This document shows positions 1 through 64,000 of a stretch of DNA of 64,000 bases, piece by piece. The stretch is from a virus. Its lineage: Duplodnaviria > Caudoviricetes. Under the pieces are notes generated by a model that had not been told where the DNA came from, made no database searches, and was given only the letters and a program-made list of their open reading frames with translations. Both the position numbers and the translations under genes were made by a program. Positions within the stretch are counted from its first letter, which is position 1. Each line of letters starts with the position of its first letter. Where the stretch lies: IMG/VR virus record IMGVR_UViG_3300025961_000012, positions 13,109 to 77,108 of that record; one strand, written 5' to 3'.

Positions 1-107
1 GAGCCCTGCAATCGGGTCATCCAGTTTGTTTTCATTGGTTCCATTGGTTAAGAGAGGCGTGATTGCCCCTCACCTTCCGGCCCGCATTGCAGGCCGGAAC
101 GTGAGAG

Positions 108-308
108 TCAGGCGCGGCCAATGGATCGCATATGATGCTCCAAAAGGATGTTCTGCGCGTGTTGTTTCATCTCCGGAGTAAACGAATCCGGCGCGTTTTC
201 CTCCACCCACTCAACGTTGGACATCTCGTCCAATTCATCGGCTGATTCGGCGCCAGACGCCAAACCATCGGCGAAACGAAACGCTTCGAGGGCTTGTTGT
301 GCGTTCAT
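108..308 (-). CDS. Hypothetical protein (66 aa)
   Basis: ATG start overlaps the stop of the upstream gene (ATGA at 305-308); protein-like composition. Confidence 0.7.
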   Translation of the reverse strand: MNAQQALEAFRFADGLASGAESADELDEMSNVEWVEENAPDSFTPEMKQHAQNILLEHHMRSIGRA

Positions 309-997
309 CGTCCGCCCTCCGCGTTGTTGCCTTCGATTGTTTCGACGACCAATTGAGCAAGCTCACCAATCGGCGAGCGCTCGGACGTGCCTGCAAACTC
401 TTCGCCAGCCCCGTCAATCACCTTTCCGTCCTTGCCCATCATCTGCCACCCAAGAGTCCCGTTGGTGAATCCAAAAGCCAGATCCACTTCACTCAATCCA
501 CCGAACAGGATATAGCCGGGATACTCCACGCTCACAGCGTAACCGCGCGCGCGAATCGCATCGGCCAATTGCTGCTCGATCATTGTCGTCATTTTCTCGT
601 CGTAGCGCGTTACGTGTAGAAAGCCCGGTCCGCCTTCAGAGTAAGCCTCTGACTGGATCCACGCGCACTCGCCAGAGTTCAATTTCAATCCGTAGATCCC
701 GTCTCCAAGCGGATCCTTCACAATCGCGACGATAGTTTTTCCAACCAAACCAGCGTAGTGAGGCGGAACTTGATCAACTGAACCTTTCAATTGCGCCAGC
801 GTCTCACGCGCTTCCTGTGCCGAAAATTCGTGATCCGTCAGGATGCAGAACGTGTTCGCATCGATTCGCCGTATCTCTTCCAACACGGGCATCAAAGCAT
901 ATTCATCGGGATATTTGTGCCAATCCCCCGCCGTCAACCGCTCACCCTCACACAGGTCAACGTAAAGACCCGTCTTCGCGTTTCGATAGATGTTCAT
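305..997 (-). CDS. Hypothetical protein (~230 aa), possibly two fused small phage domains
   Basis: Likely start MNIYRNAK at 997, coupled by ATGA to the stop at 994; internal LVGKTI...EGGPGFL block followed by a second Met-rich start-like segment (KMTTMIEQQ). Confidence 0.7.
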   Translation of the reverse strand: MNIYRNAKTGLYVDLCEGERLTAGDWHKYPDEYALMPVLEEIRRIDANTFCILTDHEFSAQEARETLAQLKGSVDQVPPHYAGLVGKTIVAIVKDPLGDGIYGLKLNSGECAWIQSEAYSEGGPGFLHVTRYDEKMTTMIEQQLADAIRARGYAVSVEYPGYILFGGLSEVDLAFGFTNGTLGWQMMGKDGKVIDGAGEEFAGTSERSPIGELAQLVVETIEGNNAEGGR

Positions 998-1446
998 CGC
1001 GCACCTGCCTTCCGTTGCGCCGCGCGCGCCTGCTCCAGATACCGAACCGCAGTCTGAACGATGCAATGATCCTCGGGATACTCACGCCGAAATCCTTCCA
1101 GCTTTAGTTCCAGATACGATTCAAAATCGCGCGCCAATGTCAGCAACTCAGGAACAATGGCCTCGATCGCACGGGCTTCCAAGATGGCCAAGCGGGCTTG
1201 CATTTTCGCGTTGGCAACGGTGGCGCTACGCTGCGAAGCTGTGTAGCACGTTCCGAATTCATCGGGCACAGGAGCGGGTAATTCAAGAGTATCAAGACAT
1301 GTCTGCAATGCCTGACGCACGGATGATGGGTTCATTTTGTTCCTTTCAAATCCGACTGCGCGGCTCGGCCGAAACGAGGGAGATGAAGCGACGTTCGAGC
1401 CAATGCCCGCGCAATCGGAAAGTGTGTTTGTGTTCGGTCGCTTCAT
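994..1446 (-). CDS. Hypothetical protein
   Basis: Helical protein-like C-terminal two thirds; start taken at MKRPN (1446), uncertain. Confidence 0.6.
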   Translation of the reverse strand: MKRPNTNTLSDCAGIGSNVASSPSFRPSRAVGFERNKMNPSSVRQALQTCLDTLELPAPVPDEFGTCYTASQRSATVANAKMQARLAILEARAIEAIVPELLTLARDFESYLELKLEGFRREYPEDHCIVQTAVRYLEQARAAQRKAGAR

Positions 1447-1456
1447 CGAAATAAAA

Positions 1457-1810
1457 TCAGTTACCGCACCCACACCAATAAGCCAGACGGCCGCACGTCA
1501 TGACCGTCCAGTTGGTTTCGGTGCCGCATTTCTCGCAAGTGTCGCGCCTATCTAGTCGTCGCGCAGTGTGTGTGAATTGATAGGTTGTCGCGTTGCGAGG
1601 CATGGAATAATCACGCTCAACCTTCACCCATGAAACAGAGCTTGCAGCGTGCGCGTGTCGGATTACTCCGCGCGGTGGCGTCGTTCCATACTGACTGCCA
1701 AGATATGAAATCTGCGTTCCATGTACGCGGTGAATCTTGTAGATGCGCGACGGCCATTGAGGCATGAAAAACAAGTCGCCAGCCCGCCATTTCGGATAGG
1801 TAACTTTCAT
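1457..1810 (-). CDS. Hypothetical protein with C-terminal Cys cluster (CEKC...C...CGC)
   Basis: ATGA coupling with the 1807 stop; Cys motif suggests a Zn ribbon. Confidence 0.65.
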   Translation of the reverse strand: MKVTYPKWRAGDLFFMPQWPSRIYKIHRVHGTQISYLGSQYGTTPPRGVIRHAHAASSVSWVKVERDYSMPRNATTYQFTHTARRLDRRDTCEKCGTETNWTVMTCGRLAYWCGCGN

Positions 1811-1995
1811 GGCCGCGCCTCACACGTTCGCAAGTGTCGATTCATTCCACCATGTTTGTTGCTACGCGAAACCTTGCACCAAGGGCAGACGCCGGACTCT
1901 TTCAGGGCCCTCCATTTCGAAGCTTTTTCGACGGAACACGCAATGCCGTGAAAACTCCATTCCTGTTGGGTGGAATCGTTGTTCGGTCGCTTCAT
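1807..1995 (-). CDS. Small Zn-finger-like protein (CPWC...HGGMNRHLRTC)
   Basis: GGAGAG SD-like element upstream of ATG at 1995; first gene downstream of tandem TTGACA motifs. Confidence 0.6.
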   Translation of the reverse strand: MKRPNNDSTQQEWSFHGIACSVEKASKWRALKESGVCPWCKVSRSNKHGGMNRHLRTCEARP

Positions 1996-2025
1996 CGCGG
2001 TCACTCTCCCACACCTGCCCAAAGA

Positions 2026-2050
2026 TTGTCAAGCGGTATTTGTCAAGCGG
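2026..2050 (-). promoter_or_regulatory. Tandem CCGCTTGACAA (-35-like) motifs for the leftward operon
   Basis: TTGTCAAGCGG at 2026-2036 and 2040-2050, the same 11-mer found upstream of other genes; no clean -10 at 17 bp. Confidence 0.6.
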
Positions 2051-2335
2051 TCCGCAGTCACGCAAATTCGCCTGAATCTTCCTCCGCACTTTTCATCGGT
2101 TATTCCTCCCACTTTCCAGATCCGCGCCGAAAGTCGCCACCGCGGATCCACTCTCCGCCATCTTGGCACGCATCCTGAAGTTCCAGCGTCGGAAGTCAGG
2201 ATGACCAACGACTCGATCCCCGGCCCGAACCAATCGAGGCGACGGACGGCCGAACGAGGCAACGGTCGGACATTCCATGTCCAATGAGGCGAACGGGGAC
2301 ACGTTGCGTCTTCGTACCTATATGCTCCCTGGCGG

Positions 2336-2389
2336 ATACCAATACGCTGCCTGGCGCCTATTGGTATGCTCCATATCCGCTATTGGTAC
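2336..2389. repeat. 9-bp inverted repeat ATACCAATA/TATTGGTAT plus a third TATTGGTA copy
   Basis: ATACCAATA 2336-2344, TATTGGTAT 2359-2367, TATTGGTAC 2381-2389. Confidence 0.7.
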
Positions 2390-3143
2390 GGGTCCAGTCG
2401 GCTGCCTATCGGTCCCATACGCAACAATCGTTGCGGTTGCAGCGGTTTCCGTCGATTCCGGCCCGATTTCGGCTTGGCGGCTCGGTTTCCAGGACCATGC
2501 CACCCCATAGCGGGGTTACCCCGGGGGTGTCGCAGACGGATACGTATGTCCCCGTGCGACCCTCAGCATGTTTGGCAAAAGGGAGGGGTGGAATGTTTTT
2601 TGTGGAACATTGCTGTGGGGAGAGGAGTGGGGTGAGTTGATTGAGGGAGAGGGTGGAGGAGAGGGTGTGGAAAGCCTTGCCGGGCGTGGGCTCGGCGGTT
2701 TGTACGATTCTTGAGGTAGTCGGAGGCGCTGGTAAGTGGGTGGGCCTGGCTGCTGGTGAGGCTCCGGACGGGCTGCGTGGGTCATCCGGTGCAGGTGGCG
2801 CGGCGAAAGTGCTTGGCGTATGGCTGCGGTCAGGGCACCTGCAGGGGTTTTTAAGGCCCTCGCAGCGGCGTGTGACACGGCCTTTTGGGTCGGGTCTCGT
2901 CACAGTTGGTGGGGTTCTCCCCTTCCCATGACTGGTGCGCGATCCTGGGTATGCCCGTTTCTCAGGGCACCAGGACTGTTTTACGACATCTCAATGAACG
3001 CGCCGTTCTTCGGGAGAGCGGCGAAAAGTCAGGTGTAAATCCGGTGAAATTGTAGGCTGTATTTCTGACAAAATTGGACGGAGGCCCGGCGGCCGCGGCT
3101 GCCAGGTAGTTCGACGCCTCAGAACTTCGACCGGGGATCAAAT

Positions 3144-3467
3144 TCACAGATGCCTCCAGTATTGGAACGTGCGGTATTTCAGCCGATCACGCGTGGCATC
3201 CTTAATAAATCGCTTCGTGAAAAACCTTGCCGATCTTGCATCCGAACAGGGTTTTGCAGTGGTTCCGTTGTAAACTAAGACGGTTCCAGATGGCAAATTC
3301 ACGAGGGAAAACCAGCCGTCCTTTGCATGGCGAACCATGAATTGCACGCCACGGAAGGTTTCCGAAGGAAGCTCCGTCCGCGGGAAAGAGTTTTCGGAGG
3401 ATTGTGCGTCGCCCTGGATCTTTTCAGATCCTCCGCGGACGGAAAGTGTACTCACAAGGGAACGCAC
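3144..3467 (-). CDS. Hypothetical protein
   Basis: Last ORF of the leftward operon before the non-coding gap; start uncertain. Confidence 0.5.
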   Translation of the reverse strand: MRSLVSTLSVRGGSEKIQGDAQSSENSFPRTELPSETFRGVQFMVRHAKDGWFSLVNLPSGTVLVYNGTTAKPCSDARSARFFTKRFIKDATRDRLKYRTFQYWRHL

Positions 3468-3476
3468 GCGGGACGA

Positions 3477-3689
3477 TTACTCCACGATCCCGCCGTCCGT
3501 CAAGGGATTTTCTTGGGGATTTAGGACGCGGGCCAGATTTTCCTCCTCGGGCGACCGGCCATAATTCTTCCGTCCGTCGCACGGACAGGTGCATTTGGAG
3601 CCGCCGTATTCGCCTGGGCGCGCTGGGATCGTGCGCTCGCAGTTATGGTGCTGGTCGTTCTGGCAGTGGACGCAGAGGTAGAGTCTCAT
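3477..3689 (-). CDS. Small Cys-rich protein (CVHC...HHNC...CTCPC)
   Basis: ATG at 3689 coupled (ATGA) to the stop of the MmcB-like gene. Confidence 0.65.
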   Translation of the reverse strand: MRLYLCVHCQNDQHHNCERTIPARPGEYGGSKCTCPCDGRKNYGRSPEEENLARVLNPQENPLTDGGIVE

Positions 3690-4123
3690 GGGTTGGTAAT
3701 CCTCCTTGCCAGCGAGGCGACGAAATCCCAGCGCGGCGGCATAGCTTCGCGGACTCGAGGCGCCTTCGTGATTTTCATGCACCCGTCGCGGAACTCGATG
3801 AGCCCGTCGTCGCGCGCGAGCATCTTTGGGCGAACTAGGTTCCAGGGCGTGACGAAATAGAACTCGTTGGAGACAGCGTAGGCCATCCAGCGTTTGTCCG
3901 GATTCCTCAGTTCGTTCATCAGATCCTCGGTCGAGACTTTGATCTCAAACGAACGTCGCAGGTTTTGCACCTTTCCACCCCATGCGTTGATCGCCCAGGC
4001 GTCCAATCGCTGTTCCTTAAGCGTGCCCCACCCGGTGCCCAACCGCAGTTCGGGAATGAAGATCCAACCGTCGGAGGCATGCATCTTGCGCAGTTCGGAG
4101 AGTAACAGAGAGGAGTCCATCAT
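3686..4123 (-). CDS. MmcB-family (PD-(D/E)xK) DNA repair endonuclease-like protein
   Basis: FIPELRLG...RLDAWAI...FEIKVS.EDL..EL..PDK......SNEFYFVTP...GLI pattern typical of the MmcB/DUF1052 family. Confidence 0.75.
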   Translation of the reverse strand: MMDSSLLLSELRKMHASDGWIFIPELRLGTGWGTLKEQRLDAWAINAWGGKVQNLRRSFEIKVSTEDLMNELRNPDKRWMAYAVSNEFYFVTPWNLVRPKMLARDDGLIEFRDGCMKITKAPRVREAMPPRWDFVASLARRITNP

Positions 4124-4374
4124 CTGAACTTTTTGGCGTGCCGGCCGTTGTTACAGGCGCGGCAGGCGATTCGACAGTTGGCCGCATTGGACTTTCCACC
4201 GTCAGCGCGCCGGATGACATGCTCGATCGTGCAATAATTGTTCTGAGACGGCAAACCCTTCAGCGTGGTTGTCACTCCGCACCAACAGCAACTCATGCCG
4301 AACAGTGCGATGAGGCGGTCGCGCAATGGCGCCTTTGCCGGCCGACGCCGGCGAACCGGAACTTGAAAGGTCAT
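4120..4374 (-). CDS. HNH endonuclease
   Basis: CCWCG...TIEHVIRRADGGKSNAANCRIACRACNN: HNH with two CxxC pairs; ATG at 4374 coupled to the upstream stop. Confidence 0.85.
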   Translation of the reverse strand: MTFQVPVRRRRPAKAPLRDRLIALFGMSCCWCGVTTTLKGLPSQNNYCTIEHVIRRADGGKSNAANCRIACRACNNGRHAKKFR

Positions 4375-4556
4375 TGGCGTTTCTGTCGTTTGAGCCACGC
4401 GAGCGCTGCAGGGACGTCGGTCTCGTAGATGTCGAGGAGCTTGATGCAGTTGTCGCTGATCGTGTTCGAGTCGCCAAGCAACCTCATTCCTTGGCCTTCG
4501 TCCAGGCCGAGACGTTTGAACTGCGCCATGAGCGCCTCCATGTCGGCGTTGGTCAT
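4371..4556 (-). CDS. Hypothetical protein (61 aa)
   Basis: MTNADMEALMAQF...; start and stop both overlap neighbouring genes. Confidence 0.65.
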   Translation of the reverse strand: MTNADMEALMAQFKRLGLDEGQGMRLLGDSNTISDNCIKLLDIYETDVPAALAWLKRQKRQ

Positions 4557-4936
4557 CACAGAAGATCTGGCCGCCGCCGGCGGGCATCGACCTCGATGTC
4601 GGGGGAAATGGGCGTTATTCGGAACTCCCAATGCGGGATCGTGAGATTGGTCACGGTGAAACCCGTCATGTTCGTCATGATGATGTTGTTGGTCGGATCC
4701 CATGCGGGCAACCCGATGAACAGATGGAACACCTCGTTGGACGTACGCGCACGGGCGTCGCGCTCGGCCTTGGCGTGGCCGATGTCGGCAAGCTTTTGAA
4801 CCAGGGCACCGACGCCGAGCAGGAAGATGGTGATCGCAGCCACGGAGCAGGCAAATAATATCGCCTTGACCCACCAAAGTTCATCGGGCTCCGGTTTCTG
4901 CACAGGGTCCGGGTAGTCAAGGCTTCGGTGGTTCAT
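4556..4936 (-). CDS. Hypothetical single-pass membrane protein
   Basis: Hydrophobic stretch WWVKAILFACSVAAITIFLLGVGALV; likely start MNHRSL at 4936. Confidence 0.65.
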   Translation of the reverse strand: MNHRSLDYPDPVQKPEPDELWWVKAILFACSVAAITIFLLGVGALVQKLADIGHAKAERDARARTSNEVFHLFIGLPAWDPTNNIIMTNMTGFTVTNLTIPHWEFRITPISPDIEVDARRRRPDLL

Positions 4937-5396
4937 GTTTGAGAAGTTTGGCCGCCTCGCGGATGGCGCTGCCGGCAGCGCAGGCTGACGGTGATTCGAC
5001 GATTCGCTGAAGCGCGTTTTCAAGTGCGACAGTGCGGGCACCGCGATCTCTGAGGAGGAGCGCGGCTAATTCCGGCACCTTCGCACACAGAACGTCTTGC
5101 TGAATGCTGCCATCGTCGGAAGTGTAAGCTGGCTCCCCGAACATTTCTCCGATTTTAACCAGCAACCCGCGATAGTAAGATTCGTTGCGGCAGAAGCGTT
5201 CGGCATCTTCTTTCCAGCAAACTCGCTCTCGTTCGCAATTGGATAACTGCGCCTGCAGGTCGTTCCTCACGCCCAGCATGAGCGCGTCGCGGGCTTCAAG
5301 CGTTTTGATCGCCTCCTTATTCATGGCAAGGGCGCCGCGAAGATCAGAGATCTCCGCCAACAACTGTTCGACATCGGCTGTCTCTTGCTGGGTCAC
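4917..5396 (-). CDS. Coiled-coil hypothetical protein
   Basis: Heptad-rich helical sequence; chained in the operon. Confidence 0.7.
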   Translation of the reverse strand: MTQQETADVEQLLAEISDLRGALAMNKEAIKTLEARDALMLGVRNDLQAQLSNCERERVCWKEDAERFCRNESYYRGLLVKIGEMFGEPAYTSDDGSIQQDVLCAKVPELAALLLRDRGARTVALENALQRIVESPSACAAGSAIREAAKLLKHEPPKP

Positions 5397-5692
5397 AGGT
5401 TGTTGAGCCCTTTCGGTTTGCTGAATTCGACGTTCACGGCGTCGTTTGAGTAGCCCACGCGGGGCATTGGAACATAGGCTGCGTATTCATCGACCATCAC
5501 AATAAGCGAGTGGCCCGACATCTTGGCCTGTTCACCCAGGCCGATTTTCAGTTCCGTGATTTTGGCCTCGTTCTCCTCGAATGCTTCCTTTGCAGCATCA
5601 CGTTTTTCGATAAGAGCATCACGGGAACGCAATCGTTCCATGAGGTGTTTTACTTCGCTGTGAAGGCCAAGCCCGTTGAGTTGAGTGCTCAT
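5393..5692 (-). CDS. Hypothetical protein (99 aa)
   Basis: ATGA coupling with the upstream stop; protein-like. Confidence 0.75.
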   Translation of the reverse strand: MSTQLNGLGLHSEVKHLMERLRSRDALIEKRDAAKEAFEENEAKITELKIGLGEQAKMSGHSLIVMVDEYAAYVPMPRVGYSNDAVNVEFSKPKGLNNL

Positions 5693-5967
5693 GCTGCCGT
5701 CTCCTTCGCTTTCGCAAGAATCGAAGCGACCTTATGTCCGAATCTTGGCAATGGACCGTACGGCGACGTATCGGCCAAAATTGTTTCGAGCGCCGCCCTG
5801 GATATTGCGTCAACAGATGCTGTCGGTATTGACTCGATGATCTTCACGTCGTCAAACGAATTGACGCCGATAGTCAAGTATCCAGCAATATTCAGCTTTT
5901 TGAGCGCCGCGCTGTCAGGCGCGCTGGTTTTTAGATACAGGAAAATAGGTTGGTGAAGTTTACTCAT
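5689..5967 (-). CDS. Hypothetical protein (92 aa)
   Basis: ATG start, coupled to the next gene. Confidence 0.7.
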   Translation of the reverse strand: MSKLHQPIFLYLKTSAPDSAALKKLNIAGYLTIGVNSFDDVKIIESIPTASVDAISRAALETILADTSPYGPLPRFGHKVASILAKAKETAA

Positions 5968-6133
5968 AAAGAGAGCGGCCCGGTGACTTGGCTGGAAATC
6001 CGTTCGTCAGCAAAGCCACAGAAACGTCCGTGGCCGCGTCCGCGTTAAGGATCACGGCGTCCTTGCTAGCAGAACCCCGTCTCGCCGCACGCGCATCATT
6101 CCAGTTGCTCACCGGGCCTTTGGTTTTGGGGCA

Positions 6134-6739
6134 TCAGTTCGCCGGGACCATGTCCTTGGCGATATTCGTAAATCGACGACTCGGCTGTTTGGCCTGCTCC
6201 TGTTCCTCGTTCTTAACGCAGAGCCCGGGAAAATAAAATTGCCCGAAGGCGTCAATGATCTGCTTGGCCTGGATGCGCTCGCAACTGTGGATGCCGTGAC
6301 GGGCGGCGACATTGTTGAACCAGCCAAACTCCACGTCATGAATCCTGAGCTTCAATACCGGGCGCCCCAGATCGTCCACCAGATGTCCGCGTTCATCCTC
6401 CTTCACCTCGATGTGTGTCAGCTCATGGTCGAGAATGGCCTTGCGCTCTGCGTCCCCAACCTCTTTCCAATGATCGCCATCGAGAACAATCTCGGCGTCC
6501 CCGCGGCCCACGGACCTGTCCTTGAGCGAAATCTTCTTGCATTGACCCAGCGCGCGGCGCCCGCGGACAGTGATGGCGTTGTTGATCGGCTCGCCGCTCT
6601 TCTCGTCGAGATCCGCATGGGCAAAGATGAAATCGATCTTGACGCCCGCCTTCAGGACCGGCGCGTGATCTTCAAACTCCTCGAGGATGGCATTGGCCAT
6701 GTCTTCGACGTTTTTCGGGGCTCTTTGGTAGGTGGGCAT
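6134..6739 (-). CDS. Putative phage metallopeptidase (HExxH zincin)
   Basis: DFIFA...GQCKKIS...DAEIVLDGDHW...RKAILDHELTHI...HDVEFGWF pattern of the small phage metallopeptidase family. Confidence 0.8.
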   Translation of the reverse strand: MPTYQRAPKNVEDMANAILEEFEDHAPVLKAGVKIDFIFAHADLDEKSGEPINNAITVRGRRALGQCKKISLKDRSVGRGDAEIVLDGDHWKEVGDAERKAILDHELTHIEVKEDERGHLVDDLGRPVLKLRIHDVEFGWFNNVAARHGIHSCERIQAKQIIDAFGQFYFPGLCVKNEEQEQAKQPSRRFTNIAKDMVPAN

Positions 6740-6768
6740 AGTGGTGTTGAGGTTCGTTACGCATTGCG

Positions 6769-6801
6769 AGCGTCAGCGTGCCCACACTATTTGTCAAGCG
6801 G
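6769..6801 (-). promoter_or_regulatory. CCGCTTGACAA-type promoter (TTGACA-N17-GACGCT)
   Basis: TTGTCAAGCGG at 6791-6801; nAnnnT hexamer at 17 bp; upstream of the metallopeptidase operon. Confidence 0.6.
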
Positions 6802-7008
6802 TCTTTTGGCTTCGCGGTATGGCTTGAGTGCGTCACGCAATTTATTCAGGCGAGCGCACATCTCCTGGCCGTCTCTTTCGTTGTCAGCACTGATGTCCAC
6901 AGGCCAATCGGCTGTCGTGCCCGAGTTGTCGTGAAGGAATTCTTCAAGCTCGTCGGCAGCGACGACGATCTTGATAAGTTTGGCGAGATCGAACGAATCC
7001 AGGTTCAT
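6787..7008 (-). CDS. Hypothetical protein (73 aa)
   Basis: MNLDSFDLAKLIK... start at 7008 coupled (ATGA) to the stop of 7005-7184. Confidence 0.65.
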   Translation of the reverse strand: MNLDSFDLAKLIKIVVAADELEEFLHDNSGTTADWPVDISADNERDGQEMCARLNKLRDALKPYREAKRPLDK

Positions 7009-7184
7009 GCCGCCCTTCGCCGCGGGTAGCAATGCGTGCAGAGATAGCGGCCGGTGTACCGGCGCCCGCACCGCTGGCATTTGCCCTTGCGCTTGTTGCG
7101 GATTTGAGCAAGGCGTTGGCGCGAGATTTTGATCCTGGGATTGTCAGGATGAGGGTAGAGGTAAACACCGTTGACGTTTGGCAT
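7005..7184 (-). CDS. Small basic Zn-finger protein, 59 aa (below the ORF-track cutoff)
   Basis: Hand translation: MPNVNGVYLYPHPDNPRIKISRQRLAQIRNKRKGKCQRCGRRYTGRYLCTHCYPRRRAA; two CxxC pairs; first gene after the leftward promoter. Confidence 0.7.
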   Translation of the reverse strand: MPNVNGVYLYPHPDNPRIKISRQRLAQIRNKRKGKCQRCGRRYTGRYLCTHCYPRRRAA

Positions 7185-7224
7185 AATGACCGCCGTCCGT
7201 CGTGAAGACCAGCGAAGTTGCCCG

Positions 7225-7298
7225 ACACTACCGATGCCTGTCGCATTTTGTCAAGATGCTGAAACACCGCTTGACATCTTTTCGGAAGGTCCTATCTT
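7225..7298. promoter_or_regulatory. Back-to-back divergent sigma70-like promoters
   Basis: Leftward TTGACA (7254-7249)-N18-TAGTGT; rightward CCGCTTGACA (7267-7276)-N16-TATCTT (7293-7298); the -35 boxes form a TGTCAAG...CTTGACA inverted repeat at the strand switch. Confidence 0.75.
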
Positions 7299-7364
7299 GC
7301 GCACGTCAATCGTGTACCTATCGTGTAGGGCGCGGGGTTGTCGTGACCTCGCGCCCGTTTTCTT

Positions 7365-8396
7365 ATGCCTGGCCCGGACTGCTACGTCTTCCATGGTCCC
7401 AACTGGAGCCTTCCAGCGTGGGTGTATCAGGGCGAACTCAGGTCCGTGCGTCCACACCGCTCCCTGACGCGGCTCATGCGGCAGGCCCTGGATAAACGCT
7501 TGTCGGAACTCGGCACCAGCAACGGCCAGGATTGGTTCATCACCAAGACAGCGCTCAAAGACAACGCAGACAGATTGGAAGAAGGACTCCTTCCCGAAGA
7601 CGCGATTTCCTGGGTAAGCAATGTCGGCCGCGTCACGCTGACCGAACAGCCCAGGGACATGGAAGGCTTGTACGAGGAACTGGTCCGGGCAGGCTTCGCG
7701 AAAACAGTCCCCAAGGCGCAACTGCTCTACGGGATACTGTGCCAGCAGTTCCTTCACCGCATCGTCGTCGAGAACAAACCCGTGGATCTCGGGTTCGCCA
7801 AAATTCAGGCCACCCCATTGCGTTCAGATTTCATGAGGCTCTTTTCCGCGCATACAATGCGCCGCATCCTGTACGCATCTTCGAAGGAAAAGATCGTACG
7901 CCAGGCGCTCCGCGATGGGCGTCTCATGTTCCTTAACAAGACCAGGAAAATCGTTCTCTGGAACATTGCCGTGCGCCACAGTCACGCGTGGTGGCAGGGC
8001 ATCCGAAAATCTGAACTGGCCTTGTTGGCCCGACAGGGCAGAGTCCATTACCTGCTCAACGTGAAGGATCGGTTGCGTGCCGCGGAACCCATTCTCTATG
8101 AGATTTTCACGGATTACATTGCGCAAGCGCATCGGCCGGCTCTTTACATTCCTGCGCGCACTGGCAAACGCGATCACAAGAAACGCTTCGTCAAACCGTC
8201 CCTCAGAGCGGTTAAAAGACTTTTTAGCCTCCGCAAGAAACCTCGCACTGTGGCTGTTCCTGGGGAAACGGGCGCCACGTCACCTGTGGAGCAGCCGAAT
8301 GCGATCGTGCATGAGGTGCCAGGTGTACAATCGCCGCTTGCAGACGTGTGGCACTCCGGGGGAGACGTGGACAAACCCGCTGACAAAGAACACTGA
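7365..8396 (+). CDS. Hypothetical protein (343 aa)
   Basis: First ORF after the rightward promoter; globular-looking for ~250 aa; its last ~100 codons overlap the 8098-8562 ORF. Confidence 0.7.
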   Translation: MPGPDCYVFHGPNWSLPAWVYQGELRSVRPHRSLTRLMRQALDKRLSELGTSNGQDWFITKTALKDNADRLEEGLLPEDAISWVSNVGRVTLTEQPRDMEGLYEELVRAGFAKTVPKAQLLYGILCQQFLHRIVVENKPVDLGFAKIQATPLRSDFMRLFSAHTMRRILYASSKEKIVRQALRDGRLMFLNKTRKIVLWNIAVRHSHAWWQGIRKSELALLARQGRVHYLLNVKDRLRAAEPILYEIFTDYIAQAHRPALYIPARTGKRDHKKRFVKPSLRAVKRLFSLRKKPRTVAVPGETGATSPVEQPNAIVHEVPGVQSPLADVWHSGGDVDKPADKEH

Positions 8397-8562
8397 GCAG
8401 CTCGGCTGCTTGTGCTGGGCGCCGGCGAAAAGTTCGCTGAAGGATTCTGACTGCTGGCTATTCCAGAAAACGGGCGGTCAGGTGGAAGGGAGCGGGTGGA
8501 AGCCTGGCAAGAACGGTTCAGAGTTTGCGGGCTCCCACTTGGCGCGTAATCGCTTGCCCTGA
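8098..8562 (+). CDS. Cys-rich Zn-binding phage protein (DUF6171-like), overlapping the 3' end of 7365-8396 in the +1 frame
   Basis: RMRSCMRCQVYNRRLQTCG...LGCLCWAPAKSSLKDSDCW resembles the R..C..C....C...GC....K......C..W motif of small phage Cys proteins; ends 8 bp before the next gene. Confidence 0.6.
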   Translation: MRFSRITLRKRIGRLFTFLRALANAITRNASSNRPSERLKDFLASARNLALWLFLGKRAPRHLWSSRMRSCMRCQVYNRRLQTCGTPGETWTNPLTKNTEQLGCLCWAPAKSSLKDSDCWLFQKTGGQVEGSGWKPGKNGSEFAGSHLARNRLP

Positions 8563-8570
8563 CCGACTTT

Positions 8571-9038
8571 TTGGCGCATAGAGGCGTCGTGTCCACGGTC
8601 AAAGACAAGCCAATCGTTCTAAAGGTCGAGGTGCCTGGCAGCGGGAAGCCACTCAACGGCGCCGAAGGAGACGAGGCCGCCGCAGAACTCGGGCTGGCCC
8701 GCGTTTCAAACAAGCTCGTCAAAACCATGGCCCGGCTGGGCGTTGACATTGAACTGGCCGGCATCGTTCACACCGACCGCGGGTTCGCCTTCGCCACGAA
8801 GGAAGGGCTGTGGGAATGCGCCGATGCGCTCAAAGGGAAAATCAACAAGACCGCCAAGCTGGAGGATCTTTGCGAAATCGCGACGGCCCTCGGGAAGATC
8901 GCCAAAGGGATCTCCGTCCTGTCCGGTAAAAACATCGGCGGCGAGGACGCCCCCAAACCGCCCGACAAACCGCGGCAGTCTTTCGTCCCAGGCCAGACGG
9001 TCGAATTTCATCAACACACCCACCTCCACAAATCATGA
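8571..9038 (+). CDS. Hypothetical protein, possible terminase small subunit
   Basis: Helical core and a C-terminal QTVEFHQHTHLH tail like those of many small terminase subunits; near terL; start uncertain (TTG 8571 or GTG 8589). Confidence 0.4.
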   Translation: MAHRGVVSTVKDKPIVLKVEVPGSGKPLNGAEGDEAAAELGLARVSNKLVKTMARLGVDIELAGIVHTDRGFAFATKEGLWECADALKGKINKTAKLEDLCEIATALGKIAKGISVLSGKNIGGEDAPKPPDKPRQSFVPGQTVEFHQHTHLHKS

Positions 9039-9217
9039 AAACCTACGAATTGCGCCGAAACAAGCAACGCAAGTGGTATTACCACGTCAAACGCAAAGGC
9101 CGCATCCTCTACCACAGCGAAGCCTACAGCTCATTCTCCAAGGCGCACAAATCCGTGATCGCCGACACCAGGGATCGCGCGTACAAGATCGTGAAAGAGG
9201 GCAAAGTGATCGGATGA
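9035..9217 (+). CDS. YegP/DUF1508-like small protein
   Basis: YELRRNKQRKWYYHVKRKGRILYHSEAYSS..KA matches the DUF1508 F/YE....G.W.F.......I..SE.Y pattern. Confidence 0.65.
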   Translation: MKTYELRRNKQRKWYYHVKRKGRILYHSEAYSSFSKAHKSVIADTRDRAYKIVKEGKVIG

Positions 9218-9537
9218 GGTTGCTGGAGAAAATCAATCGCTTCCCGCCGCGTATCGTTCGGTTGATCGCCGCCGATCTCACGACGCGCCAGATCGCGCTG
9301 CGTTCCGGCATCCCGCGTTCGACCGTCCACCAGGTGTTTTTGAAGGATGACTGGAACCAGGTCACGAACGAAGTCACAGACCGGATCACCATGGCCTGTG
9401 GCGTCAACTTACTCACGCATAAGCGTCACAGGCAGAACCTGAAGAACCGGCTGCGATCGATTGGTAAGCTCGCCAAGAGGATCAAGCCGACCCAGCGGAA
9501 GATGTTGAACCGGTTGATGTCGGTCAAAGCCGCATAG
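9214..9537 (+). CDS. Helix-turn-helix DNA-binding protein
   Basis: LTTRQIALRSGIPRSTVHQV HTH; ATG at 9214 coupled to the upstream TGA. Confidence 0.7.
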   Translation: MRLLEKINRFPPRIVRLIAADLTTRQIALRSGIPRSTVHQVFLKDDWNQVTNEVTDRITMACGVNLLTHKRHRQNLKNRLRSIGKLAKRIKPTQRKMLNRLMSVKAA

Positions 9538-11107
9538 ACACGAGTCTTGGTTTCCCGTCTCCGACCGTTGGCTTGAACGCGGTCTCCGCAAGTTCCTGGC
9601 TGCCCTCCATCAACAGAATGTAGGTCAACGCATCCAGAATGTGCCGATGTGTCCCAGTCACTTCTCCGTCCTTGCCGGTCGCCGCGTTCTCGATGGCGGC
9701 AATGATACGCGGGCATTGGCTGCTGACGAAAAATCTCTTCTCCTTGATGAGCCGCCGCAAAATGCGCTGGCGCGTGCGCACTGAGCCCTTGGGCTTATGG
9801 ACGCCCTGCATACGGATCTTGCCGTTTGTCGCTGCGAGCACCTCGAGGTAGTCGTACCCAAGCCCGGTCGTGCGATAGGTGTTGAGCGCCGTGTCGTCTG
9901 CGTAATGGGTCCAGCCGAACTTGCGTCCATAGACTTTCTGCAAATCGTCTTCCATCAGGCGCAGCATCTCGACGCCGAGGTCGGAAATCTTGATCCGCTC
10001 GTTGATGGATTCGATCTCCCGAAGGGCCACCCACACAGGCCATTCGATGTCGTCAATGGTCACGAAGCGCTTTTCGACTATGGCAAACCCGTGGTTCACT
10101 GAGCTACCCAGGTCTGAACCTGTGAACAGATCTGTCGTCGTCGGTGACAATTCGATGCTCTCGCCATTTTCCGGGTCCTCCTCGATGACGTGAATGTCGC
10201 GGCTGAACACGTCGGCGAAGATTCGGTTGGCGCCGCCGCTGCCGGCCACCCATTTGCCCTCGACGTCTCGCGCGTACTCGCCCGGGTCGCCTGAGTGCAG
10301 GGCCTTGCGATCCTCGATTTGATCCGTAGTCAGCCCCTCGTTGTCCTCGAGGAAAAATTCCATGAGACGAAGCGATTTCTCGAATTTTTCCCGGCAACGT
10401 TTGATCTCCTCGCCCTGCGCCCTGTTGTTGTCGGCGCCGGTCAGCGTCACGGCGGACCAGTCTCGCTTATACCAGAACTTGTATATCCACGATTCCTCGC
10501 CTTCGACGGCCGGGTTTGTATCCGCCAGCCACAGATGCTGCCACGGCTTCAGGTGCGGCATACGCAATTGTTCCCAGGAAACGGTGAAGATCCGCGGGTC
10601 CTTAAAGTTGCCCAGCTCGATCAGCCGGATCCCGCTCCAAAATGAATCCTTGAGCTTGGTCTCGATCTCGCAGTCATGTTCAACGGACAGAATGCGTATC
10701 TCGCTTTCCCCGCCCCACGCGTTGCTAAACCGACAAAACGGCGTGCGCGTCCGACCGTCAGTCTTGAACCCCGGGATCCCGTCGCCGTCGCGCGTCGTGT
10801 ATTCGAACCCGATGCCGGCATCGATCCACCGCGGCAGCACGTATTCCGTGAGCCGTTGTTGCGTCCCTGAGTCCGTGGTGTTGCGCAGTGTCTTGTTGAT
10901 GATGGCAAACCGGCCATTTGGTGTCTCCCAGAGGTGGCGGATCATCCTGTCGTCGCACCCAAAGCTCTTGGCGCTGTAACGCGGCCCGCTCACCAGGACT
11001 GCCGTTGGCGAGTTCGGGTGGTTTTTGCCGGCGTCCTGCTCTGTCCCGATGTTGAACAGGATTCGCTGCTTTGTGTAGAGCCAGTCCGGGCTCCATGGCT
11101 GTGACAT
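9524..11107 (-). CDS. terL: Terminase large subunit
   Basis: Walker A-like VLVSGPRYSAKS, Walker B-like IRLIE, coupling motif LADTNP, RNase H-fold nuclease motifs GSDLG, YADD, HILDALTY; start 11107 or 11128. Confidence 0.85.
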   Translation of the reverse strand: MSQPWSPDWLYTKQRILFNIGTEQDAGKNHPNSPTAVLVSGPRYSAKSFGCDDRMIRHLWETPNGRFAIINKTLRNTTDSGTQQRLTEYVLPRWIDAGIGFEYTTRDGDGIPGFKTDGRTRTPFCRFSNAWGGESEIRILSVEHDCEIETKLKDSFWSGIRLIELGNFKDPRIFTVSWEQLRMPHLKPWQHLWLADTNPAVEGEESWIYKFWYKRDWSAVTLTGADNNRAQGEEIKRCREKFEKSLRLMEFFLEDNEGLTTDQIEDRKALHSGDPGEYARDVEGKWVAGSGGANRIFADVFSRDIHVIEEDPENGESIELSPTTTDLFTGSDLGSSVNHGFAIVEKRFVTIDDIEWPVWVALREIESINERIKISDLGVEMLRLMEDDLQKVYGRKFGWTHYADDTALNTYRTTGLGYDYLEVLAATNGKIRMQGVHKPKGSVRTRQRILRRLIKEKRFFVSSQCPRIIAAIENAATGKDGEVTGTHRHILDALTYILLMEGSQELAETAFKPTVGDGKPRLVSMRL

Positions 11108-11121
11108 GCCGGAAATCTGCC

Positions 11122-11151
11122 TTGCCATCGGTGCCGTGGCGAGCCTACGTT
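11122..11151 (+). promoter_or_regulatory. Putative leaderless promoter for the head operon (TTGCCA-N18-TACGTT-N7-ATG)
   Basis: Hexamers read directly; ATG at 11159; divergent from terL. Confidence 0.5.
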
Positions 11152-11158
11152 GGCGACC

Positions 11159-11437
11159 ATGAACGCACTCGTGATTTCCCAAGAGACTCTGGACGACCAA
11201 CTGCCCCAATGCAAAGACGGTGAGACGGGCGATTTCACGATAAAAGGCGGCACGCTCACAATGGTCCCGGGCGTCGGCGCCGTCGTGTCTGGCGATAACA
11301 TCACCAAATCCGGCTACGAGAACGAGGGCGGCGCCGAGACCGAGGCCGAAGGAGGCATCGAGGAACCCAAGATGTCGCCGGCGGCGATGGCGGTCGTGGG
11401 GCGCAAAGGCGCAGTCGTGGCACGCAGGGGCTACTGA
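11159..11437 (+). CDS. Small acidic hypothetical protein
   Basis: MNALVISQETL...; directly upstream of the portal candidate. Confidence 0.7.
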   Translation: MNALVISQETLDDQLPQCKDGETGDFTIKGGTLTMVPGVGAVVSGDNITKSGYENEGGAETEAEGGIEEPKMSPAAMAVVGRKGAVVARRGY

Positions 11438-11445
11438 ACGATTCC

Positions 11446-13845
11446 ATGATCGATGTCCGGATCCTAAAGAAACACGGCTGTTCCGCGGAGGCGTGGAGAA
11501 AAATCTTCGAAGGGCGTATTCGCGAGCGCCCGCAGCGAAAGAACGGCATCGTCGAGAAAACTGCCGCGCAAAAGGACAAGATTGACGCCCTGATGGAGCG
11601 TATCTGGGATCGAATTGTTTGCGGCCGGGACTGGAATTTCGCCAACTTCACCACGATCCACGCGATGGACCTGATCTGGGACGCCCCGTTCCGGCAGGTG
11701 AGTCCGACGCTGATTTCGTCCGTGTGCGCCAAGCACGGGAAGAACACTGAGGAGGTAAAGAGCGCCCTCAAGGGGCTGGGGTTGGATCTTGATTCGGTGC
11801 TCGTGCCGACAGACAAGCGCGACCCGAAGACGGGCGAATTGATCCAGGCCGTCAACGTCCCGAGCTTCTTTTCCGTCATGGTCCCGCTGGCGCGCGCCAT
11901 GGCAACGTCCCGCCGGGCGCGCATGATCAACGATCGGAACCGAGATCCGTTCTTCGAATTCAAGGCGGCCACTCAGAGCAAGCTGAACCGCGTGCGTTGC
12001 GAGGTGCTCACCAGCCGCATCCAGGAGACGTCCAAGGCGTACGACTATCTCGGCATCGTCAACCAGGCCGTGCTCCAGATGTTCCTTTACCCGACGGGCT
12101 GCCTGCTGTTCACGAAGGAGGAATATGATTCCTGCGAGCAAATGCGGCTCGACAAGGACGGCAAGGAGGAGAAATACATCGTCCGCGAGGGCCTCCGCTA
12201 CCACACGCCGCACCCGGCCCGGACGTATTGCGACATGGCGCACCCGATGCGCACGTTCAACACGGACACGGGTTGCGAGTTTGCCGGCCACTGGCAGGTC
12301 CTTCGCTATGGCGATATTTACGACAACGACGGGTTTTACAACAAGGACAAGATCAACATCGGCGGGCTGGGCTGGTTCAATTCATTCCCGTCCTTCTGGC
12401 AAACCGTCTACACGGGCTGCGCGCTGAAGATTCCAAGCGTCGATTTCACGGGGAAACCCGAGGATCGCGAGGAGTTCATCTCGAATTCGTTCTATAGCGG
12501 CGACATGCGCGATCATTCCGTGATGCTGTGCGAGCACCGCGAGAAACTGATCCCGAAGGATTGGGGGCTTGGCGATTACCAGTACCCGATCTGGTGCCGA
12601 TTCGTCGTGGCCGGCGACGGAACGATCGTTTACGCGGCGCCCATGGGCTACACGCCCGTGTGCGTGTTCAAGGACAACGGCGACGACAAGCGCGTGGCTG
12701 ATGCCTCGCTGGTGCTGCAGCTCGCTCCCTATCAGGACCAGCTCTCCAACCTGTTCACCCAGTTCCTGCTGGCTGTGAAACAGAATCTGGCGAATTTCAC
12801 GATGGTGGACGGGGCCATCGTCGACGACGCGACGATCAAGAAGCTCACCAACGACGGGGAAACCTATTTCCGCGGGCTGAACATTTTCCGTTACGACAGC
12901 AAGACCTTGTTCCGATTGCAGACCGACGCGCGGCAGGCCGTGATCTCACATCGTTTCGCGCCGATGGATATAAATGGCATTGTTTTGGCAATGAAATTGA
13001 CCATCGACATGGCCGAGCGCGTGTTGCAGTTCAGCGCCCAGGAAGTCGCCCAGGCGGCGAGCCACGAGCAGACCAAGGCCGAAATCGATCACGTTGCCGC
13101 CTCGACAACGAACATCGTTGAATACACCGGGATCCCGCTCGACGCCGGCATGAACGCGATGGCGCATCAGAATTACGAGGCGCTGATGAACTACGGCCAG
13201 GATGAGTTTTACGCGCAGATCCCCAGCGACCACGAACTGACCGAGGAACAGCTCACGGCTCTGGGCATCACCCAGGACGAGGACGACAAGGAAGAGACGC
13301 GCGACAAAAAGGTCCGCGTGAAGATCAAAAAGAAATCGGCGATGCAATTGGACAGCTTCGCCACCGTGCCACCGACCAACAAGCGGCAGACCAACTGGGA
13401 AGCTGCCCAGGCGATTTCGCAGTTCTACGCGACAATCCTCAACAATCCGGTCGTGCAGATGGCGCTCGGCCCGAAGCAAATGGTCGAGATCGCCAATCAA
13501 ATTGCCAAACTGGCCGGGTTACACTTGGACGCCGACCTGCGCGATATGACTGCCGAGAACCAGAAGAAACAGGCCAACGACCTGCTCAAGCAGGCTGTCG
13601 ATGCCGTTTTGGGCATTGTCCGAACCGAAACCAAGCAGGGTTTGGAGGTGATCATGTCCGAGATAAAAGACGTGACAATGAAGGTCGACGCGCTTACCAA
13701 GGCGTTCGCACAGCATGTTGCTTCAACTTCAAACCCGCTCGCTGGACCCGACGGAGGCGGCATCCCTCCAGTCATGGCTCCAGTCGCCCCAGTCGCTCCT
13801 GTTCCGGCAGTTGCTCCAAACCCAATGCTTGCTGGCGCAGTTTGA
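11446..13845 (+). CDS. Putative portal protein (799 aa)
   Basis: Size, position at the head of the portal-scaffold-capsid block, helical C-terminal region and Pro/Ala tail; no family-defining motif confirmed. Confidence 0.65.
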   Translation: MIDVRILKKHGCSAEAWRKIFEGRIRERPQRKNGIVEKTAAQKDKIDALMERIWDRIVCGRDWNFANFTTIHAMDLIWDAPFRQVSPTLISSVCAKHGKNTEEVKSALKGLGLDLDSVLVPTDKRDPKTGELIQAVNVPSFFSVMVPLARAMATSRRARMINDRNRDPFFEFKAATQSKLNRVRCEVLTSRIQETSKAYDYLGIVNQAVLQMFLYPTGCLLFTKEEYDSCEQMRLDKDGKEEKYIVREGLRYHTPHPARTYCDMAHPMRTFNTDTGCEFAGHWQVLRYGDIYDNDGFYNKDKINIGGLGWFNSFPSFWQTVYTGCALKIPSVDFTGKPEDREEFISNSFYSGDMRDHSVMLCEHREKLIPKDWGLGDYQYPIWCRFVVAGDGTIVYAAPMGYTPVCVFKDNGDDKRVADASLVLQLAPYQDQLSNLFTQFLLAVKQNLANFTMVDGAIVDDATIKKLTNDGETYFRGLNIFRYDSKTLFRLQTDARQAVISHRFAPMDINGIVLAMKLTIDMAERVLQFSAQEVAQAASHEQTKAEIDHVAASTTNIVEYTGIPLDAGMNAMAHQNYEALMNYGQDEFYAQIPSDHELTEEQLTALGITQDEDDKEETRDKKVRVKIKKKSAMQLDSFATVPPTNKRQTNWEAAQAISQFYATILNNPVVQMALGPKQMVEIANQIAKLAGLHLDADLRDMTAENQKKQANDLLKQAVDAVLGIVRTETKQGLEVIMSEIKDVTMKVDALTKAFAQHVASTSNPLAGPDGGGIPPVMAPVAPVAPVPAVAPNPMLAGAV

Positions 13846-14029
13846 GGCAGGCCAGGAGGCCACGAAGTGCGCCAACCTGCCGGCCGAGGTCATGGCCGCG
13901 GCGCTCAAGGAACACGTCGAGGCGGCGGATCGATTTGAGCGGATGCTCGACTACATGGATTCGCTGAAGTCCGGAAAGGTCGAGCCGAAGCTTTTGGTCA
14001 ACGCAACCCCTGAATCCCTACCGACATGA
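13715..14029 (+). CDS. Hypothetical helical protein overlapping the portal 3' end by 131 bp (+1 frame)
   Basis: Across the overlap this frame has G/C-ending codons (ctg gac ccg acg gag gcg) while the portal frame has A/T-ending Pro/Ala/Val codons; ATGA-coupled to 14026. Confidence 0.7.
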   Translation: MLLQLQTRSLDPTEAASLQSWLQSPQSLLFRQLLQTQCLLAQFEAGQEATKCANLPAEVMAAALKEHVEAADRFERMLDYMDSLKSGKVEPKLLVNATPESLPT

Positions 14030-14223
14030 AACCGCATCAGGAACGAGTAATCGAAGAAAAGGCACAACTGGACGAAAGACTCGCAAAGCTCAACGAGTTT
14101 GGGCGCGGGACCATCTTTCCGAATTTACCCGCAGCCGAACAGGAGCGACTTCAGCGCCAGTCCAAAATCATGGACCAGTATTCGGTCGTGCTCGGTGAGC
14201 GCATCGCCGCTTTTACGCCATGA
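14026..14223 (+). CDS. crAss001_48-like small protein
   Basis: PHQERVIEEKAQLDERLAKL..F.....F..L...EQ.RL..Q...M..Y..VL.ERI pattern. Confidence 0.8.
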   Translation: MKPHQERVIEEKAQLDERLAKLNEFGRGTIFPNLPAAEQERLQRQSKIMDQYSVVLGERIAAFTP

Positions 14224-15036
14224 GCAAAATCACCGTCATCCACCATTCCGCCGATTTTGACGGACTATTCTGCCGCGAGATAGCGCGCAAGTTTCTGCCG
14301 GATGCAGAACTGATTGGTTGGGATTTTAGGGACGAGCCGATCAACCCGTTCAAAATCGGTGAGATTCTTTACGTGATGGATCTCCCGCTGGATCGACCGT
14401 TCGGATTCAAGTTTGAAGAGCTGATAAAAGATCCAGCAGATTACATCGGCAAAAACAGAATTGGAAACGCAGAGCAGATCATCTGGATCGATCATCACAA
14501 ATCATCCATCGAATCACACCCAGAGGATATCGACGGCATTAGGATTGACGGCGTGGCGGCGTGCCGATTGGCGTGGCAGTGGTTTGCGAACCCAAACATG
14601 AAGTATAGGTTTTTCCCAGAAAAACAAGGCTTCATTGACCGCAAGGTGTCCGAACCGTGGGCCGTACGCCTCGCCGGGGAATATGACATCTGGGACAAGC
14701 GCGACGCGGACGCCGAACTATTCCAGCACGGACTGCGAAGCGAGGAACTTTACCCGGGAATTTGGGAGGCTCTGCTCGATGAACAGAACCGATTCGATAA
14801 TAATGTCGTGCGATTGCTCAATCAAGGTCGCGGCCGGACTGACGCCGGAACACGACGCCTGTTTCGGCTTCAACTGGACCGGCAAGGAATGGAACGTGAG
14901 TCTTTATCATGCGCCCGGGAAGGAACATCACGACCTTTCGCTCATAGCTGTGAAGCATGGGGGCGGCGGCCACCGTGGGGCGTGCGGGTTCAAAACCAAC
15001 AAGCTCCCATTCCTTCCACTCAACGCACCCGAATAA
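14220..15036 (+). pseudogene. DHH/DHHA1 phosphoesterase, frameshifted (probable internal deletion near 14828)
   Basis: HHSADFDG, MDL, IDHHKS, AACRLAW, YDIW in the 14220 frame; C-terminal DHHA1 (WNVSLY...DLSLIAVKHGGGGHRGACGF) in the +1 frame after ...LLNQG. Confidence 0.8.
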
Positions 15037-15039
15037 TCT

Positions 15040-16521
15040 ATGCCACGCGAATTTGCCGACGACAAAAAGAAGAAACCCGCCGAGGCCCCGCCGGCCAAAG
15101 AGGATCAGACTCCGCCGCCGGTCAAAGCGGACGAGAAACCGCCCGACGAGAAGAAGCCCGCAACGCCGACAGCCGAGGAACTTGCCGCGCGCGCAGAAGA
15201 GATCTCAGCGTCGATGTTCCCGGTGCCTGGCAAAAAGACCAAGCCGCCAGAGGCGAAGCCCGAAGACAAGCCGAAAGAGCCAGATGCCAAAGAGCCTGAA
15301 GCCAAGCCACCTGAACCAGAGCCCGAGAAAAAGCCGGCCGCCAAGAAACCGCTCCCGCCACCAATCTCCGAGGCCGTAAAACCTGAGTCACTTCAGGCTC
15401 CAGCAGCACAGCCGGAAGCCAAACCTCCGGTTACGACCGATCTCAACGAGGACGACGAGGAAACGCTCGCCGCCCTGGCCCGAATGGAGCGCGACGGCAA
15501 AGCCCCCCGCGGAATTGTTGATCGCACGAAACGCTTTTGGGCCGATGAAGCCGATTACATCGCCGCATGGGAAAAAGCCAATCCTGGCGCCGCCTTCGAT
15601 CTCAATGACGAAGCTCACGCCGAGTTCTACGATAAGAACGAGCCCCGGTACGACGAGCAGGAATTCAAGCGCGCGGCCAAACTGAACCTGAAGGAACAGA
15701 GCAAACGCGAGATCAAGGAGGAACTCAAAAAGGAGACCGAAGCCGAGACGTACGAGCGCGAGATGCGCGAGCACGTCCCCAAGAACGCCGCAGCAGTCAG
15801 CACCGCCCTCACAGAGATGGTTGCCGATGCCGGCTTCAAGGATTTGCTCAAGGACGGCAAACTCACGAAGGAAGTCGAAGCGGAGATCGACAAGGCCAGC
15901 CCTCACGCGCGCGCGATCCTGCATGAAGAAGCGCAGTTGCTCGCCGCGCAGATTTCCGAGGTCGACAAGCTCGAGCGCTTCGCCGGGAAGTACCAAATGG
16001 ATCCGAATTTTTCCGTGAAGGTCGCCAGCGGTGCCTACGTGCAACCGCACCGGATGCTCGCCGATTTCGTTCAAAACCTGGAACGCGAGATCGCCGCGCT
16101 GCCACCGGAGGAGACCGCCCGCGACGGGAAACGCTTCGTCACCCAGGAGGAATTCATGCGCGAAGTCGACAAGATCAGGGCGTCGCCCGCGCCGCCCGCG
16201 GCCAAGTCGAAAGCGTTCGATGCGCTCTCCGCCGGCTACTACACGATCGGCTGGGAAGACATACGCGTGGCCCTCATTTCCCAGCACTCGACGCGCGCAC
16301 GGGCCAAAATCGACACTTTTGGCGGAATCAAAAAGTCAGATCCAGTGTCTCAACCGGCAAAAACAAGTGCCGCAGCGACACCAGCGGCCACGCCCGAAAC
16401 CAGAGCCGCTTTCAGGCCTCCGTCGGTCTCGTCGGCGTCCGATAACACGGACACGACAAAAAAGGCGCCGCATCAAAGCGGAAAAACTGCCGACGACGTT
16501 GCCAGAAGCATGTGGGGCTAA
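15040..16521 (+). CDS. Putative capsid scaffolding protein
   Basis: Acidic, P/E/K-rich disordered N-terminus and helical core immediately upstream of the capsid candidate. Confidence 0.6.
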   Translation: MPREFADDKKKKPAEAPPAKEDQTPPPVKADEKPPDEKKPATPTAEELAARAEEISASMFPVPGKKTKPPEAKPEDKPKEPDAKEPEAKPPEPEPEKKPAAKKPLPPPISEAVKPESLQAPAAQPEAKPPVTTDLNEDDEETLAALARMERDGKAPRGIVDRTKRFWADEADYIAAWEKANPGAAFDLNDEAHAEFYDKNEPRYDEQEFKRAAKLNLKEQSKREIKEELKKETEAETYEREMREHVPKNAAAVSTALTEMVADAGFKDLLKDGKLTKEVEAEIDKASPHARAILHEEAQLLAAQISEVDKLERFAGKYQMDPNFSVKVASGAYVQPHRMLADFVQNLEREIAALPPEETARDGKRFVTQEEFMREVDKIRASPAPPAAKSKAFDALSAGYYTIGWEDIRVALISQHSTRARAKIDTFGGIKKSDPVSQPAKTSAAATPAATPETRAAFRPPSVSSASDNTDTTKKAPHQSGKTADDVARSMWG

Positions 16522-16575
16522 GAGAGTTGATGCGAAAGCGCGAGGCAATTACGCCCGCCATTTCGCACAACTCTT

Positions 16576-18459
16576 ATGGCCTTGCCTGACAACGTAGTCA
16601 TCTCGGAGCGGTTCACAAAGCAGTGTTCCCCGGTCATCTCGACCAATTACGACACCTGCGGAACCGTCACCCGCGCGACCGTCGCGCATCTCACACCATC
16701 CGACCTGGACGCCATCTTCTCCCCAGGCGGCCTGTTCGCCGATCTCGACGCATGGTTCAAGCACTCCATCGAAATGAAGGCGTGCGGCGTACGCATCAAC
16801 ACGATGTACGACTGGATCATGGCCAACGCCGATCGCACCGAATATCGCGGGGCCGTGTCCGGCACGAAGGGCGTCAAAACCGAATCTCTCCTGCACCCGT
16901 TCATACTCGGGTCACAGGAAACCGTCCTCAACCCGTCGTACTGGAAGGTTGTCGCTGGCGCCGCCGGCACGACCATTGAAGCCTCTGCCGGCATTCCGAC
17001 CACCCTGGCCACCCAGTCTGGCGCCGGTACCACGACGTTCCTGAAACAAGGAGCTGTCGATGGGGGAACGAATCCGGACTCGCAGACTACCGAGGACGGA
17101 TCCACGGTCATCGCCTACAACACGACTGGCGTGCGCTGGATCCGGCTCACGAACCGTTTTGGCATCCCAGCCGACCCGGGCCTGTTCCTCCCGCGTAACA
17201 CCATCCATCTGTTCACGCGCAGCGCGGCCGGTGTATCGCAGCACGGCCAATGGCGCATCCTAAACTCCGTCGCCGGCACAACGGCCGACGGCAACGCCGC
17301 GATCGACGTCGCCATTTACAACGAGAACGGCGGCAGCGCCGAAGCCTACGACACCACGCCCAGCTCGACGCTCGGCGGCGTCGTCGTGCCAGGCGTCAAC
17401 AACGTCGATGACTACGAGAAATGGTGCCACAACCGCACCACGCTCGACCCGCGCAAGCGCGTGCTGTTCTGGGTGCAAACGTTCCGTAACTCGCGCTGCG
17501 TCGATTCCGAGTATCAGGCCGTGTTCAAAAAGCTCCTGATGACGAACCCGGCCTTCAAGGAATTCGGTGACCTCGATCTGGCCGAGCGCAATCGCCAGGA
17601 CGAAGCCGCTGCCCAACGTGAGTTCGTCAACTCGTTCTTCTTCAACAAGCCGATCTCCGCCAACCAGACGCAGGCGCTCTGGCAGAACCTCGAGCCCATT
17701 TATTCCACGGAGGCCTCCGGGCTCACCCTTGGCCTGGGCGGCAAGCTCATGGGCCGGCGCGCGAACTTCGTCGGCGTCAAGGAACAGCTCAGGGAGTGCG
17801 GTCGCGTGTTCGATCTCCAGAACCAGGCGCTGCGCATCGAGGAATGGCTGGACCTCAACTACAACATCAAACGCGCCCGCGAGACCGGCATGAACGGCAA
17901 GAAGGTCACGGACATCGACTGGTGGACCAATTCCCAGTTCCGCGCCCTGTTCCAACAGGCGTATGTCGAATACGCTGCGGCCAAGTGGGGTGCGCAGGCG
18001 CGCTGGGATTTCGAGTACAACAAGGTCAGCGAAGCCGGCATTCTGTTCGATTCCTACACGTTCCAGTATCCGAGCGGCATCCGCATCAACCTCCTGTCGA
18101 ACGATTTCTTCGACGATTTCCTGGACCAGTTCTACGACCAATCCATGACCAGCCGCGGCAATCTCCTGCTCGCCCTGGACATCGGCAAGCCCGGCCCCAA
18201 CGGCGGCACGATCTTTTACTCGCAGATCGCCGCCAACCGCATGACGACCCAGACCGCCACGATCGAACAAGCCGCGCGCCTGGACTCGACGCTGCGCTGC
18301 GTCATGAAGATGCCGTCGCTCGAGCAGACGCTCATGTCTGAGAGCGGCACAGTCGTTGTGAGCTGTCCGTTACATTCTGCATGGATCGAAGGAATTTCTC
18401 TGGCGAAACCCACCGCAACGGGCAAATCCGCTGCGCCCACCTACACGGATCTCTACTGA
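16576..18459 (+). CDS. Putative major capsid protein (627 aa)
   Basis: Follows the scaffold-like gene, strongly biased (high-expression) codon usage, followed by a strong intrinsic terminator. Confidence 0.7.
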   Translation: MALPDNVVISERFTKQCSPVISTNYDTCGTVTRATVAHLTPSDLDAIFSPGGLFADLDAWFKHSIEMKACGVRINTMYDWIMANADRTEYRGAVSGTKGVKTESLLHPFILGSQETVLNPSYWKVVAGAAGTTIEASAGIPTTLATQSGAGTTTFLKQGAVDGGTNPDSQTTEDGSTVIAYNTTGVRWIRLTNRFGIPADPGLFLPRNTIHLFTRSAAGVSQHGQWRILNSVAGTTADGNAAIDVAIYNENGGSAEAYDTTPSSTLGGVVVPGVNNVDDYEKWCHNRTTLDPRKRVLFWVQTFRNSRCVDSEYQAVFKKLLMTNPAFKEFGDLDLAERNRQDEAAAQREFVNSFFFNKPISANQTQALWQNLEPIYSTEASGLTLGLGGKLMGRRANFVGVKEQLRECGRVFDLQNQALRIEEWLDLNYNIKRARETGMNGKKVTDIDWWTNSQFRALFQQAYVEYAAAKWGAQARWDFEYNKVSEAGILFDSYTFQYPSGIRINLLSNDFFDDFLDQFYDQSMTSRGNLLLALDIGKPGPNGGTIFYSQIAANRMTTQTATIEQAARLDSTLRCVMKMPSLEQTLMSESGTVVVSCPLHSAWIEGISLAKPTATGKSAAPTYTDLY

Positions 18460-18477
18460 TCCCGAACGACATTTCAC

Positions 18478-18510
18478 AGCCCGCTGGCGAACCCGGCGGG
18501 CTTTTTGTTT
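18478..18510 (+). terminator. Rho-independent terminator after the capsid gene
   Basis: AGCCCGCTGG-CGAAC-CCGGCGGGCT stem-loop followed by TTTTGTTT. Confidence 0.9.
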
Positions 18511-18511
18511 G

Positions 18512-18544
18512 CCGCTTGACAATTCGATCAGTGATCCGCAGCGT
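18512..18544 (+). promoter_or_regulatory. CCGCTTGACAA-N16-CAGCGT promoter, leaderless to GTG 18553
   Basis: TTGACA 18516-18521, 17-bp spacer, CAGCGT 18539-18544, start codon 8 nt later. Confidence 0.75.
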
Positions 18545-18552
18545 CGTCTCGC

Positions 18553-19452
18553 GTGAATTATTACAACGAGAACGATCCCAGGGCCGCTGCGTGGCTTCGG
18601 GAATTGATTCGCGCCGGGGAGATTTCAATGGGGGAAGTGGACGAGCGCAGTATAGTCGAAGTCAAAACTCATGAACTCAAAGGATATGCCCAATGCCATT
18701 GGTTTGCCGGAATTGGCGGTTGGTCTCTTGCCCTTCGACTTGCCAGATGGCCCGACGACAAGCCCGTCTGGACAGCCTCGCTCCCATGCCAACCATTCAG
18801 CACAGCCGGGGATCAGCGAGCGGAAGCGGACGAGCGCCACCTCTGGCCAGTGTTCGCCGAGCTTGTTCGGCACGGGCAGCCTTAAATCGCGTTTGGAGAG
18901 CAGGTTGCGAGCAAACTTGGACGTGAATGGCTCGCTGGAGTTCGAGATGATTTGGAAGGAATGGGGTATGAAGTCGGGGCTTCCGATCTGTGCGCTGCGA
19001 GCGTCGGAGCGCCGCACAGACGACAACGGCTCTACTGGGTGGCCCACTCCATCCGCGATCGACTCAGTTCGCGGGGTGGAGTCCAAGGAGGCGCGAAAGG
19101 CACGGGGATCACACACGGGCACGACGTTGAACGATGCGGCAGCAATGGCGCCCTGGCCGACGTGCAGCGCACGGGATTGGAAGGACACGCCGGGAATGGC
19201 GACAACGGGCACGAACCCGGACGGAACGGAGCGAACTCGCCTGGATCAATTGCCGCGAGTCGCAACCCTTGGGATTCCTACGACCTGCTCCCCTGCATCG
19301 ACGGAAAAGCGCGGCGCGTTGAACCCGGAACATTCCCGCTGGCTCATGGGGTACCCGGCCGCGTGGGGCTCCTGCGGGGATACGGGAATAGCATCGTGCC
19401 GCAAATCGCGGAAGTCTTCATCCGTTCCTGTGTCGAAGCCATAGGCATCTGA
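18553..19452 (+). pseudogene. dcm: C5-cytosine DNA methyltransferase (alpha chain) interrupted by an in-frame TAA at 18883-18885
   Basis: FAGIGG (motif I), LPCQPFS (IV), then QP*IAFGEQV (VI) in the same frame, APHRRQRLYWVA (VIII), LRGYGNSIVPQ (X). Confidence 0.85.
18671..19444 (+). CDS. Nested alternative-frame MTase subunit (EcoHK31I beta-like; TRD/motif IX)
   Basis: Intact 257-codon +1 frame with repeated WPTP/WPTC..RDWK boxes and LNPEHSRWLMGYP (motif IX-like, absent from the alpha frame); start may be later. Confidence 0.75.
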   Translation: MNSKDMPNAIGLPELAVGLLPFDLPDGPTTSPSGQPRSHANHSAQPGISERKRTSATSGQCSPSLFGTGSLKSRLESRLRANLDVNGSLEFEMIWKEWGMKSGLPICALRASERRTDDNGSTGWPTPSAIDSVRGVESKEARKARGSHTGTTLNDAAAMAPWPTCSARDWKDTPGMATTGTNPDGTERTRLDQLPRVATLGIPTTCSPASTEKRGALNPEHSRWLMGYPAAWGSCGDTGIASCRKSRKSSSVPVSKP

Positions 19453-19459
19453 ATCCGCC

Positions 19460-19489
19460 TTGCGTTCCCTCGTCTGTCGCGGTTACGGT
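19460..19489 (+). promoter_or_regulatory. Putative leaderless promoter (TTGCGT-N18-TACGGT-N6-ATG)
   Basis: Hexamers read directly; ATG at 19496. Confidence 0.5.
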
Positions 19490-19495
19490 GCGGCC

Positions 19496-19894
19496 ATGAT
19501 TCAGTACTTCAAGAAGTATTCGCCACAGCAGGCAATCATCTTCTCCGACGGCAGCGGTTTCAGGGGGTTCCAGCTTGTGAACAACGAGGTCGGGATCCTG
19601 GCTACCGAGGATCCTCGAATCATCCGTGAGATCGAAGCGTGCATCGCCGGCCAACGCGGCGGCGCCGAGAAGATCACATCCGAGGAGTTTCTTTCGTTGC
19701 AGAGTCAAAAAAAAAGCAATTTGCAGCCTCCTTGGAGAGAGGAGTGGCAACCGCGCAAGCTGCCCCCAACAGCGTCAGGCGGCTCCCTCAGCCAGCCAAG
19801 TGCTGCGGTCACTGAGGCGCCGGCGCCGCGGGCTGTGCCGCCGGCGGATGCGGAGAAAAGTTTCAAGCCGAAGACGAGCAAAAGCAAAACGTGA
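19496..19894 (+). CDS. Hypothetical (probably virion/head-associated) protein
   Basis: MIQYFKKYSP...; globular N-terminus and P/A/K-rich tail; coupled to the next gene. Confidence 0.7.
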   Translation: MIQYFKKYSPQQAIIFSDGSGFRGFQLVNNEVGILATEDPRIIREIEACIAGQRGGAEKITSEEFLSLQSQKKSNLQPPWREEWQPRKLPPTASGGSLSQPSAAVTEAPAPRAVPPADAEKSFKPKTSKSKT

Positions 19895-21501
19895 TCACGT
19901 ATGCCTCATTCAGAACGGCGATAAGGCAGGAACTTTGGCCATTCCCCGGCGAGGCAAAGAGCCTCCGGCCAGCGCACGACAAGGCGTTTCTCGAGGCGAT
20001 GATCGCGCTTCAGCGTTGGGTGCCAGAACTGCGCGTCAATCATACGAGCGTGTTTCCGGCCTGTTCGACATACGTGCAGTGCGCGCTGTCGGTTGTTGAG
20101 GCGCCGGTCGGCGAGATCAAGCGGGTTTACACGATCGCGAATGGTGAGTGGTGCGATCGCGTGTTCTACAGCAGCAGAGCACACATGGAGGTGCTCAAGT
20201 GGCAGCGGTGCCTGTTGACGCGGTTCACGTCCCCGGAGAACGTCGGAATGCCGGCGCTCCAGCAGGGATTCAGATTTTCGGAGGCTTCCACGGATTCCCC
20301 CGCGGGACGCGCGCGTGCGGGCATCTGGTCGATCAACCGCAAGCGGTTCCACCTGGCGCCTTGGCTTCAAAGCAATGAATCGCTGGTGATAGAGTGGGAC
20401 GGCGAAAAGAAGGAATGGCTCGACGACGATGTTCTGGACCAGAACTACTTCGACGCCGAAGCGGCGGCCGTCGTGAAGCTTTACGTGCAGAAGTCGCACG
20501 AGCGGGATTTCGGGTGCGACATGGCCAAGATACGGATGCTGGAGCAGGACTACGGGCAGAAGCTCGGCGAACTCATGCACGGCTGGCGGGAGAAGACGCG
20601 CAACCAGGAGAACACGGACGCCGAGGAATTGAACGTGTGCTCGCCGACGAGTGCGGATCTCGCGGACGATGCACCTATGGTTCCCACTGATCAGACGATT
20701 GTCGCCTACATAGCGGACATTGACGGCGGCGCCGCCACTGTCGAAGTGGCGAACTTGGTGAAGTCGTGGGGCCCGGCTTATATCGTGAGCGGCGGCGACA
20801 ATTGGTACGGCAGCGCGATTACGAAGGAAGCTTTGGACGCCTCAGTCGGTCCCAGTTACGGAGATTACATTTTCCCCTACTTGGGCACGCTGGCCACCGG
20901 GGCAGAACGGACGAACGCATTCTTTCCGGCTGTAGGTGACCATGACCGGGATCCCGTCGGCCGGCTGCCGGTGTTCCTGAACTATTTCAACCTGCACAAG
21001 CCGTATTACGATTTCGTCCAGGGGCACGTTCACTGGTTCATCGTGGACAACGGGCTGAACCAGGCTGACGTGCTCGTCCAGGCGGACGGGAACACGTCCA
21101 CCAGCGTGCAGGGCGAGGCGTTTAGGCTGAAAATGGCTCTTTCGACGGCGCGCTGGAAGATTGTCGTCATTGGGGCGCCACCGCACTCTTCCATCAAGGA
21201 GAGCAACACGGCATACGCTGCGCTGCGCTGGCCCTACAAGGCGTGGGGCGCGGATTTGGTGCTGACCGGCGACGATCACCTTTACGAGCGCCTACTGGCA
21301 CCTGAGGGCTATCCGCTCATCGTAGCCGGCTGGAGCGGCCGGGCGCTGGTAGCCAGCGGTTCACCGATCGCCTACAGCCTCGTTCAGTATGACGCGGATT
21401 TCGGGGCGCTGAAGATCACCGTGTCGTGCGACGAGTTCAAGGTCGAGGCGATCAACCGGGTTGGAGTGCTCATCGACACTCTGACGCTGACGAAACCATG
21501 A
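19891..21501 (+). CDS. Fusion of an N-terminal putative head-tail adaptor region and a C-terminal calcineurin-like/purple-acid-phosphatase domain
   Basis: C-terminal motifs IADIDG, GGDNWY, AVGDHD, WKIVVIG, LVLTGDDHLYER follow the PAP layout; N-terminal ~245 aa assigned by position only. Confidence 0.7.
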   Translation: MITYASFRTAIRQELWPFPGEAKSLRPAHDKAFLEAMIALQRWVPELRVNHTSVFPACSTYVQCALSVVEAPVGEIKRVYTIANGEWCDRVFYSSRAHMEVLKWQRCLLTRFTSPENVGMPALQQGFRFSEASTDSPAGRARAGIWSINRKRFHLAPWLQSNESLVIEWDGEKKEWLDDDVLDQNYFDAEAAAVVKLYVQKSHERDFGCDMAKIRMLEQDYGQKLGELMHGWREKTRNQENTDAEELNVCSPTSADLADDAPMVPTDQTIVAYIADIDGGAATVEVANLVKSWGPAYIVSGGDNWYGSAITKEALDASVGPSYGDYIFPYLGTLATGAERTNAFFPAVGDHDRDPVGRLPVFLNYFNLHKPYYDFVQGHVHWFIVDNGLNQADVLVQADGNTSTSVQGEAFRLKMALSTARWKIVVIGAPPHSSIKESNTAYAALRWPYKAWGADLVLTGDDHLYERLLAPEGYPLIVAGWSGRALVASGSPIAYSLVQYDADFGALKITVSCDEFKVEAINRVGVLIDTLTLTKP

Positions 21502-21812
21502 GGTTCATCGATCTCAAACCGGAGTTCGTGCAAAGCTCAAAGAGCGGCGAGAATCGCAAGGGCACAGCAGTGTGGTCATTGTGCCCGTGCGGTTGCGGGT
21601 CTGGTCTGCTTATCGCGCTTCGGAACCCGCTCGACGGAGGGCCTCCGGACGGTCCTGAAGTGTGGGGCGAAGGTCTGACGGATCGCTGGCAAAGAACCGG
21701 CGAAGACTTCAATACGATCAGCTTTGAACCGTCTGTGCTGATGTGGGAGGACAAAAAGGCCGGAAAACAGCACTGGCATGGATGGATCAGAAATGGTGAG
21801 GTGACAGCGTGA
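21498..21812 (+). CDS. DUF6527-like protein
   Basis: LCPCGCG...PLDGG...WQRTG..F..ISFEPSV......HWHGWIRNGEV pattern; ATG at 21498. Confidence 0.7.
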   Translation: MRFIDLKPEFVQSSKSGENRKGTAVWSLCPCGCGSGLLIALRNPLDGGPPDGPEVWGEGLTDRWQRTGEDFNTISFEPSVLMWEDKKAGKQHWHGWIRNGEVTA

Positions 21813-22033
21813 GACGCCGGTCATTCTTCAGCCGGATTGCAGGGTTCGTCGCCGCTGTGGAGCATCTGGAATTAAAATCTGTCCAAGTGGCATTTTGGAC
21901 ACAGAACACTCGCTCGTCGAGATGCGTGGATCCTGAATACGAGAAACTTCTCTGTAATCTGGAGAGCCGACCAACATCAGCCCTTAACGTGCCGAATATG
22001 TTCGATTTTCTGAAGGAGCACACCAAGGCATGA
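21809..22033 (+). CDS. Small protein with twin-arginine-like N-terminus and a capsid-derived 18-aa segment
   Basis: MRRRSFFSRIAGFVAAV; VAFWTQNTRSSRCVDPEY vs capsid VLFWVQTFRNSRCVDSEY; coupled at both ends. Confidence 0.7.
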   Translation: MRRRSFFSRIAGFVAAVEHLELKSVQVAFWTQNTRSSRCVDPEYEKLLCNLESRPTSALNVPNMFDFLKEHTKA

Positions 22034-24465
22034 AGTTCGACCAACTCGACAACCAGCCGTGCCTGCTCCCCCAGGTGAACGAGGAATCGTGTGAAAGCAC
22101 GAGGCTACCGGTCCAGGAGGGGCGCCTCGAGCTGCGTCCCGAGGTTGCCGTCGTGGCAGTTCTGGGCACGGTCCAGTATCGAACCTTCCTGATCGCCAAC
22201 GGCGTCGAGCGCGAGGTTACATCCGGGCTCAGCTATCGCTCTGGCAGCACCGTAATCGCAGTCATCGGCGCCATCGGCGGCAATGCGACGGGCATCTCCG
22301 TCGGTATCGTCACGATTTCCGTCGAATGGCAGGGCCTCGAGGCGTTCGGCCAGCTTCAGGTCGTTGACTCCTGCGACAACATTTCGAACGGGCTGGAGAT
22401 CGTCATCGACAACTCGGAGTCGATGAATCAGGCGTTTGGCGCGCCATACGGCACCAAGCTTGATTTCGCGAAGTTCCTCGCCAAACAGTTCGCCGGAGAG
22501 GTCGACGTGCGCAAGGACATCGTTGGGCTGACCACGTTCGCCGTGTCGGGCCAGGTTGTGGCGCCTTTGACGGCCGATAACATCGCCGTCGGGACCGCCA
22601 TCATGGGTGTCGGCTTCGTTCCGGAGCAGACAGACATCCATGCGGGGCTCGAAACGGCCATCGCGGAACTCGCCGCGGCGAACGTCGACCGCCGCGTTAT
22701 CCTGCTGATCACGGACGGCCAGCATAACGACGACATCGAGCCGCTGCAGACGGCACTCCAATTCCGGTCTGGTGGCGGCGTTCTCATTGTCATTGGCCTG
22801 CGCGCCGGCCTGGAGGCTTTCATGCGCCTCGAGAAGCTCGCCAATGGCGGATTCTTTATCTCCGCCTACGACGGCCCGACCGCCGAGGACGCCAAACGTT
22901 ACGTGAGCGGGCTAAAGGGCTATCTGTGCGCCGGCAACTGCTGCCCGGAAGGTGACATCATCGTCGGCCAGGGCAAACTCAACTACGAGGATTGGCTCAA
23001 CTGGGATAACATCGGCAACGTCGATCTGATTGGAAACGGTTTTTACGACCTTATCCCCGGGCACGGTCTGTTCGTGGATCTCGTGGGAAGCTCGGCGCCA
23101 TGGCAGGGCGGGTTAATCAGCAAGAAATCGTTCACGTTCCAAAACGGCGTCAACTACAAGCTGAGTTACAAACTGGCCGGCAATCAGCGCGCGGACGCCA
23201 CGGGCTACTCGGTCAAGGTCAATGCCGGCAGCGTCGCGACCGCCACGCACGCGATGAACGATTGGCGCCAGGACTTTACGACCTACGACTTGAGTTTCTT
23301 GGGCGATGGCACTTCCGGCCAACTGATCTTCATCCAGGAAACGGTCTCGCCTGCGCCGGCGGCTCAAGCCTTCGGGGTTTTGCTTGATGACGTCACGCTC
23401 ATCAACGATGACACGGACGAAATTCTGTTCACCGAAAGTTTCGACAACGAGAATCTGACTTACGTGCCGCCCGCTTGCGGCATGGGCACAGTCTACGGAC
23501 AGGGTTACGGTGGCGGTTACGCCTACGGGACGTGCTGCTACGGTTACGGGTGCCTGGCTGAACCGGTCAAACAGCAGAACCCGGATCCCATGCCGCCAAC
23601 GGATCCCGAGACGGAGCCCGATCCGTTCTGGATCAGCACGCAGTCCTACACGGCAAGCTGCCCCGTTGGAACCACGGGCGCCGACGTGACACGCTCGGCG
23701 AGCTACAAGAGTTTCATCAGCGCGGCCGATGCCAACGCAAAAGCCCTGGCGCTGGCTCAGACCGCAGCCGAGGCGGCGCTGAACTGTGTGAGCCCGCCCG
23801 TCAACGGCGATCTCATCAACATGCACGCCATCCGCGGCAGGCATACGACAAAGATAGGCTTTGCCGCATTCGGAAAGACGTCCGGCGACGTCTGGAACGC
23901 ATGGAGCGCCTCCGATTACAACAACGATACCCTGTTGAAATCGGACGGGACCGCCTCCTTCGTCACCATCCGAAAGTGTGAAGTCGGCGATTTCACGCAA
24001 ACGGACCTTGTCGCCGTCAATTTCGATGTGTCGCTCGACCATCCGGACGCCATGTACAAGATGGGCCAGGCGTTCTATCGCAACGATTCGATCACGCCGA
24101 AAGACGAGGCGCTGTTCTTCGACGGATTACCCGAAGGCAATTATGAGGTCTACGTTTACGGCCACGGCGCTGACAACGCGCTGCAGGTCGGCCATTACCA
24201 GGTTCGCACCGGTAAACTCACAGGAGATCTGGCATCTGGATTCGTGCTCGATCCTTTCACCAACACCGTTTACCCAACGCTCGACACGTCGAACACGGAC
24301 AGCTACCTCGACACCGCCTGGGCTGAAAACGTCCAGTTCGTGAAATACTCAGTCACGATCGGCGCAGGGCAGACCGGCATCTGCATCATTTCCGCCAGCG
24401 CATCCGGCGTGGATCCCGGGCGAATCAGCGTGCTCATGGGCGTGCAGATTCACAGAGTGCCATAA
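22030..24465 (+). CDS. vWA (MIDAS) domain virion/adhesin protein with Ig-like and carbohydrate-binding-like modules
   Basis: IVIDNSESM (DxSxS), TDIHAGL, VILLITDG; flanking beta-rich and Cys-rich modules. Confidence 0.8.
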   Translation: MKFDQLDNQPCLLPQVNEESCESTRLPVQEGRLELRPEVAVVAVLGTVQYRTFLIANGVEREVTSGLSYRSGSTVIAVIGAIGGNATGISVGIVTISVEWQGLEAFGQLQVVDSCDNISNGLEIVIDNSESMNQAFGAPYGTKLDFAKFLAKQFAGEVDVRKDIVGLTTFAVSGQVVAPLTADNIAVGTAIMGVGFVPEQTDIHAGLETAIAELAAANVDRRVILLITDGQHNDDIEPLQTALQFRSGGGVLIVIGLRAGLEAFMRLEKLANGGFFISAYDGPTAEDAKRYVSGLKGYLCAGNCCPEGDIIVGQGKLNYEDWLNWDNIGNVDLIGNGFYDLIPGHGLFVDLVGSSAPWQGGLISKKSFTFQNGVNYKLSYKLAGNQRADATGYSVKVNAGSVATATHAMNDWRQDFTTYDLSFLGDGTSGQLIFIQETVSPAPAAQAFGVLLDDVTLINDDTDEILFTESFDNENLTYVPPACGMGTVYGQGYGGGYAYGTCCYGYGCLAEPVKQQNPDPMPPTDPETEPDPFWISTQSYTASCPVGTTGADVTRSASYKSFISAADANAKALALAQTAAEAALNCVSPPVNGDLINMHAIRGRHTTKIGFAAFGKTSGDVWNAWSASDYNNDTLLKSDGTASFVTIRKCEVGDFTQTDLVAVNFDVSLDHPDAMYKMGQAFYRNDSITPKDEALFFDGLPEGNYEVYVYGHGADNALQVGHYQVRTGKLTGDLASGFVLDPFTNTVYPTLDTSNTDSYLDTAWAENVQFVKYSVTIGAGQTGICIISASASGVDPGRISVLMGVQIHRVP

Positions 24466-24468
24466 ACG

Positions 24469-24501
24469 CCGCTTGACAATGCCAGTTGGGTTTCACAGCA
24501 T
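24469..24501 (+). promoter_or_regulatory. CCGCTTGACAA-N16-CAGCAT promoter for the glycan cassette
   Basis: TTGACA 24473-24478, 17-bp spacer, CAGCAT 24496-24501, GTG 9 nt later. Confidence 0.75.
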
Positions 24502-24510
24502 CCGCCCCCA

Positions 24511-25254
24511 GTGACTTCATTCAGACATGCTGGCGACCTCGGCGACATCATTTATTCCCTTCCGGCCGTGCGCCATTTTGGCGGCGGCGATTTCCATATC
24601 GAGGCGGCGGAGTTCACGCGCGTTTGCCTGACTCCGAACAGATGGTGTGGCATCGACAGGCTTCTGGCCGTACAGCCATACATCACCAGCGTGCGCTCCT
24701 ATCGCGTCGGCGAGTATTGCACGTTCAATTTGAACTCGTTCAGGGCGCCGCTGAACGCCGCACTTCGCAAGCATGAACAAACGGACAAGAGCCTTTGCGA
24801 TTGGGTTTTGGAAACGCACAACGTTCCTCTGACCGCGAAGGAAACTCCATGGCTCACCGTCGTTCCGAAGACTGTTGCGCCGGTCGTCATCAATCGCACG
24901 GGCGCCGGACGAACGCGCAACGCCTGCTATCACAATTTCAAATTTCCGTGGCACAAAGTCTGGAAGAAATACGGACGTGACGCGGTGTTCATCGGGACGT
25001 GGGCAGAGTACGAGATGTTTTGCGGATCGTGCGGCGAGGTGCCGTATCACGAGACGAAGGATCTGCTCGAGGCCGCGCAGGTGATTGCCGGCGCCAAACT
25101 GTTCGTAGGGAACCAGAGCGTCTGCCACGCGATTGCCCAGGGCTTGTTTCAGCGTGTCCTGCTCGAAGTCTGGGTTGAGGGCGCCAATTCGACGTTCCTG
25201 CGTGAAGGCGTGACGAATGGTTTCGATGAGAAGGTGGAGTTGCCTGAAATATGA
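24511..25254 (+). CDS. GT9/ADP-heptose:LPS heptosyltransferase-like glycosyltransferase
   Basis: HAGDLGDIIYSLPAVR N-terminal motif and LLEAAQVIAGAKLFVGNQS..HAIAQGL C-terminal motif of the GT9 (WaaC/WaaF) type. Confidence 0.7.
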   Translation: MTSFRHAGDLGDIIYSLPAVRHFGGGDFHIEAAEFTRVCLTPNRWCGIDRLLAVQPYITSVRSYRVGEYCTFNLNSFRAPLNAALRKHEQTDKSLCDWVLETHNVPLTAKETPWLTVVPKTVAPVVINRTGAGRTRNACYHNFKFPWHKVWKKYGRDAVFIGTWAEYEMFCGSCGEVPYHETKDLLEAAQVIAGAKLFVGNQSVCHAIAQGLFQRVLLEVWVEGANSTFLREGVTNGFDEKVELPEI

Positions 25255-25667
25255 AGGAGAAAACCGTTCTCGTTACTGGTTGCTTCGACGTGCTCCACCG
25301 CGGGCATATTGAGCTTTTGTATATCGCCGCCGAACACGGAAAAGTCGTTGTGGGCATCAATGACGACGAGAGTGTTCAAAAACTCAAGGGACCGAAAAGG
25401 CCCGTGAATAATGAGGAGGACAGGCTGTTTCTGATAGAAGCACTTGGCAGCGTGACCTACGGGTTCATCATTTTCGACGTGAAAGTGGACAAGGCGATCA
25501 TGGACATCAAGCCGGACATTTGGATGAAAGGCGGCGATTACACGATGGAAACTCTGAACAAGGACGAGGTTGAGGCTGCGCGGAATGTTGGAGCGGAGAT
25601 CATCATTATTCCAACGTGCAAGGGCTATTCGACAACCGAGACACTCAAGAAACTGGAGGCAGAATGA
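25251..25667 (+). CDS. RfaE/HldE domain II-like sugar-phosphate nucleotidyltransferase
   Basis: TGCFDVLHRGH (HxGH), VVGINDDESVQKLKGPKRPVN, IKPDIWMKGGDY, GYSTT. Confidence 0.85.
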   Translation: MKEKTVLVTGCFDVLHRGHIELLYIAAEHGKVVVGINDDESVQKLKGPKRPVNNEEDRLFLIEALGSVTYGFIIFDVKVDKAIMDIKPDIWMKGGDYTMETLNKDEVEAARNVGAEIIIIPTCKGYSTTETLKKLEAE

Positions 25668-26173
25668 GCGAAACAGCCAAACACCGCGATCAGGTCGCGG
25701 AATTCACTGTGGGCAACGGCGTGGACCTTGGATCTTCCGGCGACGGGATCGTGCCATGGGCCATCCAGGTTGACCTGCCGAGCGACGAATATCTCCGCTA
25801 CAACCCGAAGCGCCCGCAGGATGCGATACACTGGCGCGGCAGCGCGCTTCACCTGCCGTTTCAGGATCGGGTGCTCGACTTCGTGCATAGCTCTCATCTC
25901 CTCGAGGACTTTGAGGACTGGGGACCGATACTCAAGGAATGGGATCGGGTGCTGAAGGTCGGCGGTTACATGATCATCGCCGTGCCGGACCACGCCCGGT
26001 TCCGCGCGGCCGTTGCCCTCGGGCAAGGTGACAATCTCAATCACAAGCACGAGTCCCACGTCGGCGAGCTGCCAAAGTATCTTCACACCTACAGGACTCT
26101 CGTTGACCGGTTTGTGAGCAGCGACCCAAACGAGTATTCGATCCTCTATGTCGGCGTCAAAAATCCCGTATGA
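25664..26173 (+). CDS. Class I SAM-dependent methyltransferase (Methyltransf_11-like)
   Basis: VDLGSSG motif I, LPFQDRVLDFVHSSHLLED, EWDRVLKVGG; ATG at 25664. Confidence 0.8.
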   Translation: MSETAKHRDQVAEFTVGNGVDLGSSGDGIVPWAIQVDLPSDEYLRYNPKRPQDAIHWRGSALHLPFQDRVLDFVHSSHLLEDFEDWGPILKEWDRVLKVGGYMIIAVPDHARFRAAVALGQGDNLNHKHESHVGELPKYLHTYRTLVDRFVSSDPNEYSILYVGVKNPV

Positions 26174-26892
26174 AAGCACAAGTCATCACCGTCTCCAGCC
26201 ACGATCCCGTCCAGTCCTATTATCACTTCGGCGCCTTCAAAAAGAGCCTGGCGCGCTTCGGCGTTGAACCGACCATCCTTGGCCCGGGGGAACCATGGCG
26301 CGGCCTGATGACCAAACCGCGGCTTCTGCAAAAGTTTTTGAGCGAGAGCCGGCATAAAAGCGACAACATCATCGTGACTGACGCATGGGACATCATCTTC
26401 ACCGCGCATCCCGACGAGGTGTGGGCGGCGAAGGAGTTCGATGCACCGGACGCCGTCATGTTCAACGCCGAGATGGGTTGCTTCCCGCGGGCTGATCTGG
26501 CTGATCGATTCCCGGATCCGGGCACCCCTTACCGATTCCCGAACTCCGGGTTCATGGCGGGCACGGCGAGTCAAATCCTCGCAATCCTCGACAGCATGAA
26601 TCTGAATGCCATTCGGGACGACACGCAGGAGCCCGACGGATCATGGTTCAATCCGAACGATCAGGAGTATTACACGCTGGCGTTCCTCCAGCAGCCGGTG
26701 AAGATGGTTCTGGATACGCACGCGCGCGTTTGTCAGTCATTCTCTGGAAGTGCGCTCAGCGATTACGTCCTAGTCGATGAGGGTCGCGTCACAAACAAGC
26801 GTACGGGTTGCAAACCACTCGTTTGGCATTTCAACGGGAACTCGAAGAACGACATTTTGCCTGAACTCCTGAAGCACAACCACCTTGCATGA
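26170..26892 (+). CDS. GT-A glycosyltransferase resembling the procollagen lysyl hydroxylase (PLOD/LH3) GT domain
   Basis: IVTDAWDIIF, MFNAE.GCFP, RFPNSGFMAG, DQEYY, LD...CQ, HFNG motif series. Confidence 0.75.
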   Translation: MKAQVITVSSHDPVQSYYHFGAFKKSLARFGVEPTILGPGEPWRGLMTKPRLLQKFLSESRHKSDNIIVTDAWDIIFTAHPDEVWAAKEFDAPDAVMFNAEMGCFPRADLADRFPDPGTPYRFPNSGFMAGTASQILAILDSMNLNAIRDDTQEPDGSWFNPNDQEYYTLAFLQQPVKMVLDTHARVCQSFSGSALSDYVLVDEGRVTNKRTGCKPLVWHFNGNSKNDILPELLKHNHLA

Positions 26893-27428
26893 ACCTCCTC
26901 ACGCTCACTGGTAAAATCAACGTCCAGGGCTTCCTCCACGAAGCCGAGATGGAAAAGCTTGTCGAGCTGGGCATCAACAAGGACGTGCTCGAGGTGGGCA
27001 GCTTCATGGGCCTGTCGGCCTACTGCTTTGCCATCGCCGCCAAGAGCGTCATGTGCGTGGACACGTTTTCCGCCAACACAGCCGGCCAGCAGCAGATGGA
27101 GACACTTCAGACGCTCGCCGCGTTCGACGAAGCCGTCGCCAGGTTCGCCAACGTGAAACGCTTCGTCGGGACGTCCGAACGGGCGGCAGGGTTTTACGGC
27201 ATCCCGGGTCAGTTCGATCTCGTGTTCCTCGACGCCATGCACACCTATGAGGACGTCAAAGCAGACATCGATCGCTGGTGGCCGCGGGTTCGTAACGGCG
27301 GGACGATGGCCTTTCACGACTATCGGCACGACCATTTCCCAGGCGTCGAAAAGGCGGTCGACGAGAAGTTTGGACCGGCGCCCGACGGCACGACGATTGG
27401 AACCTTGAGGTGGATCGAGAAAAAGTGA
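26889..27428 (+). CDS. Class I SAM-dependent methyltransferase (Methyltransf_24-like)
   Basis: VLEVGSFMGLS, FDLVFLDAMHTYEDVKAD...W..V..GG..AFHDY. Confidence 0.85.
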   Translation: MNLLTLTGKINVQGFLHEAEMEKLVELGINKDVLEVGSFMGLSAYCFAIAAKSVMCVDTFSANTAGQQQMETLQTLAAFDEAVARFANVKRFVGTSERAAGFYGIPGQFDLVFLDAMHTYEDVKADIDRWWPRVRNGGTMAFHDYRHDHFPGVEKAVDEKFGPAPDGTTIGTLRWIEKK

Positions 27429-27440
27429 CAGTGTGGCAGG

Positions 27441-28919
27441 GTGAAAGCGCCGATTTGCCTGATCACGCCACCGTCTTGCTTCCTCATGGATGAGCGGGTT
27501 TTCGTGTCGCTGGGTATACTGAAAGTGGCCGCCTGTCTGGAACAGGCCGGGCATCCCGTTGAGATGGTGGACCTGTCCGGCATCCAGAATTTCGAAGATT
27601 GCATGCGCGATCACGCCGGCCAAAGCCCTTGTTCAACGTTTGGGATCACCGCCACCACGCCCCAGATGCCCGCGGTAATGAAGATCGCGACGGCAATTCG
27701 AGCGACTCGCCCGGACGTTCGAATCATCCTCGGAGGCCCCCATGTCACGCTCGTCAACGCTGCGCTCAAGCGCGAGCGCAAGATTGGCGCCCAAGGCAGG
27801 GCGACGCGCGCGTTCGCGAAGTTGCTCGAGGCGTTCGACGTGCTGGTTTGCGGGGACGGCGAGGACGCCATTTTCGCCGCAATTGTTCCCGAGCCAGAAA
27901 AGGTCATCGACGCGGACGATCCGAAATCGGCGCTCTGGATGACAAACGACCGGCTCAACGAGCTTCCGTTCCCGGCCCGGCATCTGGTGGACATGAGCAG
28001 TTATCACTACACCATCGAAGGAGAGCGTAGCTTGAGCCTTATCGCGCAATTAGGGTGTCCGTTTTGCTGCACGTTCTGCGGCGGCCGCGAATCGCCGATG
28101 CTGCGCAGGATCCGCACGCGCACCACGGAGAACATCATCAAAGAGGTTTTGCACCTGCACCAAGACTACGGCGCCCGCGGGTTCATGTTCTATGACGACG
28201 AATTGAACGTGAACCCCAGCATGATCGAACTCATGCACGGGCTGCGGTTCGCCCAGGACCTGGCTCAAGGAGAGTTCAAGATGCGCGGGTTCATCAAATC
28301 CCAGCTTTTCACGGACGAACAGGCGGATGCGATGTATGGCGCCGGGTTCCGCTGGATCCTCGTCGGGTTCGAGAGCGGGTCCGAGCGCATCCTGACGAAC
28401 ATCAAAAAGAAGGCGAACCGGGCGGAGAACACCCGCTGCATGGAAATCGCCAAACGGCACGGGCTGAAGGTCAAGGCGCTGATGTCAGTCGGGCACGCTG
28501 GCGAGAGCGAAGAGACGATCGAGGAAACCCGGCAGTGGTTGCTCGAGGTGAAGCCCGACGACTTCGACGCGACGGTCATCTCGGTTTATGCTGGCACCCC
28601 GTACCATGACTTCGCGCGAGAGACCAAGCCGAACATCTGGACCTACACGAGCGAGAACGGGGACCGCTTGCACAGCTTCGAGATGGATTACTCCGAGGAC
28701 GCCGGTTACTACAAAGGCAAAATCGGAGAGTATCAGTCCTACGTGTTCACCGATTTTCTGAGCCCGGAGCGGCTCGTCGAGCTGCGAGACAATCTGGAGA
28801 CGAGCGTGCGCGAGAAGCTCGGGATTCCATTCAACCAGTCGGCGGCGTCGATACAATACGAACATTCGATGGGTCAGCCCGGCAACCTTCCCCGCCACAT
28901 TCTCAGACGTAGCGCATGA
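27441..28919 (+). CDS. Cobalamin (B12)-binding radical SAM enzyme (class B methyltransferase-like)
   Basis: N-terminal B12-binding domain (SLGILKVAA, GITATT, IILGGPHVT, GDGE), GCPFCCTFC CxxxCxxC, FYDDELN, VGFESGSERIL. Confidence 0.9.
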   Translation: MKAPICLITPPSCFLMDERVFVSLGILKVAACLEQAGHPVEMVDLSGIQNFEDCMRDHAGQSPCSTFGITATTPQMPAVMKIATAIRATRPDVRIILGGPHVTLVNAALKRERKIGAQGRATRAFAKLLEAFDVLVCGDGEDAIFAAIVPEPEKVIDADDPKSALWMTNDRLNELPFPARHLVDMSSYHYTIEGERSLSLIAQLGCPFCCTFCGGRESPMLRRIRTRTTENIIKEVLHLHQDYGARGFMFYDDELNVNPSMIELMHGLRFAQDLAQGEFKMRGFIKSQLFTDEQADAMYGAGFRWILVGFESGSERILTNIKKKANRAENTRCMEIAKRHGLKVKALMSVGHAGESEETIEETRQWLLEVKPDDFDATVISVYAGTPYHDFARETKPNIWTYTSENGDRLHSFEMDYSEDAGYYKGKIGEYQSYVFTDFLSPERLVELRDNLETSVREKLGIPFNQSAASIQYEHSMGQPGNLPRHILRRSA

Positions 28920-29908
28920 AAATCGGAATCTTTCTATCAAGCCTAGGCGGAAGCCCCCTGCAGGCCGGGCTGGAGCGTGGGTTTGTCCAGTTGGGGCATG
29001 AATTGGTGGACGGCGGGAAGCCGTGCGATCTGCTCGTTGTTTTCAATCAAACAGCTCATGATCCGTCGTATTGCTACCCCGGCTTTCCGGACCATACCGG
29101 GCCGATGGCGTTCATCGACTGCGCGGAGTATGGGTATTTCAGGCGACTGCCAGGCATCGTTGGCCATTATTGGAACGCATTCGCCGCGGGCTCAATGGTT
29201 CACGACACGAAGAACGTCGTGCAGCAGACACGGTTGAAGAACTGGCTCGAGGGAAGGAGCTTCCCTTACTTCATTCGCGAGTTCAGCAAGCACGTCGTTT
29301 TCCCGATCAACTATCACCCGATCGATTACCCGCTTTATTACCACAGCGAATGCCACCAGAAGCCGGACCGCGAGGAGTATTTGAAGCGCGAACTCGACCT
29401 GTTCGTGAGCTGGGGGGCGAGTCATCCCTGGCGGATGCAGATCACGCAGGCGCTGCGGGATTGCCACACGCGCTGCGAAATCTTGGTCCTCGAGGAGAAC
29501 GGGACGCCGCGGATGCGGCAGCGTGATTTCTTCCAGCGCACGCGCGCGGCGAAGTGCTCGGTGTCGTTCGACGGTTACGGGTCGTCGTCCTTCCGGCTGC
29601 ACGAGGTGCTTGTGCGATGCCTGCTGTTGGCCGGACCCATGAGCATTGACCGTTACGCCCCGCTGGTGGACGGGGTGCATTTCATGGAATACGCGGTCGA
29701 TGCGGTCGGCGAGGATTTCGTTGGGACGAACGTGTGCAAGGTGCTTCGGCAGGCGCTGGCGGACCCGGAGGGAAGCTTTCGGATGTACGACGCGGGTTAC
29801 AGACATTGCATGGAGCACTACACCGAAAAGGCGACCGCCGAATACGTCCTGCGCACCGTCGAGGCGCACGACTGGACGAAGGTAACGCCGCTTGACAATC
29901 CTGCGTGA
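28916..29908 (+). CDS. GT-B glycosyltransferase-like protein (CgeB/Glyco_trans_1_2-like)
   Basis: RELDLF.SWG.SHPWR, FFQRTRAAKCSVSFDGYG..SFRLHEVL, PLVDGVHFMEY, YRHCMEHYT. Confidence 0.7.
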   Translation: MKIGIFLSSLGGSPLQAGLERGFVQLGHELVDGGKPCDLLVVFNQTAHDPSYCYPGFPDHTGPMAFIDCAEYGYFRRLPGIVGHYWNAFAAGSMVHDTKNVVQQTRLKNWLEGRSFPYFIREFSKHVVFPINYHPIDYPLYYHSECHQKPDREEYLKRELDLFVSWGASHPWRMQITQALRDCHTRCEILVLEENGTPRMRQRDFFQRTRAAKCSVSFDGYGSSSFRLHEVLVRCLLLAGPMSIDRYAPLVDGVHFMEYAVDAVGEDFVGTNVCKVLRQALADPEGSFRMYDAGYRHCMEHYTEKATAEYVLRTVEAHDWTKVTPLDNPA

Positions 29909-29920
29909 GCGCGGCAGCGT
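29888..29920 (+). promoter_or_regulatory. CCGCTTGACAA-N16-CAGCGT promoter, leaderless to ATG 29928
   Basis: TTGACA 29892-29897, 17-bp spacer, CAGCGT 29915-29920, ATG 7 nt later. Confidence 0.75.
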
Positions 29921-29927
29921 CACAGCC

Positions 29928-30206
29928 ATGAACGACGCGACGGACGAAGCTCCGATTCCATCCCTCCCGATTCTTTCCGAAGAAGAAACGTTGAAGCAAC
30001 CTCGTCAATACCTGAGCCGCTATTGCCCGTCGTGTGGATTCAAGGGTTGTTTCCGCGTCCCTGACGGTCTTTATCTCATAGCGGCACAACTCCACTGTGA
30101 GAGATGCGGACGATCCACTCGCGCCAAACTTAAATGGGACACGGGTTTGCTTCGCAGGATCTGGTGGTGGATCCGATGCCGCCATACCCGAATCAATTTA
30201 GGATGA
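29928..30206 (+). CDS. Small Zn-ribbon protein (CPSC...CERC)
   Basis: Start set by the promoter spacing; coupled to the GT4 gene. Confidence 0.65.
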   Translation: MNDATDEAPIPSLPILSEEETLKQPRQYLSRYCPSCGFKGCFRVPDGLYLIAAQLHCERCGRSTRAKLKWDTGLLRRIWWWIRCRHTRINLG

Positions 30207-31255
30207 AACGCCTCACGTTGGTTGCCAGCATCGACAACGCGACCGGCTACGGTCTGCACGCGATCCAGATCGTGCGCGACATCGAGCGGTTGACAGGCGC
30301 GCACGTTGCCATCCGGCCGATCCAGCAGAAGCAGATGTTTGGATCGAACATCCCGACCGACATTCGGCAGCGGTTCGTCAACGGCCCGCAGCCCGAAGAG
30401 TGGGAGCTTGTCCTGTCGCCACCATACTTCCGACCGACGCCCGGGAAGAAAACCGCCTACTTTTCGATGTGGGAAGCGACACGGCTCCCTCCCGGCGGCG
30501 CCGCGGTCCTGAACCTCGCCGAGATCGTCATCGTGCCGACGTCCTGGGGCGCCTCGTGCTTCTCGGCGTCAGGCGTGGATCGTACGATGAGGATCGTGCC
30601 GCTGGGCATCGACGACAAGGTTTTCCACTTTCGCGCGCAGAGCTTGGCCAGCGAGCCTGCGAAGGCTGGAGTGCGCGCCGTGTTCGGGACTGCCGGCCGC
30701 ATGTCCCACGGCGGGATCCGAAAGGGCATCAACGAGGTAATCGACCTGTTCCAGCGTGCGTTCCCGACGGAGGGCGACGTCCTGTTGCGCGTGAAAGTTC
30801 ACCCTGACTGCCCGGTGACGCGACTGTCCGACCCGCGCATCGAGATCAAAGCAGCGCACCTGCCCGACGAGCAGCTCGCCGACTGGTTCTCGGCGCTGAC
30901 GTGCTTCGTATCGGGCGCCCGCGGCGAGGGCTGGGGGCTGTTCCAACAGCAGGCGATGGCCACCGGGCGCCCGGTCGTCGCCGCGCGCTTTGCCGGCCTG
31001 GCCGACTTCCTGACGCCGGATAACGGTTTCTGTGTGCCGTTCGTCCTCGGGGCGGCAGAACAGGCGTACGCGGGCTGCGGGCACTGGGCATGGCCGTCTG
31101 ACCAAGGGTTCATCGAGGCGATGCGCACGATCTATCGCGAGCCGCACCTCGCCGCGGCCAAAGGCGCCCAGGCGTCGAAGGACGTCGCGCACCTGACGTG
31201 GGAGAACTCGAACCTACGGTTGATTGATGTATTACAAGAAGTGGGGGCACTATGA
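30203..31255 (+). CDS. GT4 family glycosyltransferase
   Basis: MWEAT, IVPLGID, RKGINEVI, FVSGARGEGWGL..QQAMATGRPVV; start MKRLTL at 30203. Confidence 0.9.
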   Translation: MKRLTLVASIDNATGYGLHAIQIVRDIERLTGAHVAIRPIQQKQMFGSNIPTDIRQRFVNGPQPEEWELVLSPPYFRPTPGKKTAYFSMWEATRLPPGGAAVLNLAEIVIVPTSWGASCFSASGVDRTMRIVPLGIDDKVFHFRAQSLASEPAKAGVRAVFGTAGRMSHGGIRKGINEVIDLFQRAFPTEGDVLLRVKVHPDCPVTRLSDPRIEIKAAHLPDEQLADWFSALTCFVSGARGEGWGLFQQQAMATGRPVVAARFAGLADFLTPDNGFCVPFVLGAAEQAYAGCGHWAWPSDQGFIEAMRTIYREPHLAAAKGAQASKDVAHLTWENSNLRLIDVLQEVGAL

Positions 31256-31566
31256 CCAGTTTCATTGACGGTCCCGCGAAAGGTCAGCATTTGATGCTGA
31301 AGCGGGCGGCGCGGTTCATTCGCGTCGTCGATGAGGTTGGCAAGTGGGACGCCCTCGATCAGCCGGAAGACACGCCAAAGGCGACGGAGAAGATTTACGC
31401 CTACCAGGTTCACGGCGATGTCAGAGCCTGCCACATCAATAGAGGCGGAGGTCGGGGCGGGTTTTATCCAATCGCGGAGTATCGTTTTATCGTCGATCAG
31501 CCGGACGATGCGACGATGCGCGACGCTGATCGATGGCGGGCTTGGTGTGAAGCCCGAAAACCTTGA
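31252..31566 (+). CDS. Hypothetical protein (104 aa)
   Basis: FIDGPAKG N-terminus; coupled to the GT4 stop. Confidence 0.75.
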   Translation: MTSFIDGPAKGQHLMLKRAARFIRVVDEVGKWDALDQPEDTPKATEKIYAYQVHGDVRACHINRGGGRGGFYPIAEYRFIVDQPDDATMRDADRWRAWCEARKP

Positions 31567-31569
31567 TGC

Positions 31570-31824
31570 TTGCCTCAGAGCCCGTTCGGCGGTAGTACGG
31601 GCGCAATGGCCGCCACCATTCCGCCGAAACCCTCAGAGTTTGCTGCCGTCGTGGTTGAACCCACGGACACGCTCGCCGTGGCGTTCGTCAAAGTCTTCAT
31701 CCGCTTCCCGGTCTTGCTGTTGCGCTGGTACATGGCCTGGTACAATGCCGACGGCTCGTTCACGACCGAGTTCAAGACGAAACTCTGTGCCGGATGGGCT
31801 GATTGCCCGGAGGAAACCGCCTGA
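31570..31824 (+). CDS. Small protein paralogous to the N-terminal domain of the next gene
   Basis: WYMAWYNADGSFTTEFKTKLC vs WYSYVYNEDLSFTDDFKADLC. Confidence 0.7.
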   Translation: MPQSPFGGSTGAMAATIPPKPSEFAAVVVEPTDTLAVAFVKVFIRFPVLLLRWYMAWYNADGSFTTEFKTKLCAGWADCPEETA

Positions 31825-33401
31825 TGCCTACGCCAGTTTCGCCGTCTGAAATTAAATCCACTATCCCGTCCGCGAGCGGCAGCTTTTGCGCGAAGTTCCT
31901 TCAGGTGCTGCAACTCCCGAAACTGTTTTCGACCTGGTACAGCTACGTTTACAACGAGGATCTGTCCTTCACGGATGACTTCAAAGCCGATCTCTGTCTC
32001 GTGCGATGCACATGCAGCGGCGGGGGCAGCACTCCGCCCGACGGTGGCGTCCCTGGCGGACCGATCGCGCCGACCAACGTTCAGGCCACGGACGGCGCAT
32101 TCAGCACGAAGGTCGTCGTCACATGGAATTCGGTGACGGCCGCCACGAGCTACGAGATCTTGCGCGGTACAGTGAACGATTTCTCGATGGCGACCGTCAT
32201 CGGCACGACGACGGGCAATCTGGTGGTGACTTTCGAGGACACGGCCGTCACGGAGGCGCAGGTCTACTACTACTGGGTGCGCGCGTATAACGGCACGCTC
32301 CGCGGGGCGTCCAGTTCTCCGGATACCGGCTACGCTGTCGGCGCTTTGTCAGCGGTCACGGATCTCAAGGCCAGCCGCGGGTTCTACCAGTCGACCGTGA
32401 CTGGGCTCACGACCGGGACAGGCACGATCGCGCTCGTGTTCACGGCCGCTTCTGGCGCCAATGCCTACGACATCTATCGCGGCACTACCAACGTGTTCTC
32501 GGCGGCAACGAAGATCGATTCGAACCGAATGCCGTTCGATACTTCCAGGAAGACAACGCAATGCGTTCCTACCCCATGCACAAGTCCGATTTTCGTGAAT
32601 AACGGCGGGCATTTGTTGTATTACGACAAACCGGCGAGCATCGCCCAAAAGTATTACTACTGGGTCGTCGCCAAGATGGTTTCCGGGTCAATCGTGCAGT
32701 CGGTTTCTGAGGCTTCGAACACTGCGTATGGCTGGATCGTCCTCGACAGCACGGCCGGCACGCAGGTTCTGGGCTACGACATCGTTGCCCATGCCTCGCC
32801 CGTCCCGAACTCGAGGACAAGGGCCTACGTCGTCCTTGTTGGGCCAACGGCCGGCGGCGCCGGCGGCAACGACTCGTTTGGGGGTGGTGGTGGCGGCGGC
32901 GGGGCGATCATCGCTGGCTACTTCAACATGGTGGCGGGCCCCAACCGTCGCTGGAAAATGATCACGAGTTCGGTCGCCGGCGGGGCGTCGGCAGCCAACG
33001 GGACCGATTCGATCGTCGCTGAACTTCAATATGACGACGGCGGCGGCATTTTTGCCACAATCCTGGACACCTCGATTGCCGGCAAAGGTCTGTGGAATGC
33101 CGGTGGCGGCGGCGCCGGCGGCGCCGGGTCAGTCGGCTCTGTAATCGGAGCGGTGACCGATCCCGAGACCGAGCCCGGGTTCGCGGGGGAAGCCGCGTCC
33201 GGAACGTTTGGCGGCCGCGGCGGATGCGATTTCGGGTTCCTGCGGTCAAACCCTCACAACTTCCCGAACGCGTTCAACATCACCACGGAGACGACCAGGT
33301 TAACCCAGGGCGGCGGCGGTTCGGATGCGCTGCCTGGCGCCGGGGCCTCCGCCGATGGCGGCATCGGGTCGACCGGTTACGCAATCATCGTCTATTTCTG
33401 A
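31824..33401 (+). CDS. FN3-domain and glycine-rich tail fibre-like protein
   Basis: Two FN3-like repeats (APTNVQAT...VTWNSV..ATSYEILR...YYYWVRAYN) and a Gly-rich C-terminal domain; ATG at 31824. Confidence 0.75.
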   Translation: MPTPVSPSEIKSTIPSASGSFCAKFLQVLQLPKLFSTWYSYVYNEDLSFTDDFKADLCLVRCTCSGGGSTPPDGGVPGGPIAPTNVQATDGAFSTKVVVTWNSVTAATSYEILRGTVNDFSMATVIGTTTGNLVVTFEDTAVTEAQVYYYWVRAYNGTLRGASSSPDTGYAVGALSAVTDLKASRGFYQSTVTGLTTGTGTIALVFTAASGANAYDIYRGTTNVFSAATKIDSNRMPFDTSRKTTQCVPTPCTSPIFVNNGGHLLYYDKPASIAQKYYYWVVAKMVSGSIVQSVSEASNTAYGWIVLDSTAGTQVLGYDIVAHASPVPNSRTRAYVVLVGPTAGGAGGNDSFGGGGGGGGAIIAGYFNMVAGPNRRWKMITSSVAGGASAANGTDSIVAELQYDDGGGIFATILDTSIAGKGLWNAGGGGAGGAGSVGSVIGAVTDPETEPGFAGEAASGTFGGRGGCDFGFLRSNPHNFPNAFNITTETTRLTQGGGGSDALPGAGASADGGIGSTGYAIIVYF

Positions 33402-35404
33402 TGCCTTGCGATTCGAGCATTCCAATTGTCCCGGTCAGCGGTTTTTTGGATCGCCGCAGCACGGTCGATTTGGTGCCATTCGGGGGCTATCGCCGGGCCG
33501 ACAACGTAGATGTCACCACCAAGCAGCGCCTGTGTCGCGCCCGCGGGTGGACCAAACATCGCGACGCGGACCCTTACAACAATCAGGACCTGCACAATCA
33601 GCTCGTCGTCCCGGGGCTCGAGCAGTCGCCGACCTTGCTCTATCAGGCCCGCACAGGTGCTGGCTTCACGAAACTGTTCGCGGCCACACAGAACCGGATT
33701 TATTCGGAGGTACCAGCCACGGGCAACTGGCGGTTGCTTTCCGACGAGTTTGGCGGTGAACCAGAGGATTGTTCGGAGATCCTGTGGAGCGCTGGGCACG
33801 TCGGCCAAATCGTGGTTTTCAGCAATAACGTGGATCCACCGGTGTCCAGCTTTGTTGACCAGGGGCCAAATGAGCCAAATAACCAGAGTGTAAGCCCAAT
33901 TCGCGACTTGGAGCGGCTCAACGTGACGCGCGTCGGGCTCGTCATCGCGTGGAACAACGTGATGTTCTACATGGACGTGGAACAGGACGGCGTGCGCGTG
34001 CGCAATCGGGTGCTGTGGAGCGATTACAAGCGGCCCCTCTCGATCGTGCCCAACAAGGGCATCAGTCTGGCCGGCACGAGCGATTTGCTGTCAGGCGAGA
34101 TTATCCTCGCGGCGGCGCCGATGGCCGATGCGCTCATGATTTACACGAGCATGAGGATCTGGGAGGTGCGCGTCAGCGGCGATGACAACGTGTTCTCGTT
34201 CAACAAACGGTACACGCACGAAGAGGGCAGCCGATGTCTGGCCTACAAACGCACGCTTGTAACGACTGGCTCAAGTCATTATTACATGGGACGAGACGGG
34301 ATTTACCGCTACTCGTTTTATGTCACTGAACCGGAACTTGTTGAATACATCCACCGGGCGAGTGCCGTCATCTTTGACGACATCAACACGGAGGCGTGCA
34401 ATGCGCATTGTGCGGAGTTTTTCCCAGATCGCCGGCAGGTTTGGTTCTCGTGGGCGCGCGCCGGCGAGGCGTGTCCTGGCAATACGCTGGTTGTCGGGAC
34501 CGAGTTTCCATTTTGCTCTGTCATCGACGAAGGTTTCACCGCGTTCGTCAACACGGAACCGCACAATAACCTGATCCTGCGCGATTGGATCCGGGACCTC
34601 TGCATCTGCACCACGGCGGAGCTTGTCGAGAACGGGTTCGGATTCATCAACGAAGGCGGTTATTGCACCCCTCAAAGTGACCCCGAATGTCCGACGCGGC
34701 CGCACTCGTTTTACACGCAGACGCCGCGCTACGAAGCGGACATCGACGTCACAACCGAGGAATGGACCCAGGCCACGCCCGATGCGGACTCGTTTGCGTC
34801 CCTGTTCCAGACGCTGACAGTTGACCAGCTTTGCAACACGGAATTCCTGGCCGGCGAATGCAACGCCAGCGCGACCTTCGTCATGGCGAGTTCCGTGGAT
34901 AAATGCCTGAAGGACGCCGCAGAAGTGTTTTACCGTGAACACTGCACGTCCACGGTCGGCTGTGGGACCTACTCGAAGGACGGCTACAAGAGCCTGCTGA
35001 CGTCCGGGGCCCTGCATTTCAACGCGCCTGACCGGGAAAAGATTGCGTCCTGCTTCCAGGTCGAGGCGCACCCGGAACCGGCAACGGTTCCTGGGCAGAT
35101 GATCTTTCGAATTGGGGTGGCAACGCAGGCCATCGACCCGATCACGGCGTCCGGGCGCTGCATGATCGCCTGGGAGGAACAGGATCCGTTCGTGCTCGAG
35201 TGCCAAAGTGACCTGACGCTGGCTCAATCTCGCGCTGAAGGCACGTTTCCAGATCAACCGTTTGCCTGGCCGCTGTTTGCCAAGGGATTTTACCTGTATT
35301 ACGAGATCGAGATCGGCAATCCGCGCTCGACGCCGCGCGACACCGGCGCCGCCGTCTGCATTTCGCGCTATGATCTGACAGCTCGGCAGTTGAGCAAGTG
35401 TTGA
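33401..35404 (+). CDS. Putative tail nozzle / DNA-stabilisation protein (P22 gp10/T7 gp12-like)
   Basis: Beta-propeller-like repeats (RVLWSDY, GEIILAAAPMADALMIYTS.RIW, HYYMGRDGIY), size and position; ATG at 33401. Confidence 0.55.
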   Translation: MPCDSSIPIVPVSGFLDRRSTVDLVPFGGYRRADNVDVTTKQRLCRARGWTKHRDADPYNNQDLHNQLVVPGLEQSPTLLYQARTGAGFTKLFAATQNRIYSEVPATGNWRLLSDEFGGEPEDCSEILWSAGHVGQIVVFSNNVDPPVSSFVDQGPNEPNNQSVSPIRDLERLNVTRVGLVIAWNNVMFYMDVEQDGVRVRNRVLWSDYKRPLSIVPNKGISLAGTSDLLSGEIILAAAPMADALMIYTSMRIWEVRVSGDDNVFSFNKRYTHEEGSRCLAYKRTLVTTGSSHYYMGRDGIYRYSFYVTEPELVEYIHRASAVIFDDINTEACNAHCAEFFPDRRQVWFSWARAGEACPGNTLVVGTEFPFCSVIDEGFTAFVNTEPHNNLILRDWIRDLCICTTAELVENGFGFINEGGYCTPQSDPECPTRPHSFYTQTPRYEADIDVTTEEWTQATPDADSFASLFQTLTVDQLCNTEFLAGECNASATFVMASSVDKCLKDAAEVFYREHCTSTVGCGTYSKDGYKSLLTSGALHFNAPDREKIASCFQVEAHPEPATVPGQMIFRIGVATQAIDPITASGRCMIAWEEQDPFVLECQSDLTLAQSRAEGTFPDQPFAWPLFAKGFYLYYEIEIGNPRSTPRDTGAAVCISRYDLTARQLSKC

Positions 35405-35448
35405 ATCGTCTTGCGTGATAGCCGTTTCAGGTATCCACTCAAAACGTT

Positions 35449-35772
35449 ATGCCAGATTTTGATGCCGGAACGTATCGACCTGCTGGGGGGAGTCCTGCGG
35501 CCGACTTGAGTATCACGTTCGGCGGGACCACGGCGGCACCAATACTCGGAGGCCCTATGAGTGATTTTTTTGCTCCAACTTACATTCCGAACGGCGGGCA
35601 TCCGCCTGGCGGGCCGACTTTACCGGCTGGCCTGGGCGGAGGCGGACGCCAGGAGGTTTACATCGATCGCGCCCCTTATCCTCCGGACGACCCTACAAAG
35701 CCTGCCGTGAATTATCCTGCTGGGGGTGGATCAGAGCAGCAGTGGGATGTTGCGAGCCAAAGCTGGACTTAA
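35449..35772 (+). CDS. Pro/Gly-rich small virion protein with internal repeat
   Basis: PDFDAGTYRPAGGSP and SDFFAPTYIPNGGHP repeat units. Confidence 0.65.
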   Translation: MPDFDAGTYRPAGGSPAADLSITFGGTTAAPILGGPMSDFFAPTYIPNGGHPPGGPTLPAGLGGGGRQEVYIDRAPYPPDDPTKPAVNYPAGGGSEQQWDVASQSWT

Positions 35773-35775
35773 TCT

Positions 35776-38700
35776 ATGAAATTTCTTACTTCGCTCCTTC
35801 TTCTCGTCGCTACGACCTGCTTCGGCGCCGTGCCGGACTATAAGGCATTTCGCGGGACCGGTGGCATAACCATCGTGTCCAATCCACCGACTGGCAGCAT
35901 TGTCATCGATGGTTCTGCAATCTTCAGTCCCACAGGCGGCGTGTCGGCTACCGTGGCTTCGAACATCGCCACGTCCTACCACTCTTCCTCAACGAATGCC
36001 CTGACTTGGCCGTTCACCAACATGCTGTGGAGCAAGACGGTATTCGTGGATTCAGGAATTGGCAATGATGCCACTTCGGCACGGGGCGATGCGTCCAAGC
36101 CTTCATTGACGTTGTCGAATGCCGTTGCCAGGTCATCGGCCGGTGACACCATCTACATGCGGCCCGGGACATACAACCTGGGCACCAATCCTGTCACGCT
36201 CAAGGAGGGGCAAACATTAACAGGGGACCGGAATGCGATCGTAGTTTATAGGGGCGGCCTGGTTACAAACGGCGTCGGCATCGTCATGGCGGATAATGCG
36301 AGTGCATTTGGCTTCAGGCTCGACGCAACTAATGGGGTTGGCTTCGCTACAGCCGGCATCGGGACCTACGGCTTCGCTCTAGTGGGTTCTCAGGGTTCTT
36401 TCACAAACGCTACGATTCGGGATATTGAACTCCACGGCGATTCGGACGGCATCATAATCGTTCACAGCAACACCACGTCTTCGGTGATTCATTACAATGA
36501 CATCCACACCGCAGATGACACCATCGTTCTGGCTTCCGCTGGCTCTTCTGGCTGGGGGACCGACTTGAACTTCCATGACGTGCAGCACAACCGCCTTACG
36601 GTCACTCGGCCGAGTTTGTTCAATGCGGCTTCCCCGGTGAAATTCGTTGTGACCGGAAGCGGGCGAACCCTGTTCGCCAACAACTCTTTATTTATATCGA
36701 ATGCGAATTCAGCGGTGTCGATGATCCAGCCGTCGTCGGACACCTCGATCGTGATGGTCGGCAATAACAGCTATTTCGTCGCGACCACCAACGGCAGTTC
36801 GATTCTGGAATACGAGGATGCCAGCCCCTCTGGGAGCGCCACCCTGGTTGACCTCACTGGCACCATTGCTCCGACTTTGGTTACTCTCTCCGCCGGTGCC
36901 GGCACATTCACGCCGATGCACCAATCCACGACGTTATCAAATCTTCAGGCGTTCCCGGCTGGGCTCACGATAACGGCACCCTACCAAGCCGACACAGCTC
37001 CATTGTGGAAAAACAAGTGGGGCGCCAACGGCGGCCTCACAATCGGCATAACGAATCCCGCGCCAATTGGCGGTATCCTAACAACTGGAACAGTGACCAT
37101 GGGTGACCCGGTCACGAACATGGAGGTTAATGCCACCAGCGTCAGGATATTCCCCGGAAACACCGGTGCCACAAAATTCTTTCGCGTTGGTCAACCTGAC
37201 GGGGTTTCAAAGTCGATGACTTATTCAAATGCGCAGCTCAGGATATTGAACGCGTCCAGCATCAGCACTTTTCTTCACGACGGTATCAATGGTTCTGGAA
37301 CCACCACACTTCCGGGCTTTCTGAACGTAAGCAATGTCGCTACCTTCAATGGTCGAAGCGGATCCAGTTCACTTTCCCCGGCACTGATCGTTTCCCCCTA
37401 TCAGGGCGTGGACTGGTCTGCCGACTTCCTTCAGTTCAAGAGCACCAACGGCACCGTGCTGTTTGCAGTCAACAGCAACAACCAAGTCACGGTTTACGCC
37501 CTCATTGGAGCTGGCACAAACCGGTTTCAGGTGCTCGACACCAACGGCAACAAGGTGGTGTTCGTAGATACCAACAACCTGCTTGGCGCAAGCAACCTGA
37601 ACGTGGCTGGTTCCATGGAGATCACCAATAAAATTACGCAGAACGGTGGAGGCATTGGGGCTGACTTCTCTGGGGCCATTGTGGCTCGTGGCGGAAACAT
37701 TCTGGACGCCAATGGCCCCGTGGATGGTGTGACGAGAATCAGCCTGACTGCCGGTGGGAGCGTTGCGGTGAATGGAACAAATGGCTCAGGTGCTCCCGGC
37801 GTCGTCGTCAATAAAAATGGCAATGTTCTGATTCCAAGCGGATCTCCGTCTGCTGGCAAAGTACTCACGGCTGTCGATGGCACTGGCCTTGCAACATGGA
37901 GCGCGGGCGGAGGGGGAGCCACGGCATTCAGCAATCTTGTCGACGTCTCCCTGGGTAGCATTGGCGGCCCGCTTCTGGACGGTGACACGTTGTTCTACAA
38001 TCTGGCTGGGGGCTTCTGGTACAATCAAAATCCGTTCTTCCAGATCAACCTCACCATCACCGTGTTGACCAACATCACCATAAATGTCGGCACCAACATG
38101 GAACAAAGCGTTGCCGTTCAAACGAGCAATTCCTTCGGAGTGGTTTACAGCGGAACACCAATGCCCGGCGAGAGGTACCACATCGCAGTGTTCAACACCA
38201 ACAGGGTCGTGGACATCAACATGACCAACAATTCCTACAATCCGTTGGTGGCCAGCAACGTTACGGTCTACACGATCAAATCGAATTCCATCGCGTCGTT
38301 CACCTTCATCAATCGAACAAACTGGAACGCCGCCGGGACGAATCGCTGGGAATTGGATCGTGAGATTGCGAAAGAGATGGAATTGGTTCCCGGTTCCAAC
38401 ATCACGTTCACCACGAACGCATTCAGCAGCACGGTCACCGTGTCTTCGTCCGCTGGTGGCGGCAATGTAAGCTCCAATTCATCTGGAGGAATTACTGCCA
38501 TTGGAGTGTCTACCAACCTTTCACCGATGTACATAACTATGAACGGTGGATCGGTTAATTATCTTTCCTACACGCCAAGCACCCTGACGTTTGGTTCCAC
38601 GGACACTGGAGTTCAGGACATCTTCTGGACTACGGCCAATGCACAATATCAGCTTGCCTATGGCACCGATTACAACGGGCTGATTCCGCTGGGTGGGGCT

Positions 38701-40137
38701 AATGATTTGGGAAGTTCGACTCATTATTGGGGCACTATATATGGCAGCAATGTTTTCATCAGAACCGGGGCTGGGCAGGCTCCTGCCGCTGGAAAGGTTC
38801 TCGTTGCCACTGATTCCAACGGACAGGTGGCGTGGAGTAATGCGCCTGTAATTGGATTGCAGTGTCCCGTGACCAATGGATTGATTTTGTTCACACATCC
38901 GTTATCTGGTTTCAGCAGGAGCGGGTCAACCGTAACTGGATGGCAAGATGCTTCCGGACAAGGCAATCACTTGACGGCAGTTGGGACAGGGCTGGAGGTG
39001 ATTGGCTCTGATCAAAGTGCATGTCTGTATTTTCCTTATGGTGGACAGCAGTATTTGACCAATCTAACACTGTCCATAAACAGCACAAATTGTTCTATCT
39101 TTATTGTGTTTTCTCCAGATGTGTTCGACGCAGGGCAGGCATCTGGAGTTACAAGTGGAGGATTGTGGGCATCTGCTGGACTCAATCCAAGCCTGCTGAA
39201 CTTTTCACAATCCCACTCTGGAGTTAATAATGATGCTGGCAATTTTGTTCTGTATTACACGGGAGCCGGGGCCACTTTTACATCCCTATATGCAGAGGAT
39301 GGAATTCAGTTTGGAGGATTGGTTAGCAATCCGCAGGGGGCTTATCTTAGATTAGCTGACAAATTATTCCCTGAAGCGGCAATAGACCAAACCACTTCCA
39401 CCGGAGTTACAATAGGAAATTTCAACAACACTTATTATTACAGCGGGAGAATGTTCGCAATTATGGCATACAATAGGCCGCTGCGATCTGAAGAAGTGGC
39501 ATCCATTCGCCGATGGTCTTATTCTGCTTTCCAGATCCAGAACCGGATTGCTCAAGTGGCAATTATAGGGGACTCAATATCTGCCGGATATTTATCCAGT
39601 AATCAATGTTCGTGGGTAAAGCTGACATCGCTTGCTAGCCCGGAGCTTAAGGTGCAAAACTATTCCGTGACGGGAAGCACGATTACCCAATGGACTAACA
39701 AGACCGTTTATCCATATATCAACATCGTAAGCAATGGAATTGGAACAAACTTCGCATCCCGCATTGGCGTGATCGAGTTGGGTTCAAACGAAGCCGCCAA
39801 TACCGTCCCTGACATAATGGGTCCGTTCACTAACCTTTGCACCCTGGCTAGGGCTTCTGGATTCACAAAGTTGATTGGTTCCACAATCCTTCCAAGAAAT
39901 TTAAGCGCGACAAATGAGTGGTGCAGGACAAACTTTAACGCCCTTCTAATTGCAAGTGGAACTACATGGGTAGATGGAATCGCAAACATCGCTGGAGATC
40001 CAATCATGGGCCTGAATGCGACGGCTACTGGTGGAATTTTTTACAATGCGGATGCCGTTCATCCTAATTTGCTAGGCAGCGAATTACTGGAGCCTATTTA
40101 CGAAAAAGAGATCAAAAGATTTCTTACAAGGCCATGA
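35776..40137 (+). CDS. Large tail spike/adhesin with Sec-type signal peptide, beta-helix region, lectin-like domain and C-terminal SGNH/GDSL hydrolase
   Basis: MKFLTSLLLLVATTCFGA; pectin-lyase-like start (SLTLSNAVARSSAGDTIYMRPGTY); IIGDSIS, ELGSNE, DAVHPN SGNH blocks. Confidence 0.8.
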   Translation: MKFLTSLLLLVATTCFGAVPDYKAFRGTGGITIVSNPPTGSIVIDGSAIFSPTGGVSATVASNIATSYHSSSTNALTWPFTNMLWSKTVFVDSGIGNDATSARGDASKPSLTLSNAVARSSAGDTIYMRPGTYNLGTNPVTLKEGQTLTGDRNAIVVYRGGLVTNGVGIVMADNASAFGFRLDATNGVGFATAGIGTYGFALVGSQGSFTNATIRDIELHGDSDGIIIVHSNTTSSVIHYNDIHTADDTIVLASAGSSGWGTDLNFHDVQHNRLTVTRPSLFNAASPVKFVVTGSGRTLFANNSLFISNANSAVSMIQPSSDTSIVMVGNNSYFVATTNGSSILEYEDASPSGSATLVDLTGTIAPTLVTLSAGAGTFTPMHQSTTLSNLQAFPAGLTITAPYQADTAPLWKNKWGANGGLTIGITNPAPIGGILTTGTVTMGDPVTNMEVNATSVRIFPGNTGATKFFRVGQPDGVSKSMTYSNAQLRILNASSISTFLHDGINGSGTTTLPGFLNVSNVATFNGRSGSSSLSPALIVSPYQGVDWSADFLQFKSTNGTVLFAVNSNNQVTVYALIGAGTNRFQVLDTNGNKVVFVDTNNLLGASNLNVAGSMEITNKITQNGGGIGADFSGAIVARGGNILDANGPVDGVTRISLTAGGSVAVNGTNGSGAPGVVVNKNGNVLIPSGSPSAGKVLTAVDGTGLATWSAGGGGATAFSNLVDVSLGSIGGPLLDGDTLFYNLAGGFWYNQNPFFQINLTITVLTNITINVGTNMEQSVAVQTSNSFGVVYSGTPMPGERYHIAVFNTNRVVDINMTNNSYNPLVASNVTVYTIKSNSIASFTFINRTNWNAAGTNRWELDREIAKEMELVPGSNITFTTNAFSSTVTVSSSAGGGNVSSNSSGGITAIGVSTNLSPMYITMNGGSVNYLSYTPSTLTFGSTDTGVQDIFWTTANAQYQLAYGTDYNGLIPLGGANDLGSSTHYWGTIYGSNVFIRTGAGQAPAAGKVLVATDSNGQVAWSNAPVIGLQCPVTNGLILFTHPLSGFSRSGSTVTGWQDASGQGNHLTAVGTGLEVIGSDQSACLYFPYGGQQYLTNLTLSINSTNCSIFIVFSPDVFDAGQASGVTSGGLWASAGLNPSLLNFSQSHSGVNNDAGNFVLYYTGAGATFTSLYAEDGIQFGGLVSNPQGAYLRLADKLFPEAAIDQTTSTGVTIGNFNNTYYYSGRMFAIMAYNRPLRSEEVASIRRWSYSAFQIQNRIAQVAIIGDSISAGYLSSNQCSWVKLTSLASPELKVQNYSVTGSTITQWTNKTVYPYINIVSNGIGTNFASRIGVIELGSNEAANTVPDIMGPFTNLCTLARASGFTKLIGSTILPRNLSATNEWCRTNFNALLIASGTTWVDGIANIAGDPIMGLNATATGGIFYNADAVHPNLLGSELLEPIYEKEIKRFLTRP

Positions 40138-41504
40138 GGGGTTTAATCATTATTACCCTGTTTTGGTATATCGCATTTTGTAATGGTGCAACAATAACTG
40201 CTGTGTCGTGCAGTCTTCTTGATGTCAGTAATTCCGTCGCCAATGCCTCACAAGGCGACACGATTATCGTGCCATCTGGTAACGCGACGTGGACGGACGA
40301 AATTAGAGTCAGCTATAAAAGTATTAGAATTATTTTTGCTGAAATAGGTCAAACAACCATCACTAGGGATACTACTGGGTCCAACTCTAAAAGGGCGCTT
40401 TTCTTTTTAATGGATACCACAAATACATGCTATCTCTCTGGAGCTACTTGGAGGACTGTTAATCCAGCTACATTTGGAATTATTGGATGGGGAACAGCAG
40501 GTCCATTCAAGCAGCAAAGTATCGCAAGATTTACGCGACTAAAGGTTATTTATACCCCAAGCGGAGCAGGAATAAGCGCAAGTGGATCAAGGGGAATTAC
40601 TATATCTGGAGCCTACGGAGTAATAGACCATTGCTGGCTTGAATCCACGAATGCTTCAGGAGGACAGATGATTACGATAGACACGGATAACAATGCCTCA
40701 ACATCAAACACATGGCACACAGTTCAATCGCTCGGTGATACTAACTGCGTCTGTATTGAGGATTGTGTTTTCAGCGGATTTGCTCCGAATGATGGGGCTA
40801 TTGATATGTATGTCGGAATGAAAGCAACCGTTCGTTATTTCATCTCCACCAATACAAATTTCGGAACTCATGGCTACGATTCTTCAATTCGTTCATCTAA
40901 ATCATTGGAATGTTACATGGGACAAATTTACAACACTGGAACACAAGCTGCGCCGGGTTATGCTTTCAAGCTACGCGGCGGCACTGGAGTGTTTTGGAGC
41001 AATACTGTTATAAACATTTCAGGAACCGGAATAGGGAGCGGGCTGACGCATCAATACTATCGAGCGGATACCAACTGCATATCCTTGGATACGTGCCCAA
41101 GCATTTGCAACGGCTCATCTCTTGAGGATGGAAACTTTGACAGCTACGGATACCCCGGTCTGGACCAATCGGGGCGAGGCTCTTTCTCTGTCAGCAGCAC
41201 ATGGAAAAGCGGGGCGGCATCCTACGCAACGAACGATTACGAAGCGTTGGAGCCAGTTTACCAGTGGAACAACACCATTGATGGCACGAACTGGTTGCAA
41301 AGCGTCACGCTTAATCCGGGTCAGGATACGAACTACGTGGTTAATCCAACCCGGCTGATTCAGCCGAATCGGGACTATTATGACAACATTGCAAGACCAG
41401 GTTATGCGCCGCTTTCCTATCCGCATCCATTAGTGGTAGCTCAAGATGGAAACAACACCCCCCGCACCTCCCGCATTCGCGGAATCAGTTTGATGGCAAG
41501 ATGA
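40134..41504 (+). CDS. Secreted right-handed beta-helix (pectin-lyase-like) protein
   Basis: Hydrophobic leader ending CNGA; DVSNSVANASQGDTIIVPSG..TW; GVIDHC; C-terminal PGYAPLSYPHPL; AT-rich codons. Confidence 0.7.
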   Translation: MRGLIIITLFWYIAFCNGATITAVSCSLLDVSNSVANASQGDTIIVPSGNATWTDEIRVSYKSIRIIFAEIGQTTITRDTTGSNSKRALFFLMDTTNTCYLSGATWRTVNPATFGIIGWGTAGPFKQQSIARFTRLKVIYTPSGAGISASGSRGITISGAYGVIDHCWLESTNASGGQMITIDTDNNASTSNTWHTVQSLGDTNCVCIEDCVFSGFAPNDGAIDMYVGMKATVRYFISTNTNFGTHGYDSSIRSSKSLECYMGQIYNTGTQAAPGYAFKLRGGTGVFWSNTVINISGTGIGSGLTHQYYRADTNCISLDTCPSICNGSSLEDGNFDSYGYPGLDQSGRGSFSVSSTWKSGAASYATNDYEALEPVYQWNNTIDGTNWLQSVTLNPGQDTNYVVNPTRLIQPNRDYYDNIARPGYAPLSYPHPLVVAQDGNNTPRTSRIRGISLMAR

Positions 41505-41622
41505 ATTATGAACCTCGGAGTTGACCAGCCGAAGCGTAGCAAAGTTAACCATAACCGATGGCGTACCGAGTTGCAGTAATCTTTGGCTGTTCAACCCGCT
41601 GATCGCACGTTAACTTGAAACC

Positions 41623-42087
41623 ATGAAAAAGATCGCAATCGCAATCGCGCTGGCTGCTGCGCTGGCAAGCTGCCAGGCCCAGCGGGTGGCGCTGAGATTC
41701 GAGACGTTCGTAATCGGCAACGAAACCAACGAGTACGCTCTCGTCTCTTCGGAGCAGCTTTCCAACCATCAATGTTCGATTTACATTCACTCGAGCGAAT
41801 ACCCGACATACATCGCCGCCGGGTTCGCGTGCTACAACCAGCTTCAGTGGGTGGGATATGGCACCGCAGAAACGGATAACGAGTGGATGTTCGGATGGTC
41901 GATCAATACGCCATGCTCGGGCGCGGGCGCCCTGCTGGCAACCCCACAGCTCATGGAGGAGAAAGACATCCCTGGTTCCATCGCCCGATACCGAATGACA
42001 ATTGACGGAATCGAACACAGGATAGTTCCGTTCAAAGATCAAACTGGCTGGAAATCGTTCAGGTTCTTGTGTGTCCCAACCCGCTAA
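41623..42087 (+). CDS. Putative lipoprotein
   Basis: MKKIAIAIALAAALASC lipobox (LASC). Confidence 0.75.
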   Translation: MKKIAIAIALAAALASCQAQRVALRFETFVIGNETNEYALVSSEQLSNHQCSIYIHSSEYPTYIAAGFACYNQLQWVGYGTAETDNEWMFGWSINTPCSGAGALLATPQLMEEKDIPGSIARYRMTIDGIEHRIVPFKDQTGWKSFRFLCVPTR

Positions 42088-42103
42088 ATCAACCATCAAA
42101 TGA

Positions 42104-42334
42104 ATGACCTTCAAGCAATGGGAAGAATGGCAGCGGTGGAGAGGGTCCACTGAAGAACGCATGAAAAGCGCTGAAGAAAAACTTTGTGAGCAGGATGAGA
42201 AGCTGGCCGAACTTCAAAATGCCGTCTCAGCGGTTCTCCAGAAGATTGCTGTCCCGCTGTTTTTCGTGTCCATTGGCGGCGTAGTGCTCGGCGGAATCGT
42301 GGTGGCGCTGGTTGGTAAACTGTTGACCAAATGA
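42104..42334 (+). CDS. Holin-like/XhlA-like membrane protein
   Basis: Coiled coil followed by a C-terminal TM helix (IAVPLFFVSIGGVVLGGIVVALV). Confidence 0.55.
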   Translation: MTFKQWEEWQRWRGSTEERMKSAEEKLCEQDEKLAELQNAVSAVLQKIAVPLFFVSIGGVVLGGIVVALVGKLLTK

Positions 42335-42337
42335 CTT

Positions 42338-42640
42338 ATGGATTTTGAAATGCAGTGGATGGCGATGAAGTTCCAGTTCGGAATGCTGCTGGGCCTGTCA
42401 GCGTGGGCATTGGCGCTCAACGTTACATTCGGCCTTGTAAACACTGGCTTGAAAGAGCTGGCAGAAAAGGTCATCCCTGAAGACAGCGACAGGATCAACG
42501 CGATATTCAAGACGCGCACCTATCGTGTAATTGCATGGCTCCTGGACAAGCTGATGCGGATTAAAATGCCGCAGCAAGGCAGGAAGCCCGGCGACACTCA
42601 GTTCATTCCGAAAGATCCACCACCACCAAACCAAACATGA
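42338..42640 (+). CDS. Holin-like membrane protein
   Basis: N-terminal TM segment plus a second amphipathic/hydrophobic helix; in the lysis cluster. Confidence 0.5.
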   Translation: MDFEMQWMAMKFQFGMLLGLSAWALALNVTFGLVNTGLKELAEKVIPEDSDRINAIFKTRTYRVIAWLLDKLMRIKMPQQGRKPGDTQFIPKDPPPPNQT

Positions 42641-42810
42641 AAAAACTCGTATATCCCGCAATCCTGGCACTGGGCCTCATCGGCTCCGGCTGTGCAGTCA
42701 TGAAGGGCGTCGTCAAAGACGTGGCGGCCGTCATCGAGAAAGCCGTTGACGTGCCGATCGGCGTTTACACCAACAGCGTCGACTCCGCAAAGAGCCTCAT
42801 CGGCAAGTAA
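42637..42810 (+). CDS. Small lipoprotein, 57 aa (below the ORF-track cutoff)
   Basis: Hand translation: MKKLVYPAILALGLIGSGCAVMKGVVKDVAAVIEKAVDVPIGVYTNSVDSAKSLIGK; lipobox GSGC; coupled at both ends. Confidence 0.75.
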   Translation: MKKLVYPAILALGLIGSGCAVMKGVVKDVAAVIEKAVDVPIGVYTNSVDSAKSLIGK

Positions 42811-43031
42811 TGTGGGCGACCGCTGTCAAACTGGCGCTGTCGGTTCTGGGCTTCTTCTTCGAACGTTTCAAGAAGAGGGCTGAGGACACGCCGGAAAATA
42901 AGCGCGATGAAATCGATCAAGCCATCAACGATGGTGACGAGGGCCAGGTTAACAAGCTTCTTGATGACGCTGTGTCTGGCGACGGGGTGCGGCCTGTTGA
43001 CAAAAACCCGCGTCCGAGTGATCCCTGCTGA
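42810..43031 (+). CDS. Putative i-spanin (Rz-like)
   Basis: N-terminal TM anchor, charged helical domain, overlapped by a lipoprotein ORF. Confidence 0.6.
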   Translation: MWATAVKLALSVLGFFFERFKKRAEDTPENKRDEIDQAINDGDEGQVNKLLDDAVSGDGVRPVDKNPRPSDPC

Positions 43032-43158
43032 CAAGGCCGTCGTCAGGATGCCCATGGGCGTGCCGTTCACCCCCACGAACGGCAGCGGTTATTTCGTCCC
43101 CGACGCTCGAATGCAGGACATCCTGAAGCGCGGTTTGATTGGCACCAATGGCAACTGA
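42931..43158 (+). CDS. Putative o-spanin (Rz1-like lipoprotein) overlapping the i-spanin
   Basis: LMTLCLATGC lipobox; begins inside 42810-43031 in another frame, as in overlapped spanin pairs. Confidence 0.65.
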   Translation: MVTRARLTSFLMTLCLATGCGLLTKTRVRVIPADKAVVRMPMGVPFTPTNGSGYFVPDARMQDILKRGLIGTNGN

Positions 43159-43372
43159 ATCCGAAAGAGCTGAACTCGCCCGACTGGCTGGAAGCTCCTC
43201 GCCGCTGGTGCAGGTGGTTCAATTCCCGAAGCTGGCTGATGCCCTCGGACCGTTCCTGCCGCGGGCGGCCATAGCCTTGCGCGATTGGGACGAGAAAGTT
43301 GAAGTGTGGCGCAAGAGCGTGCTGGCACAGCGCGAAACCGGTGGGTCACTGCCGACGCCACCGACACCTTAA
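43148..43372 (+). CDS. Hypothetical protein (74 aa)
   Basis: MATESERAELARL...; protein-like. Confidence 0.65.
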   Translation: MATESERAELARLAGSSSPLVQVVQFPKLADALGPFLPRAAIALRDWDEKVEVWRKSVLAQRETGGSLPTPPTP

Positions 43373-43413
43373 TCATTGCACCTGCATAGATTCGGCGTAA
43401 AGGTTCTACCGAA

Positions 43414-44817
43414 ATGGCCGACTCCATACTTGACCTGACACGACAACCTTGGATCCCAGCCAATGATCGTGGACTTGGCAGCACGGGCGGCTCGGTTCCC
43501 TGGTGGCAAACACCGGTGCGCGGGCTCGGGAATTCATCGCCGCTTCTGACTCCGTTCGCCATTCCGAGCGCGCCAAATCCAAACTCACTTTCTCCGCTGT
43601 CACCCGGCGGCACGACGGCCACCGGCTCATCGGTTGGTCCGTTCACGGCTGAAACGCTGGTCAAAAATCCGGAGCTGGCGAACATCTTAAAGAAGCTCTA
43701 CGGCGACATCGGCAACATTTCGACCGACCCGAACGTCAATCAGACGGTGCTCCAGAAGAACGTGAAGGACCCCGGGGTTGAGGCGGCCGGTCAGGCGGCA
43801 CTCACCCAACAGCAGGCTGACGCTCACAACAATGCCCAATCGATCGCTGACTTTGCCAAGAGCTACATGGCTGCACAACCTGAAGCTCAGGCGCGCGCGG
43901 AACAGGAAGCGGCAAATATCGGCCGCGTACAGTCCGGCGCCCTCGCCGCGGACCTCGCCGCCAACCAACGGTCCAGCGACATCAACAGCACCCAGAATCT
44001 GATGCGCAGGCTGGGCGCTTTAGCTGGCACCCAGAATCTTGGCGATCTTTCCCGCGGCGGCGTGACGAACTCGAACGCCAACGCGAACATCCTTCAGGCT
44101 GCCGCGCAGGCTTCACTGGCGCGTGATGCAGCATCACTGGCTGGCCATCGCCAGAACCTGATGGACGTGCAGAACCTTCAGATCGGAACGGCCGGTCTGC
44201 CACAGAGGATTCTGGACGCCGTGCTGCAGCGGCAACTGACCCCGATTCAGGCCGGCCAGGCATCGAGCGCGGCGGACCTCAACAGGCTGCAGGCCATCTC
44301 CGGACTGCTCGCCGGCAACAGCGTGTTCACGCCGCAATCGCGCAGCGGCATGATTCAGCAGATCCAACAGCTTCTCGGCGCCCAGGCGAATATCGATCCG
44401 TCGGCGTACTACCGATTCGTGCGGGGCGATTTCCCGAACCAATATCCGGGGGCGGTCCGGCAGCAGGATCTCAGTCTGCCGCCAATCTCGGGCGGCGGAT
44501 ACAGCGGGATGAACTTCCAGGACATCCTTGCCGCGCTTCAGGCTGGCGGCGGAGGTGCCCCCGGCGCCTATGGGGTTCCCGGTGCCCAGCCGTTTATCAA
44601 CGCGCCCGGAGATCTCACCCCGGCGATCCGGGCTCGAGCAGCGGCGCCGGCGCCGGTCCCGCGGTTGACGCCCGCGCCCAATCCGATGCGCGACGCGCTT
44701 TTCAACGATTACACGTCGGGCACAGGCAGCAGCAATAACGCCTCGGCGATCATGAACTGGCTTTATCAGCTTTCGCCCGAGCAACTGGCGGGCGTGCCGG
44801 CGGGAGGGTTTGAGTAA
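43414..44817 (+). CDS. Putative internal virion / DNA-ejection protein
   Basis: Q/A/N-rich helical 467 aa protein directly upstream of the giant protein, typical podovirus core-protein position. Confidence 0.55.
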   Translation: MADSILDLTRQPWIPANDRGLGSTGGSVPWWQTPVRGLGNSSPLLTPFAIPSAPNPNSLSPLSPGGTTATGSSVGPFTAETLVKNPELANILKKLYGDIGNISTDPNVNQTVLQKNVKDPGVEAAGQAALTQQQADAHNNAQSIADFAKSYMAAQPEAQARAEQEAANIGRVQSGALAADLAANQRSSDINSTQNLMRRLGALAGTQNLGDLSRGGVTNSNANANILQAAAQASLARDAASLAGHRQNLMDVQNLQIGTAGLPQRILDAVLQRQLTPIQAGQASSAADLNRLQAISGLLAGNSVFTPQSRSGMIQQIQQLLGAQANIDPSAYYRFVRGDFPNQYPGAVRQQDLSLPPISGGGYSGMNFQDILAALQAGGGGAPGAYGVPGAQPFINAPGDLTPAIRARAAAPAPVPRLTPAPNPMRDALFNDYTSGTGSSNNASAIMNWLYQLSPEQLAGVPAGGFE

Positions 44818-45848
44818 TGGCCATCGTTTACGCCGACTCGCCCGGGGCCGCCTTCTCCCAGGCTGCAAACCTAGATCAGCAGCGCGTTCAGAATTATCTG
44901 AACAGCATTGCGGCGAATCGAAACGCGCAGTTGCAGGGCTGGCAGGCGGCCGAGCGGCAGGCTGCGGTCGCCCAGGAATTGCAGCAGCGCGAGCAGCAGC
45001 AAATGATGCAGCTCGCCCAGCAGGCTGCCCAAGCTCAGGAAAGGCAGCGTCAGTTTGCTGAAAACATGGGGTTATCCCGGGCTGTTCTCGCCGAAAATAC
45101 CAGGCACAACATTGCAAGCGAGGAGAAGCCAAACGCCAGCGAGGAGTCGCTCCTGTTCAAAAAACAGAAGGACGAGCAGGCGCAGAACGATCAGGCGGAT
45201 TACGCGGCCAACGTGGCCGATTTGCTCAATCGTCACGCGGGACTTCAGAAATTGCTGGCGCAGGTGCCGACGACGCCGCAGGCGCGCGGCGCGGCCGTTG
45301 GTGGGGCCACCGGTGAAGGGTTCATGCCGAAGACCGAAAACAACCTGTTGCGGGCAGCGGCTTATGTGGTGCCGTTCCTGCCCACGTTCAATCGCGCGCA
45401 GGACACCAAAGCCAGCAAGGAAGCTGAGGTCAAACAGAACATCGCGGCCACAGTTGCGGGATTGCCCGCGGACTTCAGTGGCGCCGATTCGATCGAGGAT
45501 TATGCGAAGATCGCGGCGGCGGCCATCAACGCGCGCATCGCTCAGTTGCCAGAGAAACCGAAGGGCGATCTCGCAGGCATTATTGGGGTGAATGATCAAG
45601 GCGTGCATGTCCCGCTGATCCAGCGCCCGACGCCTGCCCCGTTGGAACTCACGCCAGCCGAACGGCCGGCCAATGAGTCCGTGAGCGCGCCGGCGGCGAA
45701 TCCTGTCCCACCACCACCGATCGCGCAGCCATCGCTTCCTTACTTTCGCAATGACACAGAGATAAAGGCCGCCAGGATTCCGAGTGGAACGAGCATCATG
45801 CTTTGGGATCCATCGCAGAAGAGATACCGGCGCGCGGTGTGGGAGTAA
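44817..45848 (+). CDS. Putative internal virion / DNA-ejection protein
   Basis: Q/A-rich coiled coil; coupled to the previous gene. Confidence 0.55.
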   Translation: MAIVYADSPGAAFSQAANLDQQRVQNYLNSIAANRNAQLQGWQAAERQAAVAQELQQREQQQMMQLAQQAAQAQERQRQFAENMGLSRAVLAENTRHNIASEEKPNASEESLLFKKQKDEQAQNDQADYAANVADLLNRHAGLQKLLAQVPTTPQARGAAVGGATGEGFMPKTENNLLRAAAYVVPFLPTFNRAQDTKASKEAEVKQNIAATVAGLPADFSGADSIEDYAKIAAAAINARIAQLPEKPKGDLAGIIGVNDQGVHVPLIQRPTPAPLELTPAERPANESVSAPAANPVPPPPIAQPSLPYFRNDTEIKAARIPSGTSIMLWDPSQKRYRRAVWE

Positions 45849-45849
45849 C

Positions 45850-48800
45850 ATGCCAGCCGTTTTCGTTGATGAGGAACCGCAGGCCCATTTCGTAGACGAC
45901 GCAGGGCCAGCGGAGGGTCGCGCCAAGTTCCTGGAAGATCTGCCGGCGCCGACGCCTCCACCCATTCCCGCCGAGCAGATAAGGATGACGCTTGAACCTG
46001 GTGTCACGGAGGGTAAAAGCGCCGAACAGGCCGACATTGAAAGGGCCAACAAAATTGGGGCCCCGCAGGTCGAGCTGAACAAACAGTCTGCGCCGTTCAA
46101 TTTGCGGGAACATCTTTCGATGGCCCGGGAGCGGCCGAGTGACAAACTCCAGTACTGGGCGCAACGCATCCCGTGGAGCCCCGCGGGTATCATTCAGCCG
46201 TTGGAGGTGAAATCAGCGGCCGATCGTATCCAGGCCGGGATCGGAGAACCGAAAGACTTTGAGAAGCTTTCAGATTTCATCGTCTCGGCGGAGAGACAGC
46301 AGAACGCGGGAGTGATTAGCAAGGCTGTGGACATCGCCACCGCGCTGCCCGCTTTCGCTGCGGAATTTTCAGCCACAGGCGGTGCATTCACGGGGACCCG
46401 CGCGGCCGCACAAAGGGCGGGTCTCGCCGCTTTGGAAGAGTCCGCAAAGGCAGTTGCTGGAAAGGCCGCGCGCTACGTGGCAACAAAGGCAGCCGAGGCG
46501 CCCGCATTTATTGCCGGTGCGGCTGCGCAAACTCTCGCCAACCCGAAGCTCATTGCTGAGAACTTTGTCCAGAACGAGCTGAATCGCGTGAAGTTTAAGG
46601 AAGGCGATCAGGGCCAGATCGAGACGATCATCAAGGATGACGACGTCGGCTTTGCGGGGAATCTGCGTAACTCTTTCCTGAAGGCTGGCTTTGACATCGG
46701 AACAGAATACGCGGGTGAACTCCTTCATCCACTCAAGGCGGCCATCGCCGCGCGCTGGATGAATGCCGTGCCCGGCCGAACGCCTGGCGCACTTCAGAAG
46801 GCGCTTGATGCGAGCGGATGGCATGGGGTGCTGGGCGAAATGTTCGAGGAACGGTTGAACGAGTTTGCGGCACCGCTCTACGGGGAGAATTATCAACCAC
46901 CGAGCCCTCAGCAGCTCATGGCTGAGGCGCTGGCTTTCAGCGTGCCAGGCACCGCTGAACGGCTTTTGTCTGGCCGCGGGCCAGCTATCGAGAAAGGTAA
47001 AGAAAATGCCACTACGCAAAGGACCGAACAGCCACGGACACAACGTGGAGAAGCTAATGCGGGAATACAACCAGTCGGGGAAAATCGGGTCAACCAACCC
47101 GTCGAGCAGCCACCACGCGCTCCGGATAGCGAACGCAATCGCGTACCGCCTGGAGAAGTCCCCCCGCAAGTCGAAACTCCGCCGGGGACGCCGGTAACGA
47201 CGAAGGCGCCGTTGGCCGTTCGCATCCTGACGGCTCGAGGTGTGGCGCCGGACGTCGCTGAATTTGTGGCCGCGCGCGCAGGCGACAAGCCTGCCAACGA
47301 GACGGCGGAGGATTACCGGACGCGCGTCAATGGACTGCACGACGAGTTTGGATTCAAGGTCCCGACCGAGGTAAACCCGGCGAGTAGTGAGGCGAGCCTC
47401 CGGGCGTCAGCCGCGGCTGAGGGTTTCACGGAGGAGCAGATCCAGAACACGCTCGCGAAGGCAAAGGCTGCCGATACCGCCGTTCATGCGGCGAACACGG
47501 CGCTCATCGGTCGGATTCAGGCGGCGCGGCAGCCAGCGACAGTCACTCCTGAACCCCCAACGGCGCCCCCAACTCTGCCCGATGTCGCAGCGCGATTTCT
47601 TCCAGAAGACGCCCGCAGGCTGCTGCAGGAGCACGCTGGCAACATCGCGAATGCCTCGGCGGCGCTGGGTCAAATTGTTCAGCGTCATCTGGATTCCGGC
47701 GGCCAGGCCATTCTCTACGTTGACGGGAAAGCGGTGCCGATCGTGCAGGCAGAGAATGGAATGCTTCGGGACAAAAAGAATCAGCAGTGGGGAACGATGC
47801 CCCTGTTCACGGGCAGGACCAGTCAGAACAGGCTGGACCTGCTTCCGATTTCTGCAACAAAAGCACCAGTTCCTGCAACGATCCCGCCTGTTGTTGCAAC
47901 AAAACCGCTTGTTGGTGAGACAGAAGCAGATTTGCGCGAGCGAATCTTGGGTCCTCCGAAGGATGCCCCGCAGGAGGTGGTGCTCGAGCGACTCAAAGCG
48001 CGCCTTTTGGAAGCGAAAAATGATGGCGGCGAGGGTGGTGGATTCCATGCGTCCGGCGCCTGGTTTGACATCGGCATTAATTTTCCGACTCCAGGTAAAT
48101 CCTACATCAACGGCAGAGGCATCACGATCAACGTTCCAACCGCAGATCTGAAGCGCGGCGATCTGTCCAATGCTGAGATCCTGATCGGGGGCAAGAAGAC
48201 GCAAATTGAAGACATCGCGGAAAAGCTCCCAAAGGCACCCCTCCCAAAAGAGGAAGGGGTCAAACCGCCGGAAGTGAACTCGGAACAGGCGATCCGTGAT
48301 CTCATAGATTCACCGGAAACCACTGCGCAGAAGTCGGTTAAAATGCGCCAGATGGCGGAGGCTGCTGGCATCGAACTCAAGGCCATGCAGGAGCGCGTCG
48401 AGGCGGTCCTCGTGAAGATGGCCAATGAGATCGCGCGCAACGAAGGGTTACGCCCGACGACTCGGTTTCATGCGCTGGTAAACCTGTACGAACGGCAACC
48501 GCTGTTCTCCGCGCGCACCAGCACCAGCGTTGCAGACCAAGCTTATTCGACACCGGCGCCAATAGCTTTCGCCCTGCGGCACATGACCGGTGTCACCAGT
48601 CAGACGCCGGTTTATGACGCGACCGCCGGCAATGGGATGCTCCTGCTGGGCTCGAAACTCGGTGAATCCGTCGCAAACGAGATCAACCCAAATCGCGCGC
48701 AGGCGCTGCGCGATCTCGGCGTCGGCACGGTCACACAGAATGACGCGACGAAATTCGTGCCGGCGGAGGATTCTCCCGTCGTCCACCTCAACCCGCCGTT

Positions 48801-51800
48801 TGGAAGTATCCCCAATACCAATTACGACGGATATGGAATCCGGAAGCTCGAACATCTGATCTCGCTCAAGGGACTCGAGGCCATGGAGGATGGAGGTAGC
48901 GCAGCCATCATCCTGGGCGCAGCGCTTCACGAGAAGGAACAGGGCAAAGGCGCGCAGTGGATCTTCGAGAACTATCTGTATGGGCACTACAACGTCGTGG
49001 ACAATTTCGAGATCGCTGGCGATCTCTACGCCAAACAGGGCGCAAAGTTTCCGGTGCGGGTGCTCGTCATCGTGGGCCGGAAGGCAACGCCTGTAACCGG
49101 CGAGTTCGCCCCCAAACACGTTGATCGTCTCACAAACTGGGATGACGTTTGGGCGCGCGCAGAAAAGGCACGCAATGAAGCTGAAAGAATCCGATCAAGT
49201 CTGGGCACCGGTGGACCTGGACCAATATCTCCTGGTATTCCCGAAGGCGCACAGAAACCCGCCCCGGGACCAGGACTCGTTCCTGTTCGACCAGGTGAGA
49301 CTGCTGCGCCGGCTGGTGGAGGAGGCCTCCGACGGGGAAATCGAGGAGGGAAATCGACGGCTCCAGGAGGACCTACCGGCGTCGGAGAGCCTGTGGCTCC
49401 CGCCGGACCTGCTGCGCAACCCGGCAACGCCGGGCAACCTGCTCAACAACCCGGCGGAATTGGGCAGCCAACTCCACCAGTGGAAGGAAGGAGTAGCAGC
49501 GGCGCTGAGGATGAAGTCCCTCCCAGTGCTGGAGGCACGGAAGCTGGCGGAGGGACTAAGCCTGGAGTCGTTTCTAAGCCGGGTAATATAAAGGCCGCAG
49601 ACATCGGCGACTTGAGCCTCGATGACCTCGACGCTCTGCTTGCAGGCACGCCAGAAGAACAACCGCCACCGGCGCCCGCGCCTATACCTCCCGCTCCGGA
49701 AGCGCCCTATCACTACCCGCAGCCCCTGGAAGGGCAGCCTTACGAGCAACCGCCACAGGCGCCTTATGGCTATCCTGAACCACTGGAGGGGCAGCCTTAC
49801 GAAACAGAGAGGGCCACCACTCCGCGCCCGCCGCGGCCACCGAGGAAACCTCCGACTCAACCGCCGAAGAAACCGAAGCTTTCGGATGTCGGCAAACATC
49901 TCGTCGAGGGTGCCAAGTCATCGTTTGAAGCACTGGATCAATTGTTCGGCCGCGGGACGCACATGGGCGCCCTTGGTCCTACTTTCGACGAAAATACGTA
50001 TGCTGCGGCAAAGCCCCATTTTGCAAAGGCGTGGAGCGAATATGTGAAGGCTGGGGCGACCCTTCAGGAATACATCCAATACGTCCTGGGCCGATTCGGA
50101 AATGGCGTGAGGATTTATCTGAAACAGTTTTTGGCCGACATGCAGGAGGAGGCAAAGGCCAAAAAGGAAAAACCGAAGGCGACAGAAACGCAGATCCCAT
50201 ACGAGCAACGTGCAGAAGGATACTCGTTCGGGCTCCTGACACCCAGCAACATCGGAAATGGGACTCATGCTGCACTCGATGCGCTTAAAGCTCGCGTCGG
50301 TCCACTTACAGATTTTGTTGCAGACCGGCTGAACCAATCGCCAACGGAACTGCAAAAGGGACTTTCGGGAGAGCAGATTGACGGCGTGGCGCTGGCCATC
50401 GACCAGATCGAGAATGGCGGTGCGCTCATCATCGGCGACGAGACTGGCATCGGTAAAGGGCGCCAGGCGGCGGCCATCATTCGTTACGCGCATCTTCAGG
50501 GGAAGATACCCGTGTTTTTCACGAAGGACCCGAAGCTGTTCACCGACATGTACGGGGATCTCGCCGACATCGGGACAACGATTCGACCGCTCATTTTCGG
50601 CGATCCATCCAAGGCATCCATCGTGAACGAGAACGGTGATGTCATCGTCAAGGCGCCGACGAAGAAACGCCAGGATGCCATCATGCGCGACATCCAAGAG
50701 CGCGGAATACAGGCGGCTGGTTACGACGCCATCTTTTCGACCTATTCGCAGGTCAACGTCGAAAATGAGCGGCAGAGATTCCTTGAGGGGCTGGCCCATA
50801 ACCAGGACACCATCCTGATTCTCGACGAAGCGCACGAGGCGGCCGGCGACGGGGAATCCTCGATGCAGGCGGCATTCATGCAGGGCGGCCAAGTGAGGAG
50901 GGGCAGCGGCGCGGACCGCACGATCGTCAATAAGGTTGGGCTGTTGAACGCGCCGGGCACGGCGGAAGGCCGCGGCGGCGTCACTTACCTGAGTGCGACC
51001 TACGCAAAGCGGCCCGACAACACGCCCCTGTATTTCCGAACGGCACTCCGGAAGGCAGCGCAATCCTTCCAGCAGGTCGTCGATGCGATGAAGAAAGGCG
51101 GCGTGGCGCTCCAGCAGGCCGTCAGCGAAGCCCTTGCGGCAGCCGGCCAGTATGTCCGTCGGGAGCGGGATTTCAGTGGGGTCCGATACGAGCTGAAGAA
51201 AATCGCCGTTGCCGATGAGCCCGCGCTCGTGCAGCAGGTGGACGGAATCACGGATCTACTGGGCCAAATCGTTCAGTTCAGTCATTCCGTCCGTGAGGCT
51301 GCCCAATCCGCGGGCGGCGCAACCTCGACGGCGATGTCTGATAACGCCATCGACGTCGCGGATTTTGCAGCGCTGGTTCACAACCAGGTTGGCCAGCTTT
51401 TGCTTGCGGCGAAGGCTGACGAAGTAGTGAAGGAAGCTGCCGAGGCGCACTCCCGCGGTGAAAAGCCTGTCATCGCGTTGATGAACACGATGGAGAGTTT
51501 CCTCGATCAATATACGACCGAGCACAACATCAAGCCGGGCCAGCCGATTCAACTGCGGTGGCATGAGTTGCTCAGATACGCCTTGTCCCGCACGCTGCGA
51601 GGGAAGGTTCAACAGCCGAACGGCGATACGGTCATCGTTCAACTCACACCTGAGGAGCTGGGATTGAGTCCTCAGTTCGAGGCGATCATGGAGCAGATTG
51701 GAGAACTCGAGACGGAATTTCCTGTCAGCCCGATCGATTACATCGTGCAGCAGCTCGAGGCCAAGGGCGTCAAAACCGGTGAACTCACCGGGCGCACGAG

Positions 51801-54800
51801 CGGGATCAACTATACAGATGTCAAAGCCGGACAGGGCACCTACAAGCGGTTTCCGAAGGCCAACAAAAACACGCTGGTAAACGGATTCAATGGCGGCGTT
51901 CTCAATGGCTTGCTGTTAAATGCGAGCGGTTCAACCGGCCTCTCCATCCATGCGTCCGAAAAGTTCTTCGATAAGAAACCGCGGCACATGGTCATCGCCC
52001 AGCCGGCGCTCGACATCAATGTGTTCGTCCAGACGCTCGGGCGTATCAAACGCACGGGCATGGTGCTCAATGGCGAGAACCCCGACGGTTCGAAATGGGG
52101 CGCGCGCTACACGCATCTCGTGCTGCCGCTCCAGGCGGAGATGCGGCCGGCGGCCGTCACGAATCGGAAGATGAAGTCGCTCAACGCCAACACCACGGCG
52201 GAGAGCAAGAGCGGCGTGAAGATCGAGTCGGCCGATTTCCTTAACAAATACGGGGACGAAATTGTTTCCGAGTTTCTCGACGAGAATCGGGAGTGGCAAC
52301 CGCGGCTCGGGCTGTGGATCGACCATAATCAGGACGGCACGGTGAAGGTCCAGAACGACATCGCGCGCAAGTTCACCGGGCGTATGTCGCTGATGCCAAA
52401 CTCTCAGCAGGAGGAAGCCTACAATCAGATCATCCCAGCCTATAATGAATTGATCGACCGCCTGAAGACGACGGGCGAATACGACCTCGACATCGTTGTC
52501 CACAAGGACTGGGACGGCACGCAGTTAAGCGACGACCAGCTTGCCCCCGGCACCGACGAGTCATCGATCTTCACAGCGAGCGTGCGCGCACAGCGGTGGG
52601 AGATCACCGACAACCGGCACGTCCCGACCGGTGAGGAGATGCTTGAGGAATTCAACCGCCAGACTGGCGGCGTCGAGAAGCTTCGCGAGAACTGGCAGGC
52701 GCAGATCAGGGAAACGGAGAAGCAAATTAGAGATCGCATCGCAGCGGCTGACAAGGCAATCGACGAAGCGGCCAACGAACCGGATCCCACGAAGCGCGCA
52801 CTTCTGGCAGCGCGGGCACAGAATGAGATGACCGCGATGCTTCAGGCTCAGGCCAAATGGTCTGACACGAAGGACACGCTCAATCGCATCCTGTCCATGG
52901 CAGGGGATCCTGTGGAACTCGAGGACTCCGAGACCCACGAGACATTCGACGGGATGCTCGTCGGGTTCAAAATGCCGAACCTTGCCCGCGGGCTGCGCGT
53001 GTCACCGAGCGCCTACCACCTGCGCTATCTGATCGATGCCCCTGGTGGAAAGATGTTTCTGCGCGGGTCGATGTTCCCTTCGAAATGGACACAGAACCGT
53101 AGCGACCGTCCGCTTTCAGATTTCAAGGGCGCCCGGGCAGGCCAACGGTACGCGCGCTGGGTCGTCACTGGCAACCCGATCAAGGCTTACGAGGCAACTG
53201 GCGGCCGCGGGAAGATGGTGAGGTTCCAGTCGCGCGACGGGCAAACCATCACGGGGCTGATCATGCCGGTGAAGTGGGACATCTCGAAGCTGGCGAGTGA
53301 TCCGCGGCTCGAACTGGTGAGCGGCGCCGCCATTGCCAACTTCCTGCGCGCGCAACGCGGAGATCAGAATCATGCCGTGGAGAGCAAGAGCGGCATCGTC
53401 CGGATCAATCGCAGCAGCACAGGGGCCTATGCGATTTCCGTCCCGGCAGCCAGACGCACGGGAGGCGATTACTTCCTGGACCTTGCCCTGCGGAAGATCG
53501 TTGGGGACTTCAACAAGACCGGCGCTCGAATGCTGGCCCAGGTCGCGCCCGACAAACTCGTCGCGGCAGCCGATCGGGTCATGCAGATTGCCGGCGAGCG
53601 ACTTCGGGTGTCAGGCAAGGTCAGTCCGGAGATGATCAGCGTCATCGAGGCAGCCAACAAGCCAGGCGGCACAGCATCTGACGTCGCCAACAGGATTGCC
53701 GAGGCCCTCAACAGGCTGAAGTCCAACCGGCGCCCGGGCGATTTGCAGTTGTTCGGGCTGGTCCCGTTGGTCTGGGACAAGGCCATCGACATTGCCCGCG
53801 GCATCGTGCTCGCCGGCGGCAAGGTGGCTGACGCGGTGGCAAAGGCCATCGAATACATCCGGGCCAACCATAAGGGCGACTGGGATGAGGCCGGCGCGCG
53901 CGCGGCGCTCGAGACTGCCGCCCAGAAGCCTGCCGCCACGGAGGAAGGGCTTACCGAGCCAGCCGAAGGCGAACAACCACCTGTCGTGGACGATCACTGG
54001 GTTCCGACGCAGGTCAAAGGCGTGACGTGGTACGTGCGCGACCGGGACAAACTCTCCCCGGAGAGCACTGCCCGTTCAATCGATGCCGCCGAGGCTGCTT
54101 TTAAGGCAGCCGGGTTCGACTCTGAGCGCCGGACCATGTTCGACCAGGGCGATCACCAGACCAAAAGCATCCTGTTCATTCCGGAAACGGAGAACGCGGA
54201 CGAGAAGGGGCGCAAGCTGGCCGAGGTGCTCGAGCGCGAGATTGCGACCCAGCGCGAGGCCGGCAAGGGCGCCGATCACGTCTCGACCCTGATCAACTCT
54301 GTGCGTGAGGGCTTCGACCAGCCTGGATCCGCCTTCCGCCAGATGTCTCAGCAGGTCCGGAACCGGCTGTTTGCTCTCGCCCAAGAGGAAGCGAGCTGGC
54401 GCGGGCGCGCCCTGCGCGCGCTGGCCAATTCCAAGGCCGACATCATTCGCATCGCGCGCAACGTCGACGTCTACCTGCAGCGCATCTACTCGACGGCGTT
54501 TGCCGACAAGGCCCCAGGCGGCGCTGCGGGCGCCAGCGACATTGCTGACGACCTGCGTGCGTCACTGCGCGAGGTCCTGACCGACGAGGAAATCGACCGG
54601 CTACCGGAACTCATCGCGGATCCAGCCCAGCGTGAGCGCATCAAGGCTGCGCTCAAAAAGGCGCTGGAAAAGGTGGCGCCGAAAGGGGCTAAACGCTTTG
54701 GACGCAGGAACTGGCGCACAATCGAATCGCTCATCCAGGGCGGCATCCTCGACGATACCGAGTGGTTCAAGGATCTGGCGCGCAAACGGGGCTGGAAGGT

Positions 54801-57285
54801 CCCGACCGACGCCGAGATCGAACAGATGCGCAAGCTGGCTGACGAAGAGCAGGCGCTTCGAAAGCCGACCGACGCCGAGCTGGCCAAGGTCGGAGAGGAC
54901 CCGAAGGCGCGCGAACGGCTGTTGGCCGACATCGAGGCGGCCACCAGGGAGACGCGGTTCAAGCTGCAGAAGCGCCTGGCGGTGATGTGGAGCGAGATGA
55001 CGAAACCGGTGTCTCTGCGGAATTATTGGGCGCAAAGGCAGAATACCGCGCGGTTCCTGAACGAGCTGATGACGGCCAACCTGCTGTTTCGGGCGTCGTT
55101 CGTCAGCAAACAGGCTATTGACGTGGCGACGCAATGGTTCTGGAGGATGCCCATGAGGGCCATTGCCCAGGCGTTGACCTTGCGCAAGAACGACTTGGCT
55201 GCGGGCAAACAGGTTCGATTCTGGGATGACGCACAGGCGGCGCTTAAGGACATCTACGGTGATTCCATCAAAAGCCTGAAGGTAGCCACCGCGAAGGCGC
55301 GTGCGGCGCTCGCGGGGCGGGTGGAGATCCGGAACGTGGATCGTCTCATGGGCAGCGTATCCGCGCTCGACAGATTGTGGCTGCGTGCGGACCGCGCCGC
55401 GGAGGACGGGCGCAAGGCTGAGGCGTTTATGTGGCGCGCCGTGGCTGCCATCGGCTTCTCGTACAAGGTCGCCGGCGCGTTCGATTACCTGCATGGGACG
55501 CCAGCCGAGTGGAACGAGCGCCGTTTCCGCGTCATCGAAGCCCTCCGAGAGACCGGCGTGGACCCCGCGGCGGCTCGAGTGCAGGCCGGCTGGGTGATGG
55601 ACGGCGCCCTGGCTGAGTATCCAGAGGCAGTCGCCATGACGCGCTCGATGCTCGAAGCCCGCGGGATTCCGTTCACCGAGCAGCAGTTGCGCGAGGACGC
55701 GTGGAACATGGTCGAGCGCAGGCAATACCAGAGGATCGGCGATCTCGGGCTGCCCGTGGACGCCATTCGGGAACATTCGGAGCTGTATCGCAACACGCTG
55801 GGCTGGAACGAGCGCGAGATGCGCGGGCCTGGCGGGCTCGTCGGCACGCTCGTGCATGGGGTTGGCGCCATTGGGGAAGGCATAGGCATCCCTTTGGCCA
55901 TGGGCCGGTTCGGCAACGCCATCGCGATCGGCATCAACCGGCAGTTGCACAAGACGCCGCTGTACGCGCTGGCCAACATCCGCCTGCCGTTCCTCAGAGG
56001 GGGCCAAGAGCCGTCGCCGTGGTCGCGGACCATGACGGACATCTACGAACGGCGCCTCGAGGCTGTGGCCGGCACGATGCTGGGGAGTACCTTGCTGACA
56101 TTGGCTGCGGCCGGACTGCTCAAGGTCTGGCTCAAACCGCCGCCCGACAAGGAAGAGCGCGAGCTGTGGGAGCGCGAGGGGCACAAGGCGGGCACGGTCG
56201 AGATCCCCCTGGGCGACGGCAAATATCAGGTCTGGAGCCTCACCGCGGGGCCGTTCGCGCTCCTGGCGCCCTATCTGGCGGCCGGCGGGGCAATCAACGA
56301 TCTGACCGTCAAACGGGAGAAACAGCAGGCCAAGCTCAATGCTGAGGCGGCGAAGAAGGGGCTGACACCGGCTCAACTGCCACCACCGGACATCTCGGAC
56401 TGGTTTGGTGTGGCCGCCCAGGCTGCCCAAGCATCTGTCCTCGGAAATCGAACGGCGTCCGGCTGGTTCAACAGCGTCACTGACTACGGCACACCCAACG
56501 TGAAGAAGTTCGTGGCCAGCCAGTTCACGCCCATGGTGCCCGGCTTGCCGGCATTGCAGGAGGTTTCCCGCATGGCCGGCGTCATAATCGACCCGAAAAA
56601 GGCCGATGTCATGGATTTCCTAGTGCCGTTGCCGACCTCCAAAGCGCGCAAATACAACATGCTCGGGGATCCGGTGGGCACCCAGGACGACCTGCAGCGC
56701 GTCGTCCAGACGCTCACGGGCGGCACGTATCCGTCCATCTCGCCGGGCCAGGCGCACGAGGCGGACGCCTACAAGGCGCTCTTCGCCACCGGTTACAGGC
56801 CTCCGAGCATCGACCCGAACGCGGGGCATGCCATCGGCGGGGACTTCAGGCCATTCACCGAGTCCGAACTGGAGCGCTACACGGACGCGCGCAGCCGGAA
56901 TCTGCGTGAAGAACTCGGCCGGCTGGGCCCCACGGCTAGCGCCAAGGACGCCCGGGAGGCGTACCAGCGCGCGAACGACGCGGCGCTGCGGGAGACTGGT
57001 GTCACGGTCGCCACCAGGACGACAACGCCCAGCGGCGCCACGGTCACGAGGGTAGCGTCGTCCCGTGGAGGCGTGGGAGTTCCGACCAGGACGACGGAAG
57101 CCCGAAGTGGGACCGGCGGCAGGGCAGCGCGCGGCAGATTGTCACGCGGGCTGCGTGGAGTGCGATTTGGACGGCGGGGGTTGGCCCGGGCTTCAAGGCT
57201 TCGGCTGCAACCGCGGCTCGGGCGCGGACGCACACGCGGATTGTCGCGCGCACGAGTCAGTTCTGCTCGTTCTGCTCGGGTTTGA
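45850..57285 (+). CDS. Giant DarB-like polyvalent protein: N6-adenine MTase, Strawberry-notch SF2 helicase, LPD38-like C-terminus (~3,811 aa)
   Basis: VYDATAGNGML (motif I) and HLNPPF (motif IV) near 48.6-48.8 kb; GDETGIGKGRQ, LDEAH, YLSAT, NASGSTGLSIHA, QTLGRIKRTG helicase motifs; helical C-terminal third; likely start MPAVFVDE at 45850. Confidence 0.9.
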   Translation: MPAVFVDEEPQAHFVDDAGPAEGRAKFLEDLPAPTPPPIPAEQIRMTLEPGVTEGKSAEQADIERANKIGAPQVELNKQSAPFNLREHLSMARERPSDKLQYWAQRIPWSPAGIIQPLEVKSAADRIQAGIGEPKDFEKLSDFIVSAERQQNAGVISKAVDIATALPAFAAEFSATGGAFTGTRAAAQRAGLAALEESAKAVAGKAARYVATKAAEAPAFIAGAAAQTLANPKLIAENFVQNELNRVKFKEGDQGQIETIIKDDDVGFAGNLRNSFLKAGFDIGTEYAGELLHPLKAAIAARWMNAVPGRTPGALQKALDASGWHGVLGEMFEERLNEFAAPLYGENYQPPSPQQLMAEALAFSVPGTAERLLSGRGPAIEKGKENATTQRTEQPRTQRGEANAGIQPVGENRVNQPVEQPPRAPDSERNRVPPGEVPPQVETPPGTPVTTKAPLAVRILTARGVAPDVAEFVAARAGDKPANETAEDYRTRVNGLHDEFGFKVPTEVNPASSEASLRASAAAEGFTEEQIQNTLAKAKAADTAVHAANTALIGRIQAARQPATVTPEPPTAPPTLPDVAARFLPEDARRLLQEHAGNIANASAALGQIVQRHLDSGGQAILYVDGKAVPIVQAENGMLRDKKNQQWGTMPLFTGRTSQNRLDLLPISATKAPVPATIPPVVATKPLVGETEADLRERILGPPKDAPQEVVLERLKARLLEAKNDGGEGGGFHASGAWFDIGINFPTPGKSYINGRGITINVPTADLKRGDLSNAEILIGGKKTQIEDIAEKLPKAPLPKEEGVKPPEVNSEQAIRDLIDSPETTAQKSVKMRQMAEAAGIELKAMQERVEAVLVKMANEIARNEGLRPTTRFHALVNLYERQPLFSARTSTSVADQAYSTPAPIAFALRHMTGVTSQTPVYDATAGNGMLLLGSKLGESVANEINPNRAQALRDLGVGTVTQNDATKFVPAEDSPVVHLNPPFGSIPNTNYDGYGIRKLEHLISLKGLEAMEDGGSAAIILGAALHEKEQGKGAQWIFENYLYGHYNVVDNFEIAGDLYAKQGAKFPVRVLVIVGRKATPVTGEFAPKHVDRLTNWDDVWARAEKARNEAERIRSSLGTGGPGPISPGIPEGAQKPAPGPGLVPVRPGETAAPAGGGGLRRGNRGGKSTAPGGPTGVGEPVAPAGPAAQPGNAGQPAQQPGGIGQPTPPVEGRSSSGAEDEVPPSAGGTEAGGGTKPGVVSKPGNIKAADIGDLSLDDLDALLAGTPEEQPPPAPAPIPPAPEAPYHYPQPLEGQPYEQPPQAPYGYPEPLEGQPYETERATTPRPPRPPRKPPTQPPKKPKLSDVGKHLVEGAKSSFEALDQLFGRGTHMGALGPTFDENTYAAAKPHFAKAWSEYVKAGATLQEYIQYVLGRFGNGVRIYLKQFLADMQEEAKAKKEKPKATETQIPYEQRAEGYSFGLLTPSNIGNGTHAALDALKARVGPLTDFVADRLNQSPTELQKGLSGEQIDGVALAIDQIENGGALIIGDETGIGKGRQAAAIIRYAHLQGKIPVFFTKDPKLFTDMYGDLADIGTTIRPLIFGDPSKASIVNENGDVIVKAPTKKRQDAIMRDIQERGIQAAGYDAIFSTYSQVNVENERQRFLEGLAHNQDTILILDEAHEAAGDGESSMQAAFMQGGQVRRGSGADRTIVNKVGLLNAPGTAEGRGGVTYLSATYAKRPDNTPLYFRTALRKAAQSFQQVVDAMKKGGVALQQAVSEALAAAGQYVRRERDFSGVRYELKKIAVADEPALVQQVDGITDLLGQIVQFSHSVREAAQSAGGATSTAMSDNAIDVADFAALVHNQVGQLLLAAKADEVVKEAAEAHSRGEKPVIALMNTMESFLDQYTTEHNIKPGQPIQLRWHELLRYALSRTLRGKVQQPNGDTVIVQLTPEELGLSPQFEAIMEQIGELETEFPVSPIDYIVQQLEAKGVKTGELTGRTSGINYTDVKAGQGTYKRFPKANKNTLVNGFNGGVLNGLLLNASGSTGLSIHASEKFFDKKPRHMVIAQPALDINVFVQTLGRIKRTGMVLNGENPDGSKWGARYTHLVLPLQAEMRPAAVTNRKMKSLNANTTAESKSGVKIESADFLNKYGDEIVSEFLDENREWQPRLGLWIDHNQDGTVKVQNDIARKFTGRMSLMPNSQQEEAYNQIIPAYNELIDRLKTTGEYDLDIVVHKDWDGTQLSDDQLAPGTDESSIFTASVRAQRWEITDNRHVPTGEEMLEEFNRQTGGVEKLRENWQAQIRETEKQIRDRIAAADKAIDEAANEPDPTKRALLAARAQNEMTAMLQAQAKWSDTKDTLNRILSMAGDPVELEDSETHETFDGMLVGFKMPNLARGLRVSPSAYHLRYLIDAPGGKMFLRGSMFPSKWTQNRSDRPLSDFKGARAGQRYARWVVTGNPIKAYEATGGRGKMVRFQSRDGQTITGLIMPVKWDISKLASDPRLELVSGAAIANFLRAQRGDQNHAVESKSGIVRINRSSTGAYAISVPAARRTGGDYFLDLALRKIVGDFNKTGARMLAQVAPDKLVAAADRVMQIAGERLRVSGKVSPEMISVIEAANKPGGTASDVANRIAEALNRLKSNRRPGDLQLFGLVPLVWDKAIDIARGIVLAGGKVADAVAKAIEYIRANHKGDWDEAGARAALETAAQKPAATEEGLTEPAEGEQPPVVDDHWVPTQVKGVTWYVRDRDKLSPESTARSIDAAEAAFKAAGFDSERRTMFDQGDHQTKSILFIPETENADEKGRKLAEVLEREIATQREAGKGADHVSTLINSVREGFDQPGSAFRQMSQQVRNRLFALAQEEASWRGRALRALANSKADIIRIARNVDVYLQRIYSTAFADKAPGGAAGASDIADDLRASLREVLTDEEIDRLPELIADPAQRERIKAALKKALEKVAPKGAKRFGRRNWRTIESLIQGGILDDTEWFKDLARKRGWKVPTDAEIEQMRKLADEEQALRKPTDAELAKVGEDPKARERLLADIEAATRETRFKLQKRLAVMWSEMTKPVSLRNYWAQRQNTARFLNELMTANLLFRASFVSKQAIDVATQWFWRMPMRAIAQALTLRKNDLAAGKQVRFWDDAQAALKDIYGDSIKSLKVATAKARAALAGRVEIRNVDRLMGSVSALDRLWLRADRAAEDGRKAEAFMWRAVAAIGFSYKVAGAFDYLHGTPAEWNERRFRVIEALRETGVDPAAARVQAGWVMDGALAEYPEAVAMTRSMLEARGIPFTEQQLREDAWNMVERRQYQRIGDLGLPVDAIREHSELYRNTLGWNEREMRGPGGLVGTLVHGVGAIGEGIGIPLAMGRFGNAIAIGINRQLHKTPLYALANIRLPFLRGGQEPSPWSRTMTDIYERRLEAVAGTMLGSTLLTLAAAGLLKVWLKPPPDKEERELWEREGHKAGTVEIPLGDGKYQVWSLTAGPFALLAPYLAAGGAINDLTVKREKQQAKLNAEAAKKGLTPAQLPPPDISDWFGVAAQAAQASVLGNRTASGWFNSVTDYGTPNVKKFVASQFTPMVPGLPALQEVSRMAGVIIDPKKADVMDFLVPLPTSKARKYNMLGDPVGTQDDLQRVVQTLTGGTYPSISPGQAHEADAYKALFATGYRPPSIDPNAGHAIGGDFRPFTESELERYTDARSRNLREELGRLGPTASAKDAREAYQRANDAALRETGVTVATRTTTPSGATVTRVASSRGGVGVPTRTTEARSGTGGRAARGRLSRGLRGVRFGRRGLARASRLRLQPRLGRGRTRGLSRARVSSARSARV
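47006..47197 (+). CDS. Nested small basic phage protein (MPLRKG... family) in the +1 frame inside the giant gene
   Basis: MPLRKGPNSHGHNVEKLMREYNQSGKIGSTNPSSSHHALRIANAIAYRLEKSPRK resembles the recurrent MPL.KG....N...L...GK......A.AIA phage microprotein; AAGGT upstream of the ATG. Confidence 0.65.
   Translation: MPLRKGPNSHGHNVEKLMREYNQSGKIGSTNPSSSHHALRIANAIAYRLEKSPRKSKLRRGRR
49175..49591 (+). CDS. Nested 138-aa helical protein in the +1 frame inside the giant gene's Gly/Pro linker
   Basis: This frame shows genome-typical G/C-ending codons (gtg gac ctg gac...ctg ctg cgc cgg ctg gtg gag gag) while the host frame switches to GGA/GGT/CCT/CCA; AAAGG upstream of the ATG. Confidence 0.7.
   Translation: MKLKESDQVWAPVDLDQYLLVFPKAHRNPPRDQDSFLFDQVRLLRRLVEEASDGEIEEGNRRLQEDLPASESLWLPPDLLRNPATPGNLLNNPAELGSQLHQWKEGVAAALRMKSLPVLEARKLAEGLSLESFLSRVI
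49699..49803 (+). repeat. Imperfect tandem repeat encoding APYxYPxPLEGQPYE twice
   Basis: EAPYHYPQPLEGQPYE and QAPYGYPEPLEGQPYE, 57-bp period. Confidence 0.8.
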
Positions 57286-57616
57286 TACCCCTTCGAAAGA
57301 TTTTCGGCAGCCAGATGGTGTCAGGCGCCTTCTCCTCGACGGGTTTTCCTTCCTGTTTCGCCTGACGCGCGAGGAGTTCCCCGATCTTCAAATCGACCAG
57401 CGCCTCGGTGTTCTCGACCCAATCAAGGTGCTTGGCCGCCTTCAACTGCGCACGCAGCCTGGTCTTTAGCTTTCGCAGGGCGGCAATGATCTCGGGGTAG
57501 GTCGCCGCGCGCAGGGCTTCGTCGTGGCGAAAGAGGGTGTATTCGCGCTCGATGATCTTGTTGACGGCCGCCTGTTCGATTTCCAGCCGGCGTTCCCTCT
57601 GTTGCTTAGGCGACAT
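57257..57616 (-). CDS. Hypothetical coiled-coil protein
   Basis: MSPKQQRERRL...; convergent 29-bp overlap with the giant gene. Confidence 0.7.
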   Translation of the reverse strand: MSPKQQRERRLEIEQAAVNKIIEREYTLFRHDEALRAATYPEIIAALRKLKTRLRAQLKAAKHLDWVENTEALVDLKIGELLARQAKQEGKPVEEKAPDTIWLPKIFRRGIKPEQNEQN

Positions 57617-57888
57617 TATGCTGATGTGGTTTTGGTTTCGTCGGGTCTTTCCTTCACACGCTTTTCCGCTGCGCATCTGTCCATGGATTCCGCCAGGCCG
57701 ACGGAGATCAGCGTGCCCGCGATGTCCAGAAGCTGCTCGTGCGTCATCGTGCGAAGATGCTTGCGCACCATGTCGAACACCGCAGCGCCCGTACAATCGG
57801 TCGCAGACATCTTCACGAAGTCTGGGCGGATCTTCTTCAGCATGATCTCTTCCCAGGACTTCAGAACAGTGTCGATGTTTCGGCTCAT
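57616..57888 (-). CDS. Hypothetical protein
   Basis: MSRNIDTVLKSW...; coupled at both ends. Confidence 0.7.
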   Translation of the reverse strand: MSRNIDTVLKSWEEIMLKKIRPDFVKMSATDCTGAAVFDMVRKHLRTMTHEQLLDIAGTLISVGLAESMDRCAAEKRVKERPDETKTTSA

Positions 57889-58376
57889 AGATGATAGATG
57901 CCGCGGCAGTAAGGCGTCCACGCGAACCACGCGTAGTCGCAAGAATCGGTTTTCCCATCGTCAGTGAAGCACGGCCGCTTACTCAGCACGAACAGTGCAG
58001 TCGGTTCGTTCGCCTGAAACCACGCACGACGCTTGACAGACGCGAGAAAGTTCAATCGCAGCAGCATGAACACGTTGGGCGACATTTTGACCGCGTGCTG
58101 GCAGAACTCCAGCGCCAAAGAGAACGGAGGGTTGGTGATGATTGTTGCCCTGTCTGTGTGGTCTTTGAGGAAATCGTAGCCATTGATCAAGTCGTCGCCG
58201 TCCGCCTTCCATCCGCCGTGCTGTAGTCGCGCCACGAGACGCCCATCCCCTTGCGCTGGTTCCCATATCGGCGTCGGAATCTGTTTGATGTAATGCAGGA
58301 GCGGCTCGAACGCCGCCATTGGCGTCGGGTAAAAGTCGCTCGCGTTGCGCACGGCGCCGCGGTTGGTGCTGCTCAT
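57885..58376 (-). CDS. Small phage N6-adenine DNA methyltransferase
   Basis: DFYPTP, IWEPAQGDG (motif I), YDFL, IITNPPF (motif IV), LLRLNFLAS..R; start MSSTNRG at 58376. Confidence 0.85.
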   Translation of the reverse strand: MSSTNRGAVRNASDFYPTPMAAFEPLLHYIKQIPTPIWEPAQGDGRLVARLQHGGWKADGDDLINGYDFLKDHTDRATIITNPPFSLALEFCQHAVKMSPNVFMLLRLNFLASVKRRAWFQANEPTALFVLSKRPCFTDDGKTDSCDYAWFAWTPYCRGIYHL

Positions 58377-58600
58377 ATATTTGGAGCACGACGGTTCCAG
58401 CAGCGTTGAAGTTCTGCCATCATTTCCTCCTTCGTCATCGGCTTCACGTCCGAATCGCACAACATCATTTCGGCGTTGCACCCTCCTGAACAGTAGATGG
58501 CAACGCCGCTTTCAATCTCTCCCCGTGCGAGAGAACGGAAAGCTCTATGATGATCGGTCTCTGCCGGGCACCCGCAAAATGGACATGGTAAAAGATTCAT
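58373..58600 (-). CDS. Lar-family restriction alleviation protein
   Basis: LLPCPFCG...AIYC..C.A...WNRR pattern; start at 58600. Confidence 0.75.
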   Translation of the reverse strand: MNLLPCPFCGCPAETDHHRAFRSLARGEIESGVAIYCSGGCNAEMMLCDSDVKPMTKEEMMAELQRCWNRRAPNI

Positions 58601-59166
58601 AGCGCCAGTCGTTTCGCCCGCAGCTCGAGGATCTGCTCCTGCGTGTAGTTGTGGAACCATGCGTCTTCGCGGTTTTTCTCGGTGTTCTCGTAGGTGGCAT
58701 CAATGGTCTGCGACTTCGTATAGTCCAGCAGCAGGAGATCCCAATCGCTGAACCCGAGCCCTTCGAACTCGCTGAAGTCATGCCGCAGAAGTGCGCGCAT
58801 CACGTTCGCTGGCGACTTGTACGTGTAGATGACGCGCCCTCGGGTATCGTAGCTGACGAACGTCGGCGTTGACGGTTTACGAGGAAATGGCGGCATCTGT
58901 TCGGCTCGAATCGCCGGCAGGATCGTCGGCGTGACAAGGAGCATGTCCTCGTGGCCGCGGAGATAATGCGCGTTCCAGCGTGCCCAAATGTGCTCAGGCT
59001 GTTGCGATGCCTTCAGGACGTGCTCGATGTCGAGGGGCTCGGCGCACGATGCGGGCGTCAGGACGAAGGGCTCGAAGCCGGCATCCTTCCAGGAGCGGTG
59101 CCACTGGCAGAGCGCCTGAGTGTGCGGGATGTCGGCGCCAGCGCGCGCAAAGCAGAATACTTTCAT
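58597..59166 (-). CDS. Hypothetical protein, possibly glycosyltransferase-like
   Basis: W..SW..AGFEPFVL N-terminus recalls phage GT-like proteins; no DxD confirmed. Confidence 0.5.
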   Translation of the reverse strand: MKVFCFARAGADIPHTQALCQWHRSWKDAGFEPFVLTPASCAEPLDIEHVLKASQQPEHIWARWNAHYLRGHEDMLLVTPTILPAIRAEQMPPFPRKPSTPTFVSYDTRGRVIYTYKSPANVMRALLRHDFSEFEGLGFSDWDLLLLDYTKSQTIDATYENTEKNREDAWFHNYTQEQILELRAKRLAL

Positions 59167-59339
59167 GGGCGCTGTGTTGCGGCCTGATGCGCTGCGGTAA
59201 TTTTCCCCAAACACTGCGGGCAAACAGCGGCGTCGAGTGTCACAAACTCGGCGTTCGGGACATCAAACTGCCACGCCAGCGGCTTCGACTCCCGCTTACA
59301 GATGTCGCAGACCAACGTGATTGTCGTTCTCTTTGGCAT
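59163..59339 (-). CDS. Small Zn-ribbon protein (CDIC...CPQC)
   Basis: MPKRTTITLVCDICK...; two CxxC pairs. Confidence 0.7.
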   Translation of the reverse strand: MPKRTTITLVCDICKRESKPLAWQFDVPNAEFVTLDAAVCPQCLGKITAAHQAATQRP

Positions 59340-59340
59340 G

Positions 59341-59646
59341 TCAGTTCTCTCTCGCGCGCCAGACCAGCCTTCCATCCTCTGCGACGCCAATCTCAAATTT
59401 GAGCGGCATGCGCGACGGAACGCTCGTTGGTCTTGCGTAGTTCGTTTGCATCTCGCCGTTGGTCCAGCGCACCGTCAGCGGTTTGTGCTCTCGGAAGTGG
59501 GCAAGGGTCTGATCTACGGCGACGCCGACTAGGAACACCAGAAGCCCGCCGAAGACATCCCGCGAATGATGCGCCGTCCAGAACGCGAACGCCGACGGCG
59601 GGCGCAACGGCGAGTTTAGGATTTTCTGCTCAACTTTTCTGCTCAT
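59341..59646 (-). CDS. Hypothetical membrane protein
   Basis: VFGGLLVFLVGVAV hydrophobic segment; start uncertain. Confidence 0.55.
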   Translation of the reverse strand: MSRKVEQKILNSPLRPPSAFAFWTAHHSRDVFGGLLVFLVGVAVDQTLAHFREHKPLTVRWTNGEMQTNYARPTSVPSRMPLKFEIGVAEDGRLVWRAREN

Positions 59647-59878
59647 GGGTCTCGGCAGGTTGATGTTCACCGCACCATTCGTATGATTCGATTTCCGGCC
59701 AATGAGTTTCCACATCTGGCGGAAACACTAAATTAAGAAATCTGCCGACAACGCGTACGACTGGTGGGTGGCGCCGACAAATGCCGCTAATCTGATCGGC
59801 ATCGATCTCTGTGTCGTATGCTTCCCAAAATCTGCAATTCCGGCAGGCTGGTTTGTTTTGGTCGTCCATATTGTTCAT
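59630..59878 (-). CDS. Small Cys-rich protein (CRNCRFW...GICRRHPP...WCGEH)
   Basis: Conserved-looking Cys pattern frequent in phage microproteins. Confidence 0.75.
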   Translation of the reverse strand: MNNMDDQNKPACRNCRFWEAYDTEIDADQISGICRRHPPVVRVVGRFLNLVFPPDVETHWPEIESYEWCGEHQPAETHEQKS

Positions 59879-60711
59879 GCGACAGCGGCCCTCTTCTCGT
59901 CTAGAGACGCGCTGTGACTATATCCCTGGAGCACCTTGAGTGACTGCCCAGTGAGTGAGCGCACGACCGCGATCGGCACGCCCTTGTTGAGCAGGTGCGA
60001 AATCCGGCCGTGCCGAACGCAGTGCAGTGACTTGTTCACGCCCGCCTTCCGCGAGAGCTTGATGAACTGTGCCGAGATGGTCTTGTGGGAGTCGTAAGCG
60101 TGCAACTGCGCCATGTTCGGGCACACGAACGATTGATCGCCCTCAAGACAAGGCGGCGTGTCGCGCATCGCCTGCACAAGTTCGAGACTGATCGGAATCT
60201 CGACAACCTTCCCGAATCGCTGCGTTTTAATCGGCACACGTCGAATCACGCACTCGACGATGCTGACCTCGTGCCAGCGGAGCGTCGCGACATCCCCTAG
60301 ACGCAAGCCGGTTTCCCAGGCGCAAAGTATGGCGTAAACCCAATCACGACGACCGTCGGCACGAGCTTGCGCCAGAAGTTTCGTTATCTCGTCGTCGGTT
60401 ATCGGCTGACGTTCAACGACGGGAATCGCGAAACGCTTCAGCTTCGGGACCGGGTTCGCGTCCACGAGGCCCGCGTCGATGAGCCAGGCGAACAAAGCCT
60501 GCACGGTAGAGTAATACGCGGCAGCGGTTCGCCGGCCGCGGCCACTCTTGAGCAGGTGCCCAAGGAACGACTTACAGACCAGCGCGGTAATCGGTTTCTG
60601 GCTGGCGAACTTCGCGAAGACTTCGAGGCGTTCCCGGTAGGCGCGAATCGTTGACTCGGTGAGCAGCCCGCTCTGCGCTTCAAGGAAAGTTTGGATGCGT
60701 TCGCGGATCAT
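59875..60711 (-). CDS. Tyrosine recombinase/integrase (Xer-like size, no arm-binding domain)
   Basis: TGLRLGD (R), IKT (K), LHCVRH (H..R), LTGQS, LQGYSH (Y); N-terminal core-binding domain. Confidence 0.9.
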   Translation of the reverse strand: MIRERIQTFLEAQSGLLTESTIRAYRERLEVFAKFASQKPITALVCKSFLGHLLKSGRGRRTAAAYYSTVQALFAWLIDAGLVDANPVPKLKRFAIPVVERQPITDDEITKLLAQARADGRRDWVYAILCAWETGLRLGDVATLRWHEVSIVECVIRRVPIKTQRFGKVVEIPISLELVQAMRDTPPCLEGDQSFVCPNMAQLHAYDSHKTISAQFIKLSRKAGVNKSLHCVRHGRISHLLNKGVPIAVVRSLTGQSLKVLQGYSHSASLDEKRAAVA

Positions 60712-60923
60712 AGCTTGTTCAGGAACGCCCTGAATTCAGCGAACGAAGCGAATGCATTGATCTTGTGAATCGTCTCGGCCGGAAGACCCAATGAGGCGCA
60801 CAATCGAAGTACGTCAGCCTCGGCGTGGGGTTGCGGCGCATTGATCCATTGATCGCCGCGCTTCAGTCCTCGATACCTGCGAATCGCGTTACCGAGCTTT
60901 TGGATTTTGGCGGCGCGGGTCAT
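60708..60923 (-). CDS. Hypothetical protein (71 aa)
   Basis: Coupled ORF in the recombinase operon. Confidence 0.7.
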   Translation of the reverse strand: MTRAAKIQKLGNAIRRYRGLKRGDQWINAPQPHAEADVLRLCASLGLPAETIHKINAFASFAEFRAFLNKL

Positions 60924-61219
60924 GCAGTTGCGCGAGTTAGCTGGCTCAAGACTTTATCCCGCTCCTCAACGGAATTGTACATCCAAACGCCTTGAATCTG
61001 AAGCGGCAGGTAACGACGGCTTGGCGGGATTATGCTTTCAATGATGGGGTGACTTTTAAGGATCATTGTCTTTGTGTTGATCGTGCATTTGAAAGCTGCC
61101 CGAAGCTTCATCTTATCTCTCCGGATAATTTTTCTCGCTGCCTCAATCGCTTTTGGCCCGATTATGACTTTCAAGGCCGGGCTTTTCTTGGAGGAGGATA
61201 GTGTCGTCATTTTAGGCAT
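60920..61219 (-). CDS. Hypothetical basic protein (99 aa)
   Basis: First gene after the CCGCTTGACAA promoter at 61232-61264. Confidence 0.65.
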   Translation of the reverse strand: MPKMTTLSSSKKSPALKVIIGPKAIEAARKIIRRDKMKLRAAFKCTINTKTMILKSHPIIESIIPPSRRYLPLQIQGVWMYNSVEERDKVLSQLTRATA

Positions 61220-61231
61220 CGCGTTGGAGTG

Positions 61232-61264
61232 ACAATGTGGGCCTGGCGCGTAATTGTCAAGCGG
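61232..61264 (-). promoter_or_regulatory. CCGCTTGACAA-type promoter (TTGACA-N17-CATTGT) for the recombinase operon
   Basis: TTGTCAAGCGG at 61254-61264; -10-like hexamer at 61237-61232; ATG 12 nt later. Confidence 0.7.
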
Positions 61265-61267
61265 AAT

Positions 61268-61528
61268 TCAGAGCGGAAGTTCTTCCCGCTTGAAAACATA
61301 AACAGTCCCGTCGCGTTCGATAAAAAGGATCGCGGCGTAAGGCTGGCCGGCGTTCAAGCTGGCGCGTAATTGCACGCCAGCCTCAATTTTCACATGCGCC
61401 ATGCCGTCGCAGCACTTGTCTCTGGCGAGGATTGCAATGGTTGGAATATGAAAGCAGGATCCAGTGGTGTCGTGGGCAAACGAACAAAGCCCCCAGAAGT
61501 CGCCGAAGATTTCAGGATTGCCGCTCAT
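61268..61528 (-). CDS. Hypothetical Cys-containing protein (86 aa)
   Basis: Coupled to the GT-like gene stop. Confidence 0.65.
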   Translation of the reverse strand: MSGNPEIFGDFWGLCSFAHDTTGSCFHIPTIAILARDKCCDGMAHVKIEAGVQLRASLNAGQPYAAILFIERDGTVYVFKREELPL

Positions 61529-62421
61529 ATCTCGACGCCGCTTTTACACTGATGGATCAAACGCCTCTCGCCATTCCGAAGCATCGCGATCCGTTCTGCC
61601 TCGGTGGTGATCGACTCCGAGTACCCGCTGAACACGCTGGGCAGGTTCGCGATGACTGCGTACGAGTCCGCGCCGAACTTCTCCCAGATGCGGCAACCGA
61701 TCTCGACGTCCCATGCGCGGGACTCCTTCGCGACGCTCGTGACATGGAACCCGTCGCCGTCTGGAAGCGCGACCTGTGGTTGGCGCGATACGACGCCGAA
61801 CGTGCCGAACTGATGGTCCTGCGGTCCCTTGGCCAGTGGCGCCCGCTCGCCTTCTGTGAACAGCTTGCGATACCAGGCACAGTCGATGACGGTCCCGCTC
61901 CCGTAGCAGAACACGCAGGAATCCTGTCGATCATTCGAGCCCTTGTTGCCGAACGCCAGGACGGGGACGTGCATGTGCGTGGCGACCGGGTAGTTCCGGC
62001 GCGAGTTGTTCGCGACCAGTTCCTCCCAGCGTAGCGCGGCCTCACGGCCGGCCGTGCAAGGGTTGTGGACAGCGACCGACCCGCCGATGATGGCAGGCAT
62101 CGGCTGGCGGAAATACTCGTCAAAGATCGCTCCGTCCCAGTTGTCGCCCATGACGCGCGAGTCGGCCTCGAGGTAGAGAACGTGCGAATAACCGACCCGG
62201 AGTGCCAGCTCCATGCCGGTATAGAACACCAAATTCGACACGCTGAACGATTTCTCGCCTTTCAAGGTCTCGGGATTGCCCGGGATGCGTTTGACGTCCG
62301 GCCAGGCATGGTCGGAGAACAGGAGCAGTTCGTGCGTCGTCCTGAATTTGCGGATGTTGTTCAGGAAAGCCTGAGCGTATGGCAACACCGGCGGAGGCAC
62401 GTAGGCGATGACTGCTTTCAT
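61525..62421 (-). CDS. GT-A-like glycosyltransferase
   Basis: FLNNIRKF...LLFSD...SNLVFYTGMELA...VLYLEADSRV (DxD-like EAD), AWDVEIG; start 62421 or 62439. Confidence 0.55.
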   Translation of the reverse strand: MKAVIAYVPPPVLPYAQAFLNNIRKFRTTHELLLFSDHAWPDVKRIPGNPETLKGEKSFSVSNLVFYTGMELALRVGYSHVLYLEADSRVMGDNWDGAIFDEYFRQPMPAIIGGSVAVHNPCTAGREAALRWEELVANNSRRNYPVATHMHVPVLAFGNKGSNDRQDSCVFCYGSGTVIDCAWYRKLFTEGERAPLAKGPQDHQFGTFGVVSRQPQVALPDGDGFHVTSVAKESRAWDVEIGCRIWEKFGADSYAVIANLPSVFSGYSESITTEAERIAMLRNGERRLIHQCKSGVEI

Positions 62422-62423
62422 GT

Positions 62424-62732
62424 TCACCAGCCCGTCCACAACTGGCAGTGACTGATAGAAACGTTGCTCACCGATCCACCAACAGTCAGGAGCGAGTCCG
62501 GCGCCTTGATGATGTACACGAACAGGCAGTTGCTGATGACGCAGTTGTTGGAAACGTTGAGCGGGGCCAGATAGGCATTCGTGTCAGTGAAACACTTTGC
62601 CGCCCATTCGACACCTTTGTGGAACCCCTCGTCGTAGGTCTTTACCGGTTCGGTCTTGCGGCAAAAGATCAACATGCCCGCCGGAACCAAAAGCAAAGGA
62701 AGCAGTATTAGACGCAGTGTTAGGCGTTTCAC
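62424..62732 (-). CDS. Secreted/membrane-anchored small protein
   Basis: GTG start, KRLTLRLILLPLLLVPAGMLIFC hydrophobic leader. Confidence 0.65.
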   Translation of the reverse strand: MKRLTLRLILLPLLLVPAGMLIFCRKTEPVKTYDEGFHKGVEWAAKCFTDTNAYLAPLNVSNNCVISNCLFVYIIKAPDSLLTVGGSVSNVSISHCQLWTGW

Positions 62733-63007
62733 AGCTTGCCCTCCTGCTTCTCGATCTTCACCTTGACCATCCACGCGTGAAACTCGTTGGTGATTCCACC
62801 GTCAACCCACCGGATGAGATAGCAATCGTTCGTGTGCAGAACGGCTTCGATGCAGTTGGTCATCTTCCATGGGTCAGGGCTGTCGCCGACTGTGACGGTG
62901 TAGAACACGGGCGCTGTCGGCTGTGCCGGATGCTTTTTCACGTACACAAACCAAATGAGGACGCACGGCACGATGATCGCCACCGTTGCTTTCAGGATGT
63001 TTTTCAT
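62729..63007 (-). CDS. Membrane-anchored small protein
   Basis: MKNILKATVAIIVPCVLIWFVYV leader; first gene after the leftward promoter. Confidence 0.75.
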   Translation of the reverse strand: MKNILKATVAIIVPCVLIWFVYVKKHPAQPTAPVFYTVTVGDSPDPWKMTNCIEAVLHTNDCYLIRWVDGGITNEFHAWMVKVKIEKQEGKL

Positions 63008-63016
63008 GGTCCCGGC

Positions 63017-63081
63017 AGCGTTCCGACATCCTGCGCAATTGTCAAGCGGCGAGTTGACAACCCGGCGAAATCGTGGACACT
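63017..63081. promoter_or_regulatory. Divergent promoter pair
   Basis: Leftward CCGCTTGACAA (63049-63039)-AACGCT (63022-63017), ATG 9 nt later; rightward TTGACA (63054-63059)-N16-GACACT, ATG at 63088 6 nt later. Confidence 0.75.
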
Positions 63082-63087
63082 CGCGCC

Positions 63088-63276
63088 ATGAGCCGACGAC
63101 ACAAAGTAAATGTTCAGGTCACGAAAGAGGGCAAGGATTACGAAAAGGATCTGAGCGCGAAGAAACTGACGGACCAGGAGATCCGCGACCATCTCCCGCA
63201 GGTCTGGAAGGACCGCAGCGAAGCCGGCAAACGCGCGGTGTCCGTTCCGATCCCAGGGACGCCGCACTACACGTAG
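63088..63276 (+). CDS. Hypothetical basic protein (62 aa)
   Basis: Leaderless-type start after the rightward promoter. Confidence 0.7.
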   Translation: MSRRHKVNVQVTKEGKDYEKDLSAKKLTDQEIRDHLPQVWKDRSEAGKRAVSVPIPGTPHYT

Positions 63277-63278
63277 GA

Positions 63279-63659
63279 ATGGCGAACTTCTTCAAAGACT
63301 GGACTCCGGAAAAAGTCCGACAGCACAATGAGCGCGTTAAAACTCGTCATCCAGGGAATCGGCAGACCGTCCTCTTTCAAGAACTCGAAGATGATTTGCC
63401 AGCCGAAAGGCTACAGCCGTCCAATTCTGATTACCGACCCGAAGATCCGAAAGTGGATGGACAAGGCAACCCGTCTTATCGAATCGCAATTACGGTCCTG
63501 GTTAGCGACTACAGGGACCTCGACCTCGACGGATGCGGAAGTACGATCCAAGATTGTATCATCGCTGCCACTGGAAGACTCTTACGTTTGGGTCGAGTCG
63601 ATCTCCGTAAACTGGCGAAGAGTCAGGAAAGGCGAAGAGGGCGCCGAGATCGTCATTGA
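63279..63659 (+). CDS. RusA-like resolvase, chain carrying the central catalytic DLD...D segment
   Basis: YRIAITVLVSDYRDLDLDGCGSTIQDCI aligns without gaps to E. coli RusA [28 protein letters not shown] (recalled sequence). Confidence 0.65.
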   Translation: MANFFKDWTPEKVRQHNERVKTRHPGNRQTVLFQELEDDLPAERLQPSNSDYRPEDPKVDGQGNPSYRIAITVLVSDYRDLDLDGCGSTIQDCIIAATGRLLRLGRVDLRKLAKSQERRRGRRDRH

Positions 63660-63681
63660 ACGGATAGCGCCGCAGCCTTAG
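63328..63681 (+). CDS. RusA-like resolvase, chain carrying the N-terminal strand/helix and the C-terminal DD-strand region
   Basis: LKLVIQGIGRPSSFKN...KIRKWMDKATRLI resembles the RusA N-terminus; LEDSYVWV...RRVRKGEEGAEIVIER resembles LDDAQVV...MPVTKGGRLELTITE. Confidence 0.65.
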   Translation: MSALKLVIQGIGRPSSFKNSKMICQPKGYSRPILITDPKIRKWMDKATRLIESQLRSWLATTGTSTSTDAEVRSKIVSSLPLEDSYVWVESISVNWRRVRKGEEGAEIVIERIAPQP

Positions 63682-63751
63682 GTTGCGCGACATGAACGCC
63701 CATCCAGGTTTTCGCTCGGCGGCCCGCTCGATCGCCAGACGAGAAGGTTAC

Positions 63752-64000
63752 TCACTGAGCCGCGCCAACAGGATTCTCGCCGCCGGCGCCCGCGGTGCCA
63801 GCAAGGCTGCCGTTCGGCGCAATCCCAGGCTGTTGCGGGTCCGCCGCGGCCGGCGTTAGGGTGAACTCGACGGGGAACTTGTATTGCTCAGATTTCCCTT
63901 CCCACGCGGTGTAGGTGCCGACGCCGCGGGCGACGAGCGCCTCGACGGTCGTTGTGCCGAACCATTTCGCCCAAGTGAGAACCTTCTTGGCCCAGAACCC
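63752..64000 (-). CDS. 3' end of a truncated leftward gene, possibly an ssDNA-binding-type protein
   Basis: Open frame from the window edge: ...TYTAWEGKSEQYKFPVEF then a flexible G/A/P tail; stop at 63752-63754. Confidence 0.45.
   Translation of the reverse strand, partial: GFWAKKVLTWAKWFGTTTVEALVARGVGTYTAWEGKSEQYKFPVEFTLTPAAADPQQPGIAPNGSLAGTAGAGGENPVGAAQ

Follow-up and report, generated by a model that had tools for sequence, protein, structure and literature searches.

Seven same-strand overlaps in the window

The stretch of DNA analysed here (the window) comprises 64,000 nt of a 77-kb phage genome, with positions counted from its first letter, and carries seven pairs of same-strand open reading frames (ORFs) that share DNA in differing frames. 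A first-pass annotation had noted these overlaps from the sequence, and all seven are present at the positions it gave, the two ORFs of each pair sharing a strand but not a frame:

8098–8396 (+), pair 1, terminal overlap
13715–13845 (+), pair 2, terminal overlap
18671–19444 (+), pair 3, cytosine methyltransferase
42931–43031 (+), pair 4, putative spanin-like pair
47006–47197 (+), pair 5, candidate nested ORF
49175–49591 (+), pair 6, predicted nested gene for a 138-aa protein
63328–63659 (+), pair 7, probable RusA-like resolvase

Most of these overlaps are genuine, and at least three genes lie out of frame inside other genes, namely those of the cytosine methylase, the RusA-like resolvase and the 138-aa protein. 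In total, the genome has three nested genes and two conserved terminal overlaps, together with a spanin-like pair and a single candidate.

In this genome alternative frames are often open: across 32 long genes we counted 62 same-strand stretches in an alternative frame that ran for at least 100 codons with no stop, versus 35.2 ± 4.6 expected from synonymous-codon resampling of the same genes, and 14 of at least 150 codons. Main-frame sequence rich in glycine, proline and alanine also leaves fewer +1 stops and a higher GC3, which mimics coding. Given how common open alternative frames are here, ORF length alone proves nothing and independent evidence is needed. By codon usage, only four stop-free same-strand alternative frames inside genes outscored the main frame, and these were exactly pairs 3, 5, 6 and 7, with all remaining flags at gene boundaries. 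Evolutionarily, the second frame is supported by conservation in other genomes for the nested pairs 3, 6 and 7 and the terminal pairs 1 and 2, and in the three nested pairs codon-position variability flips between frames, such that selection mostly acts on a single frame at any one point and its counterpart is filler without stops. The first-pass description of seven overlaps that are protein-like in both frames is therefore confirmed in part: both frames are open, but at most positions amino-acid selection acts in only one of them. Its expectation that gene callers would miss most second frames held, with five of the seven not on the record (the methyltransferase beta ORF, both inner ORFs of the giant gene, f2 of the RusA-like pair and gene B of pair 1) and the downstream gene of pair 2 called short; the exact sequences of these five ORFs are absent from a collection of 15 billion proteins.

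A cytosine methyltransferase divided between two frames

18553–19452 (+), alpha frame, C5 DNA methyltransferase with motifs I, IV, VI, VIII and X (PF00145, phrog_363)
18671–19444 (+), beta ORF, 257 aa, +1 frame, fully nested in alpha (phrog_1008, tblastn)

The locus at 18553–19452 is an M.EcoHK31I-type alpha/beta cytosine methyltransferase, a design that is already known. The alpha frame matches PF00145 (E-value 3e-7) and, across both of its halves, phrog_363 (E-values 9e-39 and 7e-23); its profile aligns with M.HhaI residues 71–177 (E-value 3e-17) and weakly with motif I, and FAGIGG, PCQPFS, GEQV, PHRRQR and GNSIVPQ can be read directly in it. The beta frame matches a different phage methyltransferase family, phrog_1008 (E-value 3e-21), as well as phrog_31772, both labelled 'DNA methyltransferase', and contains W-P-T-P repeats plus a segment, LNPEHSRWLMGYP, that resembles the motif-IX region of ordinary enzymes when read by eye rather than aligned to a solved enzyme.

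Searches with alpha and with beta (the latter by tblastn) reached the same loci (230 and 234 phage records), which are carried by Escherichia, Klebsiella, Rhodobacter, Burkholderia and Xanthomonas phages, and in K1ind2 coding sequences are annotated for both chains. A small-chain ORF lying wholly inside the large-chain gene in another frame was also found in 68 distinct IMG/VR loci, where the open stretch of the +1 frame has a median length of 942 out of 1014 nt and stops per locus number 0 in the outer frame, 0.76 on average in +1 and 9.6 in +2. The inner frame is stop-free in 65 of these 68 loci versus 10.3 expected, with the control frame fitting the null; the compared loci share descent, here and at the other loci described below, so that such counts overstate independence. 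Inner ATGs recur at +88, +106 and +118, many of them preceded by AAGGAG, and in the window the beta ATG at 18671 has no clear Shine-Dalgarno sequence. By codon-position entropy, the signature is that of the outer frame at 18553–19032 and that of the inner frame at 19153–19272.

In this genome alpha is interrupted by a TAA at 18883–18885, where the closest relative (L005) reads TCA, so that a single C-to-A change accounts for the stop and leaves the beta frame open. The first-pass annotation had proposed that overprinting might serve partner stoichiometry, resistance to gene loss or the hiding of functions; on the second of these the case points the other way, as nesting did not protect this alpha/beta pair from decay, and because the TAA truncates alpha, the predicted methyltransferase of this genome may be inactive.

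A probable RusA-like resolvase spread over two ORFs

63279–63659 (+), f2 ORF, 126 aa (openness in 31 loci, alignment, phrog_34 via relatives)
63328–63681 (+), f0 ORF, 117 aa (homologues, coding signature)

A probable RusA-like resolvase lies at 63279–63681; over 31 loci its conserved segments are distributed in alternation over two ORFs. The f0 ORF, which has 22 full-length homologues, is conserved at its N-terminus (SFKNSK..KWM..IESQLRS) and C-terminus (LPL[DE]DS..W...KGEEGA.I.IE) with filler between, and f2, whose own ATG lies 49 nt upstream of f0, runs from a conserved N-terminal W-T..E..Y motif through filler to a RusA-like catalytic segment, S-D-x-R-x-R-D-x-D-G. The f2 frame is open in the 31 loci, where the third frame has 4–14 stops, and is stop-free across f0 codons 2–48 in 29 of them versus 4.9 expected. 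The coding signature is that of f0 at 63328–63447 and 63568–63657 and that of f2 at 63508–63567, and the conserved helix of f0 and a strand of f2 use the same nucleotides (63477–63501). At the f2 ATG (63279) there is no clear Shine-Dalgarno sequence, with AGGA directly abutting the start codon.

Functionally, residues D82, D84 and D92 of f2 show almost no variation or none and were aligned to DRRRRDLD...D of RusA (PDB 1q8r), which was also the sole match of the f2 profile in the PDB (E-value 0.31, aligned at DRRRRDLD). The f2 ORFs of relatives match phrog_34 only at E-values of 0.003–0.03, over the catalytic segment, and chimeras of two relatives (L112 and L117), read by hopping from f0 to f2 and back to f0, match it at 2e-6 and 5e-6 over profile positions 119–192; the chimeric reading lifts the match from 18 to 29 bits, and the alignment crosses the frame junction. 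The window's own chimera gave no phrog_34 match, and the Pfam RusA family (PF05866) had no match in f0, f2, the hop-read chimeras or the six-frame genome at E-values up to 10. Modelled alone, f2 folds no more than moderately (pLDDT 71) with the strand region left unmodelled. The earlier suggestion that two overlaps divide one enzyme between frames is thus borne out, clearly for the methylase and, for the RusA-like pair, via the relatives' chimeras.

A nested gene and a nested candidate in a giant polyvalent gene

45784–57285 (+), giant ORF, 3,833 codons, polyvalent protein (PF13872, PF13871)
47006–47197 (+), pair 5, candidate nested ORF for a 63-aa basic protein (MPLRKG...), +1 frame of the giant gene (codon scan)
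49175–49591 (+), pair 6, predicted nested gene for a 138-aa protein, +1 frame of the methylase-helicase linker (tblastn, selection flip, AF2)

The giant protein, which on the record begins at ATG 45850, joins a DNA-methylase-like part to a Strawberry-notch-type helicase. It matches PF13872 (E-value 4e-24) and PF13871 (E-value 5e-9) and has 82 long homologues of 2,500–6,500 aa, its phage matches being annotated as N-6 DNA methylase. Between the two parts lies a linker rich in glycine and proline, and it is over this linker that the pair-6 ORF is read. A tblastn search recovered this ORF from 12 homologous giant-gene loci that represent 10 distinct sequences, in each case in the +1 frame (E-values 1e-15 to 8e-38), and it occupies the equivalent site in 17 of 17 loci, in all of which the outer frame is also stop-free. 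Conservation extends to its start, its stop and its length; the selection signature turns to +1 at 49189–49593, coinciding with the ORF borders, and 78 protein clusters contain homologues of about 137 aa. These features and a confident AF2 model (pLDDT 97.3, pTM 0.90) suggest that the product of the inner gene is a well-folded, independent protein of 138 aa; searches with the modelled structure returned no match and no known fold.

The 63-aa ORF at 47006–47197 may be a fourth nested gene. It was flagged by the codon scan with a margin of 13.6 and has AAAGG upstream. Two 78-kb relatives of this phage (G005 and G006) have +1 ORFs beginning 'MP..' at the equivalent place, of which that of G006 matches phrog_2423 (E-value 1.5e-7); similarity between the pair-5 ORF and the ORFs at this place in relatives is weak (E-values 0.024 and 0.002), and a word-sharing search for homologues of the pair-5 ORF found none.

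Long terminal overlaps and a spanin-like pair

7365–8396 (+), pair 1 gene A, 343 aa (positive coding score)
8098–8562 (+), pair 1 gene B, about 154 aa, start uncertain, ATG 8098 or GTG 8077 (tblastn)
11446–13845 (+), pair 2 upstream gene, 799-aa structural-module protein (homologues in G005 and G006)
13715–14029 (+), pair 2 downstream gene, 104 aa (N-terminal homology, coding signature)
42810–43031 (+), pair 4, i-spanin-like 73-aa protein (direct reading)
42907–43158 (+), pair 4, o-spanin-like lipoprotein, +1 frame, likely start 42931 (direct reading)

On sequence comparison, pairs 1 and 2 are long terminal overlaps conserved in G005 and G006. In pair 1 the overlap is about 300–320 nt, and the C-terminal third of gene A that overlaps gene B is unconserved and proline-rich, with N-terminal homologues of gene A in the same arrangement in both relatives. 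Gene B, which gene finders left uncalled, combines a hydrophobic N-terminal part with a conserved cysteine-rich C-terminal domain; tblastn detected it in G006 (E-value 5e-14) and G005 (8e-12), where an ATG-started ORF of 159–161 aa shares 326 and 383 nt with gene A, respectively. The upstream protein of pair 2 is portal-sized and adjoins the terminase, has homologues at 39–40% identity in both relatives and gave no match in a family search. Its last 43 codons form a tail rich in glycine, proline, alanine and valine, with atypical GC by codon position (0.79/0.64/0.40), that is read in the alternative frame of the next gene. That 104-aa gene begins 131 nt inside the upstream gene and is called on long contigs only as 66 aa, 38 residues short. 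Its N-terminus (M..PLP....WL..P...F) is homologous in G006 and G005, where the overlap is 119 and 44 nt, and the coding signature within the overlap belongs to its frame. Separately, the gene at 14220–15036 shifts its coding frame a single time and may carry a true frameshift.

The region at 42810–43158 looks like an overlapped spanin pair, an assignment that is putative. The 73-aa i-spanin-like protein, whose ATG shares bases with the stop codon of the gene before it, has a putative hydrophobic N-terminal helix on direct reading (MWATAVKLALSVLGFFF), and the o-spanin-like ORF starts inside this gene in the +1 frame and continues past its stop. The putative signal of the o-spanin-like protein ends in L-A-T-G-C; set against the o-spanin lipobox [LVI][ASTVI][GAS]C, positions −2 and −1 fit and −3 is alanine, and PMC6139136 also lists deviant lipoboxes. 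The neighbours are small membrane proteins or lipoproteins, among which no endolysin family match was found, and for the pair itself searches gave no family match, no homologues and no homology to any spanin family.

Probable interleaved coding and its alternatives

We put at roughly 80% the probability that the window holds three kinds of real overlap (three nested pairs, two terminal overlaps and one spanin-like pair, with a candidate fourth nested gene), each inherited with its cassette. From the conservation, openness and selection signatures observed, we infer that the second frames are translated, with independent initiation in two frames yielding two proteins from one stretch of mRNA in each nested pair, and that products assemble. 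Coding would be interleaved rather than fully double: selection would pass from outer to inner and back to outer frame along the DNA, and the unselected frame would be low-complexity filler constrained only to lack stops. In the methyltransferase, the outer protein would supply motifs I–VIII along with X, and the inner one the variable W-P-T-P region and motif-IX-like segment, as in M.EcoHK31I. In the RusA-like pair, one ORF carries the catalytic acidic segment and the other the conserved segments that flank it, with the two products presumably assembling into a single nuclease. Within the giant gene, the inner frame would give an independent folded protein from bases that read as a linker in the outer frame, and in the terminal overlaps the bases for the conserved N-terminus of the downstream protein also specify, through the other frame, a disordered C-terminal tail on its upstream neighbour.

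Chance open frames of GC-rich DNA, neither conserved nor translated, would be one alternative, and the abundance of long open alternative frames (19 +1 stretches of at least 70 codons in the giant gene alone), the compositional bias described above and the lack of firm conservation for pairs 4 and 5 favour it. We nevertheless regard it as very improbable. The inner frames of pairs 3, 6 and 7 are conserved as protein at 30–50% identity over dozens of loci, keep their starts and stops, are open far beyond a calibrated synonymous null and show third-position variability of their own; the pair-6 ORF, moreover, persists in low-GC relatives whose main frame is not rich in glycine and proline. For these three pairs, unconserved second frames at the chance rate, the finding that would have counted against the first-pass annotation, are refuted. 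Relatives with only about 25–40% identity repeat the overlapping N-termini or the ORF layouts of pairs 1 and 2.

A more serious contender, though still unlikely, is that each pair makes a single polypeptide through two programmed frameshifts, outer to inner to outer, which would yield an ordinary one-chain methyltransferase, RusA or giant protein. The alternation of selected segments in that order, the better phrog_34 scores of the RusA-like chimeras than of either ORF, and a motif order (I–VIII, IX-like, X) that is that of ordinary C5 methyltransferases would all be expected of such a product. Yet the inner frames are kept open far beyond their selected cores and have conserved start codons of their own, the N-terminal motif of f2 lies upstream of the outer ORF, and the pair-6 gene has a conserved stop and is elsewhere called as a stand-alone protein of about 137 aa. 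One chain could not hold both the f0 helix and the f2 strand, as they share nucleotides, and a double frameshift of the outer-inner-outer kind is not known, which we count against this reading. Two separate chains have been demonstrated for M.EcoHK31I (PMC2836561). Least credible of all are assembly errors or recent frameshift mutations that broke single-frame genes: the nonsense codon in alpha and the frame change at 14220–15036 fit this idea, but the methylase layout occurs with both frames intact in the finished, cultured phages N15 and K1-ind plus 80 IMG/VR loci, the layouts of 31 RusA-like and 17 giant-gene loci are intact in independent assemblies, and an uninterrupted giant ORF of 11.5 kb argues against an error-prone assembly.

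Under our preferred reading of real, interleaved overlaps, it can be asked whether dual-frame coding is a design of this lineage, as had been proposed. The recurrence is real, and G005 and G006 share pairs 1, 2, 6 and 7. However, each arrangement belongs to a cassette that is spread widely among unrelated phages (about 230 phage records for the methylase locus, 31 contigs for the RusA-like pair, 78 protein clusters for the 138-aa gene) and was thus inherited module by module rather than as a lineage strategy, which leaves that proposal only partly supported. The three nested genes are each conserved in many other phages and mostly escape gene callers.

Comparison with known systems

The methyltransferase resembles, by description, M.EcoHK31I of E. 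coli HK31 (Lee, Kam and Shaw 1995, via PMC2836561), in which the small subunit is coded entirely in another frame of the large-subunit gene and activity needs both chains. There, alpha also holds the target-recognition domain (PMC2836561), whereas in the window it is the beta frame in which the hypervariable region and W-P-T-P repeats are read and are under selection, beta is long and alpha is cut by a TAA.

Like RusA (E. coli DLP12, PDB 1q8r; phrog_34), the resolvase-like pair has an acidic D-R-R-R-R-D-L-D-x stretch followed by a D-D segment and terminal strands, and in relatives it sits among replication and recombination genes; RusA, however, is one 120-aa chain in one frame, not two overlapping ORFs. 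The giant protein corresponds to the polyvalent methylase-helicase dyads (DarB-like; Iyer et al. 2017, PMC5512222), which combine an adenine-methylase-like part with a Strawberry-notch/SWI2-SNF2-type ATPase in one giant phage protein, but that description, in a text where the words 'overlapping', 'frameshift' and 'linker' do not occur, has no conserved gene nested in the inter-domain linker, as the window has. Pair 4 is arranged like overlapped two-component spanins (e.g. phage P2; Kongari et al. 2018, PMC6139136), with the gene of a small protein that has a putative N-terminal membrane helix followed by a lipoprotein-like gene whose start lies within it, in the +1 frame, and whose end lies past its stop; the pair is surrounded by small membrane-protein genes. 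It differs in that its i-spanin-like protein is short and the −3 residue of its putative lipobox is not L, V or I.

In overprinted viral genes, a second ORF arises in an alternative frame of an existing gene and one product is often biased or disordered (PMC8227390). Two of the three nested pairs here differ in that the inner ORF appears to hold an ancestral piece of the same enzyme and not a novel protein, which, for the methylase and RusA-like inner ORFs, suggests that a gene was split through a change of frame and not born de novo.

Chance background of open reading frames

The source record (77,108 nt) was judged 98% complete. GC in the window runs from 0.52 to 0.63, no tRNA genes were found in it, and deposited phages hold no close relative, a megablast of the giant gene (a 3,833-codon ORF at 45784-57285) against phages giving no match. 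The first-pass annotation had proposed seven same-strand ORF pairs read in two frames, and direct reading of the ORFs found every one of them, at 8098-8396, 13715-13845, 18671-19444, 42931-43031, 47006-47197, 49175-49591 and 63328-63659 (pairs 1-7). Openness of an alternative frame, by itself, means little as evidence of coding in this genome: 32 long genes hold 62 same-strand alternative-frame stretches free of stops for at least 100 codons, where synonymous-codon resampling of the same genes gives 35 ± 5, and the giant gene by itself holds 19 +1 stretches without stops over at least 70 codons. True genes show GC by codon position of ~0.60/0.47/0.71. A codon-usage scan was much more selective. 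Within genes, pairs 3, 5, 6 and 7 were the only places where a stop-free same-strand alternative frame beat the main frame, and the remaining flags all lay at gene boundaries. An apparent 310-nt overlap between ORFs 31803-33401 and 33092-35404 was set aside as a longest-ORF artefact, since the second frame shows a coding signature only from about 33400 onward.

Two-frame genes in the window
18553-19452, + strand: alpha of pair 3, C5 methyltransferase (PF00145; phrog_363 over both halves; profile against M.HhaI, E 3e-17)
18671-19444, + strand: beta of pair 3, nested 257-aa +1 ORF (phrog_1008, a separate 'DNA methyltransferase' family, E 3e-21)
49175-49591, + strand: pair 6, 138-aa ORF in the methylase-helicase linker, +1 frame of the giant gene
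63279-63681, + strand: pair 7, two overlapping ORFs, f0 (63328-63681) and f2 (63279-63659), conserved in 31 loci

A cytosine methyltransferase in two frames

Either frame of pair 3, used in tblastn, recovered the same loci (230 and 234 phage records), where two frames are present too; the annotated CDSs comprise both in K1ind2, the outer only in N15 and the inner only in Cr-LKS3. Across 68 distinct IMG/VR loci, stops number 0 in the outer frame, 0.76 on average in the +1 frame and 9.6 in the +2 frame, with some loci carrying internal stops in the beta frame. Positions +88, +106 and +118 are recurrent sites of an inner ATG, often preceded by AAGGAG. Codon-position entropy places selection on the outer frame over 18553-19032 and on the inner frame over 19153-19272, and is flattened over 18853-19032 and 19273-19392. 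Over the stretch with selection on the outer frame alone, 65 of the 68 loci have an inner frame free of stops, versus 10.3 expected, and a control frame followed the null. M.EcoHK31I has a beta subunit that is needed for activity, contains motif IX and is encoded wholly within alpha in a different frame (PMC2836561); pair 3 has this layout, with beta wholly inside alpha, and is therefore a new member of an already known design. Literature searches on cytosine methyltransferases encoded in overlapping frames otherwise returned nothing of relevance.

The alpha frame of the window carries a TAA at 18883-18885, where the near-identical related locus L005 has TCA, and the same C-to-A change is a Q-to-K substitution when read in beta; such a premature stop shows that nesting is not a bar to decay. 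In a second difference between the two loci (L005:1712-2150 spans both), a variable block of ~150 nt in the beta-selected region (19150-19300) is replaced, between identical flanks, by unrelated sequence 52 nt longer, which resembles a recombinational exchange of a specificity module.

A nested gene and a further candidate in the giant polyvalent gene

The product of the giant ORF is a polyvalent protein that couples a methylase-like part to a helicase of the Strawberry-notch type. In the linker that joins the two, the main frame turns G/P-rich (GC by position 0.77/0.70/0.40), and codon usage in the +1 frame is normal. The selection signature passes to the +1 frame at 49189 and back at 49594, a few codons from the borders of the pair 6 ORF. 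Related loci were found only with an alignment as query, a single protein stretch returning no relative. Among giant-gene homologues, 12 loci (10 distinct sequences) conserve the pair 6 ORF, with E values of 1e-15 to 8e-38, better than they do the main-frame linker. A +1 ORF with a conserved Met start occupies this position in 17/17 giant-gene loci, low-GC ones included, the main frame having no stops there in any of them; those with detectable homology to the window ORF share a C-terminal L-[ST]-L-E-[SG]-F-L before the stop. A full HMMER search with the nested ORF gave 78 clusters, mostly ~137-aa proteins aligning end to end. AlphaFold2 modelled the protein from 49 sequences with a pLDDT of 97.3 and a pTM of 0.90, for which Foldseek (PDB, BFVD) and VIA-align (48,161 chains; best Z 3.0) found no credible structural match. 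Our literature search, which included a paper on DarB-like polyvalent proteins (PMC5512222), found no description of a gene nested in a polyvalent-protein linker. At the far end of the giant ORF (57004-57285), the last ~90 codons are Arg/Gly-rich and the +2 frame outscores the main frame; a similar R/G-rich tail occurs in the consensus of homologous giant proteins.

Pair 5, a 63-aa ORF in the +1 frame of the giant gene, was flagged by codon usage and has AAAGG upstream. 'MP..' +1 ORFs stand at its position in the two complete 78-kb relatives, G005 and G006 (portal-sized proteins 39-40% identical to that of the window); the G006 ORF matches phrog_2423 (E 1.5e-7), and the similarity of both to the window ORF is weak. 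A word-based homologue search with the 63-aa ORF gave no candidate. The closest giant-gene relative, P0024, is 76% identical and lies on a 78,147-nt Logan contig. We put the odds that pair 5 is a real nested gene at about even. Small basic +1 ORFs of different sequence, also starting MP, lie upstream of the methylase part in further giant polyvalent genes (L132:4412-4582, L133:1516-1686 and L120:5225-5482; MPKGYEEMRDRF..., MPIVSKAQ...), which hints that small nested genes may be common at this position and of several unrelated kinds.

A putative RusA-like resolvase divided between frames

At pair 7, f0 (117 aa) has 22 full-length homologues, and the f2 frame is open across the gene in 31 loci, the third frame having 4-14 stops. 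The f2 ORF opens with a separate ATG ahead of f0, has a conserved W-T..E..Y motif in the singly coded DNA there, and ends shortly ahead of the f0 end. Selection falls on f0 over 63328-63447, is then mixed, moves to f2 over 63508-63567 and returns to f0 over 63568-63657; across f0 codons 2-48, f2 is stop-free in 29 of the 31 loci, versus 4.9 expected. The f2 core S-D-x-R-x-R-D-x-D-G corresponds to the catalytic segment of RusA, the sole PDB match of the f2 profile is RusA 1q8r (E 0.31), and f2 ORFs of relatives match phrog_34 at E 0.003-0.03. When relatives were read as f0-f2-f0 chimeras, matches to phrog_34 reached E 2e-6 and 5e-6, the alignment spanning the second junction.

Pfam RusA matched neither ORF, nor the six-frame genome, nor the chimeras; the window's own chimera found no RusA family, with phrog_34 below threshold; the f0 HMM alone did not match E. 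coli RusA, the chimera HMM giving just 15.4 bits; tblastn of f0 and f2 against phage records gave noise only; and the AlphaFold2 model of f2 was too weak for a fold search. A literature search on nested RusA found nothing relevant. Sequence comparison thus supports a putative RusA-like enzyme divided between frames, a possible member of the RusA family. As to whether the product is one frameshifted chain or two chains, a conserved f0 helix and a conserved f2 strand overlap on the same nucleotides (63477-63501), which argues for two. The giant-protein homologue is absent from G002-G004, contigs that carry the RusA-like pair.

Other overlaps and a frame change

The layout of pair 1 is kept in G005 and G006: a 343-386-aa gene overlaps a 159-161-aa ORF by 320-383 nt, and the Cys-rich C-terminal domain of the small ORF is conserved (E 5e-14 in G006 and 8e-12 in G005). 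At pair 2, the gene following a 799-aa protein begins inside it in 3/3 genomes, by 131 nt in the window, 119 nt in G006 and 44 nt in G005. The overlapping N-termini of the three are homologous, and the frame of this downstream gene has the coding signature in the overlap, so the G/P/A tail of the upstream protein is a by-product; contig G001 (locus L085), with 1 difference in 430 nt, is near-identical here and uninformative. Pair 4 resembles overlapped spanins in its anatomy, a putative membrane helix followed by a candidate lipoprotein gene in +1 that extends beyond the stop (architecture as in PMC6139136); no homologues were found and no endolysin was recognised among its neighbours. Pfam and PHROGs gave no match for the proteins of pairs 1, 2 and 4.

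Just upstream of the spanin-like pair, a 57-aa ORF (42637-42810) has a lipoprotein-type signal start (…LIGSGC), making two small lipoprotein candidates at this locus. The small membrane and lipoprotein genes around pair 4 lie in a low-GC island (36000-44000; GC 0.52 versus ~0.60) together with a 1,453-aa ORF (35776-40137) and a 456-aa ORF of atypical codon usage (40134-41504). No counterpart of the island occurs in G005 or G006, suggesting that a host-interaction and lysis module has been exchanged.

Between 14220 and 15299 the coding signature follows frame 2 to ~14830 and then frame 0 (ORF 14635-15036); frame 2 itself runs on to 15299, its tail Arg-rich and junk-like. On visual inspection the two parts resemble the N-terminal and C-terminal halves of a phosphoesterase of the DHH/DHHA1 type (DHH...GGGGH); Pfam matched neither, and G001 lacks the region. 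The pattern suggests one frameshift, in a gene that is broken or recoded and not nested.

Discussion

Long same-strand nested genes are regarded as rare curiosities and are suppressed by gene finders. That standard callers would miss most second frames had been anticipated, and a 15-billion-protein collection indeed lacks exact matches to beta, f2, the pair 1 B ORF and the two ORFs of 138 and 63 aa in the giant gene; the downstream gene of pair 2 is called as 66 aa on long contigs. The broader proposal, dual-frame coding as a design of this lineage, stands in part: interleaved coding recurs in this genome, but the arrangements are properties of cassettes found across unrelated phages, not a lineage-specific strategy. 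Mostly, one frame is selected at each position while the other serves as filler, and long overlaps are therefore cheap to keep. For the methylase and the RusA-like pair, this would be in keeping with an origin from formerly single-frame genes through a change of frame.

Codon-usage or third-position flips within long ORFs offer a practical search rule. Genes may lie concealed in many of the 'hypothetical linkers' and 'junk-like variable regions' of phages, and annotations of phage methyltransferases and resolvases would be systematically incomplete. For the 138-aa nested protein, an obvious candidate role is that of a partner of the injected anti-restriction polyvalent proteins, or of their regulator.

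Three predicted nested genes thus share one genome, each from a family with tens to hundreds of further members among phage sequences. The methylase arrangement is known from biochemistry, and no description of the other two was found in the literature searched. We posit, with a probability of about 0.55, that 'frame-interleaved' genes form a so far undescribed class in phages, comprising a RusA-like fold split over two ORFs that must assemble and a 138-aa protein of unknown fold nested in a DarB-like methylase-helicase linker, and that M.EcoHK31I-type methylases were the first example of a general alternating-frame design.

Follow-up and report, generated by a model that had tools for sequence, protein, structure and literature searches.

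A 74-residue gene in a phage late operon and its relatives: small proteins that join a conserved leader to motifs of the major capsid protein

The late operon of an uncultivated phage contains a 74-residue open reading frame (the micro ORF) whose product, judged by sequence comparison, joins the remnant of a conserved twin-arginine-type leader to a segment homologous to the phage's major capsid protein (MCP). The same comparisons place it in a large family of small accessory phage proteins in which a conserved leader is joined to one or more pieces of MCP motif. Keyword searches of the literature returned no description of leader and capsid-piece proteins, in keeping with the preliminary description of this DNA, which knew of none; such searches do not prove absence, and the family is apparently undescribed. 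The DNA analysed, referred to here as the window, is a 64-kb stretch of a viral record of 77,108 bp whose completeness is put at 98%. Its relevant features are listed below.

16576 to 18459, plus strand: major capsid protein gene, 627 aa, predicted HK97 fold (Foldseek, VIA, 270 homologues)
17458 to 17535, plus strand: copied segment, MCP residues 295–320, the most conserved motif of the MCP family
21498 to 21812, plus strand: upstream coupled gene, DUF6527 (PF20137); its probable ATG at 21498 overlaps the stop of a 536-aa gene
21798 to 21801, plus strand: Shine-Dalgarno-like GAGG, 7 nt 5' of the GTG, as read from the sequence
21809 to 22033, plus strand: microprotein gene, 74 aa, GTG start; homologues P0001 and P0002; dN/dS 0.20–0.24
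21809 to 21859, plus strand: remnant of the twin-arginine-type leader, residues 1–17; RR-S-F-F and eight hydrophobic residues, with a predicted helix at 4–18
21859 to 21860, plus strand: junction of a 51-nt in-frame deletion, located by DNA alignment with L001 and L002
21884 to 21961, plus strand: capsid-like motif, micro protein residues 26–51; an extended segment, then a helix from E-Y
21998 to 22024, plus strand: C-terminal helix, micro protein residues 64–72, resembling the tails of P0138 and P0127
22030 to 24465, plus strand: downstream coupled gene, 811 aa, with VWA and DUF5977

The micro ORF is a genuine gene, translationally coupled to its neighbours in the phage's late (head and tail) operon. 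Its GTG start shares four nucleotides with the stop of the upstream DUF6527 gene (GTGA), and its stop shares four with the ATG of the downstream 811-aa gene (ATGA), the order being 536-aa gene, DUF6527, micro ORF and VWA gene. Neither a promoter-like site nor a convincing terminator-like site was found between 19400 and 24700. Together with the 4-nt overlaps, this places the micro ORF in a run of translationally coupled late genes. Two homologues, P0001 (91 aa) and P0002 (81 aa), were found in independent metagenomes, the former in a phage whose flanking-gene DNA is ~96–97% identical to the window and the latter on three short contigs. Substitution patterns indicate that the gene is under purifying selection: dN/dS is 0.24 between the window and L001 and 0.20 overall between L001 and L002, with a value of 0.027 over the 34-codon leader and an unconstrained tail past the motif. 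The couplings, the GAGG, the homologues and the dN/dS ratios bear out the earlier reading of this ORF as a microprotein gene. No Pfam or PHROG family matched the micro ORF. Searches of PADLOC-DB 2.0.0, a 2023 release that may lack assembly blockers, gave nothing at E≤0.1 with the micro ORF, with P0001 and P0137, or with the genes on either side.

The surroundings of the gene vary between phages. The DUF6527 protein (21498–21812; PF20137, called "BubE" in one source) has a C-P-C-G-C-G motif. In L001, a near-identical phage, its gene is replaced by an unrelated 79-aa ORF, and in L004 a DUF6527 gene is again present two genes upstream of the micro homologue. Compared with L001, window positions 11581–30727 show mosaic differences between phages that are otherwise 96–97% identical. 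The sequence of the window differs at 14029–14994 and 21501–21810, and L001 has an extra ~760 bases at window 19894–19921 and ~1.3 kb at 24468–24525.

The 627-aa protein, called major capsid in the preliminary description, is by its predicted structure an HK97-fold major capsid protein, and both Foldseek and VIA gave HK97-fold matches that uphold this identity. The protein has no Pfam or PHROG match, and a sequence search of the PDB with a capsid profile found nothing. An AF2 model (pLDDT 64.8, pTM 0.69) matched the crAss001 capsid in Foldseek (E 2.7e-9, probability 1.00), and VIA aligned it with SPO1 (Z 12.3, rmsd 5.4, 244 residues aligned) and crAss001 (Z 12.1, rmsd 4.6, 243 aligned). The protein has 270 homologues, many on contigs of ~66–86 kb, and its gene comes after a terminase gene (minus strand, Terminase_6C), a 799-aa portal-like gene and a gene for a Lys/Glu/Pro-rich 493-aa protein. 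In an alignment of 36 MCP sequences, residues 293–320 form the most conserved stretch. Mapped onto the capsid model, as the preliminary description had proposed, this region is a strand (301–310) followed by a helix (311–323), just before the long helix at 336–356.

Other parts of the window yielded observations of a separate kind. A C5 cytosine DNA methyltransferase is split between frames at 18553–19452, with a match to the N-terminal half of phrog_363 and PF00145 at 18553–18885 and to the C-terminal half, in another frame, at 18952–19452; a 257-aa ORF (18671–19444) overlaps both halves. The split could be due to a frameshift, the gene could be broken, or the enzyme could have two subunits. 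GC content is 0.48 over 38000–42000, compared to 0.55–0.65 elsewhere, so this part may have been acquired from another source. The drop spans the end of a 1453-aa ORF (35776–40137) and a 456-aa ORF (40134–41504). Finally, 45784–57285 is a single ORF of 3833 aa, probably encoding a giant virion or ejection protein.

Alignment and profile searches indicate that the micro protein and the MCP share this segment through true homology, which has been conserved in the protein and not in the DNA. The match first reported, between micro protein residues 27–44 (21887–21940) and capsid residues 296–313 (17461–17514), is exact in its coordinates and in its 12 identities over 18 positions, and ungapped extension gives 13 of 26 (pair BLASTP E 3e-7). 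All eight invariant residues of the capsid segment (F298, W299, Q301, R304, R307, D310, Y313 and L320) are kept in the micro protein. At the DNA level, 40 of 78 nucleotides are identical and third positions agree at 7 of 26, which is random. The likeness is therefore kept at the protein level only, and the heavy synonymous-site divergence described earlier is confirmed. An HMM of the MCP family, searched against 28,542 six-frame ORFs from the window and 83 related loci, recovered the micro ORF (E 1.4e-4). An HMM built from the micro protein, P0001 and P0002 gave 88 matches at E≤10 in the same ORFs: its own six genes, 77 of the 83 MCP-family ORFs, two other leader ORFs and three unrelated ORFs. 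The MCP-family ORFs matched in this way reach down to ~24% identity with the window MCP. As a shuffled control, the post-leader part of the micro protein scored 21.5 bits against an HMM of 65 capsids, compared to a maximum of 4.4 bits for 300 shuffles. The C-terminal tail looks like the 'Y-D-F-L-M' tails of P0127, P0138 and P0234, and the P0234 tail aligns with the capsid N-arm; the window tail has no significant match to the capsid HMM, its score being equalled by 365 of 1000 shuffles.

An AF2 model of the micro protein, built with a 28-sequence alignment (pLDDT 77, pTM 0.28), has a helix at residues 4–18, an extended stretch at 19–41 that includes the motif, a helix at 42–52 from E-Y and a helix at 64–72. 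A strand followed by a helix is the local pattern common to this model and to residues 301–323 of the MCP model. No complete capsid fold was found in the micro ORF: ~26 residues align, and there is no compact domain in the model. As modelled, the micro protein has the look of a peptide on display and not of a domain with a fold of its own.

The arrangement is not confined to this genome, and the micro protein belongs to one class of a large family in which the same leader is found on different capsid motifs. When 163 MCP-anchored loci were scanned over 10-kb flanks, small ORFs with this leader were found in ~6 lineages, and these carry differing capsid pieces. In L018 and L033 the piece is the N-arm of the MCP (for L018, E 1.5e-18 and 67% identity to its own MCP over 57 aa). 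In L046 it is the C-terminal strand region (18.8 bits; shuffle maximum 3.8), and in L009 the end of the long helix (6.9 bits; shuffle maximum 1.7). The L009 gene (12569–12769) also carries a second piece, which comes from another helix; a piece like MCP 393–411 is followed by one like 318–335, a permuted order. L022 carries a weak copy of the window's motif. The leader gene is present in a single copy per genome, with a single match in the window's 77-kb record, and is absent from most relatives. Three leader genes lie directly upstream of a portal-like gene of 840–870 aa and one lies just after the MCP gene; overall, the position in the genome varies among phages. The nearest capsid sequence to a piece is not the MCP encoded alongside it, so the pieces are old, or have moved between phages.

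Several origins for these genes were considered and set aside. A recent duplication of the phage's own capsid gene is ruled out because the pieces are about equally similar to many capsids, and it is also contradicted by the random third positions and by the L046 piece, which is closer to other capsids than to its own. A diversity-generating retroelement (DGR) or gene-conversion donor cassette is ruled out on the same grounds. One BLAST alignment in L009 raised the possibility that the leader derives from capsid residues ~388–400. This was rejected because the leader HMM has no capsid ORF among its matches. No full-length capsid paralogue with a leader was found within 10 kb of any capsid gene.

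A profile of the 29 leader positions only, run against 1.84 billion cluster representatives at E≤0.001, matched 155 protein clusters, so that members were selected without regard to their cargo. Nearly all of the best 150 are 62–150 aa long with the leader at the N-terminus; a generic search for Tat signals would be expected to retrieve large redox enzymes. The MCP HMM matched 49 of the best 150 of the 155 at E≤0.01 and 35 at E≤1e-4, compared to none when the cargo was shuffled in five replicates. The commonest motif class is the one seen in the window, F-W-x-Q-T-x-R...Y (~25 members), followed by a block at HMM positions 358–446 (~16 members), the C-terminal strands (7) and the N-arm (4–5). 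Two capsid pieces occur together in P0256, P0249 and P0187, and in P0150 they are permuted (HMM positions 70–95, then 36–58). PHROGs for head or coat proteins were matched by another three members, and Pfam Crass_capsid by one. P0157 (105 aa; L167, 3958–4275) lies between terminase and a P22-type portal gene, in an unrelated type of phage. At 74 aa, the window copy fits the family size of ~60–150 aa. For ~100 of the best 150 members the cargo has no traced origin. Cargo of other kinds was also seen among P0123–P0272, namely a YkuD L,D-transpeptidase, a Gp2.5/Enc34-like ssDNA-binding protein and a weak tail-spike match.

It might be supposed that the likeness between micro protein and capsid arose by chance or that the ORF is not a gene, given that the ORF is short, that it matches no Pfam or PHROG family and that a GC-rich genome is full of spurious ORFs. 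Pair BLASTP, reciprocal HMM searches, shuffles, dN/dS, the leader-profile family and conserved homologues in independent metagenomes all argue against this. The shuffles and the family-wide enrichment effectively refute it, and we consider its probability to be negligible.

The leader consensus opens with M-x-R-R-S-F-F-K-x-L; a stretch rich in Ala and Val comes next, and after it an Ala-Pro that is nearly invariant, I-A-F and a basic segment. Measured by curated profiles, this sequence is only weakly Tat-like. PF10518 (TAT_signal) matched 50 of the best 150 members at E≤1, with a best E of 1.1e-4, and the Rieske-anchor model TM_PetC (PF25471) matched 4. The one score shown, that of P0123, was 15.7 bits on PF10518 against a cut-off of 22.7, and no score seen reached the cut-off of a curated Tat profile, those of intact relatives included. 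P0001 and P0002 had no Tat match at E≤10, and the window copy matched no Tat model in Pfam at E≤0.01 or in NCBIfam at E≤1. Family leaders share RR-x-F-[FL], an Ala/Val-rich stretch and a basic c-region with Tat signal peptides and uncleaved Rieske-type anchors (PF10518, PF25471, PF10399 UCR_Fe-S_N and TIGR01409). They differ in being far more conserved than a generic signal, with the nearly invariant Ala-Pro, and in preceding an unfolded-looking capsid piece of 30–100 residues rather than a cofactor enzyme. This degree of conservation far exceeds the needs of a signal. Because Pro follows Ala-x-Ala, the leader is expected to withstand signal peptidase I, and if it does target the membrane it would probably remain as an anchor. 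Atlas features pointed toward small Tat-signal subunits, which we treat as a lead only.

Alignment with relatives indicates that the window copy is a derived allele from which the second half of the leader has been removed. The leaders of P0001 and P0002 are both 17 residues longer, and with these 17 residues the window copy has lost the basic c-region as well as the nearly invariant Ala-Pro. Among 28 proteins of its motif class (class A), the window copy is the only one without the deleted segment, and the Ala-Pro is present in the 27 others. The leader profile aligns with the window copy at positions 3–17 only (E 1.8e-5 within its own genome, 8.6e-4 among the 28,542 ORFs), and with P0001 and P0002 over all 29 positions. 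Compared to L001, the window also has GTG in place of the ATG start, substitutions clustered beside the deletion and a different upstream gene. The preliminary description had proposed a Tat-like RRSFF leader. The RRSFF and the twin-arginine-type family stand, with R-R-R-S-F-F-S at residues 2–8 fitting the Tat motif [ST]-R-R-x-F-L-K; the leader is, however, halved in this copy, and no curated Tat cut-off is reached. The hydrophobic run, which ends at Glu18, is 8 residues in the window copy and ~16–17 in intact relatives. Eight hydrophobic residues are too few for a signal or anchor by the usual Tat/Sec rule, and the window copy lacks the uncharged hydrophobic region of at least ~12 residues and the c-region that a Tat signal has. 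With 17 leader residues deleted, the Ala-Pro among them, export of the window copy is doubtful, and Tat export in particular seems unlikely from its sequence.

The best explanation of these data, to which we give about an even chance, is that a leader-family protein presents a free MCP peptide as a competitive mimic. The micro protein would have no capsid-like domain fold and would present a free copy of a capsid peptide, and would for that reason most likely act by competition. Such a mimic would bind whatever recognises the invariant element in unassembled capsid protein. Its partner may be a capsid-sensing protein, from the host or from a rival, or else the complementary surface on the capsid protein. 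An intact leader, as found in other members, would keep the mimic at the inner membrane or send it through. In the window, the shortened leader would probably leave it cytoplasmic and soluble, or the copy may be in the process of being lost. A capsid-sensing defence protein as target would fit the invariance of the motifs and a distribution that is patchy and mosaic; MCP assembly, of a rival or of the phage itself, would fit the nature of the pieces and the head-module location; and an envelope role would fit the leader. Some points count against a mimic. Since the phage expresses this gene together with its capsid gene, a mimic aimed at MCP could harm the very phage that makes it, and a sensor decoy might trigger the sensor rather than block it. 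The window copy may even be functionless, since some of the most constrained region is missing from it.

Loss of function is the likeliest of the rivals, while still improbable in our view: the window gene would be a decaying, functionless allele of the family, its leader inactivated by the deletion and its frame not yet broken. The 17 missing residues, Ala-Pro included, come from the region with dN/dS of 0.027, GTG replaces the ATG start, the substitutions beside the deletion and the replaced upstream gene resemble a recombination scar, and the family is patchy and easily lost. Decay is harder to reconcile with an intact frame, with the retention of both 4-nt couplings, the Shine-Dalgarno-like sequence and every invariant residue of the capsid motif, and with a dN/dS of 0.24 relative to L001, where a value of ~1 would be expected. 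A more specific counter-defence role is conceivable, and we hold it as a tentative and rather unlikely reading. Here the mimic would be a decoy or sink that binds the capsid-recognition site of a host abortive-infection sensor, and an intact leader would pull the bound sensor away from its targets, to the membrane or the Tat translocon. The motifs copied are those of the capsid protein that are least mutable, which sensors are expected to target, as in the case of the T4 Gol region with Lit and of CapRel; the accessory, patchy and mosaic distribution and the existence of several motif classes also favour this reading. Binding could nevertheless activate the sensor instead of blocking it, the late-gene location probably makes the protein far less abundant than capsid protein, the 2023 PADLOC library gave no match, and we know of no sensor for phages that carry leader and capsid-piece genes.

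Interference with capsid assembly, or its modulation, is about as doubtful as a sensor decoy. The free peptide would occupy the packing site of the strand-helix, the N-arm or the C-terminal strand; with the same low probability, this could mean poisoning the heads of co-infecting relatives, in the manner of Tab or Tai, or tuning or anchoring the phage's own head assembly near the portal. The pieces are elements of the MCP fold (N-arm, strand-helix and C-terminal strand), the genes lie in head modules, several of them directly upstream of a portal-like gene or between terminase and portal, and some members have two capsid pieces, even permuted ones. Against such a role, the phage's own capsid protein would be made alongside the mimic and the pieces show no tuning to avoid it, an N-in/C-out leader would put the piece in the periplasm, away from assembly, and absence from most relatives means that it is not a core assembly factor. 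Less probable again is an envelope protein for superinfection exclusion or lysis timing, in which an uncleaved signal anchor would display a periplasmic piece, for example against the ejected proteins of an incoming phage. The leader is the most constrained part of the protein, with its RR motif, Ala/Val-rich stretch and basic c-region, sub-threshold TAT_signal matches occur in 50 of 150 members and TM_PetC matches in 4, and small size with an N-terminal anchor resembles known Sie proteins and antiholins. An envelope function is at odds with the fact that capsid protein never enters the periplasm, with a place in the late operon and not among early genes, and with a hydrophobic stretch too short for export in the window copy. 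We regard as similarly improbable a combination of signal anchor and mimic that drags a capsid-recognising protein, whether an abortive-infection sensor or a rival MCP, to the membrane or out via the Tat translocon and so clears it from the cytoplasm.

The competitive mimic that we favour has partial parallels in known systems. In T4, a capsid peptide, the Gol region of gp23, is the trigger of the Lit protease, and CapRel senses capsid protein. There too, a short conserved stretch of MCP acts as a stand-alone recognisable element; the Gol and CapRel elements, however, sit in the capsid protein itself, whereas here the element is in a separate gene, has a leader and comes from a different capsid family. 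CpmB, a small protein of the satellite SaPI1, has a capsid-binding C-terminal motif in common with the scaffolding protein of the helper phage. It is likewise a small protein with a motif copied from a head-assembly protein and competing for a binding site, but what it copies is a scaffold rather than a capsid protein, and it is a satellite product that lacks a leader. As a form of defence, Tab of phage JBD26 (PMC10884400) and the Tai systems (PMC11364771) block virion assembly, with tail assembly as the target. There too, mobile elements use small accessory proteins against the structural proteins of a rival; unlike the family described here, these proteins are not copies of their target and lack an export-type leader, and no relation in sequence was seen.

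If the family acts as we infer, this would be the first known case in which phages encode copies of their own capsid motifs as separate proteins tagged with a leader. Genes of this kind are left unnamed by ordinary gene callers and family libraries. As more than 150 clusters share one short leader, the 29-residue profile can be used to fish candidate capsid mimics from metagenomes, and the motif class carried by each member would point to the capsid surfaces that matter. The action of the family, if it is as inferred, would bear directly on how bacterial immune systems sense capsid protein and on how phages compete during co-infection.

Follow-up and report, generated by a model that had tools for sequence, protein, structure and literature searches.

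Nine same-direction ORFs pack positions 24511-31255 on the + strand of the window, the whole 64,000-nucleotide stretch of uncultured soil phage DNA that we analysed. They form an operon of 6.8 kb. The genome around it, that of a temperate phage, has a 77-kb record that is 98% complete and carries an integrase at 59875-60711. The cassette is bordered upstream by an 811-aa protein with a vWA domain, part of the morphogenesis block (22030-24465, + strand; Pfam VWA 46.2 bits, VWA_2 44.2 bits), and downstream by a tail-fibre-like protein (31803-33401, + strand; phrog_19394 E 2e-9, phrog_496 tail fibre E 5e-8) and, from a profile match, a virion structural protein, just as the first-pass annotation had placed it between the vWA protein and the tail genes. 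Once the starts of g3 and g9 are revised, 4-nt ATGA-type overlaps join g1/g2, g2/g3, g3/g4, g4/g5, g6/g7, g8/g9 and g9/g10, and these seven junctions across g1-g10 support the translational coupling that had been proposed. The last leads into g10 (31252-31566, + strand), a 104-aa protein without assigned function that matched nothing in PHROG or NCBIfam and whose membership of the cassette is uncertain. The cassette proteins have no convincing membrane segment (highest 19-residue Kyte-Doolittle mean <=1.73). Probably the cassette works as a phage operon whose enzymes are soluble and cytoplasmic, transcribed in two units, g1-g7 and g8-g10. Two further glycosyltransferase (GT)-like genes claimed at 58597 and 61525 could not be upheld, as neither ORF (58597-59223, 61525-62439) matches Pfam at E<=0.001.

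The claim that the cassette has its own promoters was borne out in part. A generic sigma-70 scan placed no promoter ahead of it (12 kb contained 3 sites, where 3.0 would be expected), but a genome-specific 12-mer holding TTGACA lies before both g1 and g8. This 12-mer occurs nine times in the window, where 0.43 copies are expected, and none of 100 shuffled sequences reached nine. In the first promoter-like element (24469-24501, + strand), the 12-mer, a 17-nt spacer and CAGCAT are followed 9 nt further by the GTG of g1; in the second (29888-29920, + strand), within the 3' end of g7, the 12-mer leads to CAGCGT, with the g8 ATG 7 nt later. Both copies, at 24469 and 29888, have an nAnnnT hexamer 17 nt downstream. 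A scan of the region detected no + strand terminator insulating the cassette. The same 12-mer precedes a C5-cytosine methylase match at 18769-19047 of the window and non-structural units near the integrase end; because it is common to these non-structural units, the cassette is perhaps not a late gene set. In a sister strain, 24468-24763 is swapped for a different segment and the promoter-like element is gone; the vWA/g1 junction is a recombination hot-spot and looks moron-like.

Seven of the nine enzyme identities proposed earlier stood, those of g2-g6 and g9 by profile and that of the zinc-ribbon protein g8 from reading its sequence, while g1 is related to GT9 remotely, through its C-terminal domain alone (hhalign 93%), and g7 is GT-B-like by its ESM Atlas model alone. 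The 138-aa g2 (25251-25667, + strand) is a HldE domain II-like sugar-phosphate nucleotidyltransferase, with 61.6 bits to CTP_transf_like (PF01467; cut-off 21), HRGH (HxGH motif) at residues 16-19 and a match to phrog_7878 (E 3e-22). Its top NCBIfam model is TIGR02199 rfaE_dom_II (E 4.9e-36), so that the earlier RfaE-II label holds for the superfamily and the best model, but at 123.7 bits g2 misses the equivalog cut-off of 181.5. Of the "two O-methyltransferases," what stands is two SAM methyltransferases by Pfam; the "O-" was overstated. One is the class I enzyme g3 (25664-26173, + strand; Methyltransf_11 41.4 bits), whose start we moved to ATG 25664, inside the g2 stop overlap and with GGAGG 5 nt upstream. 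The other is g5 (26889-27428, + strand; Methyltransf_24, PF13578, 64.7 bits), which also matches phrog_2675 (PHROG label: DNA methyltransferase) at E 5e-17. The small g8 (29928-30206, + strand) carries four Cys in two CxxC pairs (CPSC...CERC), consistent with a zinc ribbon; its listed ORF start is TTG 29892, with ATG 29928 likelier, and its sole profile match is a sub-threshold one to Cys_rich_KTR (16.7 bits).

Two of the GTs are recognised by Pfam. The PLOD/LH3-type (collagen-type) GT-A enzyme g4 (26170-26892, + strand) was correctly named, scoring 99.1 bits (E 3e-28) to PF25342 GT_PLOD against a cut-off of 27 and matching the LH3 GT domain (6wfv, E 1.9e-14) and mimivirus R699 (9dyt, E 6e-13) in the PDB. 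Its TDAWD aligns with VDSYD of LH3, a candidate acidic metal-binding motif whose residues we take to be catalytic in PLOD-type GTs. These solved relatives, LH3 and R699, are protein (collagen) glycosyltransferases. The GT4 assignment of g9 (30203-31255, + strand) likewise holds: Glyco_trans_1_4 (PF13692) scores 31.7 bits, above its cut-off of 27, PF00534 stays at 22.7 bits, under 26.4, and phrog_2170 aligns from residue 24 (E 7e-20). We moved the g9 start to ATG 30203, where it overlaps the stop of g8. The 330-aa g7 (28916-29908, + strand) has no HMM match in Pfam, PHROG or NCBIfam; its ESM Atlas model (pTM 0.81) suggests a GT-B-like protein with a Glyco_trans_1_2 / RXYLT1 / GT47-like fold, at TM 0.67-0.74 to Glyco_trans_1_2, GT47 and GT90-type clusters. 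It has 251 homologues, of which the 120 listed share 55-100% identity with it, the 100% entry being the window's own protein.

The first gene, g1 (24511-25254, + strand), encodes a 247-aa protein with a remote GT9-like domain and without a Pfam, PHROG or NCBIfam match. It had been called GT9/heptosyltransferase-like, and what survives of this is homology to the donor-binding half of GT9, but not a PF01075 match. PF01075 finds nothing in the whole genome even at E<=10, leaving g1 under the 22-bit gathering cut-off, and matches only one of 45 family members (E 0.0084). When the family profile (A1) was aligned by hhalign to a Nitrospira GT9 protein (L177:5826-6860), the two matched at 93.2% probability (E 3.1e-7, 120 columns), limited to g1 residues 100-226, the C-terminal donor-binding half. 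This comparator, of 345 aa against the 247 of g1, is a bona fide GT9 (PF01075, E 2.3e-47). Against the PDB, the A1 profile returned nothing at E below 0.8. The family is large and virus-rich, with 3,398 protein clusters at E<=1e-3, and its domains occur in other proteins fused to GT2, GT4, PLOD-GT and methyltransferase domains. We surveyed 74 viral loci that carry g1. In 12 of them, an ORF from a terminase-like cluster, whose representative matches the terminase large subunit in PHROG, is no more than three ORFs away from g1, and the family adjoins SSB in seven, integrase in four and primase in four.

The remaining enzyme, g6 (27441-28919, + strand), is a class B radical SAM enzyme with a predicted N-terminal B12-binding domain (PF02310 52.8 bits, PF04055 88.7 bits) and a CX3CX2C motif at residues 206-213, whose C206, C210 and C213 are invariant in 19 homologues. 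No NCBIfam equivalog was reached, all 18 models lying far below their cut-offs. The best named model is the PhpK family (116.5 bits, where the cut-off is 600), and HpnJ and HpnR are also among the NCBIfam relatives. We rejected naming g6 as any of PhpK, HpnJ, BchE, HpnR, AprD4 or GenK-type methylases, as no curated cut-off was met. The nearest PDB relative is the diol-dehydratase AprD4 of apramycin biosynthesis (6fd2, E 1e-20). The B12 radical SAM assignment made before stands, but the methylase role was overstated. The enzyme belongs to a conserved family whose members occur among sugar-pathway genes, on at least 79 viral contigs and at 403 loci in bacteria. A search of 50,697 deposited phage records detected no homologue of g6, nor of g1 or g7.

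We next consider what the genome lacks. The cassette had been described as self-contained, a claim that fails: sugar kinase, isomerase, initiating transferase and flippase are all missing from this 98%-complete genome. PfkB, SIS_2, Bac_transf and GtrA gave no match at E<=1 in the whole 77-kb record, and a genome profile search found no GmhA- or HldA-type genes. Because there are no convincing membrane segments and the genome lacks Bac_transf and GtrA, the chemistry would be cytoplasmic and without its own lipid-carrier machinery. A gtrABC-type, O-antigen-modifying module was rejected as an identity for the cassette (GtrA_DPMS_TM none at E<=1, no Bac_transf, no strong hydrophobic segment).

The position of the cassette is conserved. 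Three diverged members of the lineage retain a GT cassette at the same site even though their structural proteins are only 26-38% identical, and they keep the gene order p493, p627, p536, vWA, GT cassette with g1, tail fibre, vs770. Both anchors, the vWA and the tail-fibre genes, keep synteny with the cassette in two diverged members, L093 and L104. The unrelated phage L003/L068 has a g3-g7 block directly after the terminase large subunit, in the head module; the g3 homologue there is 60% identical to g3 from residue 15 on.

The cassette most likely builds and tailors a modified sugar chain, as the first-pass annotation had it: the gene families fit, g6 orthologues lie amid sugar-pathway genes, and g1-family domains are fused to GT and methyltransferase domains. 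The analysis establishes the gene families, the layout of the operon, the sugar-pathway neighbourhood of the relatives and the retained place among morphogenesis genes, whereas we infer the order of the steps, the sugar, the g6 chemistry and the acceptor alike. In the proposed pathway, g2 would activate a host-supplied sugar-1-phosphate, at best guess heptose-1-phosphate, to a nucleotide sugar. Four GTs of different folds (GT9-like g1, PLOD-type GT-A g4, GT-B-like g7 and GT4 g9) would then assemble a short hetero-oligosaccharide, which the SAM methyltransferases g3 and g5 and the B12-type radical-SAM enzyme g6 would tailor. The last may C-methylate or perform another radical sugar rearrangement.

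As acceptor we lean, at a little under an even chance, towards the phage's own virion proteins, because of the conserved place of the cassette in morphogenesis modules and because the PLOD-type GT family acts on proteins. One or more of these proteins would receive the glycan in the cytoplasm, either before the particle assembles or as it does, and the product would be similar to the glycan coats known from mycobacteriophages, chloroviruses and mimiviruses. Virion glycosylation in mycobacteriophages was reportedly described by Freeman et al. in Cell Host Microbe in 2023. As in that system, the GTs here are phage-encoded, soluble and cytoplasmic, although there the glycan sits on virion subunits and here a virion target is proposed. 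This operon has, in addition, a nucleotidyltransferase, a PLOD-type GT and a B12 radical-SAM enzyme; g1, g7 and g6 have no detectable homologue among the deposited phage records, where only g9 has relatives, GTs at 26-28% identity, in 133 records, 132 of them actinophages. In the mycobacteriophages, phage GTs place glycans on capsid and tail-tube subunits, according to two papers that cite this work (PMC12619734, PMC12801897).

Giant viruses offer a second parallel. As described in PMC9614988, the cytoplasmic GTs and SAM O-methyltransferases of PBCV-1 (A064R/A061L) yield a methylated capsid glycan, A064R itself joining two GT domains to an O-methyltransferase domain, and mimivirus L230 glycosylates a viral collagen-like protein. 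The GT/methyltransferase fusions of the g1 family parallel the multi-domain A064R, and g4 shares with L230/R699 a PLOD-type GT, used there on a viral protein. Chloroviruses and mimiviruses are, however, viruses of eukaryotes without a radical-SAM step, and, in contrast to the mimivirus system, g4 comes without a lysyl-hydroxylase partner. No collagen-like substrate turned up either, the search for collagen-like repeats giving nothing beyond one 5-triplet run.

Several features of the sequence would speak against a virion acceptor: no acceptor protein was picked out in the genome, g1-family members lie near SSB, integrase and primase, g1 and g2 resemble LPS-core enzymes, g6 orthologues sit in LPS-type clusters, the phage is temperate, the 12-mer is common to non-structural units, and the vWA/g1 junction is variable and moron-like. 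All but the first two favour modification of the host envelope, an explanation that we consider unlikely but that stays alive because the phage is temperate and some relatives are of LPS type. Here, soluble GTs would act at the cytoplasmic face on lipid A-core or lipid-linked O-antigen/EPS intermediates, and host export would display an altered, methylated glycan, blocking superinfection or keeping progeny from adsorbing to debris (lysogenic/lytic conversion). As in the bacterial LPS inner-core heptose pathway, the best model of g2 is HldE domain II (rfaE_dom_II) and g1 aligns to the GT9 (WaaC/WaaF type) donor half; unlike in that pathway, g2 falls under its equivalog cut-off, g1 is short and lacks PF01075, and GmhA- and HldA-type genes are absent. 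Bacterial g6 orthologues (61-66% identity) occur in surface-polysaccharide or LPS-type clusters, where 120 neighbouring ORFs include 17 GT4, nine AsnB-type, nine GT2, five GDP-mannose dehydratase, two Bac_transf and two GT9 genes; the one in Nitrospira moscoviensis neighbours GT9 genes, of which three fall within about 10 kb.

Similar phage islands have also been read as modifying the host envelope (PMC7029224, PMC12801897). The "host recognition cluster" of pelagimyophages and cyanomyophages, as presented by Zaragoza-Solas et al. 2020 (PMC7029224), is a hypervariable island by tail-fibre genes in the structural region, with GTs, rfaE-type genes and swappable radical-SAM cassettes, a putative role, and host O-chain modification favoured by its authors. 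Our cassette shares with it GTs, rfaE-type and radical-SAM genes next to a tail fibre in the structural region, but those clusters span 34-45 kb in T4-like marine myophages, whereas this is a 6.8-kb operon in a temperate soil phage of a different lineage. Classical seroconverting systems encode membrane proteins. The cassette, however, has no membrane protein, GtrA or initiating phosphoglycosyl transferase, its PLOD-type GT belongs to a family known from protein acceptors, no + strand terminator insulates it, and its position inside the morphogenesis block is kept across deep divergence, with a head-module location in an unrelated phage.

We find it very improbable that the cassette serves DNA, its GTs attaching a tailored mono- or oligosaccharide to hydroxylated pyrimidines so that the phage escapes restriction, in the manner of phage GT clusters by which 5hmC receives hexose, HexNAc, heptose or Kdo. 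Two reports describe glycan hypermodification clusters of phage DNA (Lee et al. 2026, PMC13326640) and a reconstituted cytidylyltransferase, GT-B and HAD/APH trio that makes heptosyl-5hmC, such clusters being seen to adjoin structural genes as well (Pyle et al., bioRxiv 10.1101/2023.12.21.572611). Our cassette shares with them a cytidylyltransferase-like enzyme and GT-B enzymes, heptose being used there; the C5-cytosine methylase match has the same 12-mer in front as g1 and g8, and the PHROG of g5 is labelled DNA methyltransferase. Such clusters, however, need either a C5-methyltransferase paired with a 5mYOX or else a thymidylate-synthase homologue; a C5-methyltransferase is present here, but neither a 5mYOX nor a thymidylate-synthase homologue was detected, the 5mYOX search being weak. 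No enzyme that would make a hydroxylated base turned up: Thymidylat_synt (PF00303) and Tet_JBP (PF12851) gave nothing at E<=1 in the 98%-complete genome. Of 40 viral records that carry g1, one has a thymidylate synthase (canonical, E 1.6e-100, in a 353-kb phage) and none has Tet_JBP, the latter a weak negative because the control nowhere exceeded the cut-off. The g6 orthologues, moreover, lie in polysaccharide clusters. Very unlikely is a free or lipid-bound small glycoconjugate (secondary-metabolite-like or signalling) that decorates neither virion, envelope polymer nor DNA, which the kinship of g6 to AprD4, HpnJ, HpnR and PhpK and a cyanophage radical-SAM/DegT neighbour pair read as "antibiotic synthesis" (PMC12801897) would suit, but which four GTs of different folds, no aglycone-forming enzyme and the polysaccharide-type context of g6 relatives in at least 79 viral and 30 bacterial loci argue against.

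Returning to the virion proteins as acceptor, a bolder and rather doubtful proposal is that the cassette represents a very large, uncharacterised system of uncultured phages that coats virion proteins with a heptose-containing oligosaccharide, O-methylated and carbon-modified by a B12 radical-SAM enzyme, with the g1 family as the protein-directed initiating transferase. If true, this would be the first example of radical-SAM tailoring in the glycan of a virus particle, and the 240-residue g1 family, with its 3,398 clusters and no match in deposited phage genomes, would be a conserved protein-directed initiator.

Nine co-directional open reading frames fill window positions 24511-31255, and we found that six of them (g2, g3, g4, g5, g6 and g9) exceed Pfam gathering cut-offs. 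The families recovered at this level were CTP_transf_like for the nucleotidyltransferase g2, Methyltransf_11 and Methyltransf_24 for the SAM methyltransferases g3 and g5, GT_PLOD (E 3e-28) for g4, B12-binding together with Radical_SAM for g6, and Glyco_trans_1_4 for the glycosyltransferase g9. The g2 protein has an HRGH motif, and its top NCBIfam model is rfaE_dom_II (E 4.9e-36), with a score of 123.7 bits that lies below the 181.5-bit equivalog cut-off. Searched against the PDB, g4 matched human LH3 in its glycosyltransferase domain (E 1.9e-14), as well as mimivirus R699 (E 6e-13). The small g8 protein contains two CxxC pairs. No convincing membrane segment was found in the cassette proteins. 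For g1 and g7 there was no match in Pfam, PHROGs or NCBIfam, and both single-sequence and profile searches of the PDB returned nothing significant (best E 0.19, 0.82 and 1.5).

We then asked what kind of protein g1 might be. A word-indexed search recovered 167 homologues at E<=1e-3, many of them on 75-78 kb contigs, and a profile built from 45 homologues reached 3,398 clusters at E<=1e-3 (1,689 at E<=1e-30) among 1.84 billion representatives. The Pfam GT9 family matched one of these 45 relatives, weakly (E 0.0084), and had no match in the genome studied here even at E<=10. Over g1 residues 100-226, the family profile aligned with a protein of Nitrospira moscoviensis (93.2% probability, E 3e-7) which is itself a bona fide GT9, matching PF01075 with E 2.3e-47 at the corresponding genome coordinates. 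Taken together, the remote alignment and the near-absence of Pfam matches argue that g1 is a short, remote relative of the GT9 donor-binding domain and, by the curated test, not a member of the GT9 family. In ten long members of the g1 family, g1-like domains are fused to GT2, GT4, PLOD-GT, FkbM/Methyltransf_11/25, DUF5672 and true GT9 domains. Three of these long proteins had seemed to carry GT9 matches inside the g1-like domain; local hmmsearch places those matches in separate, adjacent domains, which meet the g1 profile faintly (i-E 0.047-0.12), and for this reason we did not count them as evidence of g1 identity. One of the ten (P0253, 865 aa) carries an intein (Hint_2, Intein_splicing, LAGLIDADG_3) between its g1-like domain and a Methyltransf_11 domain. 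The ESM Atlas holds no model of g1, and the g1 look-alikes found there are viral hypothetical proteins.

The g7 protein has 251 homologues, with 55-100% identity among the 120 matches listed (the 100% match is the protein of the window itself). An ESM Atlas model of g7 (pTM 0.81) resembles, at TM 0.67-0.74, clusters dominated by Glyco_trans_1_2, RXYLT1_C, Exostosin GT47 and GT90. The first-pass annotation had guessed a GT-B enzyme, and this single predicted model agrees with it in suggesting a GT-B-like fold. A g7 profile found no relative among 185,579 species genomes.

The radical-SAM enzyme g6 carries a CX3CX2C motif at residues 206-213 that is invariant in 19 homologues. It reaches no named NCBIfam equivalog: its highest score, 116.5 bits with the PhpK family, falls far short of that model's cut-off of 600. 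Against the PDB, the g6 family profile scored best with AprD4, a diol-dehydratase (6fd2, E 1e-20), followed by a radical SAM protein without a name (9ccb, E 8e-20) and, further off, by a methyltransferase acting on tryptophan C2 (6wte, E 4e-8). Because these are its nearest solved relatives, a methylase is the likely, but not established, identity of g6.

To place this enzyme in a pathway, we looked at what surrounds its relatives in viruses and in bacteria. A scan of viral contigs gave at least 79 loci with g6 at 39-65% identity. Other cassette genes were found in few of the 79 (tblastn E<=1e-5): g2 in 12, g5 in 9, g4 and g9 in 4 each, g3 and g7 in 3 each, and g1 in 1. We clustered the 1,699 ORFs of the viral loci and scanned one representative of each of 20 recurrent neighbour clusters. 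A GDP-mannose dehydratase/epimerase cluster had 49 members in 35 loci, and further clusters corresponded to GT4, GT2, GT10, GT11, DegT aminotransferase, UDP-glucose dehydrogenase, cytidylyltransferase, PfkB kinase, cupin, NeuB, and FkbM and Methyltransf_24 methyltransferases; gp32, dCMP deaminase and one cluster without a match were also present. In species-representative genomes the g6 profile found 403 relatives of this class B radical-SAM enzyme, which shares 61-66% identity with proteins of Nitrospirota, Elusimicrobiota and other bacteria. The best 80 of the 403 all fall within this range. Nitrospirales, the N. moscoviensis chromosome among them, and Elusimicrobiota supply most of these, and others belong to Acidobacteriota, Omnitrophota and Akkermansia MAGs; apart from one g2-like and one g3-like match, no other cassette gene lies near the 80. 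Full flanks were available for 33 of the 80, and 30 loci were retained after setting aside 3 whose g6 gene the ORF caller missed. The 120 flanking ORFs of these loci (two upstream and two downstream) included 17 of GT4 type, 14 Glyco_trans_1_2, 9 asparagine synthases, 9 GT2, 5 GDP-mannose dehydratases, 4 FkbM, 2 Bac_transf and 2 GT9. The sugar-pathway neighbours in both sets of loci indicate that g6 would act on a sugar or glycan in viruses and bacteria alike. On the N. moscoviensis chromosome (around 3.317-3.329 Mb), about 1.1 kb separates the g6 orthologue from a GT9 gene, and two further GT9 genes are within about 10 kb.

Part of the cassette also occurs as a unit elsewhere. What three contigs (L002, L003 and L068) have in common with this phage is limited, within 10 kb, to g3, g4, g5, g6 and g7 (45-65% identity). 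In L068 a gene for the terminase large subunit precedes the g3-g7 block by about 2.5 kb, and two other proteins flanking the block have no match in deposited phages. The PLOD-type gene g4 is tandemly duplicated in these contigs, at 8038-8715 and 8780-9463 in L003 and L068, which represent an unrelated phage. Within the lineage of the phage studied here, we compared L093, a 78-kb complete record, and L104, with 26-38% identity between their structural proteins and those of our phage. The vWA protein alone retrieved one locus and an alignment of the structural-block protein p536 two, so that the lineage sample amounts to three genomes and one near-identical fragment. Both diverged members keep the order p493, p627, p536, vWA protein, cassette, tail fibre, vs770. 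The contents of the cassette differ: that of L104 consists of a GT4, g1 and a 227-aa ORF, and that of L093 of g1 and six other ORFs, including a 521-aa protein with no match in the PDB. Thus, g1 is the constant element of the lineage cassettes. Beyond them, a g1-like ORF is found in 74 other viral loci, where the neighbours within three ORFs included other glycosyltransferase or methyltransferase genes (23), a terminase-like cluster assigned through a representative matching the PHROG terminase large subunit (12), SSB (7), integrase (4) and primase (4).

The cassette has the appearance of an operon. Four-base overlaps join g1/g2, g3/g4, g4/g5, g6/g7 and g9/g10, the last being a coupled ORF at 31252-31566. 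The most likely start of g3 is ATG 25664, which overlaps the g2 stop and has GGAGG upstream; that of g9 is most likely ATG 30203, which overlaps the g8 stop and agrees with the starts of the PHROG and homologue alignments. A 172-aa ORF at 31331-31849 that overlaps g10 is Arg/Ser-rich (32 K+R against 8 D+E) and is probably not a gene. A generic sigma-70 scan of 12 kb around the cassette gave promoters at chance level. Terminator-like sites on the + strand are absent from the cassette, and the scanned 12 kb contains just one, at 22838 within the vWA gene.

A genome-specific 12-mer with a perfect TTGACA is another matter. Allowing up to one mismatch, it occurs in 9 copies in the window (2025-2050, 6790-6801, 18512-18523, 24469-24480, 29888-29899, 57138-57149, 61253-61264 and 63038-63049), as against 0.43 expected, and none of 100 shuffles reaches 9; two more, within the record's first 13 kb, bring the total to 11. 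Its orientation matches that of the downstream genes. Exactly 17 nt downstream, 6 of the 11 copies have an nAnnnT hexamer (background 4.4% per position), and at 5 of these 6 sites an ORF of at least 92 aa begins 7-12 nt past the hexamer. The six lie directly before g1 (24469) and g8 (29888), at 18512 in front of the stretch that contains the C5 DNA-methylase match, and, pointing leftward, at 6801, 61264 and 63049. We infer that they look like real promoters giving mRNAs with very short leaders or near-leaderless mRNAs, in which case the cassette would be divided into two transcription units that share their class with non-structural genes.

The left end of the cassette is variable. In a sister strain (two other runs and IMG/VR contig L081), 24468-24763 is swapped for about 1.4-1.6 kb (L081:12437-13803) in which lie an ORF of 223 aa and a repetitive stretch rich in Gly, Val and Arg. 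The swap takes in the vWA/g1 junction together with some 84 codons at the start of g1, and the g1 copy of the 12-mer is absent. Identity is 97% upstream and 93% downstream of the swapped segment, and the remaining cassette is present at about 98-99%. For runs X2 and X7, the comparison takes in the contig-covered parts of the stretch. The vWA/g1 junction is a recombination hot-spot. Among DNA sequencing runs, at least half of the sampled words of 24469-31255 are present in five rhizosphere-metagenome runs besides the probable source, and 0.38 of them in a 2025 soil run.

The IMG/VR virus record (77,108 bp, of which the window is bases 13109-77108) is rated 98% complete. It encodes a terminase-like gene at 9524-11209 and, on the - strand, a tyrosine integrase at 59875-60711; judged by the latter gene, the phage is temperate. 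Two ORFs, at 58597 and 61525, had been proposed as further glycosyltransferase-like genes, a proposal that found no Pfam match at E<=0.001. Nor did the description of the cassette as self-contained hold, because PfkB, SIS_2, Bac_transf and GtrA are all unmatched at E<=1 in the whole record; the host must therefore supply the sugar-1-phosphate, along with any lipid carrier or step of export. Among the other genes of the region, the 536-aa morphogenesis-block protein (19891-21501) has metallophosphoesterase-like motifs (GDxG, GDNxY, GNHD, GHxHxYER) in its C-terminal half, which are invariant in three lineage members, and matches no Pfam family at E<=0.001. The vWA protein (22030-24465) has a weak DUF5977 match and, at residues 76-94, a Gly-zipper-like hydrophobic stretch with the top hydropathy of the block (1.76). 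The C5 cytosine DNA-methylase match (18769-19047; PF00145, 51.4 bits, profile positions 65-161) lies in an open frame broken by one TAA.

What might this glycan decorate? We tentatively favor virion proteins, because the cassette keeps its place within morphogenesis modules in two unrelated lineages, because the PLOD-type glycosyltransferase family acts on proteins, and because every enzyme of the cassette is soluble. A further argument for this target is the GT-GT-MT fusion style, which parallels PBCV-1 A064R (PMC9614988). A collagen-like acceptor was sought, and only one 5-triplet run was found. Alternatively, the glycan could be destined for the host envelope, which we consider rather unlikely; LPS-type relatives of g1, g2 and g6, the integrase, the moron-like junction, a promoter class common to non-structural genes, and published readings of similar islands (PMC7029224) all point that way. 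DNA is the least supported of the named targets and quite improbable: a C5 methylase is present in this genome, and Pyle et al. (bioRxiv 10.1101/2023.12.21.572611) showed 5hmC heptosylation by a cytidylyltransferase/GT-B set, but a thymidylate-synthase homologue and Tet_JBP are both unmatched here, thymidylate synthase occurs in 1 of 40 g1-bearing viral records, and Tet_JBP in 0 of 40, a count that weighs little as the control never passed the cut-off. The 9 occurrences of 'gt9' in the text of that preprint probably stand for the enzyme name GT94 and not for family GT9. A target other than virion, envelope or DNA is highly improbable.

We also compared the cassette with known phage systems. 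Pelagimyophage islands, as described in PMC7029224, carry glycosyltransferases, rfaE-type genes and radical-SAM cassettes beside tail-fibre genes, and share these gene types and this neighbourhood with our cassette, whose downstream flank is a tail-fibre-like protein (31803-33401). Cultured Streptomyces phages encode a nucleotidyltransferase and four glycosyltransferase genes near the portal gene, and mycobacteriophage virion glycans are cited in PMC12619734 and PMC12801897. In limited keyword searches of the literature, we came upon no account of this combination of enzymes in phages and no phage paper on a PLOD-type glycosyltransferase. Neither g1, searched against 50,697 deposited phage records, nor g7 had a counterpart in deposited phage records, and g6 had only a 27% partial match there, in Streptomyces phage SF3. 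The novelty of the cassette lies in its particular set of enzymes, whose three most conserved families (g1, g7 and g6) are without a counterpart among deposited phages.

Immune recognition is affected by the glycan coats of phage particles, and interactions concerning host range and defence probably are too; to our knowledge, such coats have so far been shown only for a few actinophages. The operon described here links three abundant, uncharacterised families (the g1 domain, the g7 protein and the class B radical-SAM enzyme) to phage morphogenesis modules, and offers a compact nine-gene set for reconstitution. If the target is the host envelope, the cassette would convert the surface by means of soluble enzymes, in contrast to the membrane-bound gtr type. 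The g6 reaction, once identified, would annotate hundreds of bacterial surface-polysaccharide loci as well as viral islands.
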